Assembly: GCF_000007005.1 (NCBI RefSeq) | Contig: NC_002754.1 | Strand: one strand, 5' to 3' | Length of the DNA stretch: 64,000 bases | Source: Saccharolobus solfataricus P2 | Lineage (GTDB): Archaea; Thermoproteota; Thermoprotei_A; Sulfolobales; Sulfolobaceae | Shown here: in pieces, positions 1 through 64,000 of the stretch | How the letters are laid out: each line of letters begins with the position of its first letter | Position numbering within the stretch: position 1 is the stretch's first letter | The notes under the pieces: model-generated | The model's input: the letters and a program-made list of their open reading frames with translations, nothing else | Told to the model about the DNA's origin: nothing | Database searches by the model: none | Position numbers and translations under genes: made by a program

Positions 1-1436
1 TGGTGTTTCACCAAATTATTTCATTTGAAAGATATAATATTAGTCCTTTCAAAAAGAGATTGATATAGAGAAAAACAATAAAATTATTATGAAACATAAC
101 ATGTTAAAATAATTTGCAAAAAATATAGCGTACAATTCTAATAATAAGAGGAGAATTCTGAATTTTTCTCACGTGGTGAAAACGACGTGCATAGTCTCCT
201 CTGAACACCGAGAAAGTTAGAGAAGCTTGACGAATGAATCGAAGGACAAAACCTTCTTACACGTGGACTTGAAGTTAAAGAGAAGATGATTCACTAGATT
301 CCACGCAGAATCCAGAACCGTGTAATAGAGGAACAAGAAGATCTTATTACTCAACTTCCTAACATACCTTATCCTTGCCTTCCTAACCTTAAAACCCTCC
401 TCAACTTGCCACCTCAACCTATAGAGTTCAGCCAGTTCATAGGGATCTCCCTCGAAGTTCGTTACGAACATGAAGTGCCTCGGCTTCCCCTTAACGTAAA
501 CCACATCGTAATAATAAAGCCCTTCAAATTCCAAGACCCTATACGCAACGTAAACCTTGTCCTTAACCTCATATCTCTTCTCAACTAATGGAACGTTAGA
601 TAGTTCCTTGAATCCCTTCAAGTTCGACTTTCCTCTCACAATGGTCTTCACGGGCATTTCCTTGATGACCCCTAGGTTCAAGAATCCGGCGTCAGCTACA
701 ACGTAATCTATTTCCATGTATTGGCTTACTTCCCTCACGCTCCTGAGTAGGAACTGTGATGGACTGTCGCTTCTCAAATCTGCTACCTCCACTAGGAGGG
801 GTAACCTTAAGGGATATACGAGGTCCAAGGATCTCATCTTTACTCCTTTTCTCTTCCAGTTGTAGAGTAGAAAGCCCTCTGCTTTTTCTTGTTCCTTTTC
901 TCCCACGGTTAATCCGGTCTCATCTACAGCGACTACGTTGATCTCTCCCTTTACTTCTCTGTAGATTGGGTAGAACTTGAAGGTTCTCTGACCTTTACTA
1001 ATTACTTTCTCGCCTCGTCTTACTACCTTCAAGTAGTATTTTCCTCTGTTTCCGGTTAGCAAGGATGGTGCTGCTTTCACTATTTCCGGGTCTAGATCTT
1101 GAGAGATAACGTTAATATTGTTTGTTGCTAAAGTTATAGCGAGGGACTTCAGCTCCGTTTTGGGTAATATCATGGTTTGCATAACGGAGTTATGGAGTCC
1201 CTCGCTTTAACCTTTTCTTGTTCATCTCGTCCTTCCACCTACTTTCCTCTATTGATAATACTAGACAAATGGTATTACTCTTTATATATAAACTCGTTTT
1301 CTGTTAGTTTCTTCAACAAATATGAAAATTTTTTGCTTCTTGTGTTGAAATAAGCCGATTTTTCTAACTCCGCTCTGATATTTTTCTCTTCCATAGAAAT
1401 TGTATCATTTTGAGTAAAATTGGTGAAACACCACTG
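1..1436 (-). mobile_element. ISC1439-type IS (ISH3/IS4-like), copy 1; first 3 bp lie outside the window
   Basis: Terminal IR (CAG)TGGTGTTTCACCAA at 1 and TTGGTGAAACACCACTG ending at 1436. Near-identical to the complete 1439-bp copies at 37152-38590 and 54955-56393. Confidence 0.95.
217..1182 (-). CDS. ISC1439 DDE transposase
   Basis: 321 aa with VAVDETG, VVADAGF and YRLRWQVEE (Y-x2-R-x3-E) motifs; lies inside the IS. Confidence 0.95.
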   Translation of the reverse strand: MQTMILPKTELKSLAITLATNNINVISQDLDPEIVKAAPSLLTGNRGKYYLKVVRRGEKVISKGQRTFKFYPIYREVKGEINVVAVDETGLTVGEKEQEKAEGFLLYNWKRKGVKMRSLDLVYPLRLPLLVEVADLRSDSPSQFLLRSVREVSQYMEIDYVVADAGFLNLGVIKEMPVKTIVRGKSNLKGFKELSNVPLVEKRYEVKDKVYVAYRVLEFEGLYYYDVVYVKGKPRHFMFVTNFEGDPYELAELYRLRWQVEEGFKVRKARIRYVRKLSNKIFLFLYYTVLDSAWNLVNHLLFNFKSTCKKVLSFDSFVKLL

Positions 1437-1707
1437 GTTCTTTCCTAACTTCATAAATTATATTAGCTAATTCTAATTCCATCTTTCTCATATTTCTAAG
1501 CTGTTCAAGAATTTTTCTTCCTTTTTCTGTTAACTTATACTCGCCATTGTCGTCTTGAATAAGCCCCTCTTCTGCAAGCATTGATATATATTTTTTTGCT
1601 AGCGAGGCGCTAAGATTAACATTTTTCATAATACTAGATATCCTATTAATTTTACTATCTATCGCCTCCAAGATATCACTTATTATATCATCCCTAGTCC
1701 TTCTCAT
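1405..1707 (-). CDS. Small winged-helix DNA-binding protein; C-terminus replaced by IS-derived residues
   Basis: RRTRDDIISDIL...NLS...KKYISML.EEGLI...YKLTEKG wHTH pattern. The last residues PVVFHQFYSK are encoded by the ISC1439 end (1405-1436). Confidence 0.8.
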   Translation of the reverse strand: MRRTRDDIISDILEAIDSKINRISSIMKNVNLSASLAKKYISMLAEEGLIQDDNGEYKLTEKGRKILEQLRNMRKMELELANIIYEVRKEPVVFHQFYSK

Positions 1708-2187
1708 ACATATACTATAACTGTTCGATCATATATATTTTTTATCGTTTGGTATCCCATTAATAAACGATGAGAAACTATGTCGTAAGAACTAGCTGAA
1801 TAGCTGAAACTTTTTCAAATGTAACGTAAAGTTCACACGCGTTCACTGATAATTTTCTGAGGAAGGTTTCGGATCTAATAGGATTTTTAAACGATATATA
1901 ATATTAATCCTTTGTTTCTTAGACTTAATAGAAGCCATTTACCTTCACATAATCCTCAACCCATTCATAAATATTGGAGAAATGGAACTTCTTATGTTTC
2001 GTAGTATTAACTATTCGAGATATTCGCCCGCTCTGTAACATACGGAGTGTATAACTCTATGTTATTACTACTAGGCTTGCAAATCACACAGTTAAATAGA
2101 ACTTATCAACTAAGAGTTCTTGAACTTTTCTCAAACTTAATTTTGGATTATGAGGGAAACTTATAAGGTTTATGGAAAACATTTCTA

Positions 2188-2796
2188 CTAACTTTGACTC
2201 TCCGCTCCTCCCTTTATTTTCTGTAACGTACTTTTAATCTCTTCAGCCTCTTTTTCTCCCCTATATTTACTCACTAACGAAATGAACGCATTTATTTCAT
2301 CCTCAGTCATGGATTCTTGCATAAGCGGGCTTAGCTTAGATAAAAACTCCCTGTACAAATTTTCCAAGACTTCCGTATATTCAGGTAATGTTAAAGCTGG
2401 CATGTCATCTAGTAATGATATTATCGAAGATGAAATGGAGGAAAGTAGATCCTTTAGGACACCCTTAAAGGCTACAGCTTGTTGTTGTTTCTCCATCTTA
2501 CTAATATCCTCTACTTTCTTCTTCAACTCGCTCAAATTTTTAGCTAATCTATACTTGTGAAATTCCAAATTAATAATAGCGTTTCTTACGCTCTTTGACG
2601 CTATGTATCTTATCTCATCCCCGTCTTTTAGAACGTTAATGTAACCTTTTAAGTAAAGGTTCTCAATTGTTTCTTGGATAGTGTTTCTAGATAAGATATA
2701 ACCTAATGCTGATAGTTGTGAATAAGTGGTCCCACTAGGTCCTGCTTGGGCTATTGCAACTAATACTAACCTTTCCCTCTTGCTTAGAAATTCCAT
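2188..2796 (-). CDS. Hypothetical protein with N-terminal winged-helix domain (putative regulator)
   Basis: 202 aa; LSKRERLVLVAI...TYSQL...SRNTIQETIENLYLKGYI wHTH-like N-terminus followed by a helical region. Confidence 0.6.
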   Translation of the reverse strand: MEFLSKRERLVLVAIAQAGPSGTTYSQLSALGYILSRNTIQETIENLYLKGYINVLKDGDEIRYIASKSVRNAIINLEFHKYRLAKNLSELKKKVEDISKMEKQQQAVAFKGVLKDLLSSISSSIISLLDDMPALTLPEYTEVLENLYREFLSKLSPLMQESMTEDEINAFISLVSKYRGEKEAEEIKSTLQKIKGGAESQS

Positions 2797-2847
2797 TTGG
2801 AAATGAATAGTAGTTAAAGATTAAAAAGCTAATAAGGAATATGGAAT

Positions 2848-3819
2848 GTGATAAAGGTTAGCGCACCTGGCAAAATACTTTGGATAGGAAGTTACAGCGT
2901 AGTTTTTGGAGGCATATCACATGTAATAGCAGTTAATAAGAGAGTGAGTTGTAGTTTGAGAGAAATTAAAGAGAAGGATAGTTTAATTTTCCATACTAGT
3001 TATGGGCACTTCAAAAATTCTGGTAATGAGTTAATTAATTCAGTCCTAGATACTTTTAGAGAAAGGCTTTCACAACTTCCTCAAGGTTATGAAATAGATC
3101 TATATAACGATAAGGAGTTTATAATAGATGGTAAAAAAACGGGACTAGGTAGTTCTTCGGCTGCTACAGTTTCCCTTACCGCTTGTCTGTATTACGCTAT
3201 CCACGGCAAACTGGATTTGTTTGAGATACATAAATTGGCACAAATTGCCAACTATAAGAGACAAAAGGGAATTGGTAGTGGGTTTGACATAGCTTCAGCT
3301 GTTTTTGGTAGCATAGTTTACAAGAGATTTACTGATTTAGATAAGATGGACTTCTATTTCGAAAAACTCAATTTGGGAAATTACGATATGATGCTTGGAT
3401 TTACGGGAAAGAGTTCTGAAACCGTGGGTTTGGTTAGGAAATTTGTAGAGAAGAGTAATTTGGATGATTTTAAGGAAATAATGAGGCTTATAGATGAGGA
3501 GAATTATATGGCAATCAAACTCATAAAATTGAATAAGCTTGACGAGGCTGTGGAGCACATAAAGTTAGGAAGGAAGTATTTGAATTATATAGCTGAGCGT
3601 ATTGTTGGTGTTAAACTGGTAAGTAAAATGGAGGAGGAGTTGATAAAAATAGCAGAAGAGGAAGGTGCGTTAGTAGCCTTATCTCCTGGGGCAGGTGGGG
3701 GAGATTCAATTTTTGCATTAGGCAATGATTTAAATAGGGTAAGGGAGGCGTGGAGTAAAAGAGGTATTTTCATAATTGATGTGAAAGAAGACGAGGGATT
3801 AAGGCTCGAATCTAACTAA
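2848..3819 (+). CDS. pmk: Phosphomevalonate kinase (GHMP kinase)
   Basis: [21 protein letters not shown] and PGAGGGD motifs; convergent with diphosphomevalonate decarboxylase. Confidence 0.9.
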
Positions 3820-3823
3820 ATTT

Positions 3824-4801
3824 TCATTCTCTACTTAATACTTTTGGTCCATCTCCTACTTTAGATACTATTATTCTCTTTATTTCTAGAGATTTTAAGA
3901 ATTCTAAAATATCTCCTATATTTCTTTCTGTAGTAAAAATGTGAGGATTTGGTCCAGCATCAAATGTATAACCAGCCTTCCCATAATCATGTATCCATTC
4001 CATAATCCTTATGGAAGTATCGTTTAAGTAAAAGAAGGATGGCCAACTATCCAATATTACTGCGTGCATACTATTACTATGTCTCATCATAAGATAGTAG
4101 AATTTCTTCTCATCCCTATTCCTTATAGCCTCAATAACTTCATTAAATGTCTTCTCAATGTATTTAAGCCTACATTCCATTAGTTCTGAAGTTTCAGCTG
4201 ATCTTATCATACCCTTTCTAGAAGAGATTTTCTTTTCTTTCTCACTTAATATAGGAATAATATCCACTAATTCACTCCAATAGTCATGCCGGAAGATTTG
4301 ATAACAATAAGAATCCTCTCCATCTTCTCTCTCCCCCTTATTCCATACTACAAATCCTCCAAACATACTTCTACATGCACTTCCAGATCCCAGTCTAGCT
4401 ATTTTGGAAAGCTCTTCGGATTTGAGGTTTAACTCCAGTAACTCATTTAGACTAAAGGCTAACGCTGCAATCCCTGCTGCAGAAGACGCTAATCCCGCAT
4501 TAATAGGAAATTTTGACTTTGACTCAACTTTAACGTGAAATTCCTTGCCAACGATTTTCTTAAAGGTATCCAAGACCCTTCCAGCATACTCTTTCATTTC
4601 ATCTTCTGATAAGATCCTATCGTTAACTATTACAATATTCTTATCGTTTAAGGTTACTTTGGTAATCACTGATAACTGATCATCTAAAGTAATCGATAAT
4701 GAGTTGTTGAGCGGTAAATTTAGTCTTTCATCTCCCCTTTTTCCCCAGTACTTTACAACGGCTATATTTGACGGTGCAGAAACTGTTACAGACTTTAACA
4801 C
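3824..4801 (-). CDS. mvd: Diphosphomevalonate decarboxylase
   Basis: [27 protein letters not shown] and YTFDAGPN motifs. Confidence 0.95.
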
Positions 4802-4819
4802 GATTGTAAGAATACTCCA

Positions 4820-5503
4820 TTACTTATTAACTTTAACTAGCTCATATAATTCCTTTTTAGACACTTCATTACCCTTTTTAAATATTCCCTTCTTGCTGAT
4901 TGAAATATTATCTATTATTATCTCGTTATCGTTCTCAATTCTTAAACCCAGATCAATTAGTTTCTCGATTAAGTCTAAATCCCTTATTCCATAATATTTA
5001 AGGAGAAGCAAAGCTCTCATGTCTTTAACCTTTCTAATTCTGCCTAAATTGAACGGCTCTAAATTAACCTTTTCGAGAATTAGACTTAAATAATACGTTG
5101 CCTCTAAACTCTTTCCATCTATAAATGTGAATCCATTAATTGTCCATATTCTAACGTAATCCTTAAATACGTCAACCTTAGAGTAAGGAAGTTTAGTAGC
5201 TTCTAGCTTATCTAAAATTTCCCTCTTAGAGGGTATATTATGGAATTCTATGCCAAATCTAGTAGTATATAATTCCTCTGATTCTTCTAGAATATCTTCC
5301 ATATCTTTTATGTATAGATTCGATAAATTTAAAATAATATTCCTTCTTATGGCTCTAATACTAACCTTGTTATGAAGAAACTCAACCTTGTAATTATATG
5401 CCTTTATATTGTATTTTCTTAGTATCTTGACTAAATCGTTTAGTACGTTATCATCGCTACAATCTGTACGTATAATGTATTTGTCAATAATTACCTTTTC
5501 CAC
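4820..5503 (-). CDS. Hypothetical protein
   Basis: 227-aa ORF with host-like composition, 18 bp upstream of mvd on the same strand. Confidence 0.7.
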   Translation of the reverse strand: MEKVIIDKYIIRTDCSDDNVLNDLVKILRKYNIKAYNYKVEFLHNKVSIRAIRRNIILNLSNLYIKDMEDILEESEELYTTRFGIEFHNIPSKREILDKLEATKLPYSKVDVFKDYVRIWTINGFTFIDGKSLEATYYLSLILEKVNLEPFNLGRIRKVKDMRALLLLKYYGIRDLDLIEKLIDLGLRIENDNEIIIDNISISKKGIFKKGNEVSKKELYELVKVNK

Positions 5504-5829
5504 AACTGTTCTTAGATAAATTAACCTATATATTAATTATAACAATTCCTCAAGAATGGCGAACGGTAAAAAATATTCAAATATGCTCCATACATAATAT
5601 ATGATATTTAGGGCGCGCACTTTTTAAAGTTTATAATTACTATAATCTCCTCCAAGAGAATTTCCATAAATATTTAAGATCTAAGGTGAATAAAGTAAAT
5701 TTGTGCAAATGCTATTGATTATTTTGTATATATAGTCGTAGCATACTTATTCTGATAGTTCCTTAAAACAAACATTTATTTACTCTATAGGTTATGATAC
5801 TATAGTAATGAAATAACAAGTGAAGAATT

Positions 5830-6393
5830 ATGTCTCTTAACATACTGTTTTTAGAGTTTATACTTGCATCATCTTTCCTATTAATTATTTCGACTGTATT
5901 GCAGTTTTACCTTGAATCTAAACTCCCTGGTTTAACTAAGGATTTAGATAAAGTAGTCTTTTTAGCTAAACTGGGTGCTTTACTATCTCTCATTAAGCTT
6001 CTATCTTCGGATAAGATTTCGGATATTCTTGAGGGCACGATGATTGCCGGTCCACTTAACATTAAAATTGAAGAATTGAAAAACTATATCTCAGCGAATT
6101 GGGATAGCCTCAAGGGTTATATCAGTATATTGAACGAGAAGATTAAGGACGTAGACAGGATAATCTTCTTATCTAAAGAAGTAAGCGTAACAATGTCGCA
6201 TATAGTCAATGAGAACAAAATCTCTTTAGTTCTACTTTTTTGCTCTTCTTTATTTTTATTGTTAAATTTCGTGGGCATTGCCTTCTTATTTTCCGGATTA
6301 GCCTTTGGAATTCTAGCCATAGCAATTGCGTCTAGTTTAAATTGCGTGAAATACGTTGATGAGCTAAAAGACTTTTTCTCTAAATACGCTTGA
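5830..6393 (+). CDS. Hypothetical membrane protein
   Basis: 187 aa with hydrophobic N- and C-terminal segments flanking a helical region. Confidence 0.65.
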   Translation: MSLNILFLEFILASSFLLIISTVLQFYLESKLPGLTKDLDKVVFLAKLGALLSLIKLLSSDKISDILEGTMIAGPLNIKIEELKNYISANWDSLKGYISILNEKIKDVDRIIFLSKEVSVTMSHIVNENKISLVLLFCSSLFLLLNFVGIAFLFSGLAFGILAIAIASSLNCVKYVDELKDFFSKYA

Positions 6394-6631
6394 TATCGTT
6401 AAGAATTAGTATTTTAATATCTGATTTAACTTTACTTTAAATGTGGTATATAGACAGTGTATAAGATGGAAAAAGGGGCTAGTGAATACGCAGTGTGAGA
6501 TAGAGGTTCAAATTAGTGATGATGATGAAGTTTACGTTATAAAAAATGGGATAGTTAAAAGAGTTAAAGGAGAAAACGATATCATACCCTATATAAACAC
6601 CATTTCCCCTGCATTTAGAGCATTAGTGTTA

Positions 6632-7708
6632 TACTTCGTCAGACTTTAAAGAGCAAGATTTATATTTCATGAGTAATACTAAATTGTTATGCCGAAATCC
6701 AGAATGCACGGTATAAGGCTCAACAAGAAACAAGAGGAAGAGAGGAGGATTAACGCTGTAAAAGATGTGAGGAACGGGATGAGTATAAAGGACGTTGCCA
6801 AGAAGTATGACGTCTCCATCTTTACCGTGTACAAGTGGTTGAGGAAAGGTGACCTGAGCGCTAAGCCGAGGAAGGGACCCACGAAACTGAAGGACGAGGA
6901 AAAGCTCGTCCGAATCTTAGAAAAGAGCCCAAGAGATTTCGGCTTGAACTACGATTTCTGGACCTTGAAGCTCATAGCGTATATACTTGACAAGGAATTT
7001 GGGATAAAGTACAACCCGAGGAGTTTAAGCCCAGTCCTCAAGAAATTAGGCTTCAAGTACAAGAAAGGAAAGAGAACTTACGTTAGAGACGATAACGCTG
7101 TAGAAAGGTGGGTGAAGGAACAAGGGGAGAAGCTTTTAAAAAAATAAGAGAAGGGTACAAGGTACACATCTTCGATGAGTCGTACGTGTCCTACATAAAC
7201 AAGGGTAAAGGCTGGATGAAGGTCGGAGGAGGGATAAAGGTCAACCCTAAGAGGAAGAGGTTTGCAGTAGTAGGCGGGATAACGATTAGTAAAGAGGGAA
7301 TAACTTTCTCCTATTCGACATACAAGAAGCCCTCGCTGAACTCAAAAGATATTATACTCTACTTGAGGAAGGTAATAAAGGACGAGAAGACCGTGATAGT
7401 GATGGATAATGCTAGAATACACGGTAATGAAGTGAGGGAATTCCTTGAGGAAAATGGGGTGGAGTTTGTTTATCTGCCGCCTTACTCTCCGGATAAGAGT
7501 CCGGCGGAGGGGCCGTGGGCAGTCCTCAAGAAAAGGCTCTACTCGAAGATTTACACGGACTTCGAGACCTTAATGTGGGATGCAACGAGGTTCCTACGCT
7601 CCATATCCAAGAGAGTAAATGACCTTACGTATAGTGTGAAGAGGTGCGGTGAACCTTGGACGTCAATACTGAGTGAAGTTTTCTTGCCCTTTAAAGTCTG
7701 ACGAAGTA
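6632..7708 (+). mobile_element. IS630-family element (ISC1078-type)
   Basis: IR TACTTCGTCAGACTTTAAAG(A/G)GCAAGA at both ends; TA duplication at 6630-31 and 7709-10; 1077 bp. Confidence 0.9.
6689..7701 (+). CDS. IS630 transposase in two overlapping frames (HTH orfA 6689-7147, DDE orfB to 7701), -1 frameshift
   Basis: orfA has HTH/winged-HTH (WTLKLIA); orfB has IFDES, VMDNA and LPPYSPD..P.EG.W. T4-A7 run at 7134-7144 directly before the orfA stop. Confidence 0.85.
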
Positions 7709-8390
7709 TAAGTAAATTGCCCAATAATATGTCAGAAAACCTTTACAGATTGGTGTACAAAACACAACCATTTGGTGAGATAAGGAAAGTCTCAGATAGG
7801 ACCTATTCCATATGGGGTGGACATTATCCAAGTTTCGTTACTTTCCTAAACTTACCTTCAGAAGTAATAAAATATCTACCACCTTCTAGAATGATTGAGA
7901 TAGACCCGCAATACTATGCCCACATAGAACCTTTATATAAATCAATGGAAAAACACTCAGAATGGGCTAACGATACAGCCTATTTCTATGGAAATCAAGT
8001 TTGCATAGCATTAAGGGGGTGTACTTCCTTTGGAGATGAAGCATATAGTGTAAAAGACATTGATCAGAATTTGAACGTTATAAAACTATGGCTATTTCAC
8101 ATTATACTAGGTTCTGGGACAATTGTGATTAATGGTGGTGTAAAAAGTCTGGAAAAGTTCTTAATGCTAAGATATGACAAAGGATTTGAATTTTTGGAAA
8201 GTAAGGAAGAAGCTGGAAAATTGGAAATAGAGATTAATGATAGGAAAATAAAAATAACGTTAAACGATGATGAGCTATTAAGTTTAGACTATACCTCCTC
8301 TCGTTATATTAAGTTTTCATACCCATTAAGCTGGAAGAGTAGATATTCAATTTCAGATTTTGTATCCTCTTTAAAAATGTGGAAGGGAAG

Positions 8391-9575
8391 TTAAATTACA
8401 GCAAGTATTCCACCAATGAGTATCATTGCAACTGTAATCCAATAAACGAGCATTCTAGTTCTCCCGTACGCATAGTTCATCATCAAATTCTTGTCCTTTA
8501 CTAGCATTCCAATCAACACACATGGAATTACAACTATAAACGGGGCTATCGACATTAAAGTTAGGGCAAAGTTAACAACATTATCGTAATTATTCGTGAA
8601 AAGTAATGTGATTACAAGTGCAGGAATTGACTCAGAAATGTATAGTAGTATAAAGTTGTTAAAACTATTTTTACCTAAGGCTTCTAAAGTCCCCCATGCA
8701 CTTCCTAGAGACTCTACTATTAACGCCAGAAAAGCTGCACAAATTAATCCAATTCCAAATATATAGGGAGAGAAGGGTCCAGAAACTAATGACAGAGCAT
8801 ATGAGATTTCCTTATAGTTTAAAGGGTCCACTGATGGCGAAATTCCAGTAGTAGCCATTTCTATTGCTACCATTATTAATTCTGATACTATTGCTCCAAT
8901 AAGTGTCTCTATGGAGGACCACTTTATCTTAGTCTCTATTGAGGACTCTACGTTTTGGTACTTATAAGAGGTGGCTGAAGTTTGGTAAAATATCATAAAC
9001 GGCATTATTACGGCACCAATATTTGCGGCAACTAAAAACGTAAAGGATTTAGAAGGAGAGAAGTAAAGTACGTTTTCGCCATTTACAATACCCCTTAACA
9101 TTGCTTGAAGTACAAAGGCAACAGCTAAAAGTAAAGATATTGGAAGTAAGAATTTCTCTATTTTCTCGTACTTCCTAGTTGATATTATAACCAGATGGAA
9201 TACAAAGAAAATTGGAAGAGTTATATATGGTGGGATCCCTAATACTAACCCTCCAACCGCTATTCCAACATATTCGACTATGTAAGTAAACACGTCGACT
9301 ACAAACATTGAGAGAGATGCAAGCAACGCTATTTTACCAGAATATCTCTCCCTAATTATCTCGCCAAGACCTTTACCGTTATTTACAGCACCTAATCTTC
9401 CAGCAGCCTCTTGAATAATATATAAGGGAATGGATAAAAGTAGCAATAACCAGATCAGTCTGTATCCGTATTCTTGACCATTTGCTACTCCAGTTAATAC
9501 ACTGGCAGCATCAACATCTGCCATCATTACAATCCATGCCGGACCGAAAAGTCTGATTACCTCTTTAATGCTCAC
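8391..9575 (-). CDS. NRAMP-family divalent metal transporter (DVDAAS variant)
   Basis: Multiple TM segments; MADVDAAS in TM1, GYRLIW, QEAAGRLG, ANIGAVIMP. Confidence 0.85.
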   Translation of the reverse strand: MSIKEVIRLFGPAWIVMMADVDAASVLTGVANGQEYGYRLIWLLLLLSIPLYIIQEAAGRLGAVNNGKGLGEIIRERYSGKIALLASLSMFVVDVFTYIVEYVGIAVGGLVLGIPPYITLPIFFVFHLVIISTRKYEKIEKFLLPISLLLAVAFVLQAMLRGIVNGENVLYFSPSKSFTFLVAANIGAVIMPFMIFYQTSATSYKYQNVESSIETKIKWSSIETLIGAIVSELIMVAIEMATTGISPSVDPLNYKEISYALSLVSGPFSPYIFGIGLICAAFLALIVESLGSAWGTLEALGKNSFNNFILLYISESIPALVITLLFTNNYDNVVNFALTLMSIAPFIVVIPCVLIGMLVKDKNLMMNYAYGRTRMLVYWITVAMILIGGILAVI

Positions 9576-9692
9576 ATTATAATCTCGTTATACTCAGTAT
9601 ATATATTCTTTACGCCTAATCGTAAATGTATATGTTTGTTTATGATGAAACAAAGCTTCACTTTAAATTCTTAAAATCATAATATATCTCTC

Positions 9693-10847
9693 ATGAGTAT
9701 AAAAAAGATAGGTGTAGTTGGAGCAGGAACAATGGGTCACGGAATTGCGGAAGTTTCAGCACTAGCTAACTATAATGTGAGTGTAGTAGATATATCTTGG
9801 GATTTTTTAAATAGGGCAAAGGAGAGGATAATGGAATCATTAAACAAGTTTTACGAAAAGGGACAAATAAAGGAAAAACCAGAAGATATAATGAAAAGAA
9901 TTGAATTTTCAACTTCTTATGATGTAATGCGAGATGCGGATTTTGTTATAGAGGCGGTACCTGAAATTATAGAGCTCAAAAGAAAGGTATTTGAGACGTT
10001 AGATAGTATAACCCCTTCACATACATTTTTAGCCTCAAACACTTCATCAATCCCTATATCAACTATAGCTGAAGTAACCAAGAGGAAGGAGAAAATAATC
10101 GGAATGCACTTCTTTAATCCCCCACCAATTATGAAGTTAGTAGAGATAGTTCCTAGTAAGTACACTTCTGACGAGACCATTGAAGTCACCATAGATTTAG
10201 CTAAAAAGATGAACAAAATACCAGTTAAGCTCAAGGTTGAAGTACCAGGTTTTGTTAGCAATAGAATATTTCTGAGATTAATGCAAGAGGCTTGCAGGGA
10301 GGTTGAAGATGGTGAAGCAACCATTGAGGAAGTTGATAGTGCAGCTAGGAATGGGCTCAAGTTACCCATGGGCATCTTTGAACTATCAGACTATGTGGGA
10401 ATAGATGTTGCGGTGGATTTATGGAACGTGATAGTTAGTAGCGGTACTGCTCAAGATGTAAAGTGTGAAATGTATAAGAGGAAGTTTGAGGCTAAAGAAT
10501 TAGGTGTTAAGACTGGGAAGGGATTCTATAATTATCCAGCTCCCGGGAAATATAGGAAAGTTGAATTACAAGTAACAAGTAAAGTTGACCCAGCTAGACT
10601 AATATCTTTAGCAGTAAATGAGGGAGCTTGGCTAATACAAAATGGTATAGTGAATGCTAAAGATATAGACACTGTAATGATCTATGGCTTCAATTTCCCT
10701 AAGGGTTTAATGGAAATCGCTGATGAATTAGGTATAAGGAATATTTACAACCATCTAGTTGATATTTATTCAAAGGGATATGTAGCGTATAGGCCTAATA
10801 GTTTGATTGAGGAGTTAATAAATACAAGTAAAGGTTTCTATATGTGA
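9693..10847 (+). CDS. 3-hydroxyacyl-CoA dehydrogenase
   Basis: [26 protein letters not shown] and PGFVSNR motifs; duplicated C-terminal dimerisation domain. Confidence 0.9.
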
Positions 10848-10910
10848 GTTTTTTCCTATCATAACTTCCAGTGAGTTAAAGGAGGAGAAAATCTCATTTC
10901 TTTGGTATGT

Positions 10911-12170
10911 TCATAACTCATAAGTTGGCCAATATTTTCTCATTACCTCATCGTCTAGATCTATGCCCAATCCAGGGTCATCGGTAAGCTTAATCACACC
11001 ATCTTCTATAATCTTTCTCTTCGGCTTAACGATCTCATTCCAAAATGGTACATCGTGACCATGAAATTCCACAAAACCGAATGTGTTTGCAATTGACCCT
11101 ACATGGGCATGAGCCATAGTACCTATTGGTGATGCTATATTATGAGGAGAGTATTCTATATCATACATGGCAGCTAATTCAGCTATTCTCCTTCCCTCGG
11201 TTATTCCACCAGCTTTAACTATATCCGGAGCCCACACTCTAACTCCAGTATTGAGCAAATCCTTGAACTGATATACTGTATAGAGGTTCTCGCCAGTCTC
11301 TATCGGAACTGAACACTGAGAGGTCAACAACTTTAACTCGTCGTAATTGGAAACAGCCATTATTGCCGGCATTGGATCCTCTAGCCATCTTAGTCTATAT
11401 GGTTCTAGTGCCTTACAAATCCTAATTGCAGTATTTAAATTATATCTCCAATGCAAATCGAACATTATTTCGACCTCATCGCCAACGGACTCTCTAACTG
11501 CCTTTACTATATCTACCATGTAGTCGATATCTTTAAGAGATAAATCTCCATTTCTTACTCTCCTTAAATCTATATAAGGTGTAGGTACGTCTAGATCAAA
11601 TTTCATGGCTTTATAACCCTCGTTCTTCATCTTTAGAGCTCTCTTAGCGTATGCCTCAGGTGAATAATCTTCATTCCACTTTTCCATTGATAACCTACCA
11701 TGAACTGGATTATTGGTTGTGATCAACCTATTTGTCTCCACCTCAGCCTCCTTGATCCAAGGTAAATTAACTGGTAAGTGTAAAGCATTAATTGCTTCTA
11801 ACCCTTTCCCTCCATGAGCGTCGACATAGACTGGTATTTCCGTCTTATCCCCACCTAGTAATTTGTATATTGGTACATTTAGGTATTTCCCAATAAGATC
11901 GTACAGTGCAATATTAATGGCTGAGATCAAGTGATATACAGTAGTTCCAGAGTATAGTGTAGCGTACCTGAGTTTCTCAGCTATCCTATTAACTTTGAAT
12001 GCGTCTTCTCCAATTAGTAATTGTATAAACTCGCTTTCCATTCCCTTTAAACCTGGCGCAGGACCTGCCTCACCAGTACCATATAAGTCTTTGGAGTAGA
12101 TTCTCACAAAAGCCCATTCGAAATTGGCCTGAGCTACGAAAACTTTGAAATCAGTAATTTTTAGTTCCAT
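10911..12170 (-). CDS. Mandelate racemase/muconate lactonizing (enolase superfamily) enzyme, probable sugar-acid dehydratase
   Basis: SAINIALYDL, KFD, FDLHWR, LEDP, TGEN and SPHN motifs. Confidence 0.85.
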   Translation of the reverse strand: MELKITDFKVFVAQANFEWAFVRIYSKDLYGTGEAGPAPGLKGMESEFIQLLIGEDAFKVNRIAEKLRYATLYSGTTVYHLISAINIALYDLIGKYLNVPIYKLLGGDKTEIPVYVDAHGGKGLEAINALHLPVNLPWIKEAEVETNRLITTNNPVHGRLSMEKWNEDYSPEAYAKRALKMKNEGYKAMKFDLDVPTPYIDLRRVRNGDLSLKDIDYMVDIVKAVRESVGDEVEIMFDLHWRYNLNTAIRICKALEPYRLRWLEDPMPAIMAVSNYDELKLLTSQCSVPIETGENLYTVYQFKDLLNTGVRVWAPDIVKAGGITEGRRIAELAAMYDIEYSPHNIASPIGTMAHAHVGSIANTFGFVEFHGHDVPFWNEIVKPKRKIIEDGVIKLTDDPGLGIDLDDEVMRKYWPTYEL

Positions 12171-12215
12171 AAAGTAATAAAGAAAACCTAAATAAAATAA
12201 TCATATCTTAACCTT

Positions 12216-13835
12216 TTAACCTAAGTATGGGTTTGGCTGTTGTGGCTGAGGTTGTTGCTTTGCAGGAGCTGCAGCTATCATATCATCAATCTTTAAAATT
12301 GCAGTAGCTGCTTCTGTAGCACTCTTCAAAACTTGTTCCTTAACCTTTAGAGAGTCAATCACTCTAAGTTCAAGCATATTATCGTAAATCCTTGCCTTAG
12401 TAACGTCTATTCCAGCATTCTTTAACCCAGTTGCGTGTTTGTGTCTTATTTCGGTTAACGCGCTTATCGGATCCATACCAGCAGTTTCTGATAGTATTGA
12501 AACGTACTCTTCTAATGCATCTGCAAATGCATTAAATGCCAATTGCTCCTTTCCTATAACCTTTCTTGCGTCATCTCTTAATCTCTTAGCTAACTCTTCT
12601 TCTACTGCTCCACCACCCGCTACTATATATGGTTCCAATAGTAAGTTTCTTATGGAGTTGAAGGCGTCATTTAAACTTCTCTCTGCTTCATCAGTTATCA
12701 TGTTATTTGAGCCCTTTATTATTACAGTCACTGCTTTAGCTTTATCGGATTGGATGAAGAGATACTTGTTCTTTCCTAAATTTCTAACCTCTACTAATTT
12801 AGCTTCCCCTAAGTCACTTTCGTTAGCATCTTTCATACTACTTGCAATTTTGGCACCAGTAGCCCTACTCAATAATTCTATGTCGCTTCTCTTTACGTTC
12901 TTTAATGCCATTATTCCATTTTTGCCCATTAAATATGAAGCAATTTCATCAATATCCTTTTGGGTAATAAATAATTTGACGCCCATTGCCTTTATCTTAT
13001 CCACCATTTGCTTAACATAAGCCGTTTGTTCATCTAAGTATCCCTTTATCTGAGTGGGATCGCTTATTCCCAACTTCATACTGATTTCTGTTTTTTCAAG
13101 TTTTAGTGGAAAGTCAGCTAACATCACTTTAACGTTTTCCACTCTTTTCGGCATATTCTCATTGGTTGGCTCTTTATCTACAACGATTCCGTTTATTAGC
13201 TCACTATCATCGAATTCCCCGCCATTGACCTTTACAATCTTAATGTTCTTAATATCTAGATCATAACTTCCATCCCTTTTATCCAATACCGCTAACGAAG
13301 CGTCAATAACCAAGTTTATTATCTTCTCGAGAGTGTGCTCTGTGGAGAAGAACTTACTAGAAAGAGTAGTATATACTAAATCGTGAACTATCTTCCTATC
13401 CTCTGGACTAATCTTATCAGCTATATTTTTTAGCAATTCTAATGATGAATTTAGTGCTTTCCTATAACCTTCAATTATTACCGTTGGATGAATCTTTTGA
13501 TTTAATAAGTCTTCAGCCTTTTCTAACAGTAATCCAGCGAGGACAACTACTGAGGTTGTTCCATCCCCTACCTCGGTGTCAACAGTTTTTGCGGTTTCAA
13601 TAAGTAATTTAGCAGTAGGATGCTGTACTTCCATGTTTTTCACTATTGTAGCACCGTCATTAGTTATTGTAACGTCTTGCCCTTCAACCAACATTTTGTC
13701 CAAGCCCTTAGGACCTAGACTTGACTTTAGCATTTCTAGTAATATTTTCGCTACTGCTATGTTGTTTAGTATTACCTCATTTCCAGTAGATCTTTGTGTT
13801 CCTTCTCTTAATAAATAGGCCATGTTTTCTTTCAC
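12216..13835 (-). CDS. thsC: Thermosome (group II chaperonin) gamma subunit; likely start ATG 13823
   Basis: LGPKGLDKM, TNDGATI, GDGTTS and AGGGAVE motifs; MAYLLREG start and PQQPNPYLG tail recognised as TF55-gamma. Confidence 0.9.
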   Translation of the reverse strand: MKENMAYLLREGTQRSTGNEVILNNIAVAKILLEMLKSSLGPKGLDKMLVEGQDVTITNDGATIVKNMEVQHPTAKLLIETAKTVDTEVGDGTTSVVVLAGLLLEKAEDLLNQKIHPTVIIEGYRKALNSSLELLKNIADKISPEDRKIVHDLVYTTLSSKFFSTEHTLEKIINLVIDASLAVLDKRDGSYDLDIKNIKIVKVNGGEFDDSELINGIVVDKEPTNENMPKRVENVKVMLADFPLKLEKTEISMKLGISDPTQIKGYLDEQTAYVKQMVDKIKAMGVKLFITQKDIDEIASYLMGKNGIMALKNVKRSDIELLSRATGAKIASSMKDANESDLGEAKLVEVRNLGKNKYLFIQSDKAKAVTVIIKGSNNMITDEAERSLNDAFNSIRNLLLEPYIVAGGGAVEEELAKRLRDDARKVIGKEQLAFNAFADALEEYVSILSETAGMDPISALTEIRHKHATGLKNAGIDVTKARIYDNMLELRVIDSLKVKEQVLKSATEAATAILKIDDMIAAAPAKQQPQPQQPNPYLG

Positions 13836-13924
13836 TCCGACTCTACTATGTTTAGAAAAGTATAAAGTTTGTGTTTTATCGGAGTATCTGGATGGTGAAA
13901 TAAAAATAGTGGAGAGTTTGAATT

Positions 13925-15337
13925 TCAGTTACGTCCAGACCACTTCTTTTGTCTCCATATGGTCATAAGGGCGAATATATCTGCTAAGAACATTAACGGA
14001 AATGCCAATAGACCTAAAGCAAATCCCCTTATTTTCCTCGTATATAATAGGATGGAAATAATCATTACTATGCTAACTATGGCTGATACTTCGCCCACAA
14101 GTGTATGGAAAACATAGAAATAATGGAATAGTATCATTTTTGCACTCAGTTTATTGTCGTAAATTAACATAATAGGATTAAAGTGATGTGGAAGAAAATG
14201 GTGAAATTTATTAGCAATAGGCGTGGGATCTATATTGAATAACCTATCAATTCTAGATATTATGACGTTTTCTATGAACCTAGCTGGGTCTGTCGTAATT
14301 GCCCTAACAATGAAATTCCAATGTTTAATTGCGTGTGACAAAATTATTTCAGTATATAAGCTATAGCTCAGTAATGTAAGTAAAGGTAACGCATACCAGT
14401 ATAGTACTGTAAACATGTAAAAGAAACCCTTTTTAATGATTGTACCATCACCTATCTCTTTGATTAGGAAGAAGTTATTAGATCTATACCATCTCACCAT
14501 TTGTTTTAACAAATCCCTAATTGTATCCGGTGCCTTAGTCTTGACTACTACATCATTGGTAACCGTTGCCTTATATCCCTTTGAATAGATGTAATTGGTT
14601 ATTTGTCTATCATCACCTAGAATTGTAGAGAACCTCCATAATTTAACACTATTAAATTCCTCAGACTCAACTAGCGATTTTATTACATCAGTTTTAGCTA
14701 GTATGCATTGACCATTAAGTGATACTATACTACCAAATCTAGCCAATGCCCTATAACTTATTTCCCTTAATCTTTGCATCATCTCTGAAATGTGGAAAGT
14801 TACCTTATTTCTGCCTGGCAATATCGAAATCTCTGGGCTAACAGCAACTATATCCCCAGCTAATTTAGAGGATAGTATATCAATAGAGTTATCCGGGAGT
14901 ATTGTGTCACTATCTAAAAGTAAGACATACGGGGTTTTAACGTATTTGAATCCTTCTCTTATTGCCCTCCTTTTACCCATGTTCTTATCCAACTTAACGA
15001 ACAAACCTCCTTTTGATATGGTTATACTTTTATATGGTTCATCACACCCATCTCCAACAACAACAAAATTCAGATCTTGTTTTTTAACGGAATTTATAAC
15101 TTCCTTAAACACATCAACATCCTCTTTATAAACTGGAATTAATACAGTAATTTCGCTCCTTTTTATATTAGTTTGGGAGGACTTTGGTTTATATGTAAAT
15201 GCAAGGGGTAAGGTAAATGAGATATATAGAATAGTAAAAATGGAAATGAGCGAAGAGATGAGCAAATAAAGTGTAAAGTCAAGTCTCATATAAGTCCGAG
15301 TATTAACTATAAACGCATTAATATAAAAGATTTTCAC
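13925..15337 (-). CDS. Processive membrane GT2 glycosyltransferase (hyaluronan synthase/NodC-like); likely start 15289
   Basis: N-terminal TM, LDSD, LGDDRQITN and QMVRW (QxxRW) motifs, C-terminal TM segments. Confidence 0.85.
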   Translation of the reverse strand: MKIFYINAFIVNTRTYMRLDFTLYLLISSLISIFTILYISFTLPLAFTYKPKSSQTNIKRSEITVLIPVYKEDVDVFKEVINSVKKQDLNFVVVGDGCDEPYKSITISKGGLFVKLDKNMGKRRAIREGFKYVKTPYVLLLDSDTILPDNSIDILSSKLAGDIVAVSPEISILPGRNKVTFHISEMMQRLREISYRALARFGSIVSLNGQCILAKTDVIKSLVESEEFNSVKLWRFSTILGDDRQITNYIYSKGYKATVTNDVVVKTKAPDTIRDLLKQMVRWYRSNNFFLIKEIGDGTIIKKGFFYMFTVLYWYALPLLTLLSYSLYTEIILSHAIKHWNFIVRAITTDPARFIENVIISRIDRLFNIDPTPIANKFHHFLPHHFNPIMLIYDNKLSAKMILFHYFYVFHTLVGEVSAIVSIVMIISILLYTRKIRGFALGLLAFPLMFLADIFALMTIWRQKKWSGRN

Positions 15338-15531
15338 TAATTTTTCTTTTCTGCTCGATATAGTAGTCCCTTATACTACATTTGTTTGAATATTTTTATT
15401 GAATATTTCTCGAACACATAAATACATAATCTATATACATATTCACGTAAAAATATATCATTGTTACAAGCATAATTAGAACCTCCTTACACCAGAAAAA
15501 GATAGCACAAAAAACCGAAATTTTTATTGAA

Positions 15532-16638
<1,107 letters not shown>

Positions 16639-16888
16639 CTATGTTAAGATGGGACAGATATAAATTTTATGCTCAATACAACTTAAAAATTTTAAATCTA
16701 CGTAAAATTCCAGGCTAGTATACTATGAAATTATTAACTTTTCCAGTTAAATATGGGATCCTCTTACGGTATTGCATTTGTAAAAAGTAAAGAGACTCAG
16801 AGAACCTATCACTTATGATATGCTTTTGAAGGGTTAAAGAATCATATACGCCAAAGACGTTTAACCCCCATTATATGATGAGCATTGT

Positions 16889-17788
16889 TTATAATGACCT
16901 TAAGAGCTCATCCAATTTACTTTTTATATTTTCCTTATTATCTGCTTTTTTAATTTTTTCAATTAATTTTCTAATCTGATATGAGACCTCTACATCATTA
17001 AATAGCATTGTTAAGGAATCTTGAATAACATTCTCGTCAATATATATCATTTTAACTGTCATACCTCCATCAATTGTGAAATTCACGCCACTAATCCACG
17101 AAGCATCGTCAGAAACTAAAAATGTAACTAATGAAGCTACATCCTCAGGCTTTCCAACCCTTCTGGTCAGATGTTGCCCATGATCCAAACCAGATAAAGT
17201 TGACTCTCTAGGAGGGACTTGCCACCTACTCGTATCAATCCACCCTGGACTTATGGAAACCACCCTTATATTATACTTGCTTAAACTAACGGCTAAGGAA
17301 TGTGTTAATGCAATTATGCCACCCTTAGAAGCAGAGTAAGGTTCAGTATTTGGCTCAGATTGAAAAGCCCTAGTTGATGCTATGTTAACAATCACACCAC
17401 CATTATTCTTCATATATTTCACTGCATACTTGGAACAAAGCCAGACTCCGGTCAAATTTGTCTCAATCACTCTCCTCCACTCATCTAAAGTTTGCTCTTC
17501 TATACTCTTTCCACTAAATCCTATACCAGCGTTATTAACAAGAACATCAATCCTTCCATATCTACCATAAACCTTTTCAACCATGTTTGAGACGTCCATC
17601 TCTGAAGAAACATCAGTCTTAATGAAAAAAGAATCTATTCCCTCACCCCTAAAATGATTCTCCCTATATTTCCCAGCTTCTTCATCTACATCAGCTATAA
17701 CTACGGCATATCCTTGCTTACCTAATCTATAACCTATTGCTGCTCCTATTCCCTTAGCTCCCCCTGTAATAATACTAACCTTTTTCAT
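16889..17788 (-). CDS. Short-chain dehydrogenase/reductase with ~50-aa C-terminal extension
   Basis: TGGAKGIG, NNAG, YSASK and DGG motifs; starts immediately after the alpha-mannosidase stop. Confidence 0.9.
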   Translation of the reverse strand: MKKVSIITGGAKGIGAAIGYRLGKQGYAVVIADVDEEAGKYRENHFRGEGIDSFFIKTDVSSEMDVSNMVEKVYGRYGRIDVLVNNAGIGFSGKSIEEQTLDEWRRVIETNLTGVWLCSKYAVKYMKNNGGVIVNIASTRAFQSEPNTEPYSASKGGIIALTHSLAVSLSKYNIRVVSISPGWIDTSRWQVPPRESTLSGLDHGQHLTRRVGKPEDVASLVTFLVSDDASWISGVNFTIDGGMTVKMIYIDENVIQDSLTMLFNDVEVSYQIRKLIEKIKKADNKENIKSKLDELLRSL

Positions 17789-20695
17789 CTAACCCCTCAC
17801 ACTTATTGTGAGGATATCCCTATTCTTATACTTTACCTTAATCCTATTTCCCTCAATTACTATATCCCTTGGAACCTCATTCAACTCTAACAAGTCAAGA
17901 CTTCTTGCCTCAGTTACATTGAAAGGCACTTCAACATAAGCCTCTCCCCTAGTATTCTCATATTCGTAAAGCCTTAACACTACGCTATTGTTATCATCCT
18001 CAGCTACCTTAACTGCTTCTAAAATCAACTTACTATCATTAATCCTAATGAAACTCTTACGTTTAACCTCACTAACTCCCTTAACTACTCTCAATGGTAC
18101 GTTTAACTCATAAGCTCTCTTAATAACCTCAGCCCTCTTCCAATCACCAATATGAGGATATAATGAGTAAATGAAAGTGACCTCTTCAAGGTCGGTAGAT
18201 GGATCTGGATATATCGGAGTTTTAGTCAAACTTAAACCAACTGAAGAACCTCTTAACGTTGCCCCATACTTGCCGTTATTAAGTAATGCGGCACCATACT
18301 CACTTTCAGAGAAATCAACAAACTTTTGAATTGGAACCTCAAACCTAGCCTTATCCCAACTGGTATTACTCCAAGTGAACCTTTCCACAACTCCAAAGGG
18401 AATATCGGAAACTGCCCTTTCCACGTTTAAGTCAAAATTAAACCAGCTCTTCACCAACAGTTCTCTATCCCTCATCCTTAGCGTAGTGATGAAATCTATC
18501 CTTCTACTATCAGCATAAACACGGACAATTTGAATAATTTCTGATCTCCTAAATTTATAAGTAAATTTAATTGAAGCCACAATCCCGTCATTATTGACTA
18601 TTTCAGATGAGGAGGCCCTAATTTCGAAACTTCTATCCTCAAATCCCTTCTCGATATCCCACGCGTCAGCCCAACCTGGTATATTCTCGTAAGCTATTAA
18701 TAGGTTGCTCTTATCCCTTAATACTTCCCTATTTGCCTCTTTATCAAATAGTGAGAGAACTTGCCCACTTTTACTTATTCTTACTCTAAAATATTTATTC
18801 TCCACAAGGTATTCAGCGTTATTTTCATTAATGACGGCTTTATCTCTAACCTCCACTGGTTCCAACAAGGAGAATCCCACTGATGGGACTCTAACCTTAA
18901 CCAACTTACCGTCAGCCTCAATGTATTCCTCCCTATCCCATGACAGTGAATTAAACACAAACGTCTTATCTCCGCTACCACCAACTAACTTCTGCATCGC
19001 TTCACTCGCAACATTATTAGCCTTATTTATCACTTCTTCTAACTCTTGATAAGCCACCTTATAAACGTCTTTTATCGCCGATCCAGGTAAGACGTCATGG
19101 AACTGATCCTTTAATACAACTTTCCATAGTTTTGTAAAAACTTCTTTATCATAAGTCCTAGCTAAAGTGCTCCATAGCTCGGCTTCTCTTAACGCAATCT
19201 CTGCACTTCTATTAAGCAATTTCATCTTTGAATGAGAGGTCAATACACCCCTATGAGTTTCTAAATATAGTTCTCCTCTCCACTCTTCTACTGGAACTAT
19301 CCTTTGTATATAGCTATTTACACCACTTAGTTCAACCTTGGGTAATATTGGTAAAAGGTTTACTGCTTCAGCTCTAATCAACATATCCTCATTTGGTCCT
19401 CCACCGCCATCACCGTATCCGTAAGAGTATAGCATTGGTTGATCCTTTTGAGCCCAATTATTATATTGCTCTAAAACACTAGAGGCCGAGAAGTCTGAGT
19501 TATAACCACCCTTTCCATGCCCAAAAGCTATTGCTGGTAAGTAATCGCCGTTTGGTCCTACCCACTTAAAAACGTTGTATGGGAATTTATTAGTGTCGTT
19601 CCAGAAAACCTTATGAGTTGCGAATGCCTTAACTCCGCCCAATTTAGCTATCTGAGGTAATGATGCTGAAAACCCAAATGTGTCGGGTAACCATAAAATA
19701 TTAGCAAGCTTCCCAAAATTTTCCAGATAGAACCTCTGAGAGTATAAGAACTGTCTAGCAAGCGACTCACCAGATACCATATTCGCATCTGATTCAACAT
19801 ATAGGGCTGCTAATTCCCATTTGCCTTCTTTAACCTTTTCCTTAATTCTTACAAATAATTCCGGAGAATCAGCCTTTACCCACTCGTAATATATGGCAGC
19901 ACTCTGAATAAAGTGAAAGTCGTATTTGTCTAAGAGTGTCAAAATTGTTGAGAATGTCCTTAGAACTTTCCTCCTCGTCTCATCAAATGGCCAAAGCCAA
20001 GCGGTATCAATATGAGCGTGACCAGTTCCTACCAATACCCCTCTTTTACCGTACTTATTTACTAGTTTTGACAATTCACTCCTCAAAGTGTTCAAAGCCC
20101 CTTCGAATTTACTTCTATTCTCATCTTCCTTGTATACATCTAGAGGTTCCTCGATCTCTTGAACCATTCTACTTACATCCAATGTCGTTCTTATTAACTT
20201 AGACAGAATAAACAACTGTTCTTTAGATATTGTCTCGAAGTAAGCCTCATGTAAAGCTTTACTTAAGGCACTAATTAAATCATCCTTAACTTCATTGTCA
20301 TTTATACTTCTTACTAGGTCTAGGATCTGAGATCCGTAAACGTATAACTTATAAGCGTTAGAGTCTATCTCAGTATAAAACGGTATTCCAGCTGAAATAT
20401 CAACCTTTTCACCAAAGTCCATATAGTGGGAAAGCTCTAAACTAATCTTATGGTTACCAAAGGGAATTGGTATCAAAGTGTGATATCTATCTAGCTCGAA
20501 ATAGGGTTTGTCATCCAATCTGATGAGCCCACTCCCCTTGTGGTCAACGATTAACAAATAGGAATTTCCCTTCCCTTCAATCTCCAAGTAGGCTTTATTA
20601 TGATTTTCAAGATTCCATCTTAATTGTCGTAAGTTTCTAAAAGAATTACCTAACGTTAGTATTAATCTCGCCTCAAGCTCGTTTATGTTTCTCAT
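17789..20695 (-). CDS. manA: GH38 alpha-mannosidase
   Basis: HAHIDTAWLWP, WLPDTFG and QFHD motifs; 968 aa. Confidence 0.95.
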   Translation of the reverse strand: MRNINELEARLILTLGNSFRNLRQLRWNLENHNKAYLEIEGKGNSYLLIVDHKGSGLIRLDDKPYFELDRYHTLIPIPFGNHKISLELSHYMDFGEKVDISAGIPFYTEIDSNAYKLYVYGSQILDLVRSINDNEVKDDLISALSKALHEAYFETISKEQLFILSKLIRTTLDVSRMVQEIEEPLDVYKEDENRSKFEGALNTLRSELSKLVNKYGKRGVLVGTGHAHIDTAWLWPFDETRRKVLRTFSTILTLLDKYDFHFIQSAAIYYEWVKADSPELFVRIKEKVKEGKWELAALYVESDANMVSGESLARQFLYSQRFYLENFGKLANILWLPDTFGFSASLPQIAKLGGVKAFATHKVFWNDTNKFPYNVFKWVGPNGDYLPAIAFGHGKGGYNSDFSASSVLEQYNNWAQKDQPMLYSYGYGDGGGGPNEDMLIRAEAVNLLPILPKVELSGVNSYIQRIVPVEEWRGELYLETHRGVLTSHSKMKLLNRSAEIALREAELWSTLARTYDKEVFTKLWKVVLKDQFHDVLPGSAIKDVYKVAYQELEEVINKANNVASEAMQKLVGGSGDKTFVFNSLSWDREEYIEADGKLVKVRVPSVGFSLLEPVEVRDKAVINENNAEYLVENKYFRVRISKSGQVLSLFDKEANREVLRDKSNLLIAYENIPGWADAWDIEKGFEDRSFEIRASSSEIVNNDGIVASIKFTYKFRRSEIIQIVRVYADSRRIDFITTLRMRDRELLVKSWFNFDLNVERAVSDIPFGVVERFTWSNTSWDKARFEVPIQKFVDFSESEYGAALLNNGKYGATLRGSSVGLSLTKTPIYPDPSTDLEEVTFIYSLYPHIGDWKRAEVIKRAYELNVPLRVVKGVSEVKRKSFIRINDSKLILEAVKVAEDDNNSVVLRLYEYENTRGEAYVEVPFNVTEARSLDLLELNEVPRDIVIEGNRIKVKYKNRDILTISVRG

Positions 20696-20747
20696 AAGAA
20701 TAGTTCTTGCATAGAAGTATATAAATATGAAATTATGACTCTAAAGT

Positions 20748-22541
20748 ATGAAAACGTTTTTCTTAGGCTTCAACTATTGGCCTAGAATATCTAATATAAA
20801 AATGTGGAGTAGATTTGAAATTGAAGAGATAAGGAGAGATTTCGAATTGATGAGCGGACTAGGCACAAATACTATAAGAGCGTTCATATTAGATGAAGAT
20901 TGTGCAGATCAGCAAGGTAATCTAAGGCAAGAATGCAAAAGTAAAATCGAGATATTTTTGGAGGAGGCAAATAGACATTCCATAAAGGTTCTATTAACCT
21001 TAATAGTAGGTCATATGAGCGGAAAGAACTGGAGTATCCCATGGGATAGTGAAAATACAATTTATGACAAGGTCGACCAAACGAAGAGATTTATAGAAGA
21101 TGTTGTTAAAAGCTTTAAGCAAAACAATGCGATACTGGGATGGATACTAACAAATGAAATATCGTTAGTGAGAATACCCCAAAATGACAATATATTCTTG
21201 AGATGGCTTAGGGAATTATACAATTACATTAAAAGGATTGATGATCAACATTTGATCTCAGTCGGGGACAACGTTTCTCCATTCTCCCATAATTTCTTAA
21301 GACCGGAAAACGTTAAGGGAATTGTAGATTATGCCTCACCGCATATCTATCAGTACGATCAAGACCCAATTAGACATTCGATTAGATACTTCATGATACT
21401 TGAATATGATAGGAGCGCGGGATTGCCAGTAATTCTGGAAGAATTTGGATTTCCAACCGCGGTTTACTCTGAAGAGAGTCACGCTAGATTTATAGGGTTA
21501 ATTCTAAGGGGGGCACTAGTTTATGGAGCTGATGGAGCACTAATCTGGTGTTTTTCTGACTTCCCTAGAGAGGATGATGAGCCTTATCTATGGGAACCTC
21601 ATGAACTAACCTTTGGAATAATAAGACAAGATGGAAGTGAGAAGATGGCAGCTAAAGTAATAAAGGAGTTCAGTCAAAAGACTAAGGATATAGATCTGTC
21701 ATCCTATAAGGTACCTAGAAGGGATTCAGCAATACTAGTTCCCTCTTGGTTTTATAGGAATTTTCAATTTGTCCCAGAGCAAGATAGAAGATGGGATTTC
21801 GCTAGAGTGTTAAATCAAGCATTTGCATTCGCTAGATTATCTAATATTCAAGTTACATTTGTAAGAGAAGATGATCAAAATTTGTCGGATTATAAGTTGT
21901 TAATAATACCCTCTGTTACTAGACTACTTACAACAACGTGGAGGAAATTACTAAAGATTGTTGAAAATGGTACTAGTGTCTACTTCTCAACTTACACCTT
22001 AACACACATGTCTGCGACACACCTATGGGAGGAACTTTTTGGCGTAATGCCTAATAATCCAGCAGGAAGTAGGGGAGTTAAGATACCAGAGAGAGTTAGA
22101 TTATTAGAGAACAATCTTGTACTCGATTTAGGACAAACAAATATGTATACATATTCGTTTAAAGAGAAGGACGCTAAAGTGATAGGGATAGATGAAAACA
22201 GTAATATTGGCGTAGCTTTTTTGGCTAAAAGAGGGAAGGGTAATGTTATTCTCTCCACAGTACCTCTAGAGTTGATTTCCTCAAATTACGAGACAATGAA
22301 GGAAAATCGCATATCATTTTACAATTATCTTGCAAAAATAGCTAATATCGAACAGAGATTTCCAATGCAAAACTATGGTGTTGAAATACAGTATCTTGAA
22401 GGAAAGGGAGATAGCTTACTAGCAGTTTTAAATCACACATGGGAAGATAAAGAATATGGACTTAACGTAGGCGTGAAAGAGGATATGGATGCTTGCCAAG
22501 GAGTGGTTAGGGCTAAATCTGGTTGCTTAATAAGAGTCTAA
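20748..22541 (+). CDS. GH5 beta-mannosidase/mannanase-like glycoside hydrolase
   Basis: GFNYWP, TNE (acid/base) and LEEFG (nucleophile) motifs; extra C-terminal domain. Confidence 0.85.
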   Translation: MKTFFLGFNYWPRISNIKMWSRFEIEEIRRDFELMSGLGTNTIRAFILDEDCADQQGNLRQECKSKIEIFLEEANRHSIKVLLTLIVGHMSGKNWSIPWDSENTIYDKVDQTKRFIEDVVKSFKQNNAILGWILTNEISLVRIPQNDNIFLRWLRELYNYIKRIDDQHLISVGDNVSPFSHNFLRPENVKGIVDYASPHIYQYDQDPIRHSIRYFMILEYDRSAGLPVILEEFGFPTAVYSEESHARFIGLILRGALVYGADGALIWCFSDFPREDDEPYLWEPHELTFGIIRQDGSEKMAAKVIKEFSQKTKDIDLSSYKVPRRDSAILVPSWFYRNFQFVPEQDRRWDFARVLNQAFAFARLSNIQVTFVREDDQNLSDYKLLIIPSVTRLLTTTWRKLLKIVENGTSVYFSTYTLTHMSATHLWEELFGVMPNNPAGSRGVKIPERVRLLENNLVLDLGQTNMYTYSFKEKDAKVIGIDENSNIGVAFLAKRGKGNVILSTVPLELISSNYETMKENRISFYNYLAKIANIEQRFPMQNYGVEIQYLEGKGDSLLAVLNHTWEDKEYGLNVGVKEDMDACQGVVRAKSGCLIRV

Positions 22542-22582
22542 CCGATACCAATCTTTTTTAATTATTATTATAAACTTATTTT

Positions 22583-23812
22583 ATGACTCTAGGTATTGCA
22601 TTCGTAGGAAGTGGGTTTTCGGCTAAGTTTCATTTAAGGGGATTAGTGGGAGTTAGAAATGTAGAAGTCAAGGGAGTATATTCAAGAAATCTAAACTCAT
22701 CTAAAGAATTCGCTATGTTATCTGAGCAATTAGGATTAGGGAAACCTAAAGTGTATAGTGATATAAGTAAAATGCTCTCTGATAAGGAGATTAATGCAGT
22801 ATGGTTAACCGTTCCCAATGACGTACATTTAGAATACACAAAGTTAATTGCTGAAGAGGTTTCTCAAGGAAGGTCCAATATACACGGAATAACGATAGAG
22901 AAACCACTGGCAAGAAACGTGAAGGAAGCTAAGGAGATGATTAGATTAGTAGAGAAGGCTGGGCTATTGCATGGATATTTGGAGAATCAAATCTTTATGC
23001 CATCTGTAGTGAGGGCTAGAGAAGCTATTTGGGAGATTGGATCGAGGAATTCTGGAAGGCCATATTTAGCAAGAGCAGCTGAAGAGCACTCTGGTCCTCA
23101 TAATAGCTGGTTTTGGAGACCGACTATTTCCGGTGGAGGGGCATTAATAGATATGACTTGCCATAGTTTAGAGGCAACTAGATTTTTACTTACTGACCCA
23201 GCAAAGACTAAATCCTCACTTAAGCCGAAAACTGTATATGCGGAGACAAAAACGTTGAAGTGGAATAAGAAAGAGTACGCTCAATATTTAAAGGAAAAGT
23301 ATAACGTGGACTTCTTAAAGGAACCGGCTGAGGATTATGCACTAACCATAGTAACTTATGAGGACGATTTAGGTAATTCTGTATTGGCGGAGACTAGAAC
23401 TTCGTGGAACTATGTTGGGCCTGGGCTTAGGTTATCAGTAGAAGTGTTAGGACCAGAATACAGTGTTAATATCAATACTCTACAATCTGAACTTTCAGTG
23501 TTCTTTAGCAGGAACATTAAACTTCCCCAGTCTGAAGCTTTCGTCGAGAAACAAAATGCTGATCAAGGACTTATGCCGATTATACTTGATGAGGCAGTGG
23601 TTTACGGATATCAAGGAGAGGATAGGCATATGGTTGAGTCTTTTATATCCCGTAAGATGCCTTTTGAGAATTGGTATGATGGATTATTAATAGTCCAACT
23701 TATGATGCATGCCTACCTTTCAGCTGAAAATGGGAGGAAGATTAGTTTTGATCCGCAAAAAGTAGAGGACTTCATACCTAAAGTAGCTAGAGGATTATAT
23801 TCTGCCTTTTAA
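22583..23812 (+). CDS. Gfo/Idh/MocA family oxidoreductase
   Basis: GSGFSA, EKPLA and GGGALIDMTCH motifs. Confidence 0.9.
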   Translation: MTLGIAFVGSGFSAKFHLRGLVGVRNVEVKGVYSRNLNSSKEFAMLSEQLGLGKPKVYSDISKMLSDKEINAVWLTVPNDVHLEYTKLIAEEVSQGRSNIHGITIEKPLARNVKEAKEMIRLVEKAGLLHGYLENQIFMPSVVRAREAIWEIGSRNSGRPYLARAAEEHSGPHNSWFWRPTISGGGALIDMTCHSLEATRFLLTDPAKTKSSLKPKTVYAETKTLKWNKKEYAQYLKEKYNVDFLKEPAEDYALTIVTYEDDLGNSVLAETRTSWNYVGPGLRLSVEVLGPEYSVNINTLQSELSVFFSRNIKLPQSEAFVEKQNADQGLMPIILDEAVVYGYQGEDRHMVESFISRKMPFENWYDGLLIVQLMMHAYLSAENGRKISFDPQKVEDFIPKVARGLYSAF

Positions 23813-23896
23813 AAAAATACATTTAATAGCATAACTGATAAGTTTGGAGTTTCTATACTGTAATTACAGAAAATGTACTTTTTACTTAGTATGATG

Positions 23897-23913
23897 AAAG
23901 TAAAGTTTTTAAG
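23897..23913 (+). promoter_or_regulatory. BRE-TATA promoter with no downstream protein-coding ORF
   Basis: AAAGTAAAG-TTTTTAAG, the same pattern as the promoters at 24112 and 27674; predicted start near 23936. Confidence 0.55.
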
Positions 23914-23935
23914 CATAGATTTTCAATATGTATTT

Positions 23936-24010
23936 ATGGGATAGGGCCAGGACAAATGGGGTAGTAAAGGGGGTTATGGGGATTTAACGGGGAGTTGTCC
24001 TGGCCTCCCT
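23936..24010 (+). ncRNA. Candidate structured ncRNA: 11-bp hairpin enclosing four G-tracts
   Basis: GGCCAGGACAA (23945-55) pairs with TTGTCCTGGCC (23995-24005); the loop has G4-N7-G5-N4-G4-N7-G4; the only reading from the start is ATG GGA TAG. Confidence 0.45.
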
Positions 24011-24143
24011 TTCAAGAGATAAGGTTTGAACTCTTTTAAATGGGTTAATATAGTTATCCTTTACTTGTTAAGTTTACCAAGAACTGTATTACGAAAAGAC
24101 TATCGTAATAAAGTTTTTATAAATAAAGAGCATATCTTAACTC

Positions 24144-26315
24144 ATGGCAAGAGAAATAGGAAGACCCGTTAAGAGGATAATAGAAGATCCCTCTTTAATT
24201 ACCGGAAAAGGCAGATTTGTATACGATATTGACTTTAAGGGTACGCTTTACGCAGTATTTATAAGAAGCCAGTATTCACATGCAAAGATAAAGAGTATAA
24301 GATGCCCAGAAGGTGCGTTGTGCTACACCGCTAAGGATTTACCAGAGCTCATCGGATTAGCTAAAGAAGAGGCAATTTACCAAGGGCAACCATTAGCAGT
24401 TGTTTTAGCTGAAGATGAATACAAGGCTAGGGATTTAGCTGAACAAGTGGAAGTGGAATACGAACCATTACCTTCAGTTATTAATGTTGAGGAAGCTTTG
24501 AAAGATGTTAAAAAGGCTAAAAGTGATTTAAGCTCAAATATTGTATTACAAGATAATGTAGAGATAGGAGATGTAAATTCCGCATTTAAAAAAGCTTATA
24601 AGGTAGTTGAAGCCGAGATCATAAACCAAAGAGTAATTCCATCAGCAATGGAACCTAGGGGCGCTGTAGCGTACTTTGATGGAAGAAGACTAACGGTATG
24701 GAGCAGTACACAGAATGTATTTGGATTAAAGGACACTCTTTTACAATTCTTATCTAAGTATGGAGTAAATGATGTGAGGGTAGTCCAGCCTTTTGTCGGA
24801 GGAGCATTTGGTAGCAAAATCTACATTTATCCCGAAGAGGTTATAATATCCTATTTGGCAGTTCTTACTGGGAAGCCTATAAAGTGGTTTAATACTAGGA
24901 CTGAAGAGTTTATGTCGACAAATCACGGAAGGGACATGAGATTAAAGTTTAAGGCTGCCTTTGATAAGGAGGGTAAGTTATTGGGGATAGAAGGAACTTT
25001 GATCATGGATTTAGGTGCTCCAATAATGGAGATTTATGAGGATTCCTTCGGAATGGCTACTACGGCAGCTAGATTATTGGTCGGCAGATATAAGGTTAAT
25101 GCCATAAAGGTTAAGGTATTAGGTATTGCCACTAATAAGACATTTATAGGTCCCTATAGGGGTGCTGGTAGACCTGAGGCTACTTACTTCATAGAGAGAA
25201 TTCTTAACCTTGGAGCTAGAGCTTTAGGTGTTGATCAATTTGAGATTAGAGAAGTTAATATAATTGATGAGGTAAGTCACTATAATACTCCAACTGGAAT
25301 GTATTATGATAGCGGAAAATACAGGGAGGCATTAAAAATCGCTAAACCGTCTTATCATGAGCTATTAAGAAAACGTGACGAGTTAAGGGCTAAGGGTAAG
25401 TTAGCTGGAGTGGGAGTAGCTATTGTATCAGAGATAGCGTCCTTCGGGACAGGTACTGCTAGGGTTCAACTTACACCAAACGGTAGGATTCAAGTAGTGA
25501 GTGGGTTTACTCCGCATGGGCAAGGAGACGCTACTGCATTTGCACAAATAGCAGCTGAGGTATTCGACGTTGATGTAGGTAAAGTTGATGTGTTATGGGG
25601 AGATACGGATTTAATATCTCATGGAGGTTTAACTGGCGGCAGTACAACTTTAACAGTTGGAGGTTCTGCAGTATACGAAGCCTCAATAAGATTAAAAGAG
25701 AAGTTGCTTAGAGTTGTAGGTGAAAAGTTAGGTGTAAGGCCTGAGGAAATAGAGTATAAGAATGGGAAGTTCTACCATAAAAAGGGCGAAATGAGTTTAG
25801 CTGATACCGCTAGGGAAGCATTACGTATGGGAGTATATCCAGAGGAGCAATATTCTTACACAATTAGACCTTATACCTCTCCCTATGGAATACATATGGC
25901 ACTGGTGGAGGTAGATAGGGAGACTGGATTTGTAAAAGTATTGGAGTACAAGGCGTTTGACGATGTGGGAGTTGTTGTAAATCCACTTTTAGCTGAGGGA
26001 CAAGTTCATGGAGGTGCTCTTCAAGGTATTTCCCAAGCACTATATGAGGAAACTGTTTACTCACCAGAGGGTTCATTAATAACTTCTAACTTCTCCGATT
26101 ACGTTATTCCCACTGCTATGGAAGCTGTTAAAGTGGAGTGGAAGTCTCTAGCACTGGCTAAATCAGACACCCCATTAGGGTCTAAGGGAATAGGAGAACT
26201 GCCAACCATTGCATCAACTCCAACAATTCTTCACGCTGTAGAAGACGCCATAGGTAAAAACATCTATACAATGCCAACTAAACCAGAATTAATTTTAAAA
26301 CTTTTAAATAGCTAA
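24144..26315 (+). CDS. cutA: Xanthine dehydrogenase-family molybdopterin-binding large subunit (CutA/CoxL-like aldehyde oxidoreductase)
   Basis: GGAFGSK, YRGAGRPE, TPHGQG, GQVHGG..QG and KGIGE motifs. Confidence 0.9.
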   Translation: MAREIGRPVKRIIEDPSLITGKGRFVYDIDFKGTLYAVFIRSQYSHAKIKSIRCPEGALCYTAKDLPELIGLAKEEAIYQGQPLAVVLAEDEYKARDLAEQVEVEYEPLPSVINVEEALKDVKKAKSDLSSNIVLQDNVEIGDVNSAFKKAYKVVEAEIINQRVIPSAMEPRGAVAYFDGRRLTVWSSTQNVFGLKDTLLQFLSKYGVNDVRVVQPFVGGAFGSKIYIYPEEVIISYLAVLTGKPIKWFNTRTEEFMSTNHGRDMRLKFKAAFDKEGKLLGIEGTLIMDLGAPIMEIYEDSFGMATTAARLLVGRYKVNAIKVKVLGIATNKTFIGPYRGAGRPEATYFIERILNLGARALGVDQFEIREVNIIDEVSHYNTPTGMYYDSGKYREALKIAKPSYHELLRKRDELRAKGKLAGVGVAIVSEIASFGTGTARVQLTPNGRIQVVSGFTPHGQGDATAFAQIAAEVFDVDVGKVDVLWGDTDLISHGGLTGGSTTLTVGGSAVYEASIRLKEKLLRVVGEKLGVRPEEIEYKNGKFYHKKGEMSLADTAREALRMGVYPEEQYSYTIRPYTSPYGIHMALVEVDRETGFVKVLEYKAFDDVGVVVNPLLAEGQVHGGALQGISQALYEETVYSPEGSLITSNFSDYVIPTAMEAVKVEWKSLALAKSDTPLGSKGIGELPTIASTPTILHAVEDAIGKNIYTMPTKPELILKLLNS

Positions 26316-26393
26316 TCATTATATGTTTTTTCCAAAAATTTTAAAGGGAATAACTTTAAAAGATTAAACTATTAATTCCCATTATGACCTCTG

Positions 26394-27527
26394 TTGAAGA
26401 CACTGAGACTCTACTCACTGCTTAACAATTTGGCTATTAGTCTCGTAAATCCCTTCATATCATTCTTTACTGCATCCAATGGAATAACGGGTGCATTATT
26501 GGCAATAGCATCCTCTGCTAATACTGCGTTTCCAGGGATAATCCAATATGCGTTAGCAAATCTGTACATAAAAGCAAAAAAGTTAATTACAATTGGAAGT
26601 TTGTTTGGGGGTTTACTGTGGATATTAATAGGGGTTTACATGATATACAATGAATATTTCGTGTTGGTTTACTCTATTATAACTGCTGTTCTTGGTGCAG
26701 CGAACTTCGGTTGGTTACTCATTTTGGATAAAATAAGTACAACTCATAGGGGAAGAACGTTAGCGTACTATAACTTTTACGCCTCAATAGGTGGTTTAAT
26801 AGCTACCTTAATAACTGGATTTATCGTAGGTAATAATTTAGACTTAATGCGGTACTTCTTTATCATCGCTGGTTTAATATACGTTTTTAACGCTTACGTA
26901 ATTTACAATTCCGATGTTGACGCGGAATTTGCAAGGGGTAATGGTATAAGATTGTTTTCATCAAATCTTGAAGTGAGAAAATTCATCTTGACTAACTTCA
27001 TCTTCACGTTTGTATGGTCAATGGCGTGGCCAATTTTTCCGTTAGCTCAAGTATATAAGTTCCATATGAACGAATTTCAGGTTGCTATAATTAACGTTAC
27101 AGGTGGAACTTCCACCCTAGCATTACAGAGGCTCGTGGGTAGATTAGTTGACAGACATAGAAAATACGTTATGTTCTTTGGTAGATTTGCCTTAGCAACT
27201 TTCCCACTTGCATATGCATTTTCCACCACACCTTACGAGATATATATTGCTAATCTAGTTTCTGGATTTACTAACTCTGCCTCAATCTCTTACACTGCGT
27301 TCCTATTTGACCACTCTAGCTATTACGAAAAGAGAATCAACATAGCTTTATACAATATGTTTAATGGAATCGCCGCGCTTTTAGGTTCAACAATTTCAAG
27401 TGTGATGTTCAATGTTATTTCAGATTGGTTCAGTCTAGTAGTTGCCATAAATATCATGTTAATTGGGATAGGGGTAATGAGAATATTAATGTCACTACTC
27501 TATTTGAAAATAAAAGAGGTTTCTTAA
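26394..27527 (+). CDS. MFS transporter (paralogue of lacTr)
   Basis: About 12 TM segments; shares NPFISFF/SPFISFV and WPIFPLAQVYKFHMN with 36032..37183; TTG start. Confidence 0.85.
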   Translation: MKTLRLYSLLNNLAISLVNPFISFFTASNGITGALLAIASSANTAFPGIIQYALANLYIKAKKLITIGSLFGGLLWILIGVYMIYNEYFVLVYSIITAVLGAANFGWLLILDKISTTHRGRTLAYYNFYASIGGLIATLITGFIVGNNLDLMRYFFIIAGLIYVFNAYVIYNSDVDAEFARGNGIRLFSSNLEVRKFILTNFIFTFVWSMAWPIFPLAQVYKFHMNEFQVAIINVTGGTSTLALQRLVGRLVDRHRKYVMFFGRFALATFPLAYAFSTTPYEIYIANLVSGFTNSASISYTAFLFDHSSYYEKRINIALYNMFNGIAALLGSTISSVMFNVISDWFSLVVAINIMLIGIGVMRILMSLLYLKIKEVS

Positions 27528-27697
27528 ACATCTACTTTGTGGACTTATTGAACTTTCCGGAGTATTCAAGGATCAATACGAATCCAAGTTGTGTACCTAT
27601 ACATTAATTGAAACAAGTATGATTGTAGCTTAATAAAAAATATCCAATAGATCAACAAAGCATCTCTTCAAATAAAGTTTTTAAATCCAATAATTAA

Positions 27698-28789
27698 GTG
27701 TTAGCTATGAAATTAGGAATTGTAGGACTGGGAGGATGGGTAACTGGTGCTCATATTCCAGCACTAACTGACCTAGGAATAAAAGTGGATTATTGTGCAG
27801 ATATAGATGAAAAAAGAGTGAAAGATCTCTCTCAAAAAACGGGGTGTAAAGGTTATTTAGATTATAAAGAAATGTTAAGGAATGAAAATCCAGACCTTGT
27901 TTTAGTAGCAGTACCCCATAGCCTTCACGCAATTATAGCATTAGATGCCATAAATAATGATGCTAATGTTTACGTGGAAAAACCAATGGCTACTTCATTT
28001 CAAGAGGCTTTAACACTAGTAGAAGCTTCGAGGAAAAGAAATAAGATATTAGTTGTAGGTCATGAAAATAGGTTTAACCCAGCAATGTTAATTGCTAAGA
28101 AATTGATAAGAGGTGGTGAAGTAGGTAAAATATACCACATGAGAGGATTTTATATAAGACAGAGAGGAATACCTACATCACCAACCTTCATTAAAAAGGA
28201 TTTAGCAAAAGGTGGGGCAGTATTTGATATAGGTACACACATCATAGATTTATTACTTTTCCTCTCAGATTTCCCAACGCCTAAAAGTGTTACAGGTAAG
28301 ACATATAATGCTTTCTCTGAGGACAAAACTAAGTTCTCTGCTTATCCCTCGCCTAACTTGCCTAACTTTAAGGTTGAGGTTGAAGATTTTGGCTCAGCCT
28401 TTTTAAAATTAGGAGACGAGATATCAGCATACGTGGAGGTGAGCTGGGCTTCATATATAAAAGAAAACAAAATGGAAGTAGTGATTTTGGGCGATAATGG
28501 TGGAATACATATAGATAATGGAGTGTTAAATTTCATGCGGAATATAGAGGATGAACTCTTCATCAGTAGCCCTTTAACTCAACAAAAAGGAAGCGTATAT
28601 AGAGAGGTGTGGAGAACTGTAATGGAATCCATTTCAAAAGGATTTCCAGAATACCCATTGTGTTCAGCAGAACAAGGTGCAATAGGAGTAGCAATACTGG
28701 AAAGTATATATAAATCAGCTTTAGAAGGTAGAGAAGTAAAAATAGATATTCCACAATGGTTCCTTAAACAGTTTCAACCAAGAGCTTAA
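27698..28789 (+). CDS. Gfo/Idh/MocA family oxidoreductase; likely start ATG 27707
   Basis: GLGGW, EKPMA and GGAVFDIGTH motifs. Confidence 0.9.
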   Translation: MLAMKLGIVGLGGWVTGAHIPALTDLGIKVDYCADIDEKRVKDLSQKTGCKGYLDYKEMLRNENPDLVLVAVPHSLHAIIALDAINNDANVYVEKPMATSFQEALTLVEASRKRNKILVVGHENRFNPAMLIAKKLIRGGEVGKIYHMRGFYIRQRGIPTSPTFIKKDLAKGGAVFDIGTHIIDLLLFLSDFPTPKSVTGKTYNAFSEDKTKFSAYPSPNLPNFKVEVEDFGSAFLKLGDEISAYVEVSWASYIKENKMEVVILGDNGGIHIDNGVLNFMRNIEDELFISSPLTQQKGSVYREVWRTVMESISKGFPEYPLCSAEQGAIGVAILESIYKSALEGREVKIDIPQWFLKQFQPRA

Positions 28790-31355
28790 AGCTCTTCTTA
28801 TCTATTTTATCCAGATCAATTTCGTAAAGATTATCATTTTTATCAATCAAAACCACCTTAGACTCTAAGACAACTACGTTTCTCCTTCCAATCGTGTAGA
28901 CCTTTATTAAACCTCTATTAGTTTCTACGTCCCATTCCAATTGATCACCCTTTATATTAATTCCATTTATTTTCTTAACTAGGAATATTAAATTATTATA
29001 AGCTAATGCATTCTCTAATACTTTACGAGAGTTTTCTTCTAGTTTAGTGTAATCCTCTATCAAGAATATCTCCTTACCGCTCTCGTCATAAAGACCTATA
29101 AACGTCGGTTTAGTTATTGGAAATAACATTTTTGGCACTAAAGCCTTGTAGACCTTCCCTTTATAAATAACATCTACGGTACTTCTCCTAATTGATTGAT
29201 TTATCTTCACATTGCTAGTATCAATAAGATTTGTAATAATTTTTTCTTCTTCGCTATTGCGTTTCATTCTGGAAAAGATATTTTCCTCATTAATTTGTTC
29301 CTTAAACATTTTATAAAATTCCCCTTTCTTATTTAACAACTCAATTGGTTTTCCTTCCTCCACCACTTTACCATTACTTAAGACTATAACCTTATCTGAA
29401 TTCATAACCTCATGCACGTTATGCGTTATCATTATCACCGTCTTACCCTTAGAGACATCTATCATTGTTTCATAAACTTCTCTCTCACTTGTAACGTCCA
29501 AATTAGAAGTTGCCTCATCGAATATTAACACGTCAGGATTCTTTATAATTGCCCTCGCAATACTTAACCTCTGTCTCTGCCCTCCTGATAGGTACGTTCC
29601 CCTTTCCCCTAAAATTGTATCATAAGCGAATGGTAACTTAACTATCTCATCATGGATTTTGGCAATTTTACACGCTCTAATTATGTCAATCTCGCTTACA
29701 TTATCTGTTCCATATGCAACATTATATCCTACCGTGGTATCGAATAATACTACGTCTTGAGGTACGTAGGCTACTTTCCTTCTTAAATAATTTAAATCTA
29801 TTTCTCTAATATCTATACCATCAATTAGAATTCTACCCTCATTAACGTCATAGAACCTCAGAAGTAGTTTAGCTATTGTGCTCTTTCCAGAACCGCTTTT
29901 ACCAACAATTGCGACTTTCTCCCCTGGCTTTATGCCAATATTGATATCCTTAATTACAGGGAAGTGTGGATCATAACCGAAGTAAACATGTTCAAAACGT
30001 ATCTCAGCAGGCATATTAGGTCTCTTAGGGTTTTCCGGATTTGTTATTTGAGGTTTGGCTTCTAATACTTCCCTAATCCTCTCTGCAGAAGTTAATGATT
30101 GTTGTATGAATGGTAAGACGTTACTTAGATTATTGATTGGTCCATAAAACTGAGAAACGTAAGCTATAAACGCTGTTATTACGCCTATTTCTATAATGCC
30201 AGAGATTACCTCATGTCCTCCTACCCACCATATTAATACAGTTGAGAGATTAACTATGAATCCCATTAAAGGCCAGTATACGGAGTTCATCTTATTAATT
30301 GCAACACTGGATTCGTAAAGCTTATTCAGCATTTCCCTTAGCCTTTTGGACTCATATTCCTCTTTGGAAAAAGATCTAACAACGAGGAAGTTGGGTATGG
30401 TATCATTTATTCTAGAGGTAATATCAGCACTTCTTCTCCAATTTCTATGATAGAGCCTATGTGACTTTCTTCTATATGAGATTATCAGATATATAATTGC
30501 GGGTACTGGGATTAATATGAAAGCTGCTAACGTAGGATTTAATGTAAATAAAATAACTCCTATTCCAATTATTGTAAATAAGTTCGTAACAAGTGTGGGT
30601 AACCCCCAAACCAATAGCCAGTTTGTATTCCCAGCGTCAGTTGTAAGTCTAGAGAGTATCCTACTAGGAGATATTCTCTCTATAAATGAATAATCGTGAT
30701 TAATCGCATGTTTGTAAAGTATTTCCCTTAAATCGTTTATTATTCTAGAACCGAGATTGTTTAGTATTCTATTCTGAATAGATGACAGTAAGGCTAGTGC
30801 CGAATACGATACTATTAAATATATTATAATGTTAATGAAGAGAGTAGAAGGATGAGATGGCGATAACAATACGCTATCTATTAATATTTTAAGTAAGTAT
30901 GGAGGAACCAAATTAAGACCAGTAGTAATTAAGGAGAGAGTAGCGCCAACTATCATGGTCTTTCTATATCTAGAAGCAATGGTCCAAAGCCACCTTAGTG
31001 TACTTACACCAACTTTTGTAGTCTCTTCTCTCTCCTCATCCTTTACTTCTATCTGCTCACCTTTATTAAACGCGTCAATGACCTTCTTGAATAATTCCTC
31101 TTTTCTCTTGGTAAAATAAGCAATCTCAATTTCCTTACCGTCAGAAGTATAGCCTATTAACTTATCAACACTTATACCGGTCTCTAATGAGAGTTTTATC
31201 ACATTCTCTATACGAAATATTTCTTTATCGCCGTCGAAAACCAATATCTTATTGCCGTCAATTTGGACCAACTCTTCTTTCAAATTCAAATCTTTATCCA
31301 AATCGGTCTTAACTTCTGCCTTGAACTTCGAAGTCACTATAGATGCTTTCTTCAC
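28764..31355 (-). CDS. ABC exporter (TMD+NBD) with extra N-terminal domain and C-terminal DUF1854-like domain
   Basis: GKSGSGKS, VPQD, LSGGQRQR, LIFDEATS and ITH motifs; C-terminal FPIT..P..FIGL.DESGKEI...EWDVETNRG...DKKS pattern. Confidence 0.85.
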   Translation of the reverse strand: MKKASIVTSKFKAEVKTDLDKDLNLKEELVQIDGNKILVFDGDKEIFRIENVIKLSLETGISVDKLIGYTSDGKEIEIAYFTKRKEELFKKVIDAFNKGEQIEVKDEEREETTKVGVSTLRWLWTIASRYRKTMIVGATLSLITTGLNLVPPYLLKILIDSVLLSPSHPSTLFINIIIYLIVSYSALALLSSIQNRILNNLGSRIINDLREILYKHAINHDYSFIERISPSRILSRLTTDAGNTNWLLVWGLPTLVTNLFTIIGIGVILFTLNPTLAAFILIPVPAIIYLIISYRRKSHRLYHRNWRRSADITSRINDTIPNFLVVRSFSKEEYESKRLREMLNKLYESSVAINKMNSVYWPLMGFIVNLSTVLIWWVGGHEVISGIIEIGVITAFIAYVSQFYGPINNLSNVLPFIQQSLTSAERIREVLEAKPQITNPENPKRPNMPAEIRFEHVYFGYDPHFPVIKDINIGIKPGEKVAIVGKSGSGKSTIAKLLLRFYDVNEGRILIDGIDIREIDLNYLRRKVAYVPQDVVLFDTTVGYNVAYGTDNVSEIDIIRACKIAKIHDEIVKLPFAYDTILGERGTYLSGGQRQRLSIARAIIKNPDVLIFDEATSNLDVTSEREVYETMIDVSKGKTVIMITHNVHEVMNSDKVIVLSNGKVVEEGKPIELLNKKGEFYKMFKEQINEENIFSRMKRNSEEEKIITNLIDTSNVKINQSIRRSTVDVIYKGKVYKALVPKMLFPITKPTFIGLYDESGKEIFLIEDYTKLEENSRKVLENALAYNNLIFLVKKINGINIKGDQLEWDVETNRGLIKVYTIGRRNVVVLESKVVLIDKNDNLYEIDLDKIDKKSFKLLVETV

Positions 31356-31450
31356 AAATAGCCCTATTTTTTGATTTAACTTAAAAAGATTTCTATTACC
31401 GCACGATAAAAGGTAATGTTTAAATATTTAAAAAACAAGAGAATAGGACT

Positions 31451-32410
31451 ATGAAAATTGCTGTAGTTGGATGTGACGGCTTCGGAAAAGTACATTTAAG
31501 GGCTATGAGAAATATAAGTGGAATAGAGTATTATGTTTTCAGTAGGAACGAGGAAAAGGCAAGAGAATGTATGAAAGAGTTTAACGCTGAAGGTTATTTT
31601 ACAAGGTACGAGGACGTTATAAAATCGAATGTTGATATTGTTGACTTACTAGTGAGCCATGATCAGCATTACCCCATGGGAGTAATGGCAATGAAGGCTG
31701 GAAAGCACTTAATGTTAGAAAAACCAATAGCGAGAACAATAGAAGAGGCTATGGGATTGATAAACACTTCAAAAGACACCAAAAGAAAATTCATGGTTTT
31801 GGAGCAGTTCTACTTTGAATCATCAGTTAGAAAGGCTAAAGAACTTTTACCTAGATTAGGTAATTTATCCCTAATAATTGTGAGATCAATTCACTTGTAT
31901 CAACCAAAGGGGTGGAGGAGAGAAAAGGAGAAAATGGGAGGAGGAGCGCTTATAGATGGTGGAGTTCATTTCATAGATACATTGCTGAACTTAGGTGGGG
32001 AATACGAAAGTGTAAGGGGAGTTTGTGGAAAGTACTTCTCGGGAATAGAGGGAGAAGATCTAACCTTGGCTACCCTTAGGTTCAGGAAAGGACATCTAGG
32101 TTTATTAATGTATAGCTGGACAACTCCAAATCCTCCCAAAGTACCAGCATTTGAGATTTATGGCGAAAATGGGAGTATTATAGAAGATCCTAATACGAGA
32201 GTTATGGGGAAGGCTTATGGGGATCTAATATTGAACGTTGACGGTAAGGAGGAGAGAATAGAAGTCGAAAAGGTGAATCCAATAGAGGAGGAAATAAGGG
32301 GATTTGTAAAGGCAGTCAAAAATAATACCGAAGTACCTATGCCTCCTGAAATTGCCTTAAGGGATTTAAAGGCAGTCCTTGATATTTATAAGTCATGCGG
32401 ATATTCCTAA
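31451..32410 (+). CDS. Gfo/Idh/MocA family oxidoreductase
   Basis: GCDGFG, EKPIA and GGGALIDGGVH motifs. Confidence 0.9.
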   Translation: MKIAVVGCDGFGKVHLRAMRNISGIEYYVFSRNEEKARECMKEFNAEGYFTRYEDVIKSNVDIVDLLVSHDQHYPMGVMAMKAGKHLMLEKPIARTIEEAMGLINTSKDTKRKFMVLEQFYFESSVRKAKELLPRLGNLSLIIVRSIHLYQPKGWRREKEKMGGGALIDGGVHFIDTLLNLGGEYESVRGVCGKYFSGIEGEDLTLATLRFRKGHLGLLMYSWTTPNPPKVPAFEIYGENGSIIEDPNTRVMGKAYGDLILNVDGKEERIEVEKVNPIEEEIRGFVKAVKNNTEVPMPPEIALRDLKAVLDIYKSCGYS

Positions 32411-33441
32411 AAAATCTGTTCTATTCTTTTCATGTAATCATCTCTTAAATTGATATTTAGGGCTGATAGGTTATCTTCCAAGTGTTCTATTTTACTCGCT
32501 CCTATAAGTGGAATAACTGTAATTCCAAGTTGTTCTCCCCTCTTTAGGAGCCAAGAAATTGCCAATTGAGAAAGAGTTATTCCTAGTTCTGATGCAACAT
32601 CCTTGAGGCCTAACAATATCCTTAAGTTAGCTTCAGTAAAATATCTTTTCTTTAAATCTTCAGTTATGGAAGCTCTACTTAACTCCTCAATCTTCCAACC
32701 ATTCTTGTCCACGTATTTCCCAGTGAGAAACCCTTGAGCCAATGGTGAATATGCCATTATCGCTAAACCAAATCTCTTTGCAATAATTGCCTTATCTTTC
32801 TCTATATCTCTCTCTAACATATTGTACTTTTCTTGCATTACAATGAATTTCTCAAGGTTATGCCTTTCGCTCAATTGTAGGAATTCCATCACGTCTACTG
32901 CAGAATGATTACTAACACCTAGATAGTAAACTAAACCGTTGTTTACTAAACTATTCAATGTCCTCAGAGTTTCTAGCTTTGGAGTATCTGGGTCTGGCCA
33001 ATGTATGAAATATACGTCAATATATGATGTGCCTAGCCTTTTTAAACTCTCCTTAATTTGCCACAGTATATGTTTCCTAGATAAACCCTCTCCGTTAACG
33101 AAGTCACCCATCTTGCCTCTGACCTTAGTTGAAATCACAACAGATTCCCTATCCACAGTTTTTAGAAATTCTCCAACAATACGTTCAGCATTACCAACAT
33201 GAGGAAGATCAACTGGTGCCATAGCTCCATGATATCTATTAGCTGTATCTATGAAGTTCACTCCCTCATCATATGCTCTTTTTAGGATCTTTAATGTAGT
33301 TTCTTTGTCTACTTTATATATACCCAGCTCATCCTTCTCTTGCAATCTAGGAAGAAACCATGTTCCTATGGCAACTTGAGATACCTTAACTCCGGATTCA
33401 CCTAAATTAACATACTTCATATGTATAAAACGAGAACACAA
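32407..33441 (-). CDS. Aldo/keto reductase; likely start ATG 33420
   Basis: DTANRY, STK, HWPD and YSPLAQGFLTGKY motifs. Confidence 0.9.
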   Translation of the reverse strand: MCSRFIHMKYVNLGESGVKVSQVAIGTWFLPRLQEKDELGIYKVDKETTLKILKRAYDEGVNFIDTANRYHGAMAPVDLPHVGNAERIVGEFLKTVDRESVVISTKVRGKMGDFVNGEGLSRKHILWQIKESLKRLGTSYIDVYFIHWPDPDTPKLETLRTLNSLVNNGLVYYLGVSNHSAVDVMEFLQLSERHNLEKFIVMQEKYNMLERDIEKDKAIIAKRFGLAIMAYSPLAQGFLTGKYVDKNGWKIEELSRASITEDLKKRYFTEANLRILLGLKDVASELGITLSQLAISWLLKRGEQLGITVIPLIGASKIEHLEDNLSALNINLRDDYMKRIEQIF

Positions 33442-33453
33442 CTATTTATAGTT

Positions 33454-33618
33454 TCAAAAAACACTATAACCTTTTACCTTTTGCAGATATTTCCAATCAT
33501 TTGGATACTCAAGTCTTAAGTATTCTTCTGGTAATTTATCGATTGATATTATCTCTTCTCCTCTATTATCTTCTTTCTTTGGTTGCTCTTCTTTCCTCCT
33601 CAACTGTAGTAAAGCCAT
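33454..33618 (-). CDS. Small 54-aa ORF below the track cut-off (MALLQLRRKEEQPKKEDNRGEEIISIDKLPEEYLRLEYPNDWKYLQKVKGYSVF)
   Basis: ATG at 33618 to TGA at 33454; A-rich host-like codons; fills the gap upstream of the AKR on the same strand. Confidence 0.55.
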   Translation of the reverse strand: MALLQLRRKEEQPKKEDNRGEEIISIDKLPEEYLRLEYPNDWKYLQKVKGYSVF

Positions 33619-33901
33619 TTTTCTTTCACTAATGTATAAGTATATATTGAAGTTTTTAAAGCTTCCGCCCCTTAGACTTATATTAACTTACAAATATATA
33701 ATCCAATCTTCCTAATCTCGGAAGATAACTAATTATTAGAGACATTCTATATAAATCCCATAAAATAAGTATATTTTTTAATAAGGACATGGATTTTTTA
33801 TAAGGTTCTCAATCTCTAACGGGATATCTCTTCCATCTTTTTAACCACTATTAAATTTTAGTACATGATAGTTTAAAACCTTTTGAAGGATATTATACCT
33901 A

Positions 33902-34969
33902 ATGAAAATCAGATACGGTATCATAGGAGTAGGTGGTCATGGAAAAAATAGACATTTAATCCCATTGATTAAATTAAAAAATAAAGTAGAAATTGTAGCA
34001 GTAGCTGACGTAAAAAAGGAAAGATGCGAAGAGGTATCCTCCCAATTCAATATTAAATGTTACTTAGACTATATGGAGATGGTTGAAAAGGAATCGCTTA
34101 ACGCTGTAAGTATTGTCACACCAACGGGATTACATTCTAGGATAGCCATAAATGTGCTAAATAAGGGAGTCAATGTGTTAGTAGATAAACCGCTAGGGTC
34201 CAATTTAGAAGAAGTTAAAGAGGTAGTTAATACGGCTAGAAATAAGGGATTAAAGCTAATGGTAGGATACTGGAGTAGATTTTCTCCAGCATTACAATAC
34301 GGTAAGGAAATTATTCACAATGGTCTATTGGGAGAGCCTTATGTAGCCTATGGATATTTAGTAAGGAGGAGAGGCATACCAGGTATTCCGACATTCATTG
34401 ATAAGACGCTTTCTGGAGGAAGAGGCGCGTTATTAGACATAGGATGCTATTTAATAGATAATTTGCTTAGCTTGTTAAAATTTAGAAAGCCAATAAGCGT
34501 AATGGGTAAGGTATATACGAAATTCGGAAACGTTAAGGAGGAGGTAAAGTTTAATTGGGGTTCTTGGGATCCGGAGAATTTCAGCTTAGACGACTACGCT
34601 GTTGGATTAGTAAAACTTGAAGGTGATGTAAGTTTAATACTAGAAGTTGGCTGGTCAGCAAACGTATCTCACGTGGAGGAGAAAAGTTACGTAAGAATAT
34701 TAGGGGATAAGGGTGGAATCGAGGGAAGCGGACATGAGGCAATCGTGGATATATCTTTCCACAGTAGAACTGAGAACTTCCTTACTGATACTAAACCAGT
34801 CTTAAGGAAAGTTGACCCATACTTCGAAATGATAAATGCTTTTGTAGATAGCATTTTAACAGATAGGGAACCTCCAATAACTGGTGAGGAGAGCGTAACT
34901 CTTCATTCTATTATTGATGGTATATATAAGTCGTCAACGGAGGATAAGGAAGTAAAAATCTCACTCTAA
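33902..34969 (+). CDS. Gfo/Idh/MocA family oxidoreductase
   Basis: GVGGHG, DKPLG and GALLDIGCY motifs. Confidence 0.9.
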   Translation: MKIRYGIIGVGGHGKNRHLIPLIKLKNKVEIVAVADVKKERCEEVSSQFNIKCYLDYMEMVEKESLNAVSIVTPTGLHSRIAINVLNKGVNVLVDKPLGSNLEEVKEVVNTARNKGLKLMVGYWSRFSPALQYGKEIIHNGLLGEPYVAYGYLVRRRGIPGIPTFIDKTLSGGRGALLDIGCYLIDNLLSLLKFRKPISVMGKVYTKFGNVKEEVKFNWGSWDPENFSLDDYAVGLVKLEGDVSLILEVGWSANVSHVEEKSYVRILGDKGGIEGSGHEAIVDISFHSRTENFLTDTKPVLRKVDPYFEMINAFVDSILTDREPPITGEESVTLHSIIDGIYKSSTEDKEVKISL

Positions 34970-35821
34970 GGGCTTATATAAGGCTTTGGGATTGTTACTA
35001 CCCATATCGAGCTTAGCTTTTTCACTTATGTTTAAGGAGAGAAACTCCCTTAAGTTATACGAGATACTCTTTATACCTGGCCCACCGTAATCACTACCAT
35101 AAATTGTCTTATAGCTTATCTCCTCAAGTCTAGGCAAATACTCCAATAGTTTCTTGGGAGGAATGGAAGAGATTTCACCGTAAAGGTTTCTCCTTATTCT
35201 AACTAGTTGGAAAGCAGTAGGTACATAATTTGGTCTTCCCATGTGAGCTAATACAATCTTAAGCTGTGGAAAATCGACGGCTACATCATCAACGAATATT
35301 GGGTCAGCGTACTTATTCCTAGCTTTTAAAAACACACTAGTACCGGTGTGAATGACGACTGGTAAGTTATGATCTTGAGCAAATTCGTATAATAGCTCGA
35401 GCTGCTTTAGACCACCCTCCTCTTCCCTATACGCGTTTGGCTTTACGTGGGAGTGGACTGGGTGTAATTTAAAACCAGAAACCCCAGCCTCATATTGCCT
35501 TTCTAGCCAGTCCTTAGCCTCGTTGAGGCTTATCCTATTCGGCTCAATTCCCCCCACTATCGAAAACCTATTTCCGTATTCCTTTAAAAATTTTATCATG
35601 GCAATTGGAAAATCCTCTTTAGTACGCCATATTTCTCTACTGGGATAAGCTATTATAACTATGTAGTCAATATTAACACTGTCCATTTCCTTTATAATTT
35701 CTTGAACGCTAGGTGGAGTATACTCATATCCAGAATCGTTAGAAAAGAAGTCCTTTGGTAAGGTCTCTTTAAACCAGACGTGAGTGTGAGCGTCTACATA
35801 CCCCATATAATATGATTTCAA
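34961..35821 (-). CDS. Amidohydrolase_2 family metallo-TIM-barrel protein
   Basis: DAHTH, KLHP, HTG, AHMG and GSD motifs. Confidence 0.9.
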   Translation of the reverse strand: MKSYYMGYVDAHTHVWFKETLPKDFFSNDSGYEYTPPSVQEIIKEMDSVNIDYIVIIAYPSREIWRTKEDFPIAMIKFLKEYGNRFSIVGGIEPNRISLNEAKDWLERQYEAGVSGFKLHPVHSHVKPNAYREEEGGLKQLELLYEFAQDHNLPVVIHTGTSVFLKARNKYADPIFVDDVAVDFPQLKIVLAHMGRPNYVPTAFQLVRIRRNLYGEISSIPPKKLLEYLPRLEEISYKTIYGSDYGGPGIKSISYNLREFLSLNISEKAKLDMGSNNPKALYKPLE

Positions 35822-36031
35822 TTTGATCCCTTTTAAATCAATCCATCTTTATACGCAAAAATTAACTTGATTGTGAAAAGAAATCGTGGAAGCTAATCCA
35901 TTTCTTTTAAAGTTTTCTACCCTAAATAACCTTATCGTATTACGCCTACATTTAGAATTTTAGATCTCTTTCCCTATCACTATTGTAAGTTAACTTTTAA
36001 TTTACTAATGGGAAAGTACTACTGAACATAG

Positions 36032-37183
36032 TTGAAATATCTAAAAATTTTTGCAATCTTATCTAATCTTGCAAACAACTTGGTAAGTCCGTTCATATCA
36101 TTCGTCTCAGCGTACTTTGGAATGAATTCAGAGGAACTTGCATTAGTTACCTCAGCCACTAACGCAGTTCCTAATATATCTCAATATTTCCTAAACTTTA
36201 TTAAATCTAAAGCTAAATTCTTAATATTTATAGGCACATTAGTTAATGGTCTACTATGGGTCATAAGCGCGTTTATACCTTTTAACTGGATATTCTTAAC
36301 TGTTTATTTTATTATAACAATGAGTATTGGCATAGCCAATTTTGGGTGGAACTTAATAATGGATAGGGTGAGTAGGAATAGTAGGGGTTCCACATTATCA
36401 CTTTACCTTGTTTACGGAACGATAGGCGCATTAGCTGCTACTTTAGTAACAGGTTTTATTACGGAAAGCAACACAGAGTTGATAAGGGAGTTCTTCCTAA
36501 TTTCCGGAATAATACTAGTTGGTTCTGCTAACCTTTCTAGAAAAATAGAGGTGGATACGAAACTTGAAGAAAATCGAGTTAAAAGTGCTTCATTCCAAAT
36601 GAAAAGATTTTTAACTACTATATTCCTCTTCAATCTGGTATTATCATTAGCATGGCCGATTTTCCCGTTAGCGCAAGTGTACAAATTCCACATGAATGAT
36701 GAAAATATAGCAATCTTAAGCGTAGAAACTGGAGTTACAACAATCTTGTTTCAAAGGATTGTTGCTAAATTGACAGATACTAAGAGAAAATTAACGCTTT
36801 TCCTTGGAAGCGCTCTTTATACTATCTATCCTTTATCTTACGCCCTATCTGATTCCATTTATATGATATATATCGTAAATCTAGCCAGTGGATTTACCAA
36901 TGCTGTTGGATCGGTAACTTACATTGCCTATATATTCGATAACTCAGACGACAATACTATAAGGAGAAACTTGGCAGTTTATAACTTGACAGTAGGTTGT
37001 GGAGTGATGACTGGATCAATACTAGGAGGAGTAGCATATAATTACGTTACACAATTTTATAACCCAATATATTCAATAGACCTTATGCTTATCCTATCCT
37101 CTATTCTAAGATTCTCGGTATCTCCCCTATTCTTGACCATAAAAGATACTCCAGTGGTGTTTCACCAATTTTACTCAAAATGA
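36032..37183 (+). CDS. lacTr: MFS sugar transporter upstream of lacS; C-terminus replaced by IS-derived residues
   Basis: About 12 TM segments. The native end would be IKDTRSKLK* (38600-38617); it is now IKDTPVVFHQFYSK*. Confidence 0.8.
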   Translation: MKYLKIFAILSNLANNLVSPFISFVSAYFGMNSEELALVTSATNAVPNISQYFLNFIKSKAKFLIFIGTLVNGLLWVISAFIPFNWIFLTVYFIITMSIGIANFGWNLIMDRVSRNSRGSTLSLYLVYGTIGALAATLVTGFITESNTELIREFFLISGIILVGSANLSRKIEVDTKLEENRVKSASFQMKRFLTTIFLFNLVLSLAWPIFPLAQVYKFHMNDENIAILSVETGVTTILFQRIVAKLTDTKRKLTLFLGSALYTIYPLSYALSDSIYMIYIVNLASGFTNAVGSVTYIAYIFDNSDDNTIRRNLAVYNLTVGCGVMTGSILGGVAYNYVTQFYNPIYSIDLMLILSSILRFSVSPLFLTIKDTPVVFHQFYSK

Positions 37184-38590
37184 TACAATTTCTATGGAAG
37201 AGAAAAATATCAGAGCGGAGTTAGAAAAATCGGCTTATTTCAACACAAGAAGCAAAAAATTTTCATATTTGTTGAAGAAACTAACAGAAAACGAGTTTAT
37301 ATATAAAGAGTAATACCATTTGTCTAGTATTATCAATAGAGGAAAGTAGGTGGAAGGACGAGATGAACAAGAAAAGGTTAAAGCGAGGGACTCCATAACT
37401 CCGTTATGCAAACCATACAAGTATCCAAAACGGAGCTGAAGTCCCTCGCTATAAATTTAGCAACAATCAATATTAACGTTATCTCTCAAGATCTAGACCC
37501 GGAAATAGTGAAAGCAGCGCCATCCTTGCTAACCGGAAACAGAGGAAAATACTACTTGAAGGTAGTAAGACAAGGCGAGAAAGTAATTAGTAAAGGTCAG
37601 AGAACCTTCAAGTTCTACCCAATCTACAGAGAAGTAAAGGGAGAGACCAACGTAGTCGCTGTAGATGAGACCGGATTAACCGTGGGAGAAAAGGAACAAG
37701 AAAAAGCAGAGGGCTTTCTACTCTACAACTGGAAGAGAAAAGGAGTAAAGATGAGATCCTTGGACCTCGTATATCCCTTAAGGTTACCCCTCCTAGTGGA
37801 GGTAGCAGATTTGAGAAGCGACAGTCCATCACAGTTCCTACTCAGGAGCGTGAGGGAAGTAAGCCAATACATGGAAATAGATTACGTTGTAGCTGACGCC
37901 GGATTCTTGAACCTAGGGGTCATCAAGGAAATGCCCGTGAAGACCATTGTGAGAGGAAAGTCGAACTTGAAGGGATTCAAGGAACTATCTAACGTTCCAT
38001 TAGTTGAGAAGAGATACGAGGTTAAGGACAAGGTTTACGTTGCGTATAGGGTCTTGGAATTTGAAGGGCTTTATTATTACGATGTGGTTTACGTTAAGGG
38101 AAAGCCGAGGCACTTCATGTTCGTAACGAACTTCGAGGGAGATCCCTATGAACTGGCTGAACTCTATAGGTTGAGGTGGCAGGTTGAGGAGGGTTTTAAG
38201 GTTAGGAAGGCAAGGATAAGGTATGTTAGGAAGTTGAGTAATAAGATCTTCTTGTTCCTCTATTATACGGTTCTGGATTCTGCGTGGAATCTAGTGAATC
38301 ATCTTCTCTTTAACTTCAAGTCCACGTGTAAGAAGGTTTTGTCCTTCGATTCATTCGTCAAGCTTCTCTAACTTTCTCGGTGTTCAGAGGAGACTATGCA
38401 CGTCGTTTTCACCACGTGAGAAAAATTCAGAATTCTCCTCTTATTATTAGAATTGTACGCTATATTTTTTGCAAATTATTTTAACATGTTATGTTTCATA
38501 ATAATTTTATTGTTTTTCTCTATATCAATCTCTTTTTGAAAGTGCTAATATTATATCTTTCAAATGAAATAATTTGGTGAAACACCACTG
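37152..38590 (+). mobile_element. ISC1439 copy 2
   Basis: Exactly 1439 bp; IR CAGTGGTGTTTCACCAA; perfect 9-bp TSD AAGATACTC (37143-51 and 38591-99). Confidence 0.97.
37406..38371 (+). CDS. ISC1439 transposase (N-terminal variant MQTIQVSK)
   Basis: Same DDE motifs as copies 1 and 3. Confidence 0.95.
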   Translation: MQTIQVSKTELKSLAINLATININVISQDLDPEIVKAAPSLLTGNRGKYYLKVVRQGEKVISKGQRTFKFYPIYREVKGETNVVAVDETGLTVGEKEQEKAEGFLLYNWKRKGVKMRSLDLVYPLRLPLLVEVADLRSDSPSQFLLRSVREVSQYMEIDYVVADAGFLNLGVIKEMPVKTIVRGKSNLKGFKELSNVPLVEKRYEVKDKVYVAYRVLEFEGLYYYDVVYVKGKPRHFMFVTNFEGDPYELAELYRLRWQVEEGFKVRKARIRYVRKLSNKIFLFLYYTVLDSAWNLVNHLLFNFKSTCKKVLSFDSFVKLL

Positions 38591-38601
38591 AAGATACTCG
38601 C

Positions 38602-38615
38602 TCAAAGCTTAAATA
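38602..38615 (+). promoter_or_regulatory. lacS BRE-TATA
   Basis: TCAAAG-CTTAAATA; the TATA ends 21 bp before the lacS ATG and lies within the original lacTr 3' end. Confidence 0.7.
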
Positions 38616-38636
38616 ATATTAATCATAAATAAAGTC

Positions 38637-40106
38637 ATGTACTCATTTCCAAATAGCTTTAGGTTTGGTTGGTCCCAGGCCGGATTTCAATCAGAAATGG
38701 GAACACCAGGGTCAGAAGATCCAAATACTGACTGGTATAAATGGGTTCATGATCCAGAAAACATGGCAGCGGGATTAGTAAGTGGAGATCTACCAGAAAA
38801 TGGGCCAGGCTACTGGGGAAACTATAAGACATTTCACGATAATGCACAAAAAATGGGATTAAAAATAGCTAGACTAAATGTGGAATGGTCTAGGATATTT
38901 CCTAATCCATTACCAAGGCCACAAAACTTTGATGAATCAAAACAAGATGTGACAGAGGTTGAGATAAACGAAAACGAGTTAAAGAGACTTGACGAGTACG
39001 CTAATAAAGACGCATTAAACCATTACAGGGAAATATTCAAGGATCTTAAAAGTAGAGGACTTTACTTTATACTAAACATGTATCATTGGCCATTACCTCT
39101 ATGGTTACACGACCCAATAAGAGTAAGAAGAGGAGATTTTACTGGACCAAGTGGTTGGCTAAGTACTAGAACAGTTTACGAATTCGCTAGATTCTCAGCT
39201 TATATAGCTTGGAAATTCGATGATCTAGTGGATGAGTACTCAACAATGAATGAACCTAACGTTGTTGGAGGTTTAGGATACGTTGGTGTTAAGTCCGGTT
39301 TTCCCCCAGGATACCTAAGCTTTGAACTTTCCCGTAGGGCAATGTATAACATCATTCAAGCTCACGCAAGAGCGTATGATGGGATAAAGAGTGTTTCTAA
39401 AAAACCAGTTGGAATTATTTACGCTAATAGCTCATTCCAGCCGTTAACGGATAAAGATATGGAAGCGGTAGAGATGGCTGAAAATGATAATAGATGGTGG
39501 TTCTTTGATGCTATAATAAGAGGTGAGATCACCAGAGGAAACGAGAAGATTGTAAGAGATGACCTAAAGGGTAGATTGGATTGGATTGGAGTTAATTATT
39601 ACACTAGGACTGTTGTGAAGAGGACTGAAAAGGGATACGTTAGCTTAGGAGGTTACGGTCACGGATGTGAGAGGAATTCTGTAAGTTTAGCGGGATTACC
39701 AACCAGCGACTTCGGCTGGGAGTTCTTCCCAGAAGGTTTATATGACGTTTTGACGAAATACTGGAATAGATATCATCTCTATATGTACGTTACTGAAAAT
39801 GGTATTGCGGATGATGCCGATTATCAAAGGCCCTATTATTTAGTATCTCACGTTTATCAAGTTCATAGAGCAATAAATAGTGGTGCAGATGTTAGAGGGT
39901 ATTTACATTGGTCTCTAGCTGATAATTACGAATGGGCTTCAGGATTCTCTATGAGGTTTGGTCTGTTAAAGGTCGATTACAACACTAAGAGACTATACTG
40001 GAGACCCTCAGCACTAGTATATAGGGAAATCGCCACAAATGGCGCAATAACTGATGAAATAGAGCACTTAAATAGCGTACCTCCAGTAAAGCCATTAAGG
40101 CACTAA
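38637..40106 (+). CDS. lacS: GH1 beta-glycosidase (beta-galactosidase)
   Basis: [20 protein letters not shown] start, TMNEP and VTENG motifs; 489 aa. Confidence 0.99.
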
Positions 40107-41890
40107 ACTTTCTCAAGTCTCACTATACCAAATGAGTTTTCTTTTAATCTTATTCTAATCTCATTTTCATTAGATTGCAATACTTTCATACCTTCTATAT
40201 TATTTATTTTGTACCTTTTGGGATCTACACTTAATGTTAGCCTAATTGGAAAGTCATTTAGATTTAATACTGTTACCAGTCCATCCCTTTTAATTATTAA
40301 TGAAAATAAGAAGGGATAAGTAGCGATAGCCCTTATTCCGATATGGTCTCCAACAATATCCCTTATTATCTGCCTTGCAACACTAGGGTAGAACTCTGAA
40401 ATCAGATATGGTAGGTAAGTTGTAAGTGATAGGACGTAAACTTTAGAGTTAGAGTAAGTGTTCTGAAAGACTACTGGGTGCAATTCGACACCGTTATAGG
40501 CGTAAAGGATTGGCGTAGCTCCGTTTAATGAAAATATAGGTCCTACAGGGAAATTGGCTTGCCTCTTGTAATATGACCAATAGAACGTTTTCCCATCCCT
40601 GGTTAACGCATTGACACTAACACTATCGTAAATCAAGTTACCGACACCAAGAATTTTCAGTGCAGTATCCCCCAAGACTTCAATAAGCTTTTTAGCTGCA
40701 CTTGCTGTAAACATTAAGTTAACTCCCCTATTAAGTAAATCCACAATATCTAGATGGTAAATATCTGACTCAGTTATGAGCAATATATCACTTGGATTTA
40801 CAACATTAGAAACCTCTAGCGGTATTCCAATTATTCCTAGATGGTCCTCTACGTATTTATCAAACCTTTGAGTCATGAAATGCTGTAATGGTATTCTCTT
40901 CAAACCTATAGAGGCGTATTCCCTAATGTCTTCCCTCCACCTCTGTACCTTTTCCTTATTTTCCATAATACTTTCAAACAAACTCCTTCTCTCTGGGTCT
41001 AAAATATCTCCAGCCTCGAAAAGTGTAATTTCCTCTGTGAGACCAAATGCGCTCAAGATAAATTGCTGTAAATATGTTTTAAAACTACCGTAATCTCCAC
41101 CTTCTCCACCTATGAAAGTATCAAACCATACACCCTTTAATTTATCACCGACTAGACCTTTAACGTAATCAACTATGTACAATGAACCATATCTTGCCGT
41201 ATATTCCCTAGCCTCAGTTCCAACATAAATGTTATCGAAGATTTCAGCTAACTTATCTAATTTAAGTCCTCTATGATAGAAGTCTTCCCTCCACTCAGCG
41301 ACCTTTAGAGTTATCTTGACTTTTTCGTTTACATTTTTTGCTGGTTTTACAACATAATCCCTTGAAGCGTTATAAACTAGAGAGGAAGAGTACTCACACC
41401 ATAAGCGCGATATAACTGGATCTCTCAACATTTTAAGTAATGTACCTTTAGTGAAATTAACCCCATACATTGAGTTAAACAGTTTTACATCCTTTTCAGA
41501 ATGGCACCAATTAGCCCAAAAGTCATCAATAATTATCTCGTCAAATACCTTTGCTTGCTCTTCAACTACGTTTTTTACCATCTCCCTATTTCTTTCATCT
41601 GCAATACAAGCTACTTTAAAACCATAATTCTCCATTTCACCCCAACCCTCACCCCATGTACCAATTGCCATCCCTCCAGCAACTTCAAACTCCCTCTCAA
41701 AAACCTCTTTAAACTTAATCATTGTGTTAACATCTAGCATTATTCCATCTCTATAATTTTCTAGATAGATTTTAACTACTCCTAATTCTTTAAATTTTTC
41801 AATAAGCTTCTTGATCCTTTCCTCGTTAAGACCCCTCAAAGTTGGAGCCGTAACGTAAACCGCTAATTTAAACTCCTTCATACTTATCAC
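40103..41890 (-). CDS. Uncharacterised 595-aa protein, possible glycoside-hydrolase-like TIM barrel plus accessory domains
   Basis: Directly downstream of xylS; [14 protein letters not shown] and GVWFDT acidic motifs. The fold call is inference. Confidence 0.6.
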
Positions 41891-41913
41891 ACAACGATTA
41901 GAAAATTAAAATA

Positions 41914-44109
41914 CTAACCCCTCTTAACTGTAATAGTTTCCTTACCGTTATATTCTATTTCGACATCTGGCTTCGTGTGCTCAATACCCTTACCCTTTTC
42001 AACCCAGATAATCTTAATTATTTTCTTACTCATCTCTAACTCTCCTCTTTTCTTTCCTATAGTGAGCTCTTGCTTATCTTCATCCCAAGTAATTGGTATT
42101 ATATAATATTTTCCTTTTTCATACTCATACGTAATCCCATCATCGTCATATAACTCGAAATAACCGTTCTTACCTGGATAAACCCTTAAGTCAATTACAT
42201 CCCAATACTCTTCAGCGTTATTTACATTTTTTCCCAATAATGGTAAGACAGCACCACTTCTTACGAATAAGGGTATGGTATCTAACGTTACCTTTACGTC
42301 CATCATCCTCCCGCCTTCTAACTTCTCACCAGTCCAGAAATCATACCAATATTCTTTAGAGGGTAAGTAAACCTCTTTCTCTATAATACTCGGCAAGGTC
42401 ACTGGGGATATCAATATGTAAGGACCAAACATGTATTGCTCATCAAAATCGTAAACGTTCTGATCATCCCTAAAATCCATAACTAGTGGCCTCATAATCG
42501 TATATCCGATACTATATGTCATCCAAGCTAATGAGTAAATATAAGGCAGTAATTTGTATCTCAACCTTATATATTTAAGGATAACTTCCTGGTACTCTCT
42601 TGGAAATCTCCAAGGTTCTTTTGGAAATATTGTACCGTGAACTCTGAGTATGGGACAAAACGTGCTCCATTGGAACCACCTAACGAAAATCTCTGCATAT
42701 GCCTTAGTTTCTGGGTTTCCAGAGAAGAAGCCACCGGTGTCAGTAGTCCAGTAAGGTATACCAGAAATTGAAAAATTGAGCCCAGCGGGGATTTGAGCTC
42801 TTAACGTAGCCCAATCACCCAGTACATCACCAGACCAACTAATTGCAGAATGCCTCTGTTGACCGGCGAAGGCAGATCTGGTCAATATTACAACCCTTTT
42901 ATTGCTAATTCTCCTCTGTCCTTCATACACAGCCTTAGTTTCCATTAAGGGATATGCGTTCAAATATTCATACCCTTTTCCAATTTCTAAATCCACATCG
43001 TGAATTGGGGAAAAGAAGACTAAACCAAGCCCAGTTTCTGGCTCTGAGGCATCTAGCCAATAAGCGTCTATCCCTAAATCGTAAAACCCCTTAACGTAAC
43101 TCCAAAAGAGCTCTCTGCATTCATCCTTAAAGGGATTAAACGCTGTAGTCCCCAGAATTATACACCCTTTACTTTCCATATCCTTAAACACTTCAGTCTC
43201 CTTCCCAAAAGTAGGCCATATTGATATTGCCAACTTAGCTCCCATTTTATGGATCTCCTCAACCATATCTTTAGGTCTTGGGAAATCTGTCTCATCAAAT
43301 TTGAAAGCGTTCCACCCGTACTTCCCCCAATATCTCCAGTCGAGTACTATTACGTCTAAGGGTATTTTCCTCTCTCTAAACTCCTTAACCACACTTGTTA
43401 TTTCATCTTGTGATTTATATCTCTCTTTACTCTGCCAATACCCATAAGCCCATTTAGGTAAAAGAGGAGCGTCTCCAGTTAACTTCCTATAACCTTTTAT
43501 TACATCATCTATGGAATCACCGTAAATTACGTAATAGTCTATCTTTTTACCAGCTTCAAACCAAACCTTTAATTTATTCCTCCTAAGACTTATCGATCCT
43601 AGGGAATAGTTATCCCACAATATTCCATAGCCCTTGCTTGAAACTATGAATGGAATACCGATATCAGTATTTCTCTGAGATAATGTAGTCGAAAGACCGC
43701 TATAGTCTAACTTGTAGGCTGAGGATTGACCTAAACCATTTCCACCTGCATGTTGTCCCAGGCCATATACTCTCTCACCCTCACTCAACTCAAACTCTTG
43801 TTCAACGTTGTAAGTTGATAACTCCTCGTTAAATTTCAAATCCCTTCTTTTCTCCTTAACGACAATTCCCCCCTTGTTGTCCTTCATTATTAACTCTCCG
43901 TTAGAAGTGTTTATATCTACACTGAGAGATTCGCTGGAGAAAGAGATTATAGATGGACCCGTACTTTCCCCTTTAATGCTTAGCTTCTCTAGGTTTGGTA
44001 ACACAACTAGACTATTATCTACTATGGCTTCCCTTCCATAATAGTATAAAACTCTAACAATATTATCTGCGATAAATTCTATTTCCACATTTAAATTCCC
44101 TATTCTCAT
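41914..44109 (-). CDS. xylS: GH31 alpha-xylosidase
   Basis: WLDASEPE, WSGD and LRVHG motifs; 731 aa. Confidence 0.97.
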   Translation of the reverse strand: MRIGNLNVEIEFIADNIVRVLYYYGREAIVDNSLVVLPNLEKLSIKGESTGPSIISFSSESLSVDINTSNGELIMKDNKGGIVVKEKRRDLKFNEELSTYNVEQEFELSEGERVYGLGQHAGGNGLGQSSAYKLDYSGLSTTLSQRNTDIGIPFIVSSKGYGILWDNYSLGSISLRRNKLKVWFEAGKKIDYYVIYGDSIDDVIKGYRKLTGDAPLLPKWAYGYWQSKERYKSQDEITSVVKEFRERKIPLDVIVLDWRYWGKYGWNAFKFDETDFPRPKDMVEEIHKMGAKLAISIWPTFGKETEVFKDMESKGCIILGTTAFNPFKDECRELFWSYVKGFYDLGIDAYWLDASEPETGLGLVFFSPIHDVDLEIGKGYEYLNAYPLMETKAVYEGQRRISNKRVVILTRSAFAGQQRHSAISWSGDVLGDWATLRAQIPAGLNFSISGIPYWTTDTGGFFSGNPETKAYAEIFVRWFQWSTFCPILRVHGTIFPKEPWRFPREYQEVILKYIRLRYKLLPYIYSLAWMTYSIGYTIMRPLVMDFRDDQNVYDFDEQYMFGPYILISPVTLPSIIEKEVYLPSKEYWYDFWTGEKLEGGRMMDVKVTLDTIPLFVRSGAVLPLLGKNVNNAEEYWDVIDLRVYPGKNGYFELYDDDGITYEYEKGKYYIIPITWDEDKQELTIGKKRGELEMSKKIIKIIWVEKGKGIEHTKPDVEIEYNGKETITVKRG

Positions 44110-44155
44110 TATAAAGCTTCTTCATGATCTATTATATAAGCTTTGTGTTATTTAC

Positions 44156-45203
44156 TGCTTTGTGGATTGCTTCAGAATTGTACAAAAAGTTTATAAATTA
44201 TTCGTTTAAGTATTACCTATGGAAAAGAGTAAGTACAAGAGGGACTGGAGCAAGTACGACGAGAACGTCATAACTAGATATAAGTTGATGTTCCCCTTCT
44301 ACGTATTCGAACATTGGTGGGACTTATTAGCAGAGGAGAACAGGAACGCTAGGACAAAGTATAAAGCTCCGAAGGAGTTCAACGACTTCCTAGCCTTCCT
44401 CCACATCTTCCTACCTTACAGAGCAATAGAAGGAGTATTAAGAGCCTTAGAACAATTGAAAATCATCCCCACAAGCCAACAATATGGGAGAGAGTGAGGA
44501 ACATGAAAATAACCTTCCCCGAGGCAAGTGACGAACTTGAAGTAATTGCAGACGCTACCGGCATTAGCACAAACACGGGAGGACAATACATTGTTGCCAA
44601 GTGGGGTAAGACTAGGGATTCAAAATTCCTCAAGATCGAGATAGTAATGGACAATAACGAATTCAACGTGGTAAACGCTGAGGTCACTAGCAACGAGGTT
44701 GAAAGCGCTGTAAAAACAGTTAAGGATCTTCAAGATAAGGGAAAGAAGGTCAAGAAGTTTTATGGAGATAAGACATATGACGCCAATGAGGTTTACAAGA
44801 CCGGAGTTGAGGTTGTAGTTCCTCCCAAGAAGAACGCTTCTACTAAAAGGGGCCATCTTGCTAGACGTAAGGCTGTGCGGGAGTTTAGGAAGTTGGGTTA
44901 TGATCGTTGGAGGGAGGAGAAGGGTTATGGCGTTAGGTGGAGGGTCGAGTCCTTGTTCTCTGCGGTGAAGCGTACTTTTGGGGAATCGGTTAGGGCAACA
45001 AGTTTTGCTGGACAAGTAGTTGAGGCTAAGCTCAAGTTCTGGGCTTACGCGTGGATGGTTCACTTGGCGAATTCTGTAGTCGGTAGGGCTCCGGGCATTA
45101 GGGTGTAAGCTTGAGAGGAACGTTGAAATAAATATTAATTACTGAAAAATTAGTGTTATACAATATCGTTTTAATGAGACAAATTGAACAAATCAACAAA
45201 GTA
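44156..45203 (+). mobile_element. ISC1058-type IS5-family element, defective
   Basis: Imperfect IR TGCTTTGTGGATT / AATCAACAAAGTA; 9-bp TSD GTTATTTAC (44147-55 and 45204-12); 1048 bp. Confidence 0.85.
44219..45108 (+). pseudogene. Frameshifted ISC1058 transposase
   Basis: ORFs 44219..44497 and 44494..45108 break near 44476. The element is 10 bp shorter than nominal, consistent with a single frameshifting deletion. Confidence 0.85.
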
Positions 45204-46099
45204 GTTATTTACGACTCTGGGACAAAAACTTTAGATACCCCTTATTTTGTATCATGAACACATGAATAAGAAGTTAACTCAGAAAGACTTCGACAATTTC
45301 AAGGAGTCAATAGAGGACTTGATCAAGTTGCACAAGGAAAGTAGGCTCAGTAAGATAGAGAACAATAAGGAGAACGAAGAAGAGAGGTCAGCCAGATTAA
45401 GAAGATTCGGTCGAGAGTTAAGACTTAGAGGAGGCAAAGTTCGTCAAGATCAAGAAAGAACAAGGGAGAAAAAGCAAACTAACCCCACAAGAGAAGGCAT
45501 ACATACTGATAATCAAGGAATATCTAGGCTTATCCAACAAGGAAACCGCAGAACTAGCATCACTACTGAACCTAACGAAGAAGGAGATAAGCCACAAGAC
45601 AGTAGAGAGACTATACTCCCACCCCACATCTTCGTCATCCTCTACAACCTACTCTCAAAGACCGTTGGTGGCCTCAAGGTGGTCATGGACGGGACAGGCT
45701 ATTCCCTAGTAGTAACCAAGCATTAAAGGAGTGAAAGGGAGAAGTCTGGGGAAGATGTGAAGGAAGGGAAGGAGTTCGCGTACTCCTTCTTCATCTTTGA
45801 CTTGGGTAGTAACCTGATTGTCGCTTACGGTTATTCGCTTAAGAGTGAGAGGGAGGCTTATGAGATGGTTCTCGAGGTCCTGAGGGATCTTGGTGTAAAG
45901 GTTGACTCCTTGAGGGCTGACAAGTACTATAGCAAGTCTATACTGGATGACTTCCCTGATTCTGAGATCTACTTGATACCCTAACGCTACGATCAAGGGA
46001 GGGAAAAGGTGGAGGGAGATGATATTGAAGTTCATGAAGAACCCACTGGAGTATTTGGAGGAGTATTTTAAGCGTGAGAGGCTCTGATCTCCTCCATTA

Positions 46100-47324
46100 C
46101 GGTAGACCCAAAATCACCTCCATAAAAATAAATCTATAGTATTAATAAGTGTTTCCTCAAGATTAAATATAAAATCCTTTAGATCAGATAAATCGTCTAG
46201 AAAGCAGAGGATGAGCAGCAATCTAAACTCCTCTCTTGTCATGACGTTCTTAAACACGGTGTAAAGCGAGTAGAAGATCATGGCCAGCACGAAGATCAAC
46301 TCGCGGAAGATGAACTTGGTGGAGCTCGTGAAGGGAAGGAAGGCCTTGATGTTCCTGTAAGACGTCTCAATGGGACTCCTAACCTTGTTGTACAACTTCA
46401 GCACTTCCCTCTTGGGTAGGTCGAGGTTGGTCGCCCTCGCGAAGTACACCACGGTCTTCTTCCTCTTCTTAACGATTTCCTTACCATACACCAGGAGTCT
46501 GAACTTGACCTGCTCTTCCTTCTTATGCCTCTTACTGTTTGTCGTGTACTCTCCGTCGAACTCCTCGTAGATCTTCACGTCCCCCACAGGGACTCCTATC
46601 ACGAACTTGAACTGCGATATGAACTTGAGGACTTCCACGGTGTAGAATCCCGCGTCCAAGGTTACGAGCCCCACCTTGAAGCCCATTCCCACAATTTGCT
46701 CCATGAGAAGCTTCACGATCTCATCCTTGCTCATCCCGTTAACTTGGGGAACGAAAGCTAGGAGGAGCACCATATTCTGATACTTCGTGGTCGCGGTAGC
46801 GTAGTTCCACGAGTTCCCCTTGGCTGAACTACCCAGTCCCTCCACCGGCTTACCATACCACGTCTTGGTTGTCCAGTCTATGGAGATGTCGACTTCCTTC
46901 ACTCCCTTGAGTATCTCCATGGAAATCCTCCTCATGGACTCTAATAGCTTCTCGATCACCTCAGTTCCCTGCTCCTCCACGTAGTTCCTCACGGTCTGTG
47001 GTGACACGTTATACCCTTTGGACTTGCTTTCCACGGAGTCGTTCCACAAGCACGCGGAGACCAGAACTCTCGATACCTCCTCAGCCTTTCTTCCCTTGAA
47101 GCTCAACATGGAAAGTAATTTATACCCTACTTGTTGTAGATTATTTTGGTGAGGAAGACCAGGTGTTATCACCTTGTCTTCACCACGTGATAATACCGGC
47201 TTCCTCACCTTAAATCTTTCTTCAATTAATTGCGTTCTTGTCAAAGCTATAAATTCTATTATTTTTCAGAATCTGATATTACCCAACCAAAATTATTTTT
47301 TGTAAAATGATTTTGGGTCTACCG
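46100..47324 (-). mobile_element. ISC1225 (ISH3 family)
   Basis: Exactly 1225 bp; 17-bp perfect IR CGGTAGACCCAAAATCA; 4-bp TSD ATTA. Confidence 0.92.
46114..47244 (-). CDS. ISC1225 DDE transposase
   Basis: ISIDWT, TLDAGF and YNKVRSPIETSY motifs. Confidence 0.92.
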   Translation of the reverse strand: MTRTQLIEERFKVRKPVLSRGEDKVITPGLPHQNNLQQVGYKLLSMLSFKGRKAEEVSRVLVSACLWNDSVESKSKGYNVSPQTVRNYVEEQGTEVIEKLLESMRRISMEILKGVKEVDISIDWTTKTWYGKPVEGLGSSAKGNSWNYATATTKYQNMVLLLAFVPQVNGMSKDEIVKLLMEQIVGMGFKVGLVTLDAGFYTVEVLKFISQFKFVIGVPVGDVKIYEEFDGEYTTNSKRHKKEEQVKFRLLVYGKEIVKKRKKTVVYFARATNLDLPKREVLKLYNKVRSPIETSYRNIKAFLPFTSSTKFIFRELIFVLAMIFYSLYTVFKNVMTREEFRLLLILCFLDDLSDLKDFIFNLEETLINTIDLFLWR

Positions 47325-47410
47325 ATTAAAAGGAGGACAGGGTGGATCATAAATAAGGTCAGGGAAGAGAGGATCCACTTGACGGTCTTAGCGAGGGTCA
47401 CGATTCACGA

Positions 47411-48638
47411 GAGAGTGTCCGGAATGTAAAAAATTGAATTTTTATTGGCAAGAATAAATTGGTTTCTAGTATTATCTTGGATTAAATTGGAGTAACACTT
47501 AAGTTATGGGAGTAGAGGGTAGTACCATGGCAAGAACATTAAGACACATACCAAACCTGATGTACTACCCTCTTCCCCCAATAGAGGATATGCCGTGGAG
47601 GGAAAAATGGTTAACGGAGATCAAGCCCGTGCTGGACACCATGGATTTGGAGAGGGTTCTGGGCGAGGGTGCGCTGGTTTACCTGAAGTTGTTAATCGTC
47701 ATGGTGCTCTACTCTTGCTCCTATAGGGACGCGGTGAAAATGGTCAACGTGAACGTGGTCGTGGCCTGGTTCGTGGGGAGGAAGGTGGGGAAGAGCACGC
47801 TGCACGACTTCGTGGGCAGGTTGTACGGGGTGAGGAAGAAGTTGTTGGAGATTTCCTTCAAGCTTGAGGAGAAGTGCCTACCCAGTTACCTCCCTGCGAG
47901 CGCGCATCTCGTGGACTTCATGGCGTGGCTAGTGGACTCCTTCCTACTGGACTTACCTCCTGGGAAGAGGAGCGTGGAGACCTTTCGGGAGAAGGCGGAG
48001 CTGGAGAGGAGGGAAGGTAACCTGGAGAGGGCCAGGAAGCTGCTCTCCCTGGGGAGAACCAAGAGGAGGTTCGAGGGAAGGTGGACCAAGAAGAGAGGGG
48101 TCTCGCACTACGGGCTCAAGGCAGTGGCCGTGATCTCCGTCTCCCTCTTCGTGAGGTCCATCACGGTGAAGCCAGCCAACTTCTCGGACAAGAGGTTCAA
48201 GTCACCGCTCAAGGGGATTAAGATCGCGGACAGGGGATTCTCTCCCTCCCCGACACAGCTCATAGCGCGGGAGAAGCCCTTCACTACCCTGAGGGCCCAC
48301 GTGGAGTTCTTCGGCACCTACCTGAACGCGTTCTGGAGGCCCTACGGGACCACGACCTGGAGGAACGACGTCTTCCTTCACGTCCTGGGAGTGATCTACA
48401 ACATCAAGATGTTCCTCGCGATCCAACGGAGGACTCCTCCAGGACGTAGAGCCGTTCAGCTCTGAGACGCGCCTCCTCGCGATCAGGCAACGCTATGCGC
48501 GATAGGTAAATCCTCTCGTCTTGATATTTTTCCATTATAAAGTTTTTCTCGGTGATCCAGGTTCTACCCTTCTAGCAATATTAATATTTATCATTCTGTT
48601 TATCTATTCGTTCAGATAATTACATTCCGGACACTCTC
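47411..48638 (+). mobile_element. IS5-like element (ISC1234-type)
   Basis: 19-bp perfect IR GAGAGTGTCCGGAATGTAA; 4-bp TSD ACGA; 1228 bp; much higher GC than the host. Confidence 0.85.
47506..48465 (+). CDS. IS5-like transposase
   Basis: LVDSF, HYGLK, IADRGF and RAHVEFF motifs; intact ORF inside the IRs. Confidence 0.85.
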   Translation: MGVEGSTMARTLRHIPNLMYYPLPPIEDMPWREKWLTEIKPVLDTMDLERVLGEGALVYLKLLIVMVLYSCSYRDAVKMVNVNVVVAWFVGRKVGKSTLHDFVGRLYGVRKKLLEISFKLEEKCLPSYLPASAHLVDFMAWLVDSFLLDLPPGKRSVETFREKAELERREGNLERARKLLSLGRTKRRFEGRWTKKRGVSHYGLKAVAVISVSLFVRSITVKPANFSDKRFKSPLKGIKIADRGFSPSPTQLIAREKPFTTLRAHVEFFGTYLNAFWRPYGTTTWRNDVFLHVLGVIYNIKMFLAIQRRTPPGRRAVQL

Positions 48639-48727
48639 ACGATCTACTGTGGTCTAAAGCGTTAGATTAAAAATCCCGAAATGCTATATAAATTTAGAAA
48701 CCCATTAGACTAATTTGTCCCAGACTC

Positions 48728-49239
48728 GGAGTTGCTCTTTGATTAAATATTATTTCTAGTTCTTATGGGTTGATTATTGTCATATTGGCAACATAATTTG
48801 CTAGATACCCTAGTTGTGGATATGCTTGGTCTAATGCTATTGTGTACCATACTGCTGTTGCGTTGAATGGCGTACCGTCCGTAAAATACACATCATGTCT
48901 CAAGTATAATATTAACGCTAGTGTCTGTACTTTACCGTTAGGAGTGTTAACGTAACCAGTAGTCCACGTCCAATTAGTCGCTAACCAAGGAATAATTTGG
49001 CCATTGTCATAATTTACTAATGCTAATGGTTCATAGATAAACCACTCCCCGTCATCAACAAGATTAGGACTGCTCTACGGATTATAATTATCTTGCCACG
49101 TACCGATTGGCGAAGCTACAATTACAATGCTCCCTTCGGGTTGTACAGATGTAGACTGCGATATCGTCGGTATTATGAAAACTCCTATACTTATTAGCAT
49201 TAAAACAGAAATTATTCCAGAAATTATCTTTCTCGCCAT
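48728..49239 (-). pseudogene. 5' fragment of a family-5 (OppA/DppA-like) ABC solute-binding protein
   Basis: My translation: MARKIISGIISVLMLISIGVFII signal peptide, then FIYEPLALVN...IIPWLATNWTW...LRHDVYFTDGTPFNATAVWYT. In-frame stops at 49075-77 and 48763-65; cut off by the ISC1217-like end. Confidence 0.85.
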
Positions 49240-49277
49240 TTCTGCTTACCTTATTTTATGATTATTCGCATCGATTT

Positions 49278-49302
49278 ATTTAATATTTATACGTAACATG
49301 TT
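49278..49302 (-). promoter_or_regulatory. ara-box plus TATA of the binding-protein pseudogene
   Basis: AACATGTT-N11-TTAAAT on the minus strand; SD-like AAGGTAAG at 49245-52. Confidence 0.65.
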
Positions 49303-49609
49303 AAATATATTTGGCCATAATAGTGGGACGAGAACTTGAATTTTAACCATTATTTTGTGTGATAGATTAGTTAGCATCCTAGCTAGTCTATATTGTATAA
49401 ACGACTCCTATTTTGCGTATCTTAACAATTACTGCTTTGTTGATATATTGAATATTTTTTATTATATTATTATATCATCTTTATTTTAATTAATTTAAAG
49501 ATATTCAATTTAGGTTTGTAATGGCACTTAAGTCGTTGTGAAAATTCAACAAGTTCACTAAGCAAATAATTACTAAAAAAATTTAAACTCGGAAATAGCG
49601 ACATATCAT

Positions 49610-50416
49610 ATGGATTGGAAATTAGGAATTATCTCAGATGAGATCTCTCAAGATTTCGAGCATGCAGTAAAGGTAATAAAAGAGTTAGGTGCAAGCTATG
49701 TTGAAGTAAGAAATTTATGGAATAAGAATGTAACGCAACTATTGGATTCTGAATTTTCAGAAATGAAAAGGGTTGTTGAAAAGTATGGGCTTATCATATC
49801 CAATCTAGATTCTCCTAGCTTTAAGATATATATAGATGACGAAAAAGGTTATAAAGAACATTTACAAATTTTAAGGAAAGTAATAGAGTTAAGTAAAAAA
49901 TTGGATATAGCGTACACGAGAATATTCACTTTTTGGTATCAAGGAGAATTAAGATATTATATTGATAAGTTAGCTGAAAGATTCAATAGTGCTATAGATA
50001 TAGCTCAAAGTGAAGGGGTAATATTAGTCATAGAAAATGAGTACAGTTGTTTTGTAGGCACAGGGAAAGAGCTTAGAACATTCTTAGATAAAATAAGGAC
50101 GAAATGGGTTAAGGTATTATGGGACCCTGGAAATGCCTTCTTCGCTAGGGAGACGCCGTATCCAGACGGATATGAATTAATAAAAGGTGACATTATGCAC
50201 TTACACATTAAGGATGCAATGGTTAAAGATGGTCACTTTATTTGGATGCCAGTAGGGAAGGGAATGATAAACTATAAGGAACAATTTAGAGCGTTAAGGG
50301 GTAGTGCTCATGTCATATCTTTAGAAACTCACTATAGAAATAGCGCAAATGACCCAGAGGCTAGTACGAGAGAGTCCTTTAATGGTATAATTAAAATATT
50401 GAAAGAGCTAAGTTAA
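49610..50416 (+). CDS. Sugar phosphate isomerase/epimerase (IolE/XylA-like TIM barrel)
   Basis: IENE, WDPGN, HLHIKD and SLETH metal-site motifs. Confidence 0.9.
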   Translation: MDWKLGIISDEISQDFEHAVKVIKELGASYVEVRNLWNKNVTQLLDSEFSEMKRVVEKYGLIISNLDSPSFKIYIDDEKGYKEHLQILRKVIELSKKLDIAYTRIFTFWYQGELRYYIDKLAERFNSAIDIAQSEGVILVIENEYSCFVGTGKELRTFLDKIRTKWVKVLWDPGNAFFARETPYPDGYELIKGDIMHLHIKDAMVKDGHFIWMPVGKGMINYKEQFRALRGSAHVISLETHYRNSANDPEASTRESFNGIIKILKELS

Positions 50417-50857
50417 TTTGATTGTTTTTAAAAAAAGATTTTTATCTTAATGCTTTAGTTCATTCGTAGAATATTTTTCCATTAAATTACTACTATCTTC
50501 ATTTCAAGTAGTGATCAGATTCATAATTCCTTCTTGTAACACCTCTTAACTCATTGCTAAAATTTAACAAGTCCAAAAAGCGTTATTTTAATAATCTCGT
50601 CATTAACCACTGCGTTACTTCTCTGTACAATCTCTGTCTGATTTCGTATAGCATTTATAGGAAAATCGTTACACTTTTACGTTACGTTAAAAATATATAA
50701 TGAATCTTTCCTGGTTAGATGAAAAATGTTTATTGATAAGCTATAATATTAAGAAGTACAATGAAAGATATTTATAAATACATGGATAAATATTTTGACT
50801 TTTTATGATAAGGGAATTTCCTAAAACTACTAATGGTATACTTCCAATGATCCATTC

Positions 50858-52054
50858 GTGACGTTGTCCGATTTGAGCAAAATTAAAAACCATTATAATT
50901 ACAGCATTTCAGATTACACTATTCTTCATTATATTCAAGTATAAAAAATAATATAATATGTATTAATAAGGGAAAATACAGATAATTGTACAATTTTGCA
51001 ATAAAATTTGCCATAACAACAAGTAAACACGTAAACGAACCTCGTTAATTAACGAGTACCTTCGTCCTAATCCTCGTCGAAAGAATTTCGAGATCACGAT
51101 AGAAGTTAAGGAAGAATACCTCCATAACCACTCCCCTTAAGGTTGTAGACGAAGCCTTACCTTCCCTAATCTTAACACCACTACCCTCAACCGGAAGTCC
51201 AGCACTACCAACACCCTTAACTAAGACGTCCTTCCTGGAAATCCAAGCCCTATCAGCCATTAACTTAACGTTATCAAATGAAAAGGCTAGATCACTCAAC
51301 AATCCAACCTTGAAGTCCCTAACGAAATTAGTCCTCCTTTCCACAAGACCTTAAACCCGAAGTAGGACTTACCGTGCTTCCTACCCCAACTACCCTTATA
51401 CTTCCTAAAGGCTGTGAAGTTCTTGAGCCTGGAAGTAGTATAACCCATGAGGAGAAAAACGTCATTGAACCCCATCTCCTTAAGGTCAAGTGAGATCTTC
51501 TCAAGACCGTTTTGAAGACTCCTCTTTCCTGGGTAGGCCTCACGGAAGAATGTGTCAATTATGTGGTAGTCCTCGAACCTATCGTTTTTTCTCTCCCAAC
51601 TTCAAGTTCAAATTCCCTATACTCGCTGATCACCTTGTTCAAAGCCTTGTTTAACTCATCCATTAGTGTTGTTCTCATTGTCTCGCCCTCTTGAATAACT
51701 GTTTGTTGGAGTTTCTTGTAGAAGAAGAATACTGTGCTCTTTGGTGGAACTTTCCCGCCCAAGAAGTCCATAAAACTCTTACTGTCCCTAATTTCTCCCT
51801 CCAAGTTATTCCAAGAGATGTCGAAAACGAACTTGATTAGGAGGACTTTGAGGAGTAAGATGACGTCCCACTTGGGCTTCTTGGAGTAAAGGGACTTAAG
51901 CTTACTCCTAAACGTTTCCCAAGGGAAGGATTTATCTATCTTGAGCAAGAGGTCCTTTTCAGTTGAAATTGCCTTTACCATAATATTATCTCATCCTAAT
52001 TTCTTATTAATATTACTCATGAATTGCCATTTTAATCAACTTGGATAACGTCTC
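50858..52054 (-). mobile_element. ISC1212-like IS5-family remnant with fragmented transposase
   Basis: Imperfect IR GTGACGTTGTCCGATTT / AACTTGGATAACGTCTC; transposase pieces at 51559..51981, 51328..51558 and 51045..51344; no clear TSD. Confidence 0.75.
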
Positions 52055-52285
52055 GTGTATCAAACTACCACAACTACTACCACAACTAGCACGTCCACCA
52101 CCACAAGTACTGTTACTACCACAAGTGTTTCAACTACTACAAGTGTCTCCACGTCTGTAAGTACTACTACAGCTACTGTTACTACTACTGTCAGTTCATC
52201 CAACACTACACTATACGCCATAATAGCTGTTGTAATAATAGTCGTAATAATAGTGGGAGTGATACTAGGCCTTAGAAGAAGATAA
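52055..52285 (+). pseudogene. Orphan Ser/Thr-rich linker plus C-terminal membrane anchor (3' end of a surface or binding protein)
   Basis: Poly-T/S stretch, hydrophobic helix and RRR stop-transfer tail; begins exactly at the IS end. Confidence 0.75.
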
Positions 52286-52328
52286 AATAAAAAGAAAGGG
52301 AAAAATAAAGATAAGTTTTTCTTTTTAT

Positions 52329-54593
52329 TTACTCTATTTGTACATTTGATAGAAATATTCTTCTTTCCATAATGGGTTTCGTCTCCTTTATTCTGAATGT
52401 ATCCTTAAGAATTATGTTTTCAGACGAATTTCCTATTAATATCTGATACTCGCCTTTCTCTACTACTAGTCGCATAAAGTTATCGTAAAACGCTAACGCT
52501 TCCATGGGTAGTGCGAATTTGACTCTTCTCTTTTCACCAGGTTTAAGATGAACTTTAGCAAATCCTTTTAATTCCTTAACTGGTCTAGCAACGCTAGAAA
52601 AGCTTTTTGAAATATATAGTTGGACTACCTCATCGCCTTCCATATTTCCCACATTTTTAACGTCAAGTAAAATGGTGATATAACTTAAAGGTCCAACCTC
52701 TTTTGGGGTAACTTCAAGGTTAGAATATTCGAATTGTGTGTAACTTAAACCATATCCAAACGTAAATAGTGGAGATGAATGGAGCATAACATATGGTCTA
52801 AAGGAAGACGGTTTCCTACTATAATATAATGGTATTTGCCCAGTATCCATTGGGAACGTTATAGGTAATCGTCCACTTGGATTGTAGTCTCCAAATATTA
52901 TATCTGCTATGGCATTTCCTCCTTCTTCTCCAGGGAACCATGCTTCAATTATCGCTTTGACGTAATTAATTATTGGTGAAAGGACCAAGGGCCTACCATT
53001 AATTAAAACTAAAATTATTGGTTTTCCGGTCTTATATAGTTCTTTAAGTAATTCCTCTTGAACTCCAAGTAATCTAAGACTAGCCCTATCGTTACCCTCC
53101 CCAGTGACCGCTTGATATTTCTTAAACTCTTCTTCAGAAGGAATATCTGTCCAGGATAGTGGTAACCCTGATTTCTCACCCATGACTGCTATTATTACAT
53201 CAGCTTGCTTGGCTATTTCTATTGCCTCGGAGAACCCTTCTTTCGATTCACCTGCAATATCACACCCCTTTGCGTAAAGTACTTTGCCTTCTCCAACTTT
53301 TTTCGCTATTCCTTGGAGTACCGTTACTATCTCTATCCCGCTATCTATATTTAGGTGTCCGGTATAAGTATAGTCTCCTAACATGTTTCTTGGATCATTG
53401 GCATTTGGCCCTATCACTGCAATTTTATTAATATTCTTACTTAAAGGTAACATATTGTTCTCGTTTTTGAGGAGGACTATCGACTCTCTGGCAGCCTTTA
53501 ACGCTAATTCTCTAGATTTTCGATCATCCAACCTTTCTGGAACTGCGCTTTCGTCGACAAATGGATTATCTAAAAGTCCAAGTCTTTCTTTAATTCGCAA
53601 AACTCTCTCCACTGCTCTATCTATTATAGCCTCTGAGACTAGACCCTCCTTTATAGCAGTAACTAAAGGTTCACCGTAACAATCTATGGTCGGAAACTCA
53701 ATGTCCACTCCAGATTCGAGAGCCAAAATAGCTGCCTCCATCTTATTTGACGCAACCTTGTGTATTGCCTCTAATTGTCTAATACCATCGTAATCTGATA
53801 CCACTATTCCGTCAAATCCCCATTCTTGTCTTAGAATATTAGTTAGTAATTGGGGATTACCATGACATGGGACTCCATCAATTTCATGATATGCTGGCAT
53901 AATTGACATTACTTTTCCTATCTTTACTGCCACCTCAAATGGGAATAAGAACGTTTCCCTTAATTCTCTATTTCCCACATGTACTTGTGCAATATTTCTT
54001 CCACCCTCTGGAAAACCATGGGCTGCGAAGTGCTTTGCAGTTGCCACTAATTGGGTCTCACCTTGTAATCCAGTAATATATGCTAATCCCATTGAAGCTA
54101 CTAGATATGGGTCTTCCCCGTAAGTCTCTTCACACCTCCCCCATCTTGGGTCTCTGCAAACATCTAATACTGGAGAAAGACATTGGTTAACCCCAATTAG
54201 CCTTCCTTGAGATCTTATGGTTGATGCTACATTTGTAAGTAATTCTGGATTCCAAGTACTGGCTAGCCCAATAGCTTGGGGAAACGCTGTAGAAGAATAT
54301 CCCATTAAGCCAGATAGACATTCCTCATGTATTATAGCTGGAATTTTGAGCCTGGTATTTTCCACCAGAAACTTTTGAACTTTATTCACCAGTTTTACGA
54401 CTTCTTTTGGTTTTAGACCTAATCTGCTACCAGCTACTCTGGTGATCTGCCCTATTCCTAATTTTAGATATTTCCTCGCTTTTTCCTCAGAGAATTCCTT
54501 TCCCTCCATAAGAGCGTCTATTGGTATAGCTTGGAGTTGAGCTATTTTTTCCTCTATGCTCATCTGATTTAGGAGACTCTTTATAGCTGTCAC
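52329..54593 (-). CDS. GH3 beta-xylosidase/alpha-L-arabinosidase
   Basis: RDPRWGRCEE, KHFAAHG and VSDY motifs, C-terminal Fn3-like domain; 754 aa. Confidence 0.93.
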   Translation of the reverse strand: MTAIKSLLNQMSIEEKIAQLQAIPIDALMEGKEFSEEKARKYLKLGIGQITRVAGSRLGLKPKEVVKLVNKVQKFLVENTRLKIPAIIHEECLSGLMGYSSTAFPQAIGLASTWNPELLTNVASTIRSQGRLIGVNQCLSPVLDVCRDPRWGRCEETYGEDPYLVASMGLAYITGLQGETQLVATAKHFAAHGFPEGGRNIAQVHVGNRELRETFLFPFEVAVKIGKVMSIMPAYHEIDGVPCHGNPQLLTNILRQEWGFDGIVVSDYDGIRQLEAIHKVASNKMEAAILALESGVDIEFPTIDCYGEPLVTAIKEGLVSEAIIDRAVERVLRIKERLGLLDNPFVDESAVPERLDDRKSRELALKAARESIVLLKNENNMLPLSKNINKIAVIGPNANDPRNMLGDYTYTGHLNIDSGIEIVTVLQGIAKKVGEGKVLYAKGCDIAGESKEGFSEAIEIAKQADVIIAVMGEKSGLPLSWTDIPSEEEFKKYQAVTGEGNDRASLRLLGVQEELLKELYKTGKPIILVLINGRPLVLSPIINYVKAIIEAWFPGEEGGNAIADIIFGDYNPSGRLPITFPMDTGQIPLYYSRKPSSFRPYVMLHSSPLFTFGYGLSYTQFEYSNLEVTPKEVGPLSYITILLDVKNVGNMEGDEVVQLYISKSFSSVARPVKELKGFAKVHLKPGEKRRVKFALPMEALAFYDNFMRLVVEKGEYQILIGNSSENIILKDTFRIKETKPIMERRIFLSNVQIE

Positions 54594-54616
54594 GATATTA
54601 GAGTATCTGTATCTAG

Positions 54617-54641
54617 ATTTAAGAGTTCTGGCTTACATGTT
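54617..54641 (-). promoter_or_regulatory. ara-box-like element plus TATA of the GH3 gene
   Basis: AACATGTA-N11-TTAAAT; the TATA ends 24 bp before the GTG start. Confidence 0.65.
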
Positions 54642-54954
54642 ATATCTCGACTGATTTAAATACTCTACTACTTAATGACCTAACAATTCCCTTAAATAAG
54701 AGAGATATTTTGGTAACATGAAATCACCGTTTTCCAGTTCAGGATACCACATTTTCTCCCACTCGACTGATATGTAATATTTATACCCAAATCCCTTTAG
54801 ATCCATAACTATTTTCTTTAGGGGAATAATCCCTTTACCCGGTTCAACGAATACTCTTTTATTATTCTTTATCACAAAATCCTTCACATGAACTTGAAAT
54901 ATTCTTTCAGATATTAAAGGGAAAACTTCCTCATGGGAATTGTTTGCGTAAATT

Positions 54955-56393
54955 CAGTGGTGTTTCACCAATTTTACTCAAAATGATACAATTTCTATGG
55001 AAGAGAAAAATATCAGAGCGGAGTTAGAAAAATCGGCTTATTTCAACACAAGAAGCAAAAAATTTTCATATTTGTTGAAGAAACTAACAGAAAACGAGTT
55101 TATATATAAAGAGTAATACCATTTGTCTAGTATTATCAATAGAGGAAAGTAGGTGGAAGGACGAGATGAACAAGAAAAGGTTAAAGCGAGGGACTCCATA
55201 ACTCCGTTATGCAAACCATGATATTACCCAAAACGGAGCTGAAGTCCCTCGCTATAACTTTAGCAACAAACAATATTAACGTTATCTCTCAAGATCTAGA
55301 CCCGGAAATAGTGAAAGCAGCACCATCCTTGCTAACCGGAAACAGAGGAAAATACTACTTGAAGGTAGTAAGACGAGGCGAGAAAGTAATTAGTAAAGGT
55401 CAGAGAACCTTCAAGTTCTACCCAATCTACAGAGAAGTAAAGGGAGAGATCAACGTAGTCGCTGTAGATGAGACCGGATTAACCGTGGGAGAAAAGGAAC
55501 AAGAAAAAGCAGAGGGCTTTCTACTCTACAACTGGAAGAGAAAAGGAGTAAAGATGAGATCCTTGGACCTCGTATATCCCTTAAGGTTACCCCTCCTAGT
55601 GGAGGTAGCAGATTTGAGAAGCGACAGTCCATCACAGTTCCTACTCAGGAGCGTGAGGGAAGTAAGCCAATACATGGAAATAGATTACGTTGTAGCTGAC
55701 GCCGGATTCTTGAACCTAGGGGTCATCAAGGAAATGCCCGTGAAGACCATTGTGAGAGGAAAGTCGAACTTGAAGGGATTCAAGGAACTATCTAACGTTC
55801 CATTAGTTGAGAAGAGATACGAGGTTAAGGACAAGGTTTACGTTGCGTATAGGGTCTTGGAATTTGAAGGGCTTTATTATTACGATGTGGTTTACGTTAA
55901 GGGGAAGCCGAGGCACTTCATGTTCGTAACGAACTTCGAGGGAGATCCCTATGAACTGGCTGAACTCTATAGGTTGAGGTGGCAAGTTGAGGAGGGTTTT
56001 AAGGTTAGGAAGGCAAGGATAAGGTATGTTAGGAAGTTGAGTAATAAGATCTTCTTGTTCCTCTATTACACGGTTCTGGATTCTGCGTGGAATCTAGTGA
56101 ATCATCTTCTCTTTAACTTCAAGTCCACGTGTAAGAAGGTTTTGTCCTTCGATTCATTCGTCAAGCTTCTCTAACTTTCTCGGTGTTCAGAGGAGACTAT
56201 GCACGTCGTTTTCACCACGTGAGAAAAATTCAGAATTCTCCTCTTATTATTAGAATTGTACGCTATATTTTTTGCAAATTATTTTAACATGTTATGTTTC
56301 ATAATAATTTTATTGTTTTTCTCTATATCAATCTCTTTTTGAAAGGACTAATATTATATCTTTCAAATGAAATAATTTGGTGAAACACCACTG
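54955..56393 (+). mobile_element. ISC1439 copy 3
   Basis: Exactly 1439 bp; TSD GCGTAAATT on the left versus GCGGTAAATT on the right (one extra G). Confidence 0.96.
55209..56174 (+). CDS. ISC1439 transposase
   Basis: Protein identical to copy 1. Confidence 0.95.
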   Translation: MQTMILPKTELKSLAITLATNNINVISQDLDPEIVKAAPSLLTGNRGKYYLKVVRRGEKVISKGQRTFKFYPIYREVKGEINVVAVDETGLTVGEKEQEKAEGFLLYNWKRKGVKMRSLDLVYPLRLPLLVEVADLRSDSPSQFLLRSVREVSQYMEIDYVVADAGFLNLGVIKEMPVKTIVRGKSNLKGFKELSNVPLVEKRYEVKDKVYVAYRVLEFEGLYYYDVVYVKGKPRHFMFVTNFEGDPYELAELYRLRWQVEEGFKVRKARIRYVRKLSNKIFLFLYYTVLDSAWNLVNHLLFNFKSTCKKVLSFDSFVKLL

Positions 56394-56923
56394 GCGGTAA
56401 ATTACATTAGCTGGGTCATATACGAATCCTATGTCCTCCTCGAGCTCTTGCAATAACTTAACTATGTTATCCTTTTTAGCTAAACTGTCATGAGTTTCTA
56501 TAAGAATTTTAACTGAATAATCTTCAGCTATTCTATTCATCCTATTTAATGACTCGGCTATTCTATGAATTGCACTTTTTTCAGAGAATTCTCCTCCATA
56601 TACTCTTACTCCAAGAGCATTCAAGCTATTAGCCATTTTTATTAACGTTTCCAATGCTTTCTCGTTCCTTTTTCTCTCAGATTCATCAGAAAAATGGAAC
56701 CTAGTATATCCTGCCAGATCAGATATTTTGATTGATGAGAGAATTTCTAACGCTTTTCTATTTATCGGGAACTCCGGTTTCAAATGTTTACCATCGTCTG
56801 CTACTCTCAACTCTAGTCCATCGAACCCAAACCTACTTACCCTCTCTACAACATCTTCTAAACTTAACTCTGGATAAGCCAAACTAGTGAACACGATTTC
56901 CATTGAAATAGATTAGCAATATG

Positions 56924-56933
56924 TTTTATAAGT
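56924..56933. promoter_or_regulatory. Shared palindromic TATA between divergent genes
   Basis: TTATAA (56926-31) is centred about 25 bp from both start codons (56903 and 56953). Confidence 0.5.
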
Positions 56934-56952
56934 TTTCTACGAAGATAGAGAT

Positions 56953-57861
56953 ATGGATGGAGTTTTCCTAACCAACGTAACACCTTTCACCAAAACATTG
57001 GAGCTAGACTTAGAAGGGCTAAAAAGAATCGTGGAGTTCGCACAGAACTCCGGGTATAAGTATATTGTGCCTTTAGGTACTGCTGGTGAATTCTCCTCTT
57101 TAACCGTTGAAGAGAAAGTTAGAGTTGTTGATCATGTGAGAAGAGCATTAAGTAAGGGCGAAATTATAGCTGGTGCCTCATCTACCTCATTTTTAGAAAC
57201 TGGTGAGCTTTGCAAGAAATATAAGGAGATAGGTGTCGATAAAATTATGGTCTTACCTCCTTATTACTTAAAGGGTAATGAAAAGGGACTGATGGAGTAT
57301 TTCTTTAAGGTGGCTGAACTATGTGATTCAACCATGGTATTATATAACAATCCATCATCAACGGGAGTGGATCTCTCTCCTCAACTAATAAAGAGATTAA
57401 ATGATATGATACCTAGTTTTAGGGTGCTAAAGGAGGCTAGGTATAATGTTGTAGAATTTAAGGAAGTGGTAAGACTAGTAGGGGATAAGATAGATGTAAT
57501 AGATGGTTTAGAAGAGAGAGCGCTATTGGGTCTTGTTTTAGGGGCTAAAGGATTTACAACTTCAATGGGCTCCTTTTCCTCTTTACCCCTTATGATTTAT
57601 GAGAGTTATGAGAAAAAGAGGAATATTGATACTGCCATAAGACTATATGATCTGCTCTTAGAGTATAGGTCATTTATAAAACTCCCCTTGACAATGTCCC
57701 ATTTAGCTAAGCTAGGGGCGTGGCTACGTGGTTTAATCTCAAGCTATGCTACACGACCACCGCTACCAAATTTGGACGATGTGGTAAGTGAGGATGTTAA
57801 GAGAAAGATGATAGAGAAAATAAATCAAATAATAAGCTTTGAGAAAAATACTATAGAGTAA
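56953..57861 (+). CDS. DapA/NAL-family class I aldolase/dehydratase
   Basis: GTAGEF, YNNP and Schiff-base LKEA motifs. Confidence 0.88.
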   Translation: MDGVFLTNVTPFTKTLELDLEGLKRIVEFAQNSGYKYIVPLGTAGEFSSLTVEEKVRVVDHVRRALSKGEIIAGASSTSFLETGELCKKYKEIGVDKIMVLPPYYLKGNEKGLMEYFFKVAELCDSTMVLYNNPSSTGVDLSPQLIKRLNDMIPSFRVLKEARYNVVEFKEVVRLVGDKIDVIDGLEERALLGLVLGAKGFTTSMGSFSSLPLMIYESYEKKRNIDTAIRLYDLLLEYRSFIKLPLTMSHLAKLGAWLRGLISSYATRPPLPNLDDVVSEDVKRKMIEKINQIISFEKNTIE

Positions 57862-57981
57862 GGCAGATTGTATAATGAACTATTGCACTAATATGAAGGG
57901 ACTTCCCTTAGCCCCCAACAGGTTAAGACATATGCCATCATTATTACAAAGGTAAAACCATAATATACTCTTGCTATCACT

Positions 57982-59694
57982 TTAAGAACGCAATTTATTT
58001 TTGAATAATTCCTCTACTACTTTAGCTGCCAACTTTGGCTGTCTATCTCTAGTAAATATTCCTTTCCTATTAAGTATTGTTCTGCTTGGATTTTGAGGGG
58101 TCCTAAAGTCGGCGAAGTTCCATATGTGAAAGCCTACAATATAATCTTTCTCCCTCAATGCTTCTATATACTTTCTTATCATTTCACTCTGATATTCCTC
58201 TGACCACATTTGGGGAGGATCGCTATGAAGACCGTATATGGCATCAGCACCAAATTCAGTAATGATTATTGGCTTCTCTGGAAATTTCTTATGGATTTCC
58301 TCCAACTCTATTGCGACAACCTTTACACCACTATCAATATCCCCCCACTCAGTATACCATCCATGGTAATAATTTAAGGAAATTACGTCAACGTATTCCA
58401 ATGCTAGGTCTCGTACTGATCTATGAGAAGCAAAAGTTACTGGTCTGGAAGAGTCCAAACTCTTAAAGAGTTCTACTTCCCTCCTTATGAATTCTGCAAC
58501 CTCACGTATATCGCTTGGAGGTTCATTCATTACACTATACATTATCACAGAAGGCCTATTTTTATGTTGTCTAATCATTTCCTTTATCGTATCCCTTACT
58601 TTTTCGAAGTACTTCACATCGCCGAACATCTTAGCAATCTCCTCTTGGCTCATTACTCTACTGATATTGGAATAACATAAAGGTGGTTCCAGTATGACCA
58701 AAAATCCCATTTCATCAGCTAAATCTAAGTGTTCGTTTGAATAAGGGTAGTGGGAAGTTCTGAAGGAGTTTGCTCCAATTTTTCTCATAAGGTAAAAATC
58801 CCTAACTAATACTGCCCCATAGGTAAATTTGCCTAGTATTGGAAAATCCTCATGCCTTCCAAAGCCCTTCAAGAATATGGGTTTTCCGTTTAAGTATATT
58901 TTGCCATCCTTCACCTCTACATCTCTAAAGCCTATACGTTCATAAACCGAATCCTTCAGATTACCACCAACGTACATTTCCACTATGAGAGTGTATAAGT
59001 AGGGATTATCTGGAGACCAAGGTATAACATTATTTACATCCTTTTCGAATACTTCGTTACTACTCTCCTCATTCAATATTACCCTTCCCTCTTTATCAAC
59101 TAATTTAAACCTTAAGCTGAACCTTTGATTACATTCTGACAAAATTTCTACCTTTAGGTGCCCATAGGATTTAGTATATACCGTTATGTCTTCTACGTGA
59201 CACTCATCTACAAACTCTATGTAAACCGGCCTATGGATTCCCCCATAGTTAAAGAAATCAAATGCTGCATTGTTTAGATCTCTGGCTGGGGGTAAGTTAT
59301 AGGGGGATGGCGTGTTATCTATCTTCACTACTATTTTATTAAATTCATTAACTTTAAGTTTAATAGGAAATTTAAACTGGGTAAATGATCCCTCATGAGT
59401 CCCCCCATATTCTCCGTTAATCCAAAGTTTTGTGATGTATCCAGCCCCCTCAAATACCATCCAAGCCTTCCTATTTCCATTATCGTTGCTAACGAACAAG
59501 TCCTTTTGGTACCACGCTATCCCAGAAAACTGATCCCACTTTGGGTTTTGCTCATTCCAAGAAGCTGGTACGTAAATAATATCTTCAGATTCTAAGCCTT
59601 TATACCACCCATTCTCTTCCCCAGTATTCTCGTTATCTATCTTGAATTTCCAGAAGCCTTGAAGGTCTATTTTAGGTCTATAAAACGATCTCAT
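57982..59694 (-). CDS. gusB: GH2 beta-glucuronidase
   Basis: DFFNYGGIHR, FRTSHYP, MNEP, ITEFGAD and N.KGIFTRDRQPK motifs. Confidence 0.93.
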   Translation of the reverse strand: MRSFYRPKIDLQGFWKFKIDNENTGEENGWYKGLESEDIIYVPASWNEQNPKWDQFSGIAWYQKDLFVSNDNGNRKAWMVFEGAGYITKLWINGEYGGTHEGSFTQFKFPIKLKVNEFNKIVVKIDNTPSPYNLPPARDLNNAAFDFFNYGGIHRPVYIEFVDECHVEDITVYTKSYGHLKVEILSECNQRFSLRFKLVDKEGRVILNEESSNEVFEKDVNNVIPWSPDNPYLYTLIVEMYVGGNLKDSVYERIGFRDVEVKDGKIYLNGKPIFLKGFGRHEDFPILGKFTYGAVLVRDFYLMRKIGANSFRTSHYPYSNEHLDLADEMGFLVILEPPLCYSNISRVMSQEEIAKMFGDVKYFEKVRDTIKEMIRQHKNRPSVIMYSVMNEPPSDIREVAEFIRREVELFKSLDSSRPVTFASHRSVRDLALEYVDVISLNYYHGWYTEWGDIDSGVKVVAIELEEIHKKFPEKPIIITEFGADAIYGLHSDPPQMWSEEYQSEMIRKYIEALREKDYIVGFHIWNFADFRTPQNPSRTILNRKGIFTRDRQPKLAAKVVEELFKNKLRS

Positions 59695-59811
59695 ATAATA
59701 TCTACAGACAAGAGAATCTAATTAAAGCTTTGTTAATATATATTACAAACTCGTAAATAGTAACGCTAAAGGATTAAATAGGTAGTCTCATACTTCTATT
59801 CGGGGTAAATA

Positions 59812-61616
59812 TTGGATAAACCAAAGTTAGTATTGAAAGAGTTTGTTCAACACAATGAAGTAGCGCTAGGTCATCATCAGTTTAGATCCCTATATATAGG
59901 CTTTCATCCGATTTCTAGAAACATGATAGTTCATGATGGTCATGCAGCTAAAGTATATTCCAATGGAGAAGTAATATATAGATATGAAAAGTTAGGCAGA
60001 GCGCCCAGAGTTGCAGGTGACACTCACGCAGCATTAACTTGGTCTAAGGATTTATTATTCATAGGAGGATGGCTTAAGGCACCTCCGGGAATGATAGAAG
60101 TATCGCAATATGAGAGGATCTTAAAATATCAAGATATGAGAATGAAGTATAGCCATATACATATGATTTATGATAATGATAAAGTGGAAGTTCTGTGGAG
60201 TAGGAAGTGGGATGATAAGATTCCTCCAAACGGGAGTGTTCTCATGCAGTCATCTTATTCGAAAAGTATTAGTAAAATTAAATCAGACTAGAAATTTTCA
60301 CAATTAGTCGTTTCGATCGAGATGCAGCCAATGAATTAGAACATGAAAACAGCCTCTGAAAAAGCTTATGTGGGAGGATTACGAAATCTTTTTGTAATAG
60401 TACTAGAATGAACCTCGTAAACCCTTGCACATAAGCTTTTCTAAAATAATGTCTTTGTTCAAATTTCTATATCTTAAACGTTAAATGAGCATTTTTCCAT
60501 ACTACTCCAATATTTTTACAAATGTTTTTTGAATTTCATGACTGTTTGAGAACACTCCCCTCCAAACAATTGGTACGGCGAGGTAACTGATCTACTTTAC
60601 GATGATCACGAAGATGCAGTGTACTTCAGTAGAGCTGATGGACATGCAGAATTAGGACTATGGAAAGTAGGTGTATCCACTAGAGATGCAGAATTTCTGG
60701 TGAAGAATCGTACTGTGTATAAGATGGAAATGAAAGACGATAAAATCTACGCCACGATATTTAATCCCATACACACTGACGTTTCCTCAATAATGGTATA
60801 TAATACGCTCAACGGTGAACACAAATTCGTAGAATCCTTCGATTTTCCATTAGAGAACAATAAGAAGATACACATTAGGCGTGTAGGAGGACAAATAGTG
60901 CAAATCCAAAACAAACTAATCGCATTCTATGGTGGGGCACTTATACATATTGACCCACAAAAGGACGTATATAGGTTATATCCATTTCTAGATGTTCGTA
61001 ACCCAGAATCGGAAAGGCCTACTTACATTCCAGGCTTCAGAGCACAAAAAGTTTACATAATGGGTATACCTATTATATCAGCAAATCCTGCAGAGGACTT
61101 ACGGGATATATCATCTAAGACAACATTCGGCTTGCTCCTCAGAATCGACCCAGTAGTACCTCAGATAATCACAGAAAGTGGAGCGATCTTCGGCATGGCA
61201 CATGATGGCGAACATTTATATATCGGCGCGTCTTACGCTAATCACACGGGAGTATACACTTATAGGGCAGGTGATGGCGGAATATTCGCAATACCAGTAA
61301 GTGAACTTTTTAGGAAACCGTGGAATCCAATAAGGATATGGATTCACGATGGTTCGTATTCACCTACTTCAGGGATAGATGGCTGGTTTGGTGGTATTCC
61401 ATTAAAAGGATTTACTGAAAAGAAGTTAAGAGTGTACACTGGAAAATCAACAAAGATGAGAATTGCCGAGTACTCATTGTTCTCCAAGGTTAGAGATGAT
61501 ACTGTTTCGCTAAACACTGGATGGAATATAATAATTTAAGCAATTATTACGATATAGTAGCGTTTAAACTGGACGAGAATATAGATCAAATCCAAGCCGA
61601 AATAATTTTGGAATAA
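59812..61616 (+). pseudogene. DUF2139-like archaeal protein gene interrupted by a MITE, with a further 3' frameshift
   Basis: Excision joins KIPPN|NWYGEVTDLLYDDHEDAVYFSR in frame. A shifted frame after ~61533 continues LSNYYDIVAFKLDENIDQIQAEIILE* to 61616. Family call from memory of the LG..P...GDT....FIGGW.KAP motif. Confidence 0.75.
60232..60559. mobile_element. 328-bp non-autonomous element (MITE)
   Basis: IR GGGAGTGTTCTCA (13 bp perfect, ~28/34 extended); 8-bp TSD CTCCAAAC (60224-31 and 60560-67); no transposase. Confidence 0.9.
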
Positions 61617-61621
61617 AATTT

Positions 61622-64000
61622 TTAAAATTCAATCTCTTCATTTTCCCTTAAAGCAACGTCAATTCCATTTATTTTACCTTTAAACTTTCCATGATAAATC
61701 CTCATCCTTATCTTTCCATTGTTAATAGTTAGTAAACCCCATGCTGTAGGAAGGAGTAATATCCATTTCAAATTCTTCCGTTTGTCTATATTAACGTCAT
61801 TATTCAGCAAGTTAACCCTTATACCCTCAATTGCGTGAACGATATTTATAGCAACTAATGGTCTCATATATCTTGCACCCCATTTGAGATGATTCCAGAA
61901 ATTACCGGCTAATTCATACCTTTCATAAACATTCCTCAAAATCTTCTTAGCATATTCGTCGAAACCATTATAGAACATATGTGAAGCTAGGTAATATTCT
62001 ATTCCACTCCAAGGTGTCTTAGACTGTACTGAGAGTTTAACTCCCAATGGTGTAATCTCTTTATTTGAGGACCCATTCTTAACGCCCTCTTCTTCAGTAT
62101 AATTATACTTAATTATTGAGGAGAATATGGATTTCCGCTTCTCATGGTCTAAAAATTCCGGAAGACCCAACAACTGAACATACCAGTCGCCAGTCATTTG
62201 AGAAGCATTTAAGGAATCATCTCTTAGATTCGAAATAGGATCATACCAGTTTATATAATACTCCCCATTCCATAAGTATTTATTAACCTTTTCTGTTAAC
62301 TCTTTAACCTCGTAGTTATGAAGGTTATTAAGTAGTTTTGATGCCTCATTTAGTGCTTCCAGCGCAGCTATCCATAAAAAGGATACGTAAGGAGAAAAGC
62401 CTAACCATGACCAATCATCTAGTGTTTGCATTGATAAGGCTAAAGTGTGATAGCCCAAAATCTTGTGAGCGTCGCTAACTTTTAACATGTTGTTCACATG
62501 TCTCATCCACTCTATTCCAGATGGTAATGTAAGGTAAGGCAAACCATCTAAGGTCTGTGTTCTCATAATGCTTTCAATTGCGTTCCTAGCAACCTCATAA
62601 ACACTCGTTAGAAACTCCCTATCACCGGTGTATTTAGCTATTAAATAATAGAGTAACACAAATTCCGGGTTGATATCTACCCTCTCATAAGTGTCTACTG
62701 TTAATGAGTGGCGAATATAATGAGGCATTCTACCCTTAGGATCCTTGCCTGTTTCCTTTATAATTTTCTTTATTGTATCATATAATTTTTTCAGATCAGT
62801 ACTTATAGTTGGATCCTTCTTAACCTCTTCCTTGTACTTCATTAAATTCTCTGGGAATGCTAGTGAAAATAAAACGTATTCTGGGGTATCCTCCTTTAAT
62901 GCCCTATTGGAAAGATCCCTTACGATATTCTTAGCCAATTCAGGAAATAGTAACATTACTCCCGGCAGTGCATATAACAGTACGTCTATAGTGTTTAATG
63001 CAGTATTTTCTGGACCTCCTGTATAAGGATATTTTCCAACTTTCCTATAATCTGAGGTATCGAAATATCCTTCCCATATTCCAAAGAATCCATCTTTAGT
63101 TAGCCAAGTACTTTTAACAAGGGTAGCTATTTGTGCTCCAATTAAATCAACAATCCACGATTCTATACCTTCTGCATTATAAAATAAATCGTGGAACTGC
63201 GTAGTCTTCTCCTCTAGGTAGTTTAGATTGTTCACAACGTAATCCATTACTTCTTCACAACTGTTAAAGAAGTTCTCGTAATAATGCCCAACTTTTCTGC
63301 CATCTTTAAGTACAAAATTAGGGAAGAACCAAGTGATTATGAAAGTTAAATCGTTTCCCTTACCACTTACGATTCCTAGATTATCTCCTTTTTTCTTCAC
63401 TAAACTATTAGACCTATAATCATCCCAGAAGTCGAAAATTTGATTATAAGCGATAGCTGATACGTCTTCTCCTATTACCTTTATGCATAGATTCCCTTGA
63501 TATCTAGGATCATCAGATGTCGTTTCTCCTTTGAAGATTACCATGTCCTCCTTAATCTCTATCTGACCTTTCTCAAATGGATTGTTAACTCCGAAGAAGA
63601 ATCTTGTATTCTTCTCACTGTTGAATTTAAATATTGCTACAGGTAAGGAAGAGTTCCTTACGTCTAATGGTATTAACGGTGAGAATGCCTTTAGCTTCAC
63701 TTTATTATCGTAATTTAGGTAAGCCATTGGTGGTTCTCCTATAAACTCAATTTCCCTTATCGGCCTTATCCAAGGTCTTGTATAGGGGTTCGCACCAAAG
63801 TAATAATCGTATGCTTGGAGAATTCTAACCGTTTTTTGCTCTTCATATGCGAAGAAGGAGTCGAATTCAGTCAAAAAATATCTATACCTATCCTCATTTC
63901 TCTCCGCAATTCCTCCGTTGTTAAATATAGTCCATGAGTAAAGTCTGCCATCGGCTCTTATTTCCATGGATCCAGTACCAATTCCACCAAGAGGAACTCC
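61622..64000 (-). CDS. GH116 beta-glucosidase/beta-N-acetylglucosaminidase; 5' end lies beyond the window
   Basis: The frame stays open to the window edge (GVPLGGIGTGS|MEIRADG); WEG, DDW and PWSGIEY motifs. Confidence 0.92.
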   Translation of the reverse strand, partial: GVPLGGIGTGSMEIRADGRLYSWTIFNNGGIAERNEDRYRYFLTEFDSFFAYEEQKTVRILQAYDYYFGANPYTRPWIRPIREIEFIGEPPMAYLNYDNKVKLKAFSPLIPLDVRNSSLPVAIFKFNSEKNTRFFFGVNNPFEKGQIEIKEDMVIFKGETTSDDPRYQGNLCIKVIGEDVSAIAYNQIFDFWDDYRSNSLVKKKGDNLGIVSGKGNDLTFIITWFFPNFVLKDGRKVGHYYENFFNSCEEVMDYVVNNLNYLEEKTTQFHDLFYNAEGIESWIVDLIGAQIATLVKSTWLTKDGFFGIWEGYFDTSDYRKVGKYPYTGGPENTALNTIDVLLYALPGVMLLFPELAKNIVRDLSNRALKEDTPEYVLFSLAFPENLMKYKEEVKKDPTISTDLKKLYDTIKKIIKETGKDPKGRMPHYIRHSLTVDTYERVDINPEFVLLYYLIAKYTGDREFLTSVYEVARNAIESIMRTQTLDGLPYLTLPSGIEWMRHVNNMLKVSDAHKILGYHTLALSMQTLDDWSWLGFSPYVSFLWIAALEALNEASKLLNNLHNYEVKELTEKVNKYLWNGEYYINWYDPISNLRDDSLNASQMTGDWYVQLLGLPEFLDHEKRKSIFSSIIKYNYTEEEGVKNGSSNKEITPLGVKLSVQSKTPWSGIEYYLASHMFYNGFDEYAKKILRNVYERYELAGNFWNHLKWGARYMRPLVAINIVHAIEGIRVNLLNNDVNIDKRKNLKWILLLPTAWGLLTINNGKIRMRIYHGKFKGKINGIDVALRENEEIEF

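Follow-up and report, generated by a model that had tools for sequence, protein, structure and literature searches.

A probable glycoside-utilisation island of Saccharolobus solfataricus P2 with parts of two incomplete archaeal keto-sugar modules

Gene content of the island

The window is the whole 64,000-nucleotide stretch of Saccharolobus solfataricus P2 DNA (contig NC_002754.1) that was analysed. Between positions 22583 and 57861, a sequence-only reading had described four divergent Gfo/Idh/MocA dehydrogenases, two metal TIM-barrel genes with E-D-H-E sites, one of them split, an aldo-keto reductase (AKR), an amidohydrolase, a DapA-like gene and two MFS transporters; all of these were confirmed by Pfam, with ligand alignment as further support for the TIM barrels. 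The four dehydrogenases, named here by their start positions (22583..23812, 409 aa; 27698..28789, 363 aa; 31451..32410, 319 aa; 33902..34969, 355 aa; all on the + strand), share 23-34% pairwise identity. Among them lie a molybdopterin oxidoreductase large subunit (24144..26315, +), the first MFS transporter (26394..27527, +; MFS_1), an exporter-type ABC protein fused to DUF1854 (28764..31355, −) and the AKR (32407..33441, −), followed by the Amidohydro_2 protein (34961..35821, −), whose family includes sugar lactonases, and the second MFS transporter (36032..37183, +). The molybdopterin subunit is paralogous to glyceraldehyde dehydrogenase alpha, scoring 721 bits with the NCBIfam model glyceraldDH_alpha (cut-off 790), and no medium or small subunit gene adjoins it.

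Seven interleaved glycosidases had also been proposed, of which only a GH1 beta-glycosidase (38637..40106, +), a GH31 alpha-glycosidase (41914..44109, −), a GH3 enzyme (52329..54593, −) and one SSO3021-like putative glycosidase (40103..41890, −) lie within this range, while GH38, GH5-like, GH2 and GH116 genes flank it. The SSO3021-like protein had no match in the Pfam copy used, and the domains PF28584 GH_cat and PF27250 SSO3021_2nd are present in its orthologue from Sulfodiicoccus (41% identical). The GH5-like or GH42M-like putative glycosidase gene (20748..22541, +; Pfam Cellulase, 6e-9) ends 41 bp upstream of 22583 on the same strand, a spacing that suggests the two are probably co-transcribed. 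An SDR gene likewise exists (adh_short_C2, 1e-62) but lies outside the range, at 16889..17788 (−). As the earlier reading had cautioned, no DUF1080 protein turned up among the window open reading frames of at least 100 aa.

The gene order MoCo-MFS-Gfo-ABC/DUF1854-Gfo-AKR-Gfo-Amidohydro_2-MFS-GH1-SSO3021-like-GH31 is also found in Sulfolobus tengchongensis, where the Gfo protein used as query is 77% identical; the same order being kept there, the clustering is not a matter of chance.

Dehydrogenases and their eliminase-type partners in other archaea

DgpA is a glycoside 3-oxidoreductase. In comparisons with solved structures, 27698 matched DgpA1 at 1.7e-40 and DgpA at 9e-39 (next solved relative, 1e-20), and 33902 matched them at 2.2e-53 and 1.4e-41 (next, 5e-20). 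Both are thus full-length relatives of the dehydrogenase of the DgpA/DgpB-C system for C-glycoside deglycosylation in gut bacteria (PDB 7xr9, 9m3d, 7drd), 20-30 orders of magnitude ahead of any other solved relative, although an identity of about 35% to DgpA does not fix the oxidised carbon or the substrate. In the alignment, EKP is replaced by DKP in 33902, which also has a Tyr where its paralogues carry the catalytic His. For 31451 the relatives are generic (GFOR-like) only, and none of the module loci examined showed an orthologue of it.

In other Thermoproteota, orthologues of three of the dehydrogenases adjoin an additional metal TIM barrel, termed TIM3. In both Caldivirga and Ignisphaera, TIM3 shares an operon with an orthologue of 27698 (42-50% identity). 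The Ignisphaera locus (L089) encodes TIM3, a Gfo protein 49% identical to 27698, another 64% identical to 33902 and then a convergent one 66% identical to 22583; in the Caldivirga locus (L086), TIM3 and the 27698-like gene (42%) face a divergent AKR 38% identical to that of the window. A hot-spring contig (L095) carries a Gfo gene, TIM3 and a 22583 orthologue (52%) together, and in a Sulfolobaceae MAG an operon combines Gfo, TIM3 and a sugar MFS gene, in that order. The Gfo genes beside TIM3 in these four are orthologues or clade relatives of those in the window. We refer to this arrangement as module B, whose members in the window are 22583, 27698, 33902 and the AKR.

A TIM3 profile matched AtOGE (8bvk) at 1e-22 and the lyases 8tcs, 8tcd and 8tct at 3e-19 to 2e-15. 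The 8bvk numbering of H134, D163 and H189 agrees with AtOGE as described (PMC10628242), and the YHNH motif, D158, H187 and E236 are invariant across 16 TIM3 sequences, so that the catalytic His, the Asp and the metal ligands are kept. By these sequence criteria, AtOGE, a characterised 3-keto-glycoside beta-eliminase, is a homologue of TIM3. The partnership with Gfo is strong for close archaeal relatives only: of 39 more distant metagenomic loci in which TIM3 had sufficient flanking sequence, just 6 have an adjacent Gfo gene. In the window itself tblastn with TIM3 gave only superfamily-level matches and no copy, and none was found in the conserved S. tengchongensis cluster.

What these archaeal loci may share with DgpA/DgpB-C is NAD-dependent oxidation at C3 and then an elimination catalysed by a metal TIM barrel. 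Unlike that system, the window has no DgpB/DgpC-type heterodimeric eliminase, the archaeal partner TIM3 resembles AtOGE and AL1/BT1-type lyases rather than DgpB, and it occurs with three distinct dehydrogenases and an AKR. The Agrobacterium system differs in another way, its oxidising enzyme being a flavoprotein and not a Gfo protein (PMC10628242).

The same genes might instead serve the oxidation of free sugars, which we regard as unlikely, though it is the strongest of the alternatives. Here the Gfo proteins would be aldose 1-dehydrogenases, the Amidohydro_2 protein a lactonase, and the DapA-like protein an aldolase or dehydratase acting on 2-keto-3-deoxy acids; the molybdenum enzyme would oxidise the aldehyde, and the whole would extend the non-phosphorylative routes encoded just upstream by a glucose dehydrogenase, an MR_MLE dehydratase and the SDR (10.9-17.8 kb). 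Aldose-1-dehydrogenases of the Gfo/Idh/MocA family do exist (PMC9795676), the molybdenum subunit is close to glyceraldehyde dehydrogenase alpha, and the convergence of 33902 with Amidohydro_2, kept in S. tengchongensis and hence in two genera, would suit aldose-1-oxidation coupled to lactone hydrolysis. However, the solved aldose-1-dehydrogenases are distant (33902 matches 4ew6 at 1e-8 versus 2e-53 for DgpA), scores with the Gfo6 xylose dehydrogenase model are 40-94 bits where the cut-off is 350, and in groups other than the Sulfolobaceae the genes paired with the orthologues encode eliminase-type TIM barrels, sugar kinases and ABC importers rather than lactonases.

The TIM barrels of the window and their decay

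The intact TIM barrel of the window, TIM1 (49610..50416, +; AP_endonuc_2, xylose-isomerase-like), has a confident predicted model (pLDDT 97) and a metal tetrad, E142/D172/H199/E239, that aligns to the UlaE ligands and is invariant across its family. TIM2 carries the corresponding tetrad E138/D165/H191/E233, likewise invariant among TIM2 sequences. The nearest solved relatives of both, by sequence and fold, are UlaE, ketose 3-epimerases and the isomerase Art22 (3cqh, 2ou4, 8z1i), together with the 3-keto-D-glucoside 4-epimerase YcjR (6wn6). TIM1 and TIM2 share with UlaE-type enzymes the E-D-H-E tetrad and a UlaE-like spacing, but identity to this group is only 15-21%, NCBIfam scores are far under the cut-offs, and pairing of the two with a dedicated Gfo protein is an arrangement that we have not found described for any of these enzymes.

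That dedicated protein, Gfo-T, defines what we call module A. In more than 20 other archaeal loci, TIM1 and TIM2 form a separate operon in the order Gfo-T–TIM2–TIM1. Outside Saccharolobus, every TIM1 orthologue that is 50% or more identical (L002-L022, L026) lies no more than 800 bp from Gfo-T, and in most of these loci TIM2 lies between Gfo-T and TIM1 or adjoins Gfo-T. Orthologues of the window AKR (36-38% identical) stand divergently beside Gfo-T in four Nitrososphaerota/Caldarchaeales-type loci as well as beside the TIM3-Gfo pair of Caldivirga, and in Ignisphaera and a Desulfurococcaceae MAG module A has an orthologue of the GH2 protein (57982..59694, −; 66% identical) no more than 7 kb away.

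In the window, module A is represented by TIM1 and TIM2; tblastn with Gfo-T gave matches at superfamily level only. Three 1.44-kb IS copies, 99% identical and with terminal inverted repeats, are present. One (37152..38590, +), which encodes a DDE transposase and is flanked by a 9-bp target duplication (AAGATACTC), takes in the last 31 bp of the second MFS gene. Another (54955..56393, +; 1,439 bp, with mapped boundaries) divides TIM2 into an N-terminal piece of 170 codons (56394..56903, −) and a C-terminal piece of 93 codons (54672..54953, −), and TIM2 is judged from this split to be inactivated. The split gene is 45-57% identical to the TIM2 found next to Gfo-T in other archaea, and its divergent pairing with the DHDPS/DapA-family gene (56953..57861, +) is also kept in S. 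shibatae. TIM1 is isolated between IS debris, 15 kb from the nearest Gfo gene. Close to it, an SBP_bac_5 binding-protein remnant (48745..49200, −; 69% identity by tblastn) corresponds to residues 1-152 of the 699 encoded by the gene that adjoins TIM1 in S. shibatae. Gfo-T is absent from the window, TIM2 is split and TIM1 has been left among IS remnants; in the P2 genome, module A is probably a relic.

The sequence-only reading had proposed that the island itself cleaves glycosides, the Gfo enzymes making a 3-keto-glycoside and 49610 or the split TIM barrel acting as the beta-eliminase. DgpA-like dehydrogenases are indeed present, TIM1 is intact with a full metal site, its fold matches include DgpB-C, the AtHYD hydratase and YcjR, and eliminases of this type of fold can lack sequence kinship (PMC10628242). 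Nevertheless, TIM1 and TIM2 lack the YHNH motif; AtOGE, the 8tc* lyases and DgpB/CarB are absent from their solved-structure sequence matches; AtOGE is missing from the top 50 fold matches of either, and DgpB-C ranks only 38th for TIM1. Across archaea the two accompany Gfo-T and none of the four window dehydrogenases. By sequence comparison they are of subfamilies other than the eliminase type, and the window has neither TIM3 nor a DUF1080 lyase or hydratase, in contrast to the AtOGE and 8tc* systems. Considering also the IS insertion in TIM2 and the isolation of TIM1, a working cleavage pathway within the island is improbable. Of the original proposal, the dehydrogenase half is supported by the two DgpA-like proteins and by the three with orthologues beside TIM3 elsewhere; the lyase assignments of 49610 and the split gene are not supported.

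An earlier caveat still holds, namely that these protein families are also compatible with inositol or free-sugar routes. IolE is a beta-eliminating dehydratase of a keto-cyclitol, and iol loci combine the same two protein families. With IolG-like dehydrogenases and TIM barrels acting as IolE-, IolI- or IolO-like inosose dehydratases, isomerases or epimerases, the genes could serve cyclitol catabolism: the best weak NCBIfam matches are IolG for Gfo-T (147 bits), IolO for TIM2 (45 bits) and IolE for TIM3 (93 bits), IolI and IolE occur among fold and sequence matches, and PfkB kinases adjoin orthologues in Ignisphaera and Sulfodiicoccus. These scores, however, fall two- to six-fold under the curated equivalog cut-offs, TIM3 is closer to AtOGE (1e-22) than to IolE (6e-11), and the neighbours are glycosidases and oligosaccharide transporters, suited to glycoside utilisation, with no IolD/IolB-type or other iol genes seen; we consider this reading improbable. 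A biosynthetic role, with the Gfo proteins as nucleotide-sugar 3-dehydrogenases for amino or keto sugars of S-layer or lipid glycans, is very improbable: archaeal UDP-GlcNAc 3-dehydrogenase is the top NCBIfam model for 27698, 31451 and 33902, and the best solved relatives of Gfo-T are 3q2i/3q2k, which we take to be WlbA nucleotide-sugar 3-dehydrogenases (UDP-GlcNAcA), but the scores of 110-149 bits are far under the 450-bit cut-off, the cluster has no aminotransferase or glycosyltransferase, and glycosidases and transporters are its neighbours in several genera.

A proposed keto-sugar route

We moderately favour the explanation, taken as a whole, that the region is a glycoside-utilisation island of a S. 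solfataricus-type genome and holds components of two archaeal keto-sugar modules that are conserved separately from each other, neither complete within the window. Under this explanation, the module B dehydrogenases would most likely use NAD(P)+ to oxidise a secondary hydroxyl, probably at C3 to judge from their relationship to DgpA, the substrate being either an imported glycoside or a sugar freed by the neighbouring glycosidases. In the relatives, beta-elimination by a Mn-dependent TIM3 would be the next step and would split the glycosidic bond, with the His of YHNH as the likely base, and the AKR or a Gfo enzyme may reduce the keto-sugar product. Since TIM3 is found neither in the window nor in the S. 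tengchongensis cluster, the eliminating step of S. solfataricus may be encoded outside the window, replaced or absent. As for TIM1 and TIM2, their most likely role would be epimerisation, isomerisation or elimination, with the keto product of Gfo-T as substrate.

With no TIM3-type eliminase in the window, a complete pathway there is without support, and the S. solfataricus window holds only an incomplete gene set; oxidative glycoside cleavage in archaea is nonetheless plausible. Given the relationship to DgpA and the Gfo orthologues that adjoin an AtOGE-like TIM3 in other Thermoproteota, it is reasonable to infer a route of oxidation followed by elimination for those archaeal relatives that pair the two.

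Gene content of the island and its dehydrogenases

The window, which has a G+C content of about 36% over its 64 kb and is dense in IS elements, is a glycosidase island of the Saccharolobus solfataricus type. Along it lie GH38, GH1, an SSO3021-like protein, GH31, GH3, GH2 and GH116, and the closest homologues of its genes come from Saccharolobus and Sulfolobus species. The gene content described in the sequence-only reading was mostly right: Pfam agrees on the four Gfo/Idh/MocA dehydrogenase genes (22583, 27698, 31451 and 33902, named by start position), an intact AP_endonuc_2 TIM barrel (TIM1, 49610-50416, plus strand), another, IS-split TIM barrel (TIM2, 54672-56903, minus strand), an AKR (32407), an Amidohydro_2 gene (34961), a DHDPS-family gene (56953) and two MFS genes (26394 and 36032). 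The exception is the SDR, which exists but lies at 16889-17788, outside the range where it had been placed. The same reading had cautioned that a DUF1080 hydratase was missing; indeed, the DUF1080 alpha-lyase/hydratase of the Bacteroides-type pathway had no match in any scanned window ORF of at least 100 aa. The Gfo genes did not come together by chance, for the gene order from the Mo-enzyme gene through GH31 is also that of Sulfolobus tengchongensis.

Several other features of the window were recorded. The Mo-enzyme gene (24144-26315, plus strand) encodes an orphan molybdopterin large subunit, closely resembling glyceraldehyde dehydrogenase alpha (721 bits; cut-off, 790), with no medium or small subunit gene adjoining, an arrangement kept in S. 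tengchongensis. Also kept there is the placement between two Gfo genes of an exporter-type ABC protein, with transmembrane domain and ATPase, fused to DUF1854 (28764-31355, minus strand). In a 76-codon ORF at 52055-52285 (plus strand), a stretch made almost entirely of Thr, Ser and Val precedes a hydrophobic anchor and RRR; the product may be a membrane peptide of mucin type with dense O-glycosylation, unless the ORF is there by chance. Two adjoining plus-strand ORFs match DUF2139, 59812-60291 its beginning and 60619-61539 its end, and are probably a single gene broken by a frameshift or small insertion.

The four Gfo proteins share only 23-34% pairwise identity, and all four carry the Rossmann motif and the E/DKP motif. 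Among solved structures, 33902 matched DgpA1 at 2.2e-53 (residues 2-352) and DgpA at 1.4e-41, with the next match at 5e-20; 27698 matched them at 1.7e-40 and 9e-39, respectively, over its full length, with the next match at 1e-20. DgpA is the full-length closest characterised relative of both proteins. In the same search it was not the closest relative of 22583, whose best solved relatives were 6nor and 6jw6 (~1e-17), which we take to be the aminoglycoside 3''-dehydrogenases GenD2 and KanD2, or of 31451, whose solved relatives were generic only. We conclude that 27698 and 33902 are relatives of the DgpA-type glycoside 3-oxidoreductases, at an identity of about 35% that does not fix regiochemistry. 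None of the four reached a curated NCBIfam cut-off when compared with models for BT2158/BT2159, levoglucosan dehydrogenase, IolG, Gfo6 and the archaeal UDP-GlcNAc 3-dehydrogenase; for the BT2158/BT2159 glycoside and disaccharide 3-dehydrogenases (NF058561/NF058563), all scored 14-50 bits against cut-offs of 650-750. In 33902 and its Ignisphaera orthologue, DKP replaces the EKP of the Gfo family, and the D-x-G-x-H/Y motif ends in Tyr; the other three window proteins have the catalytic His at this position.

Two gene modules in related archaea

Neither the window nor the syntenic S. tengchongensis cluster pairs the DgpA-type genes with an eliminase TIM barrel. Such a pairing is present for orthologues or clade relatives of these genes in Ignisphaera, Caldivirga, a Sulfolobaceae MAG and a hot-spring contig (L095), where the partner is a third type of TIM barrel, here called TIM3. 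In Ignisphaera sp. 4213-co, TIM3 is followed by orthologues of 27698 (49% identical), 33902 (64%) and, in convergent orientation, 22583 (66%); the last lies next to an ABC importer of the oligopeptide type and PfkB kinases. In Caldivirga, a 27698-like Gfo is co-operonic with TIM3, with a divergent AKR 38% identical to that of the window. In the Sulfolobaceae MAG, TIM3 shares an operon with a Gfo of the DgpA clade and a sugar MFS transporter, and contig L095 brings a 22583 orthologue, TIM3 and a Gfo together. Adjacency of TIM3 and Gfo was rejected as a general rule, as it was seen in only 6 of 39 more distant metagenomic loci.

The TIM3 profile matched 8bvk at 1e-22 and 8tcs/8tcd/8tct at 3e-19 to 2e-15, with IolE at only 6e-11. 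We identify 8bvk as AtOGE because the residue numbering fits (H134 in YHNH, D163, H189). AtOGE is a Mn-dependent 3-keto-O-glycoside beta-eliminase whose catalytic base is H134 in YHNH, just before the first metal-binding Glu (PMC10628242). YHNH, Asp, His and Glu are invariant in 16 TIM3 sequences. The 8tc* entries are annotated as sugar-phosphate isomerases and were deposited in one series with the glycoside 3-dehydrogenases 8tdf/8tdh/8tdi. Altogether, comparative evidence for a putative oxidation-then-elimination system in these archaea is good. With three distinct Gfo proteins, an AKR and an eliminase resembling AtOGE, module B would represent non-Koshland glycoside cleavage in thermophilic archaea, working without DUF1080 and built on an architecture of its own.

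TIM3 is not part of the Saccharolobus island. A permissive tblastn search of the window returned only superfamily-level matches to known genes; TIM3 was likewise absent from the syntenic S. tengchongensis cluster, and no cultured Saccharolobus was found among its best 120 homologues. A different arrangement is seen in Sulfodiicoccus (L002, 2932-5774), where genes for a 33902 orthologue (54% identical), a PfkB kinase and a DeoC-type aldolase form one run, adjoined by GH38; this run suggests oxidation, phosphorylation and aldol cleavage of a mannoside-derived sugar.

The TIM barrels of the window belong elsewhere. Homologues of TIM1 are widespread in Thermoproteota, and in every fetched non-Saccharolobus locus with a TIM1 at least 50% identical, a Gfo of a distinct subfamily, Gfo-T, lies no more than 800 bp away. 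These loci come from Sulfodiicoccus, Ignisphaera, Caldivirga, a Sulfolobaceae MAG, Nitrososphaerota/Caldarchaeales, Marsarchaeota and Tardisphaera. Among themselves, the Gfo-T proteins share 40-63% identity, but with any window Gfo only 21-27%. Most such loci have a second TIM barrel between Gfo-T and TIM1 or beside Gfo-T, and the split gene of the window is its orthologue (45-57% identical); the typical operon, module A, is therefore Gfo-T–TIM2–TIM1. The best solved relatives of Gfo-T were 3q2i/3q2k (4e-52), presumably WlbA UDP-GlcNAcA 3-dehydrogenases, followed by a glucuronide 3-dehydrogenase (1e-35). In an Ignisphaera locus (L009, 2590-14312), module A is found amid GH2, a UxaE-like gene of the tagaturonate-epimerase family and a fourth TIM barrel, and in a second locus (L004, 4391-14205) amid pectate lyase, GH28 and rhamnogalacturonan-lyase genes. 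The GH2 orthologues and the UxaE-like and pectinolytic neighbours hint at a uronide or uronate substrate. Module A would be a new route of keto-sugar epimerisation or elimination, possibly acting on uronides. We rejected the DapA-like gene as a travelling partner of module A, the pairing occurring only within Saccharolobus and the DHDPS neighbour in Ignisphaera being no orthologue.

IS damage and the nature of TIM1 and TIM2

Three copies of a 1.44-kb IS, 99% identical and bounded by terminal inverted repeats (CAGTGGTGTTTCACCAA...), are present in the window. The first occupies 1-1436 (minus strand); the second (37152-38590, plus strand), with a 9-bp target duplication, clips 31 bp at the 3' end of the MFS gene that precedes GH1; and the third, of 1,439 bp (54955-56393, plus strand), splits TIM2, the pieces of which are open reading apart from this insertion. 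TIM1 sits on a conserved island of about 2 kb between stretches of IS debris. On one side of it, only the start of an SBP_bac_5 binding-protein gene remains (48745-49200, minus strand; 152 of 699 residues), and on the other a 19-codon 3' end of an alpha/beta-hydrolase gene (50592-50648, minus strand); in S. shibatae, both genes flank TIM1 intact. The debris is thick at 44200-48500 and 50400-52000, where transposase fragments of DDE_Tnp_1, DUF4322 and DUF772 were found, and the G+C content at 46-48 kb is 0.47 versus about 0.36 elsewhere in the window. The TIM2 orthologue of S. shibatae B12 (L001, 878-1576) lacks about 35 C-terminal residues, including the last metal-binding Glu, so decay of TIM2 seems to have set in separately in two lineages of Saccharolobus. 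No Gfo-T was found near the S. shibatae TIM2, and permissive tblastn of the window for Gfo-T remnants gave only superfamily-level matches to known genes. Within Saccharolobus, module A has the look of a relic in decay.

The sequence-only reading had offered TIM1 and TIM2 as candidates for the lyase step of a pathway that the island may encode. Both are predicted to hold a divalent-metal site within the TIM barrel, with ligands E142/D172/H199/E239 invariant in 22 TIM1 sequences and E138/D165/H191/E233 in 18 TIM2 sequences; this site is common to the whole superfamily and therefore does not discriminate eliminases. Against PDB, the TIM1 and TIM2 profiles retrieved 'Art22', MJ1311, UlaE, IolI, ketose 3-epimerases and IolE; neither AtOGE (8bvk) nor 8tcs/8tcd/8tct was listed at E<=0.01 for TIM1 alone or for either profile, split TIM2 having been searched as separate pieces and through its intact orthologues. 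The YHNH motif is not present in either: at the strand before the first metal Glu, TIM1 reads I-E-N-E-Y-S, and TIM2 has E-T-H-D instead, with the His after the Glu.

AlphaFold models of both proteins were confident (pLDDT 97 for TIM1 and 96 for TIM2). Foldseek placed ketose 3-epimerases, 'isomerase Art22' (TM 0.83-0.86) and UlaE at the top for both, with YcjR, IolE/IolI and AtHYD at lower ranks; DgpB-C appeared for TIM1 only, at rank 38, and AtOGE was outside the best 50 matches of either model. Because the fold scores of the epimerases, IolE/IolI, YcjR and AtHYD, and of DgpB-C for TIM1, lie within a few orders of magnitude, lyase and epimerase are inseparable by fold for these two proteins. 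Art22, their best solved relative, is titled an isomerase in PDB, no paper on it having turned up in the searchable literature, and the fold and metal tetrad do agree with ketose 3-epimerases; with the L-ribulose-5-phosphate 3-epimerase/ketose 3-epimerase models, TIM1 scored about 50 bits versus 200-317, and TIM2 40 bits. Judged by sequence and predicted structure, nothing marks out TIM1 or TIM2 as an eliminase. Of the oxidative route first proposed, the dehydrogenases survive, 27698 and 33902 being DgpA-like; the choice of TIM barrels does not, nor does completeness, since the island combines the dehydrogenase/AKR half of module B with the TIM-barrel half of module A.

Alternative routes and significance

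Oxidation of free sugars by the Saccharolobus cluster is a live alternative. The pairing of 33902 with Amidohydro_2 is conserved, the Mo subunit is glyceraldehyde-dehydrogenase-like and npED-type genes lie upstream of the cluster, all of which favour it, whereas the window Gfo proteins reached only 40-94 bits against the cut-off of 350 for the Gfo6 xylose dehydrogenase (NF041392) and solved aldose-1-dehydrogenases are distant, galactose 1-dehydrogenase 4ew6 matching 33902 at only 1e-8. An inositol-type route is weaker: the weak NCBIfam matches of the module A proteins are inositol-like, but the IolG cut-off (TIGR04380, 355 bits) was missed by the window Gfo proteins (55-98 bits) and Gfo-T (147 bits), and the IolE cut-off (TIGR04379, 290 bits) by TIM1 (25 bits) and TIM3 (93 bits). 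On one reading of keto-glycoside cleavage, the TIM3-less Saccharolobus dehydrogenases are served by TIM1 or another enzyme that performs elimination beside the classical glycosidases. We consider rather unlikely, as a whole, the combined reading that Thermoproteota carry two widespread uncharacterised keto-sugar systems, modules A and B, and that TIM1 or another enzyme has replaced the eliminating step of TIM3 in Saccharolobus.

In the present genome, IS activity has dismantled module A, and module B lacks its bond-cleaving step in the window; the window is an incomplete, partly IS-damaged example of both, and gene lists by themselves exaggerate what the island can do. The searchable literature yielded no account of a 3-keto-glycoside pathway in archaea or of a Gfo-T–TIM2–TIM1 operon, and nothing relevant on the presumed SSO30xx locus tags or on S. 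solfataricus Gfo/MocA enzymes; as far as that literature shows, glycoside cleavage by oxidation-elimination has been reported from bacteria alone. If the archaeal Gfo/TIM3/AKR clusters act in this way, the mechanism would reach hyperthermophilic archaea and would provide heat-stable, broad-specificity glycoside-cleaving enzymes, including for bonds recalcitrant to hydrolases. The Gfo-T–TIM2–TIM1 operon, conserved over many archaeal lineages with no characterised member, is a clean target for function discovery.

Follow-up and report, generated by a model that had tools for sequence, protein, structure and literature searches.

The intergenic region between a Gfo/Idh/MocA dehydrogenase gene and the gene annotated as 'cutA' in Saccharolobus solfataricus P2 contains a G+C-rich inverted repeat with four G-tracts in its loop and a promoter-like sequence ahead of it. 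The question that this locus raises is whether the element is the gene of a small structured RNA, a control region of its neighbour, a structure acting in the DNA itself or a relic. We addressed it within a 64-kb window, the whole stretch of DNA analysed here, and at the corresponding loci of related organisms. A first-pass annotation had proposed a stem-plus-G4 small RNA or a DNA switch, and a reading of positions 23500–24500 reproduced the element it had described base for base: the perfect 11-bp G+C-rich stem, in which GGCCAGGACAA pairs with TTGTCCTGGCC (upper helix, P1b); the pattern GGGG-N7-GGGGG-N4-GGGG-N7-GGGG in the loop, where the 39 nt inside P1b read AT-GGGG-TAGTAAA-GGGGG-TTAT-GGGG-ATTTAAC-GGGG-AG, with linkers of 7, 4 and 7 nt; a BRE-TATA sequence ahead of A23936; and Met-Gly-stop (ATG GGA TAG) as the only + frame ORF there. 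The proposed extension of the stem by GGGA/TCCC does pair (lower helix, P1a) but does not continue the stem directly, as a 3-nt TAG bulge intervenes, and the total helix comes to 15 bp. The position between a dehydrogenase and cutA likewise holds, but 'cutA' here is the large subunit (Pfam Ald_Xan_dh_C/MoCoBD) and not the small cation-tolerance CutA. An RNA ending at the first T4 run after the stem would be ∼100 nt long, and the core alone ∼72–74 nt. All coordinates are collected in Table 1.

Table 1. Features of the element and its flanks in the S. solfataricus P2 window
Feature	Sequence or product	Position	Strand	Remarks
Upstream flanking gene	Gfo/Idh/MocA dehydrogenase, 409 aa	22583–23812		upstream flank
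12-nt perfect palindrome	CTGTAATTACAG	23858–23869	+	in conserved block upstream of promoter
T5 run	TTTTT	23879–23883	+	TTTTT or TTTTTT before ACTTAG in all variants
BRE/TATA-type promoter	GAAAGTAAAGTTTTTAAG	23896–23913	+	81% identical between clades
Predicted transcription start	A or G	A23936 or G23938	+	30–32 nt past first T of TATA, at helix foot
Lower helix P1a, 5′ strand	GGGA	23938–23941	+	pairs with 24006–24009
5′ bulge	TAG (UAG), 3 nt	23942–23944	+	separates P1a from P1b
Upper helix P1b, 5′ strand	GGCCAGGACAA	23945–23955	+	exact reverse complement of 23995–24005
Putative G-quadruplex module	GGGG-UAGUAAA-GGGGG-UUAU-GGGG-AUUUAAC-GGGG	23958–23992	+	tracts invariant, linkers variable, n = 10 variants
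G-tracts	GGGG; GGGGG; GGGG; GGGG	23958–61; 23969–73; 23978–81; 23989–92	+	
Upper helix P1b, 3′ strand	TTGTCCTGGCC	23995–24005	+	pairs with 23945–23955
Lower helix P1a, 3′ strand	TCCC	24006–24009	+	pairs with 23938–23941
Possible 3′ tail in S. solfataricus P2		24010–24037	+	ends at first T4 run, 24034–24037
cutA TATA box	TTTTTATAAA	24114–24123	+	30 nt before ATG at 24144; marks element boundary
Downstream flanking gene	'cutA', 723-aa molybdopterin-binding subunit, xanthine-dehydrogenase family	24144–26315		downstream flank

The element is far beyond chance. Its four-tract pattern occurs once in the 64-kb window and in none of 100 shuffles, and relaxing the definition to G3+ tracts adds no other quadruplex motif on either strand of the window. 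From 200 Markov simulations, the expected number per window of perfect 11-bp inverted repeats having 7 or more G/C and a loop no longer than 60 nt is 0.005, and no second copy of the stem sequence is found elsewhere in the window. The element's G+C content of 0.40–0.44, against 0.24–0.27 in the flanks, bears out the GC island in AT-rich intergenic DNA that had been noted. A plain fold of the + strand is not better than those of shuffles (z = −0.15; minus strand, z = −3.65), because G-rich shuffles fold too; with the single-sequence z unremarkable, comparative data have to carry the argument.

For this comparison we fetched the syntenic loci with both flanking proteins and additionally scanned metagenomes with a promoter-block pattern. 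The element lies at the same locus, one copy each, in 10 distinct sequence variants that span at least seven lineages and two genera: S. solfataricus, whose strains carry an identical sequence, Sulfolobus sp. E5-1-F, S. islandicus (two alleles), S. tengchongensis, Sulfolobus sp. A20, three metagenomic lineages (L032, L031/L064 and L068) and Sulfurisphaera ohwakuensis (L070). Copies returned by the metagenome scan were all of the S. islandicus or L031 type; its two other matches were due to chance, and it gave no new variants. With covariance model R1 we found one copy per locus across 230 kb of Sulfolobaceae DNA; a further match of this search, at 59389–59421 of the window, is noise (E = 5.5). 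In a scan of 185,579 species genomes, two unrelated bacterial sequences were all that matched the exact stem, the exact pattern being too strict to describe the distribution since the stem covaries. The loci of a 69%-identical dehydrogenase homologue (P0010), which have another gene context, lack the element, as does the region upstream of the S. acidocaldarius cutA orthologue (72% identity). At two loci the surroundings have changed while the element has stayed. In S. ohwakuensis the promoter, the helix and all four tracts are intact, the dehydrogenase is a ∼150-nt relic and cutA is split into ORFs of 138 and 557 aa, as seen in two independent assemblies; in S. tengchongensis the element and its promoter are kept despite ∼1.3 kb of extra DNA before the conserved upstream block of cutA. 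The first-pass annotation had staked its reading on conservation of the stem and the G-tracts in related strains, and both are in fact kept in strains, in other species and in a second genus, with compensatory changes in the stem.

Covariation was scored on a MAFFT alignment of the variants over 15 helix pairs, 11 of which belong to P1b. At 5 of the 15 both sides have changed with pairing kept, four of them among the P1b pairs (G-C to A-U, C-G to U-A, G-C to A-U and A-U to G-C), counts that rest on few independent events in a set of ten variants from a narrow clade. The observed covariation values were reached in none of 500 shuffles, and when the 3′ partners were slid by 1–3 columns as a control, 0–1 both-side pairs were found on this alignment and 0–2 over the controls as a whole. 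RNAalifold yields the same helix, and a model-fitted alignment of all matches agrees with it. The aligners put the lower helix out of register, and we recovered it by folding each variant separately: P1a is GGGA/UCCC in S. solfataricus, E5-1-F and S. islandicus, GGGAAAG/CUUUCCC in S. tengchongensis, GGAAG/CUUCC in A20 and L032, and GGGUAG/CUACCC in L064, L068 and S. ohwakuensis, for a total helix of 14–16 bp in the relatives. All 10 variants have a 2–3-nt 5′ bulge (UAG, UAA, UCG, AG or AA) at the junction of P1a and P1b. As far as the strand is concerned, the base-pair changes among the variants include no G-U pairs that would serve as evidence, and the sole mismatch in S. ohwakuensis is C-A on the + strand and would be G-U on the minus strand; we count both points against the reading that we prefer. 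Judged by these substitutions, the helix is under selection, with a compensatory secondary structure kept.

Selection on the G-tracts is stronger than on the helix. Identity between clades is 0.81 in the 45 nt upstream of the promoter, 0.81 in the BRE/TATA sequence, 0.59 in the spacer to the stem, 0.64–0.72 in the stem strands, 1.00 in the G-tracts, about 0.47 in the linkers (43–52%, near random for an A/U alphabet) and 0.54 in the 40 nt downstream. Exactly four tracts are present in 10 of 10 variants, never three or five, and all 40 of them consist of 4–5 G, while the linker lengths range over 7–11, 4–6 and 7–9 nt. The linkers hold 194 A/U against 13 G/C (94% A/U) and just 4 C, so that nothing in the module is able to pair with the G-tracts. 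The usual definition of a G4 motif asks for four runs of at least three G on one strand, where the window has 4, 5, 4 and 4, and for loops of 1–7 nt, within which the window's 7, 4 and 7 nt fall; relatives with a first loop of 8–11 nt or a third loop of 9 nt fit only the extended definition. The shortest loop among the variants is 4 nt, and loops of at least this length would match the need to span four tetrads as G4 geometry has it; runs that never fall below four G would suit a four-layer stack, as needed at 75–80°C. A fixed set of four runs with free connectors is what a quadruplex would predict, and it is from this pattern of conservation that we infer the fold. The total loop length of 18–24 nt is long for a stable G4 and counts against this reading. 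On the sequences as they stand, we lean moderately towards a G4 formed by the tracts over four linear motifs.

Energy calculations give a temperature-dependent picture of the same fold. When the quadruplex terms of ViennaRNA are included, whose parameters are rough, the stem plus a four-layer G4 is the best predicted fold at 37°C in 10 of 10 variants, at about −50 versus −26 kcal/mol. The G4 is thus favoured by ∼24 kcal/mol at 37°C, and at 75°C it is no longer favoured under these terms. The helix alone is still predicted at −9 to −12 kcal/mol at 75°C and is stable over 75–85°C in the energy model.

The sequence ahead of the helix has the layout of a transcription unit. The promoter stands 21–25 nt from the base of the stem in all 10 variants though the spacer's identity between clades is low, and a spacer of fixed length and varying sequence would place the start at the helix foot, which is the signature of a promoter with its RNA gene. 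An independent archaeal small RNA gene would be expected to carry a BRE/TATA sequence ∼25–30 nt before the RNA 5′ end and to show compensatory substitutions, and both are found here. An AT-rich TATA-like sequence also lies on the far side of the stem, which we count against our reading. Oligo-T is an archaeal termination signal, and the T5 run ahead of the promoter is likely the stop of the upstream dehydrogenase transcript. The 12-nt palindrome further upstream reads CTATAATTATAG in relatives, a symmetric double change, and is absent in S. ohwakuensis; it is possibly a regulator site or a weak terminator hairpin of the dehydrogenase gene. Of the two forms that the first-pass annotation had considered, small RNA and DNA switch, the conserved promoter spacing favours the RNA. 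Taking covariation, invariant G-tracts, and the conserved promoter with its spacing together, the structure is almost certainly real and selected, and it is probably expressed as an independent + strand transcript.

The element belongs to no family that we could find. Over the window no Rfam 15 family reaches its gathering threshold, and none matches the element at E up to 10 (23700–24250), which leaves the description of it as a candidate undescribed ncRNA standing; four weak Rfam matches beside the element are chance. ARAGORN found no tRNA or tmRNA, and blastn against plasmids and phages returned nothing relevant. In viral contigs the pattern of stem plus first tract has 23 matches, all of them phage coding sequence or chance, and the G-tract pattern with A/T linkers has none. 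Our literature search, which took in part of the S. solfataricus RNomics and transcriptome papers, where an unnamed transcript may already be listed, found nothing on the locus or on a comparable natural RNA gene.

Several specific RNA and DNA elements were tried and rejected. For a C/D box sRNA, the C-box-like AUGAUGA at 23891–97 precedes the predicted start and gives way to CAUACCG or AUGACGA in relatives, and no D box CTGA occurs in 23891–24040. For an H/ACA sRNA, the 3′ flank is UUUCAAG with no ACA conserved in relatives, and the interior is without an upper helix and has almost no C. A K-turn would need G-A/A-G after the bulge, which is missing, as is the second bulge of a bulge-helix-bulge splice site. 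The dyad is unrelated to the ORB consensus as we know it, and the annotated neighbours are sugar-metabolism genes, so we set aside an ORB/G-string origin element. A small protein or CreT-like mini-ORF was rejected on its start codon and frame, neither of which is conserved: in place of the AUG, S. tengchongensis has AAG, L032 has GUA and S. ohwakuensis has ACG, and linker indels of 1–4 nt disrupt every frame. We rejected a MITE or IS end because the window carries a single copy, as does each related locus across 230 kb, and because there is no target-site duplication.

The neighbouring genes bear on whether the element has a link to cutA. The surrounding cluster encodes a GH38 mannosidase, a GH5-like enzyme, an MFS transporter and a second dehydrogenase, and the element sits between two sugar-metabolism genes. 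The TATA block of cutA is conserved as far as Sulfurisphaera, and its leaderless spacing from the start codon implies, on sequence grounds, a separate leaderless cutA transcript. Two further conserved blocks, 24014–24036, which lies in the possible 3′ tail, and 24050–24081, stay beside cutA where the distance to the element grows, with insertions of 46 nt in A20, 72 nt in L068, ∼240 nt in S. ohwakuensis and ∼1.3 kb, including a 190-aa ORF, in S. tengchongensis. Across the variants the element-to-cutA distance runs from ∼135 nt to ∼1.4 kb. These blocks probably belong to the cutA upstream region and not to the functional core of the RNA.

We propose the following sequence of events. The conserved BRE/TATA promoter would start transcription at ∼23936–23938, the foot of the 15-bp helix, and the RNA, ∼75–100 nt long, would end just past the helix or at the T-run that follows. 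According to the energy model the helix (4 bp of P1a, the 5′ bulge and 11 bp of P1b) would remain folded at the growth temperature and hold the ends of the C-free, A/U-linked module of four GGGG tracts, which would most likely form an intramolecular four-layer parallel RNA G-quadruplex. Our guess is that this quadruplex would be a working surface for a protein or a small planar ligand and not a region for antisense pairing. The full chain, from a + strand RNA of ∼75–100 nt to a bulged helix clamping a four-layer parallel G4 as a heat-stable recognition surface, we judge to be evenly balanced between right and wrong. A further step, that the RNA could be the founding member of a new archaeal class of structured RNAs, a helix-clamped natural G4 sensor or binding platform working at 75–80°C on a metabolite, a cofactor-like planar ligand or a dedicated protein, and so a counterpart in cells to aptamers of the Mango/Spinach type, is put forward tentatively and is on the doubtful side.

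The same small RNA could also work with its four GGGG tracts single-stranded and no G4 at 75–80°C, either as a tetravalent protein decoy or sponge or as seeds for pairing with CCCC or pyrimidine-rich sequences. Invariant tracts among variable, C-depleted linkers that leave the tracts free would suit this role equally, the energy model has no preference for the G4 at 75°C, and multi-motif decoy RNAs are established in bacteria (CsrB/RsmZ). What makes us hold it to be rather unlikely is that the tracts always number four, each of at least four G, which is the minimum set for a four-layer quadruplex, that the loops are never shorter than 4 nt and that CCCC targets are rare in an A/T-rich genome; to our knowledge, moreover, there is no GGGG-binding protein in archaea. 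A role as a cis-acting leader or attenuator of cutA-MFS, in which the helix or G4 would set stopping versus read-through by temperature, K+ or a ligand, is kept alive because in every variant the element precedes the cutA-MFS pair in the same orientation, even in S. ohwakuensis with its decayed dehydrogenase, and short T-runs do lie 3′ of the stem. This role is distinctly unlikely, however, given the conserved cutA TATA box at leaderless spacing, a cutA ATG without the Shine-Dalgarno sequence that a leadered mRNA would have, the variable distance, which in S. tengchongensis takes in an unrelated ORF, the S. acidocaldarius orthologue that lacks the element and the absence of a riboswitch family match in Rfam 15.

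An inverted repeat and G-tracts are equally present in the DNA, and G-rich non-template strands form G4s and R-loops during transcription, so that a hairpin or G4 formed by the G-rich strand on opening of the duplex, or a protein-bound inverted repeat, might act as a transcription or replication barrier or an insulator between the two genes. Compensatory changes in both arms suit intrastrand pairing and not a protein half-site, and cruciform extrusion requires negative supercoiling, which hyperthermophiles with reverse gyrase largely lack; a DNA-level function would also leave the conserved promoter with its fixed stem spacing unexplained, and we consider it highly improbable. The window is rich in IS copies, one S. 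islandicus allele lacks the TAG and has an annotated 49-aa ORF starting inside the promoter, and a 52-aa antisense ORF is annotated over the element in one metagenomic contig, all of which could point to the end of an IS, a MITE, a remnant of a decayed gene or a gene for a small protein. But the repeat families of the window are IS copies unrelated to the element site, in the 230 kb that it covered the covariance model detects a single copy at each locus and no other, the plasmid, phage and viral collections are without matches, and reading of the sequence shows no flanking direct repeat or target-site duplication. The 49-aa ORF is closed by TAG or TAA in the other S. islandicus allele and in all other species (in the window and E5-1-F among them), the start codon is absent in S. 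tengchongensis, L032 and S. ohwakuensis, and linker indels break any frame. A relic is thus barely credible, and a match to an IS end, MITE or decayed gene, which the first-pass annotation had named as grounds for dropping its reading, is not what a single-copy, syntenic element without target-site duplication presents.

The preferred reading, a helix-clamped quadruplex RNA, has likenesses among known systems. In Mango, Spinach and Corn, RNA aptamers obtained by in vitro selection, an A-form helix joins the 5′ and 3′ ends below a G-quadruplex of short G-tracts with A/U-rich connectors, and a face of the quadruplex is the binding platform. Going by the published structures, the overall architecture that we propose is alike. 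Those aptamers, however, are artificial, with two- or three-layer, partly non-parallel quadruplexes and defined ligands, whereas the element would be a gene of natural origin, with long linkers between its four tracts of four or more G, and there is no sequence relationship. With the 5′ end of telomerase RNA, TERRA and the G4s of mRNA UTRs it shares the canonical four-tract motif in a transcript, here presumed to be non-coding. The C/D box and H/ACA guide RNAs of Sulfolobales are comparable in size (∼60–100 nt), in having their own promoter and in helix-joined termini, but the element has no D box (CUGA), ACA box, K-turn or guide pocket. As a short intergenic inverted-repeat element in an IS-rich genome it resembles the S. 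solfataricus MITEs (SM1–SM4) and IS terminal repeats; unlike them, it is single-copy, at an orthologous position in two genera, with compensatory arms and a conserved external promoter. The bacterial Moco RNA motif (RF01055) and NMT1/xanthine riboswitch are likewise structured RNAs upstream of a gene of the molybdopterin/xanthine-dehydrogenase family and a transporter, but the element has no covariance-model match to them, is not contiguous with the ORF and has an unrelated fold, and cutA has its own leaderless-type promoter. A genome survey reports an enrichment of G4 motifs in the ncRNA of archaea (PMC7565180), and a study that detected G4s in Haloferax and Thermococcus names Saccharolobus solfataricus only as a future model (PMC12873603). 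Such surveys provide genome-wide motif lists without a defined RNA gene, a covarying clamp helix or cross-species conservation, whereas at this locus it makes up the conserved core of a predicted transcription unit of its own. RNAs with G4 motifs are already known, as are artificial helix-clamped G4 aptamers; a natural gene built in this way, for which the element is a candidate, is not described in the literature that we searched.

Whether RNA G-quadruplexes are functional or merely tolerated structures is still argued, and we know of almost nothing on their use in hyperthermophiles. At this locus evolution points to the four G-tracts, each kept while the linkers drift, with a covarying helix that holds the ends of the module. 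The host organisms S. islandicus and S. solfataricus have good genetics, and because the element is single-copy and small, deletion, tract mutants, 7-deaza-G transcripts and pull-downs would be straightforward. If the tracts were linear binding motifs, the element would still be a rare archaeal decoy-type RNA. If the quadruplex reading is true, it would provide a clean natural model of how G4s fold and are recognised near 80°C, and would add a new family to Rfam.

Gene callers place two different ORFs over the RNA element, the candidate small RNA gene with its four GGGG tracts: one of 49 aa in an S. islandicus allele (L020/L022) that has TCG in place of a TAG, and one of 52 aa on the antisense strand in a metagenomic lineage (L032). 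Conservation is absent for both, and both are likely annotation artefacts. At the Sulfurisphaera ohwakuensis locus, the Gfo/Idh/MocA dehydrogenase gene has shrunk to a relic of ~150 nt with 69% identity to window 23591-23739, and cutA is broken into ORFs of 138 aa and 557 aa, a split that recurs in an independent read assembly (L071). Between the dehydrogenase relic and the split cutA, the RNA element is whole.

Features at the RNA element locus, in its relatives and elsewhere in the window
Feature	Location	Remark
Perfect palindrome CTGTAATTACAG	window 23858-23869	45 nt past dehydrogenase stop codon
Conserved block TTCAAGAGATAAGGTTTGAACTCTTTT	window 24014-24036	cross-species comparison
Conserved block CTTTACTTGTTAAG...GTATTACGAAA	window 24050-24081	cross-species comparison
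49-aa ORF over RNA element	L020/L022 4810-4959	gene-caller annotation, S. islandicus allele
52-aa ORF over RNA element	L032 4852-5010	minus strand (antisense), gene-caller annotation
S. ohwakuensis locus, AP031374.1	L070 1338-4674	dehydrogenase relic, RNA element, split cutA
Extra DNA, ~1.3 kb	L027 4935-6200, S. tengchongensis CP146016.1	between RNA element and cutA upstream blocks
~1.44 kb element, three copies	window 1-1437, 37151-38587, 54955-56390	repeat comparison within window
Additional inverted-repeat pairs	window 6629-7711, 46100-47324, 47408-48641, 60232-60559	repeat search within window

The palindrome downstream of the dehydrogenase is replaced by CTATAATTATAG in all Saccharolobus relatives compared, so that both of its halves have changed symmetrically; the S. 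ohwakuensis locus holds no counterpart. The palindrome could be a site for a dimeric regulator or a 4-bp terminator hairpin.

Elsewhere in the window, the three copies of the ~1.44 kb element share 98-100% identity, one of them lying in inverted orientation and truncated by the window start. The element, presumably an insertion sequence, has in its interior AGCGAGGGACT, an 11-bp inverted repeat rich in G+C. The additional inverted-repeat pairs, with arms of 30-49 nt that are 80-97% complementary and 230-1172 nt apart, look like termini of further IS elements or MITEs. Separately, three short tandem-like ACCACCACAAGTACTGTTACTACCAC repeats, spaced 18 and 48 nt apart at window 52097-52188, are probably a Thr/Ser-rich coding repeat.

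Across all species compared, the spacing between the two conserved blocks and cutA is roughly constant, and it holds even where insertions of 46 nt to ~1.3 kb separate the blocks from the RNA element. The ~1.3 kb of extra DNA in S. tengchongensis contains a 190-aa ORF with no match in Pfam. The two blocks are probably regulatory sites of cutA.
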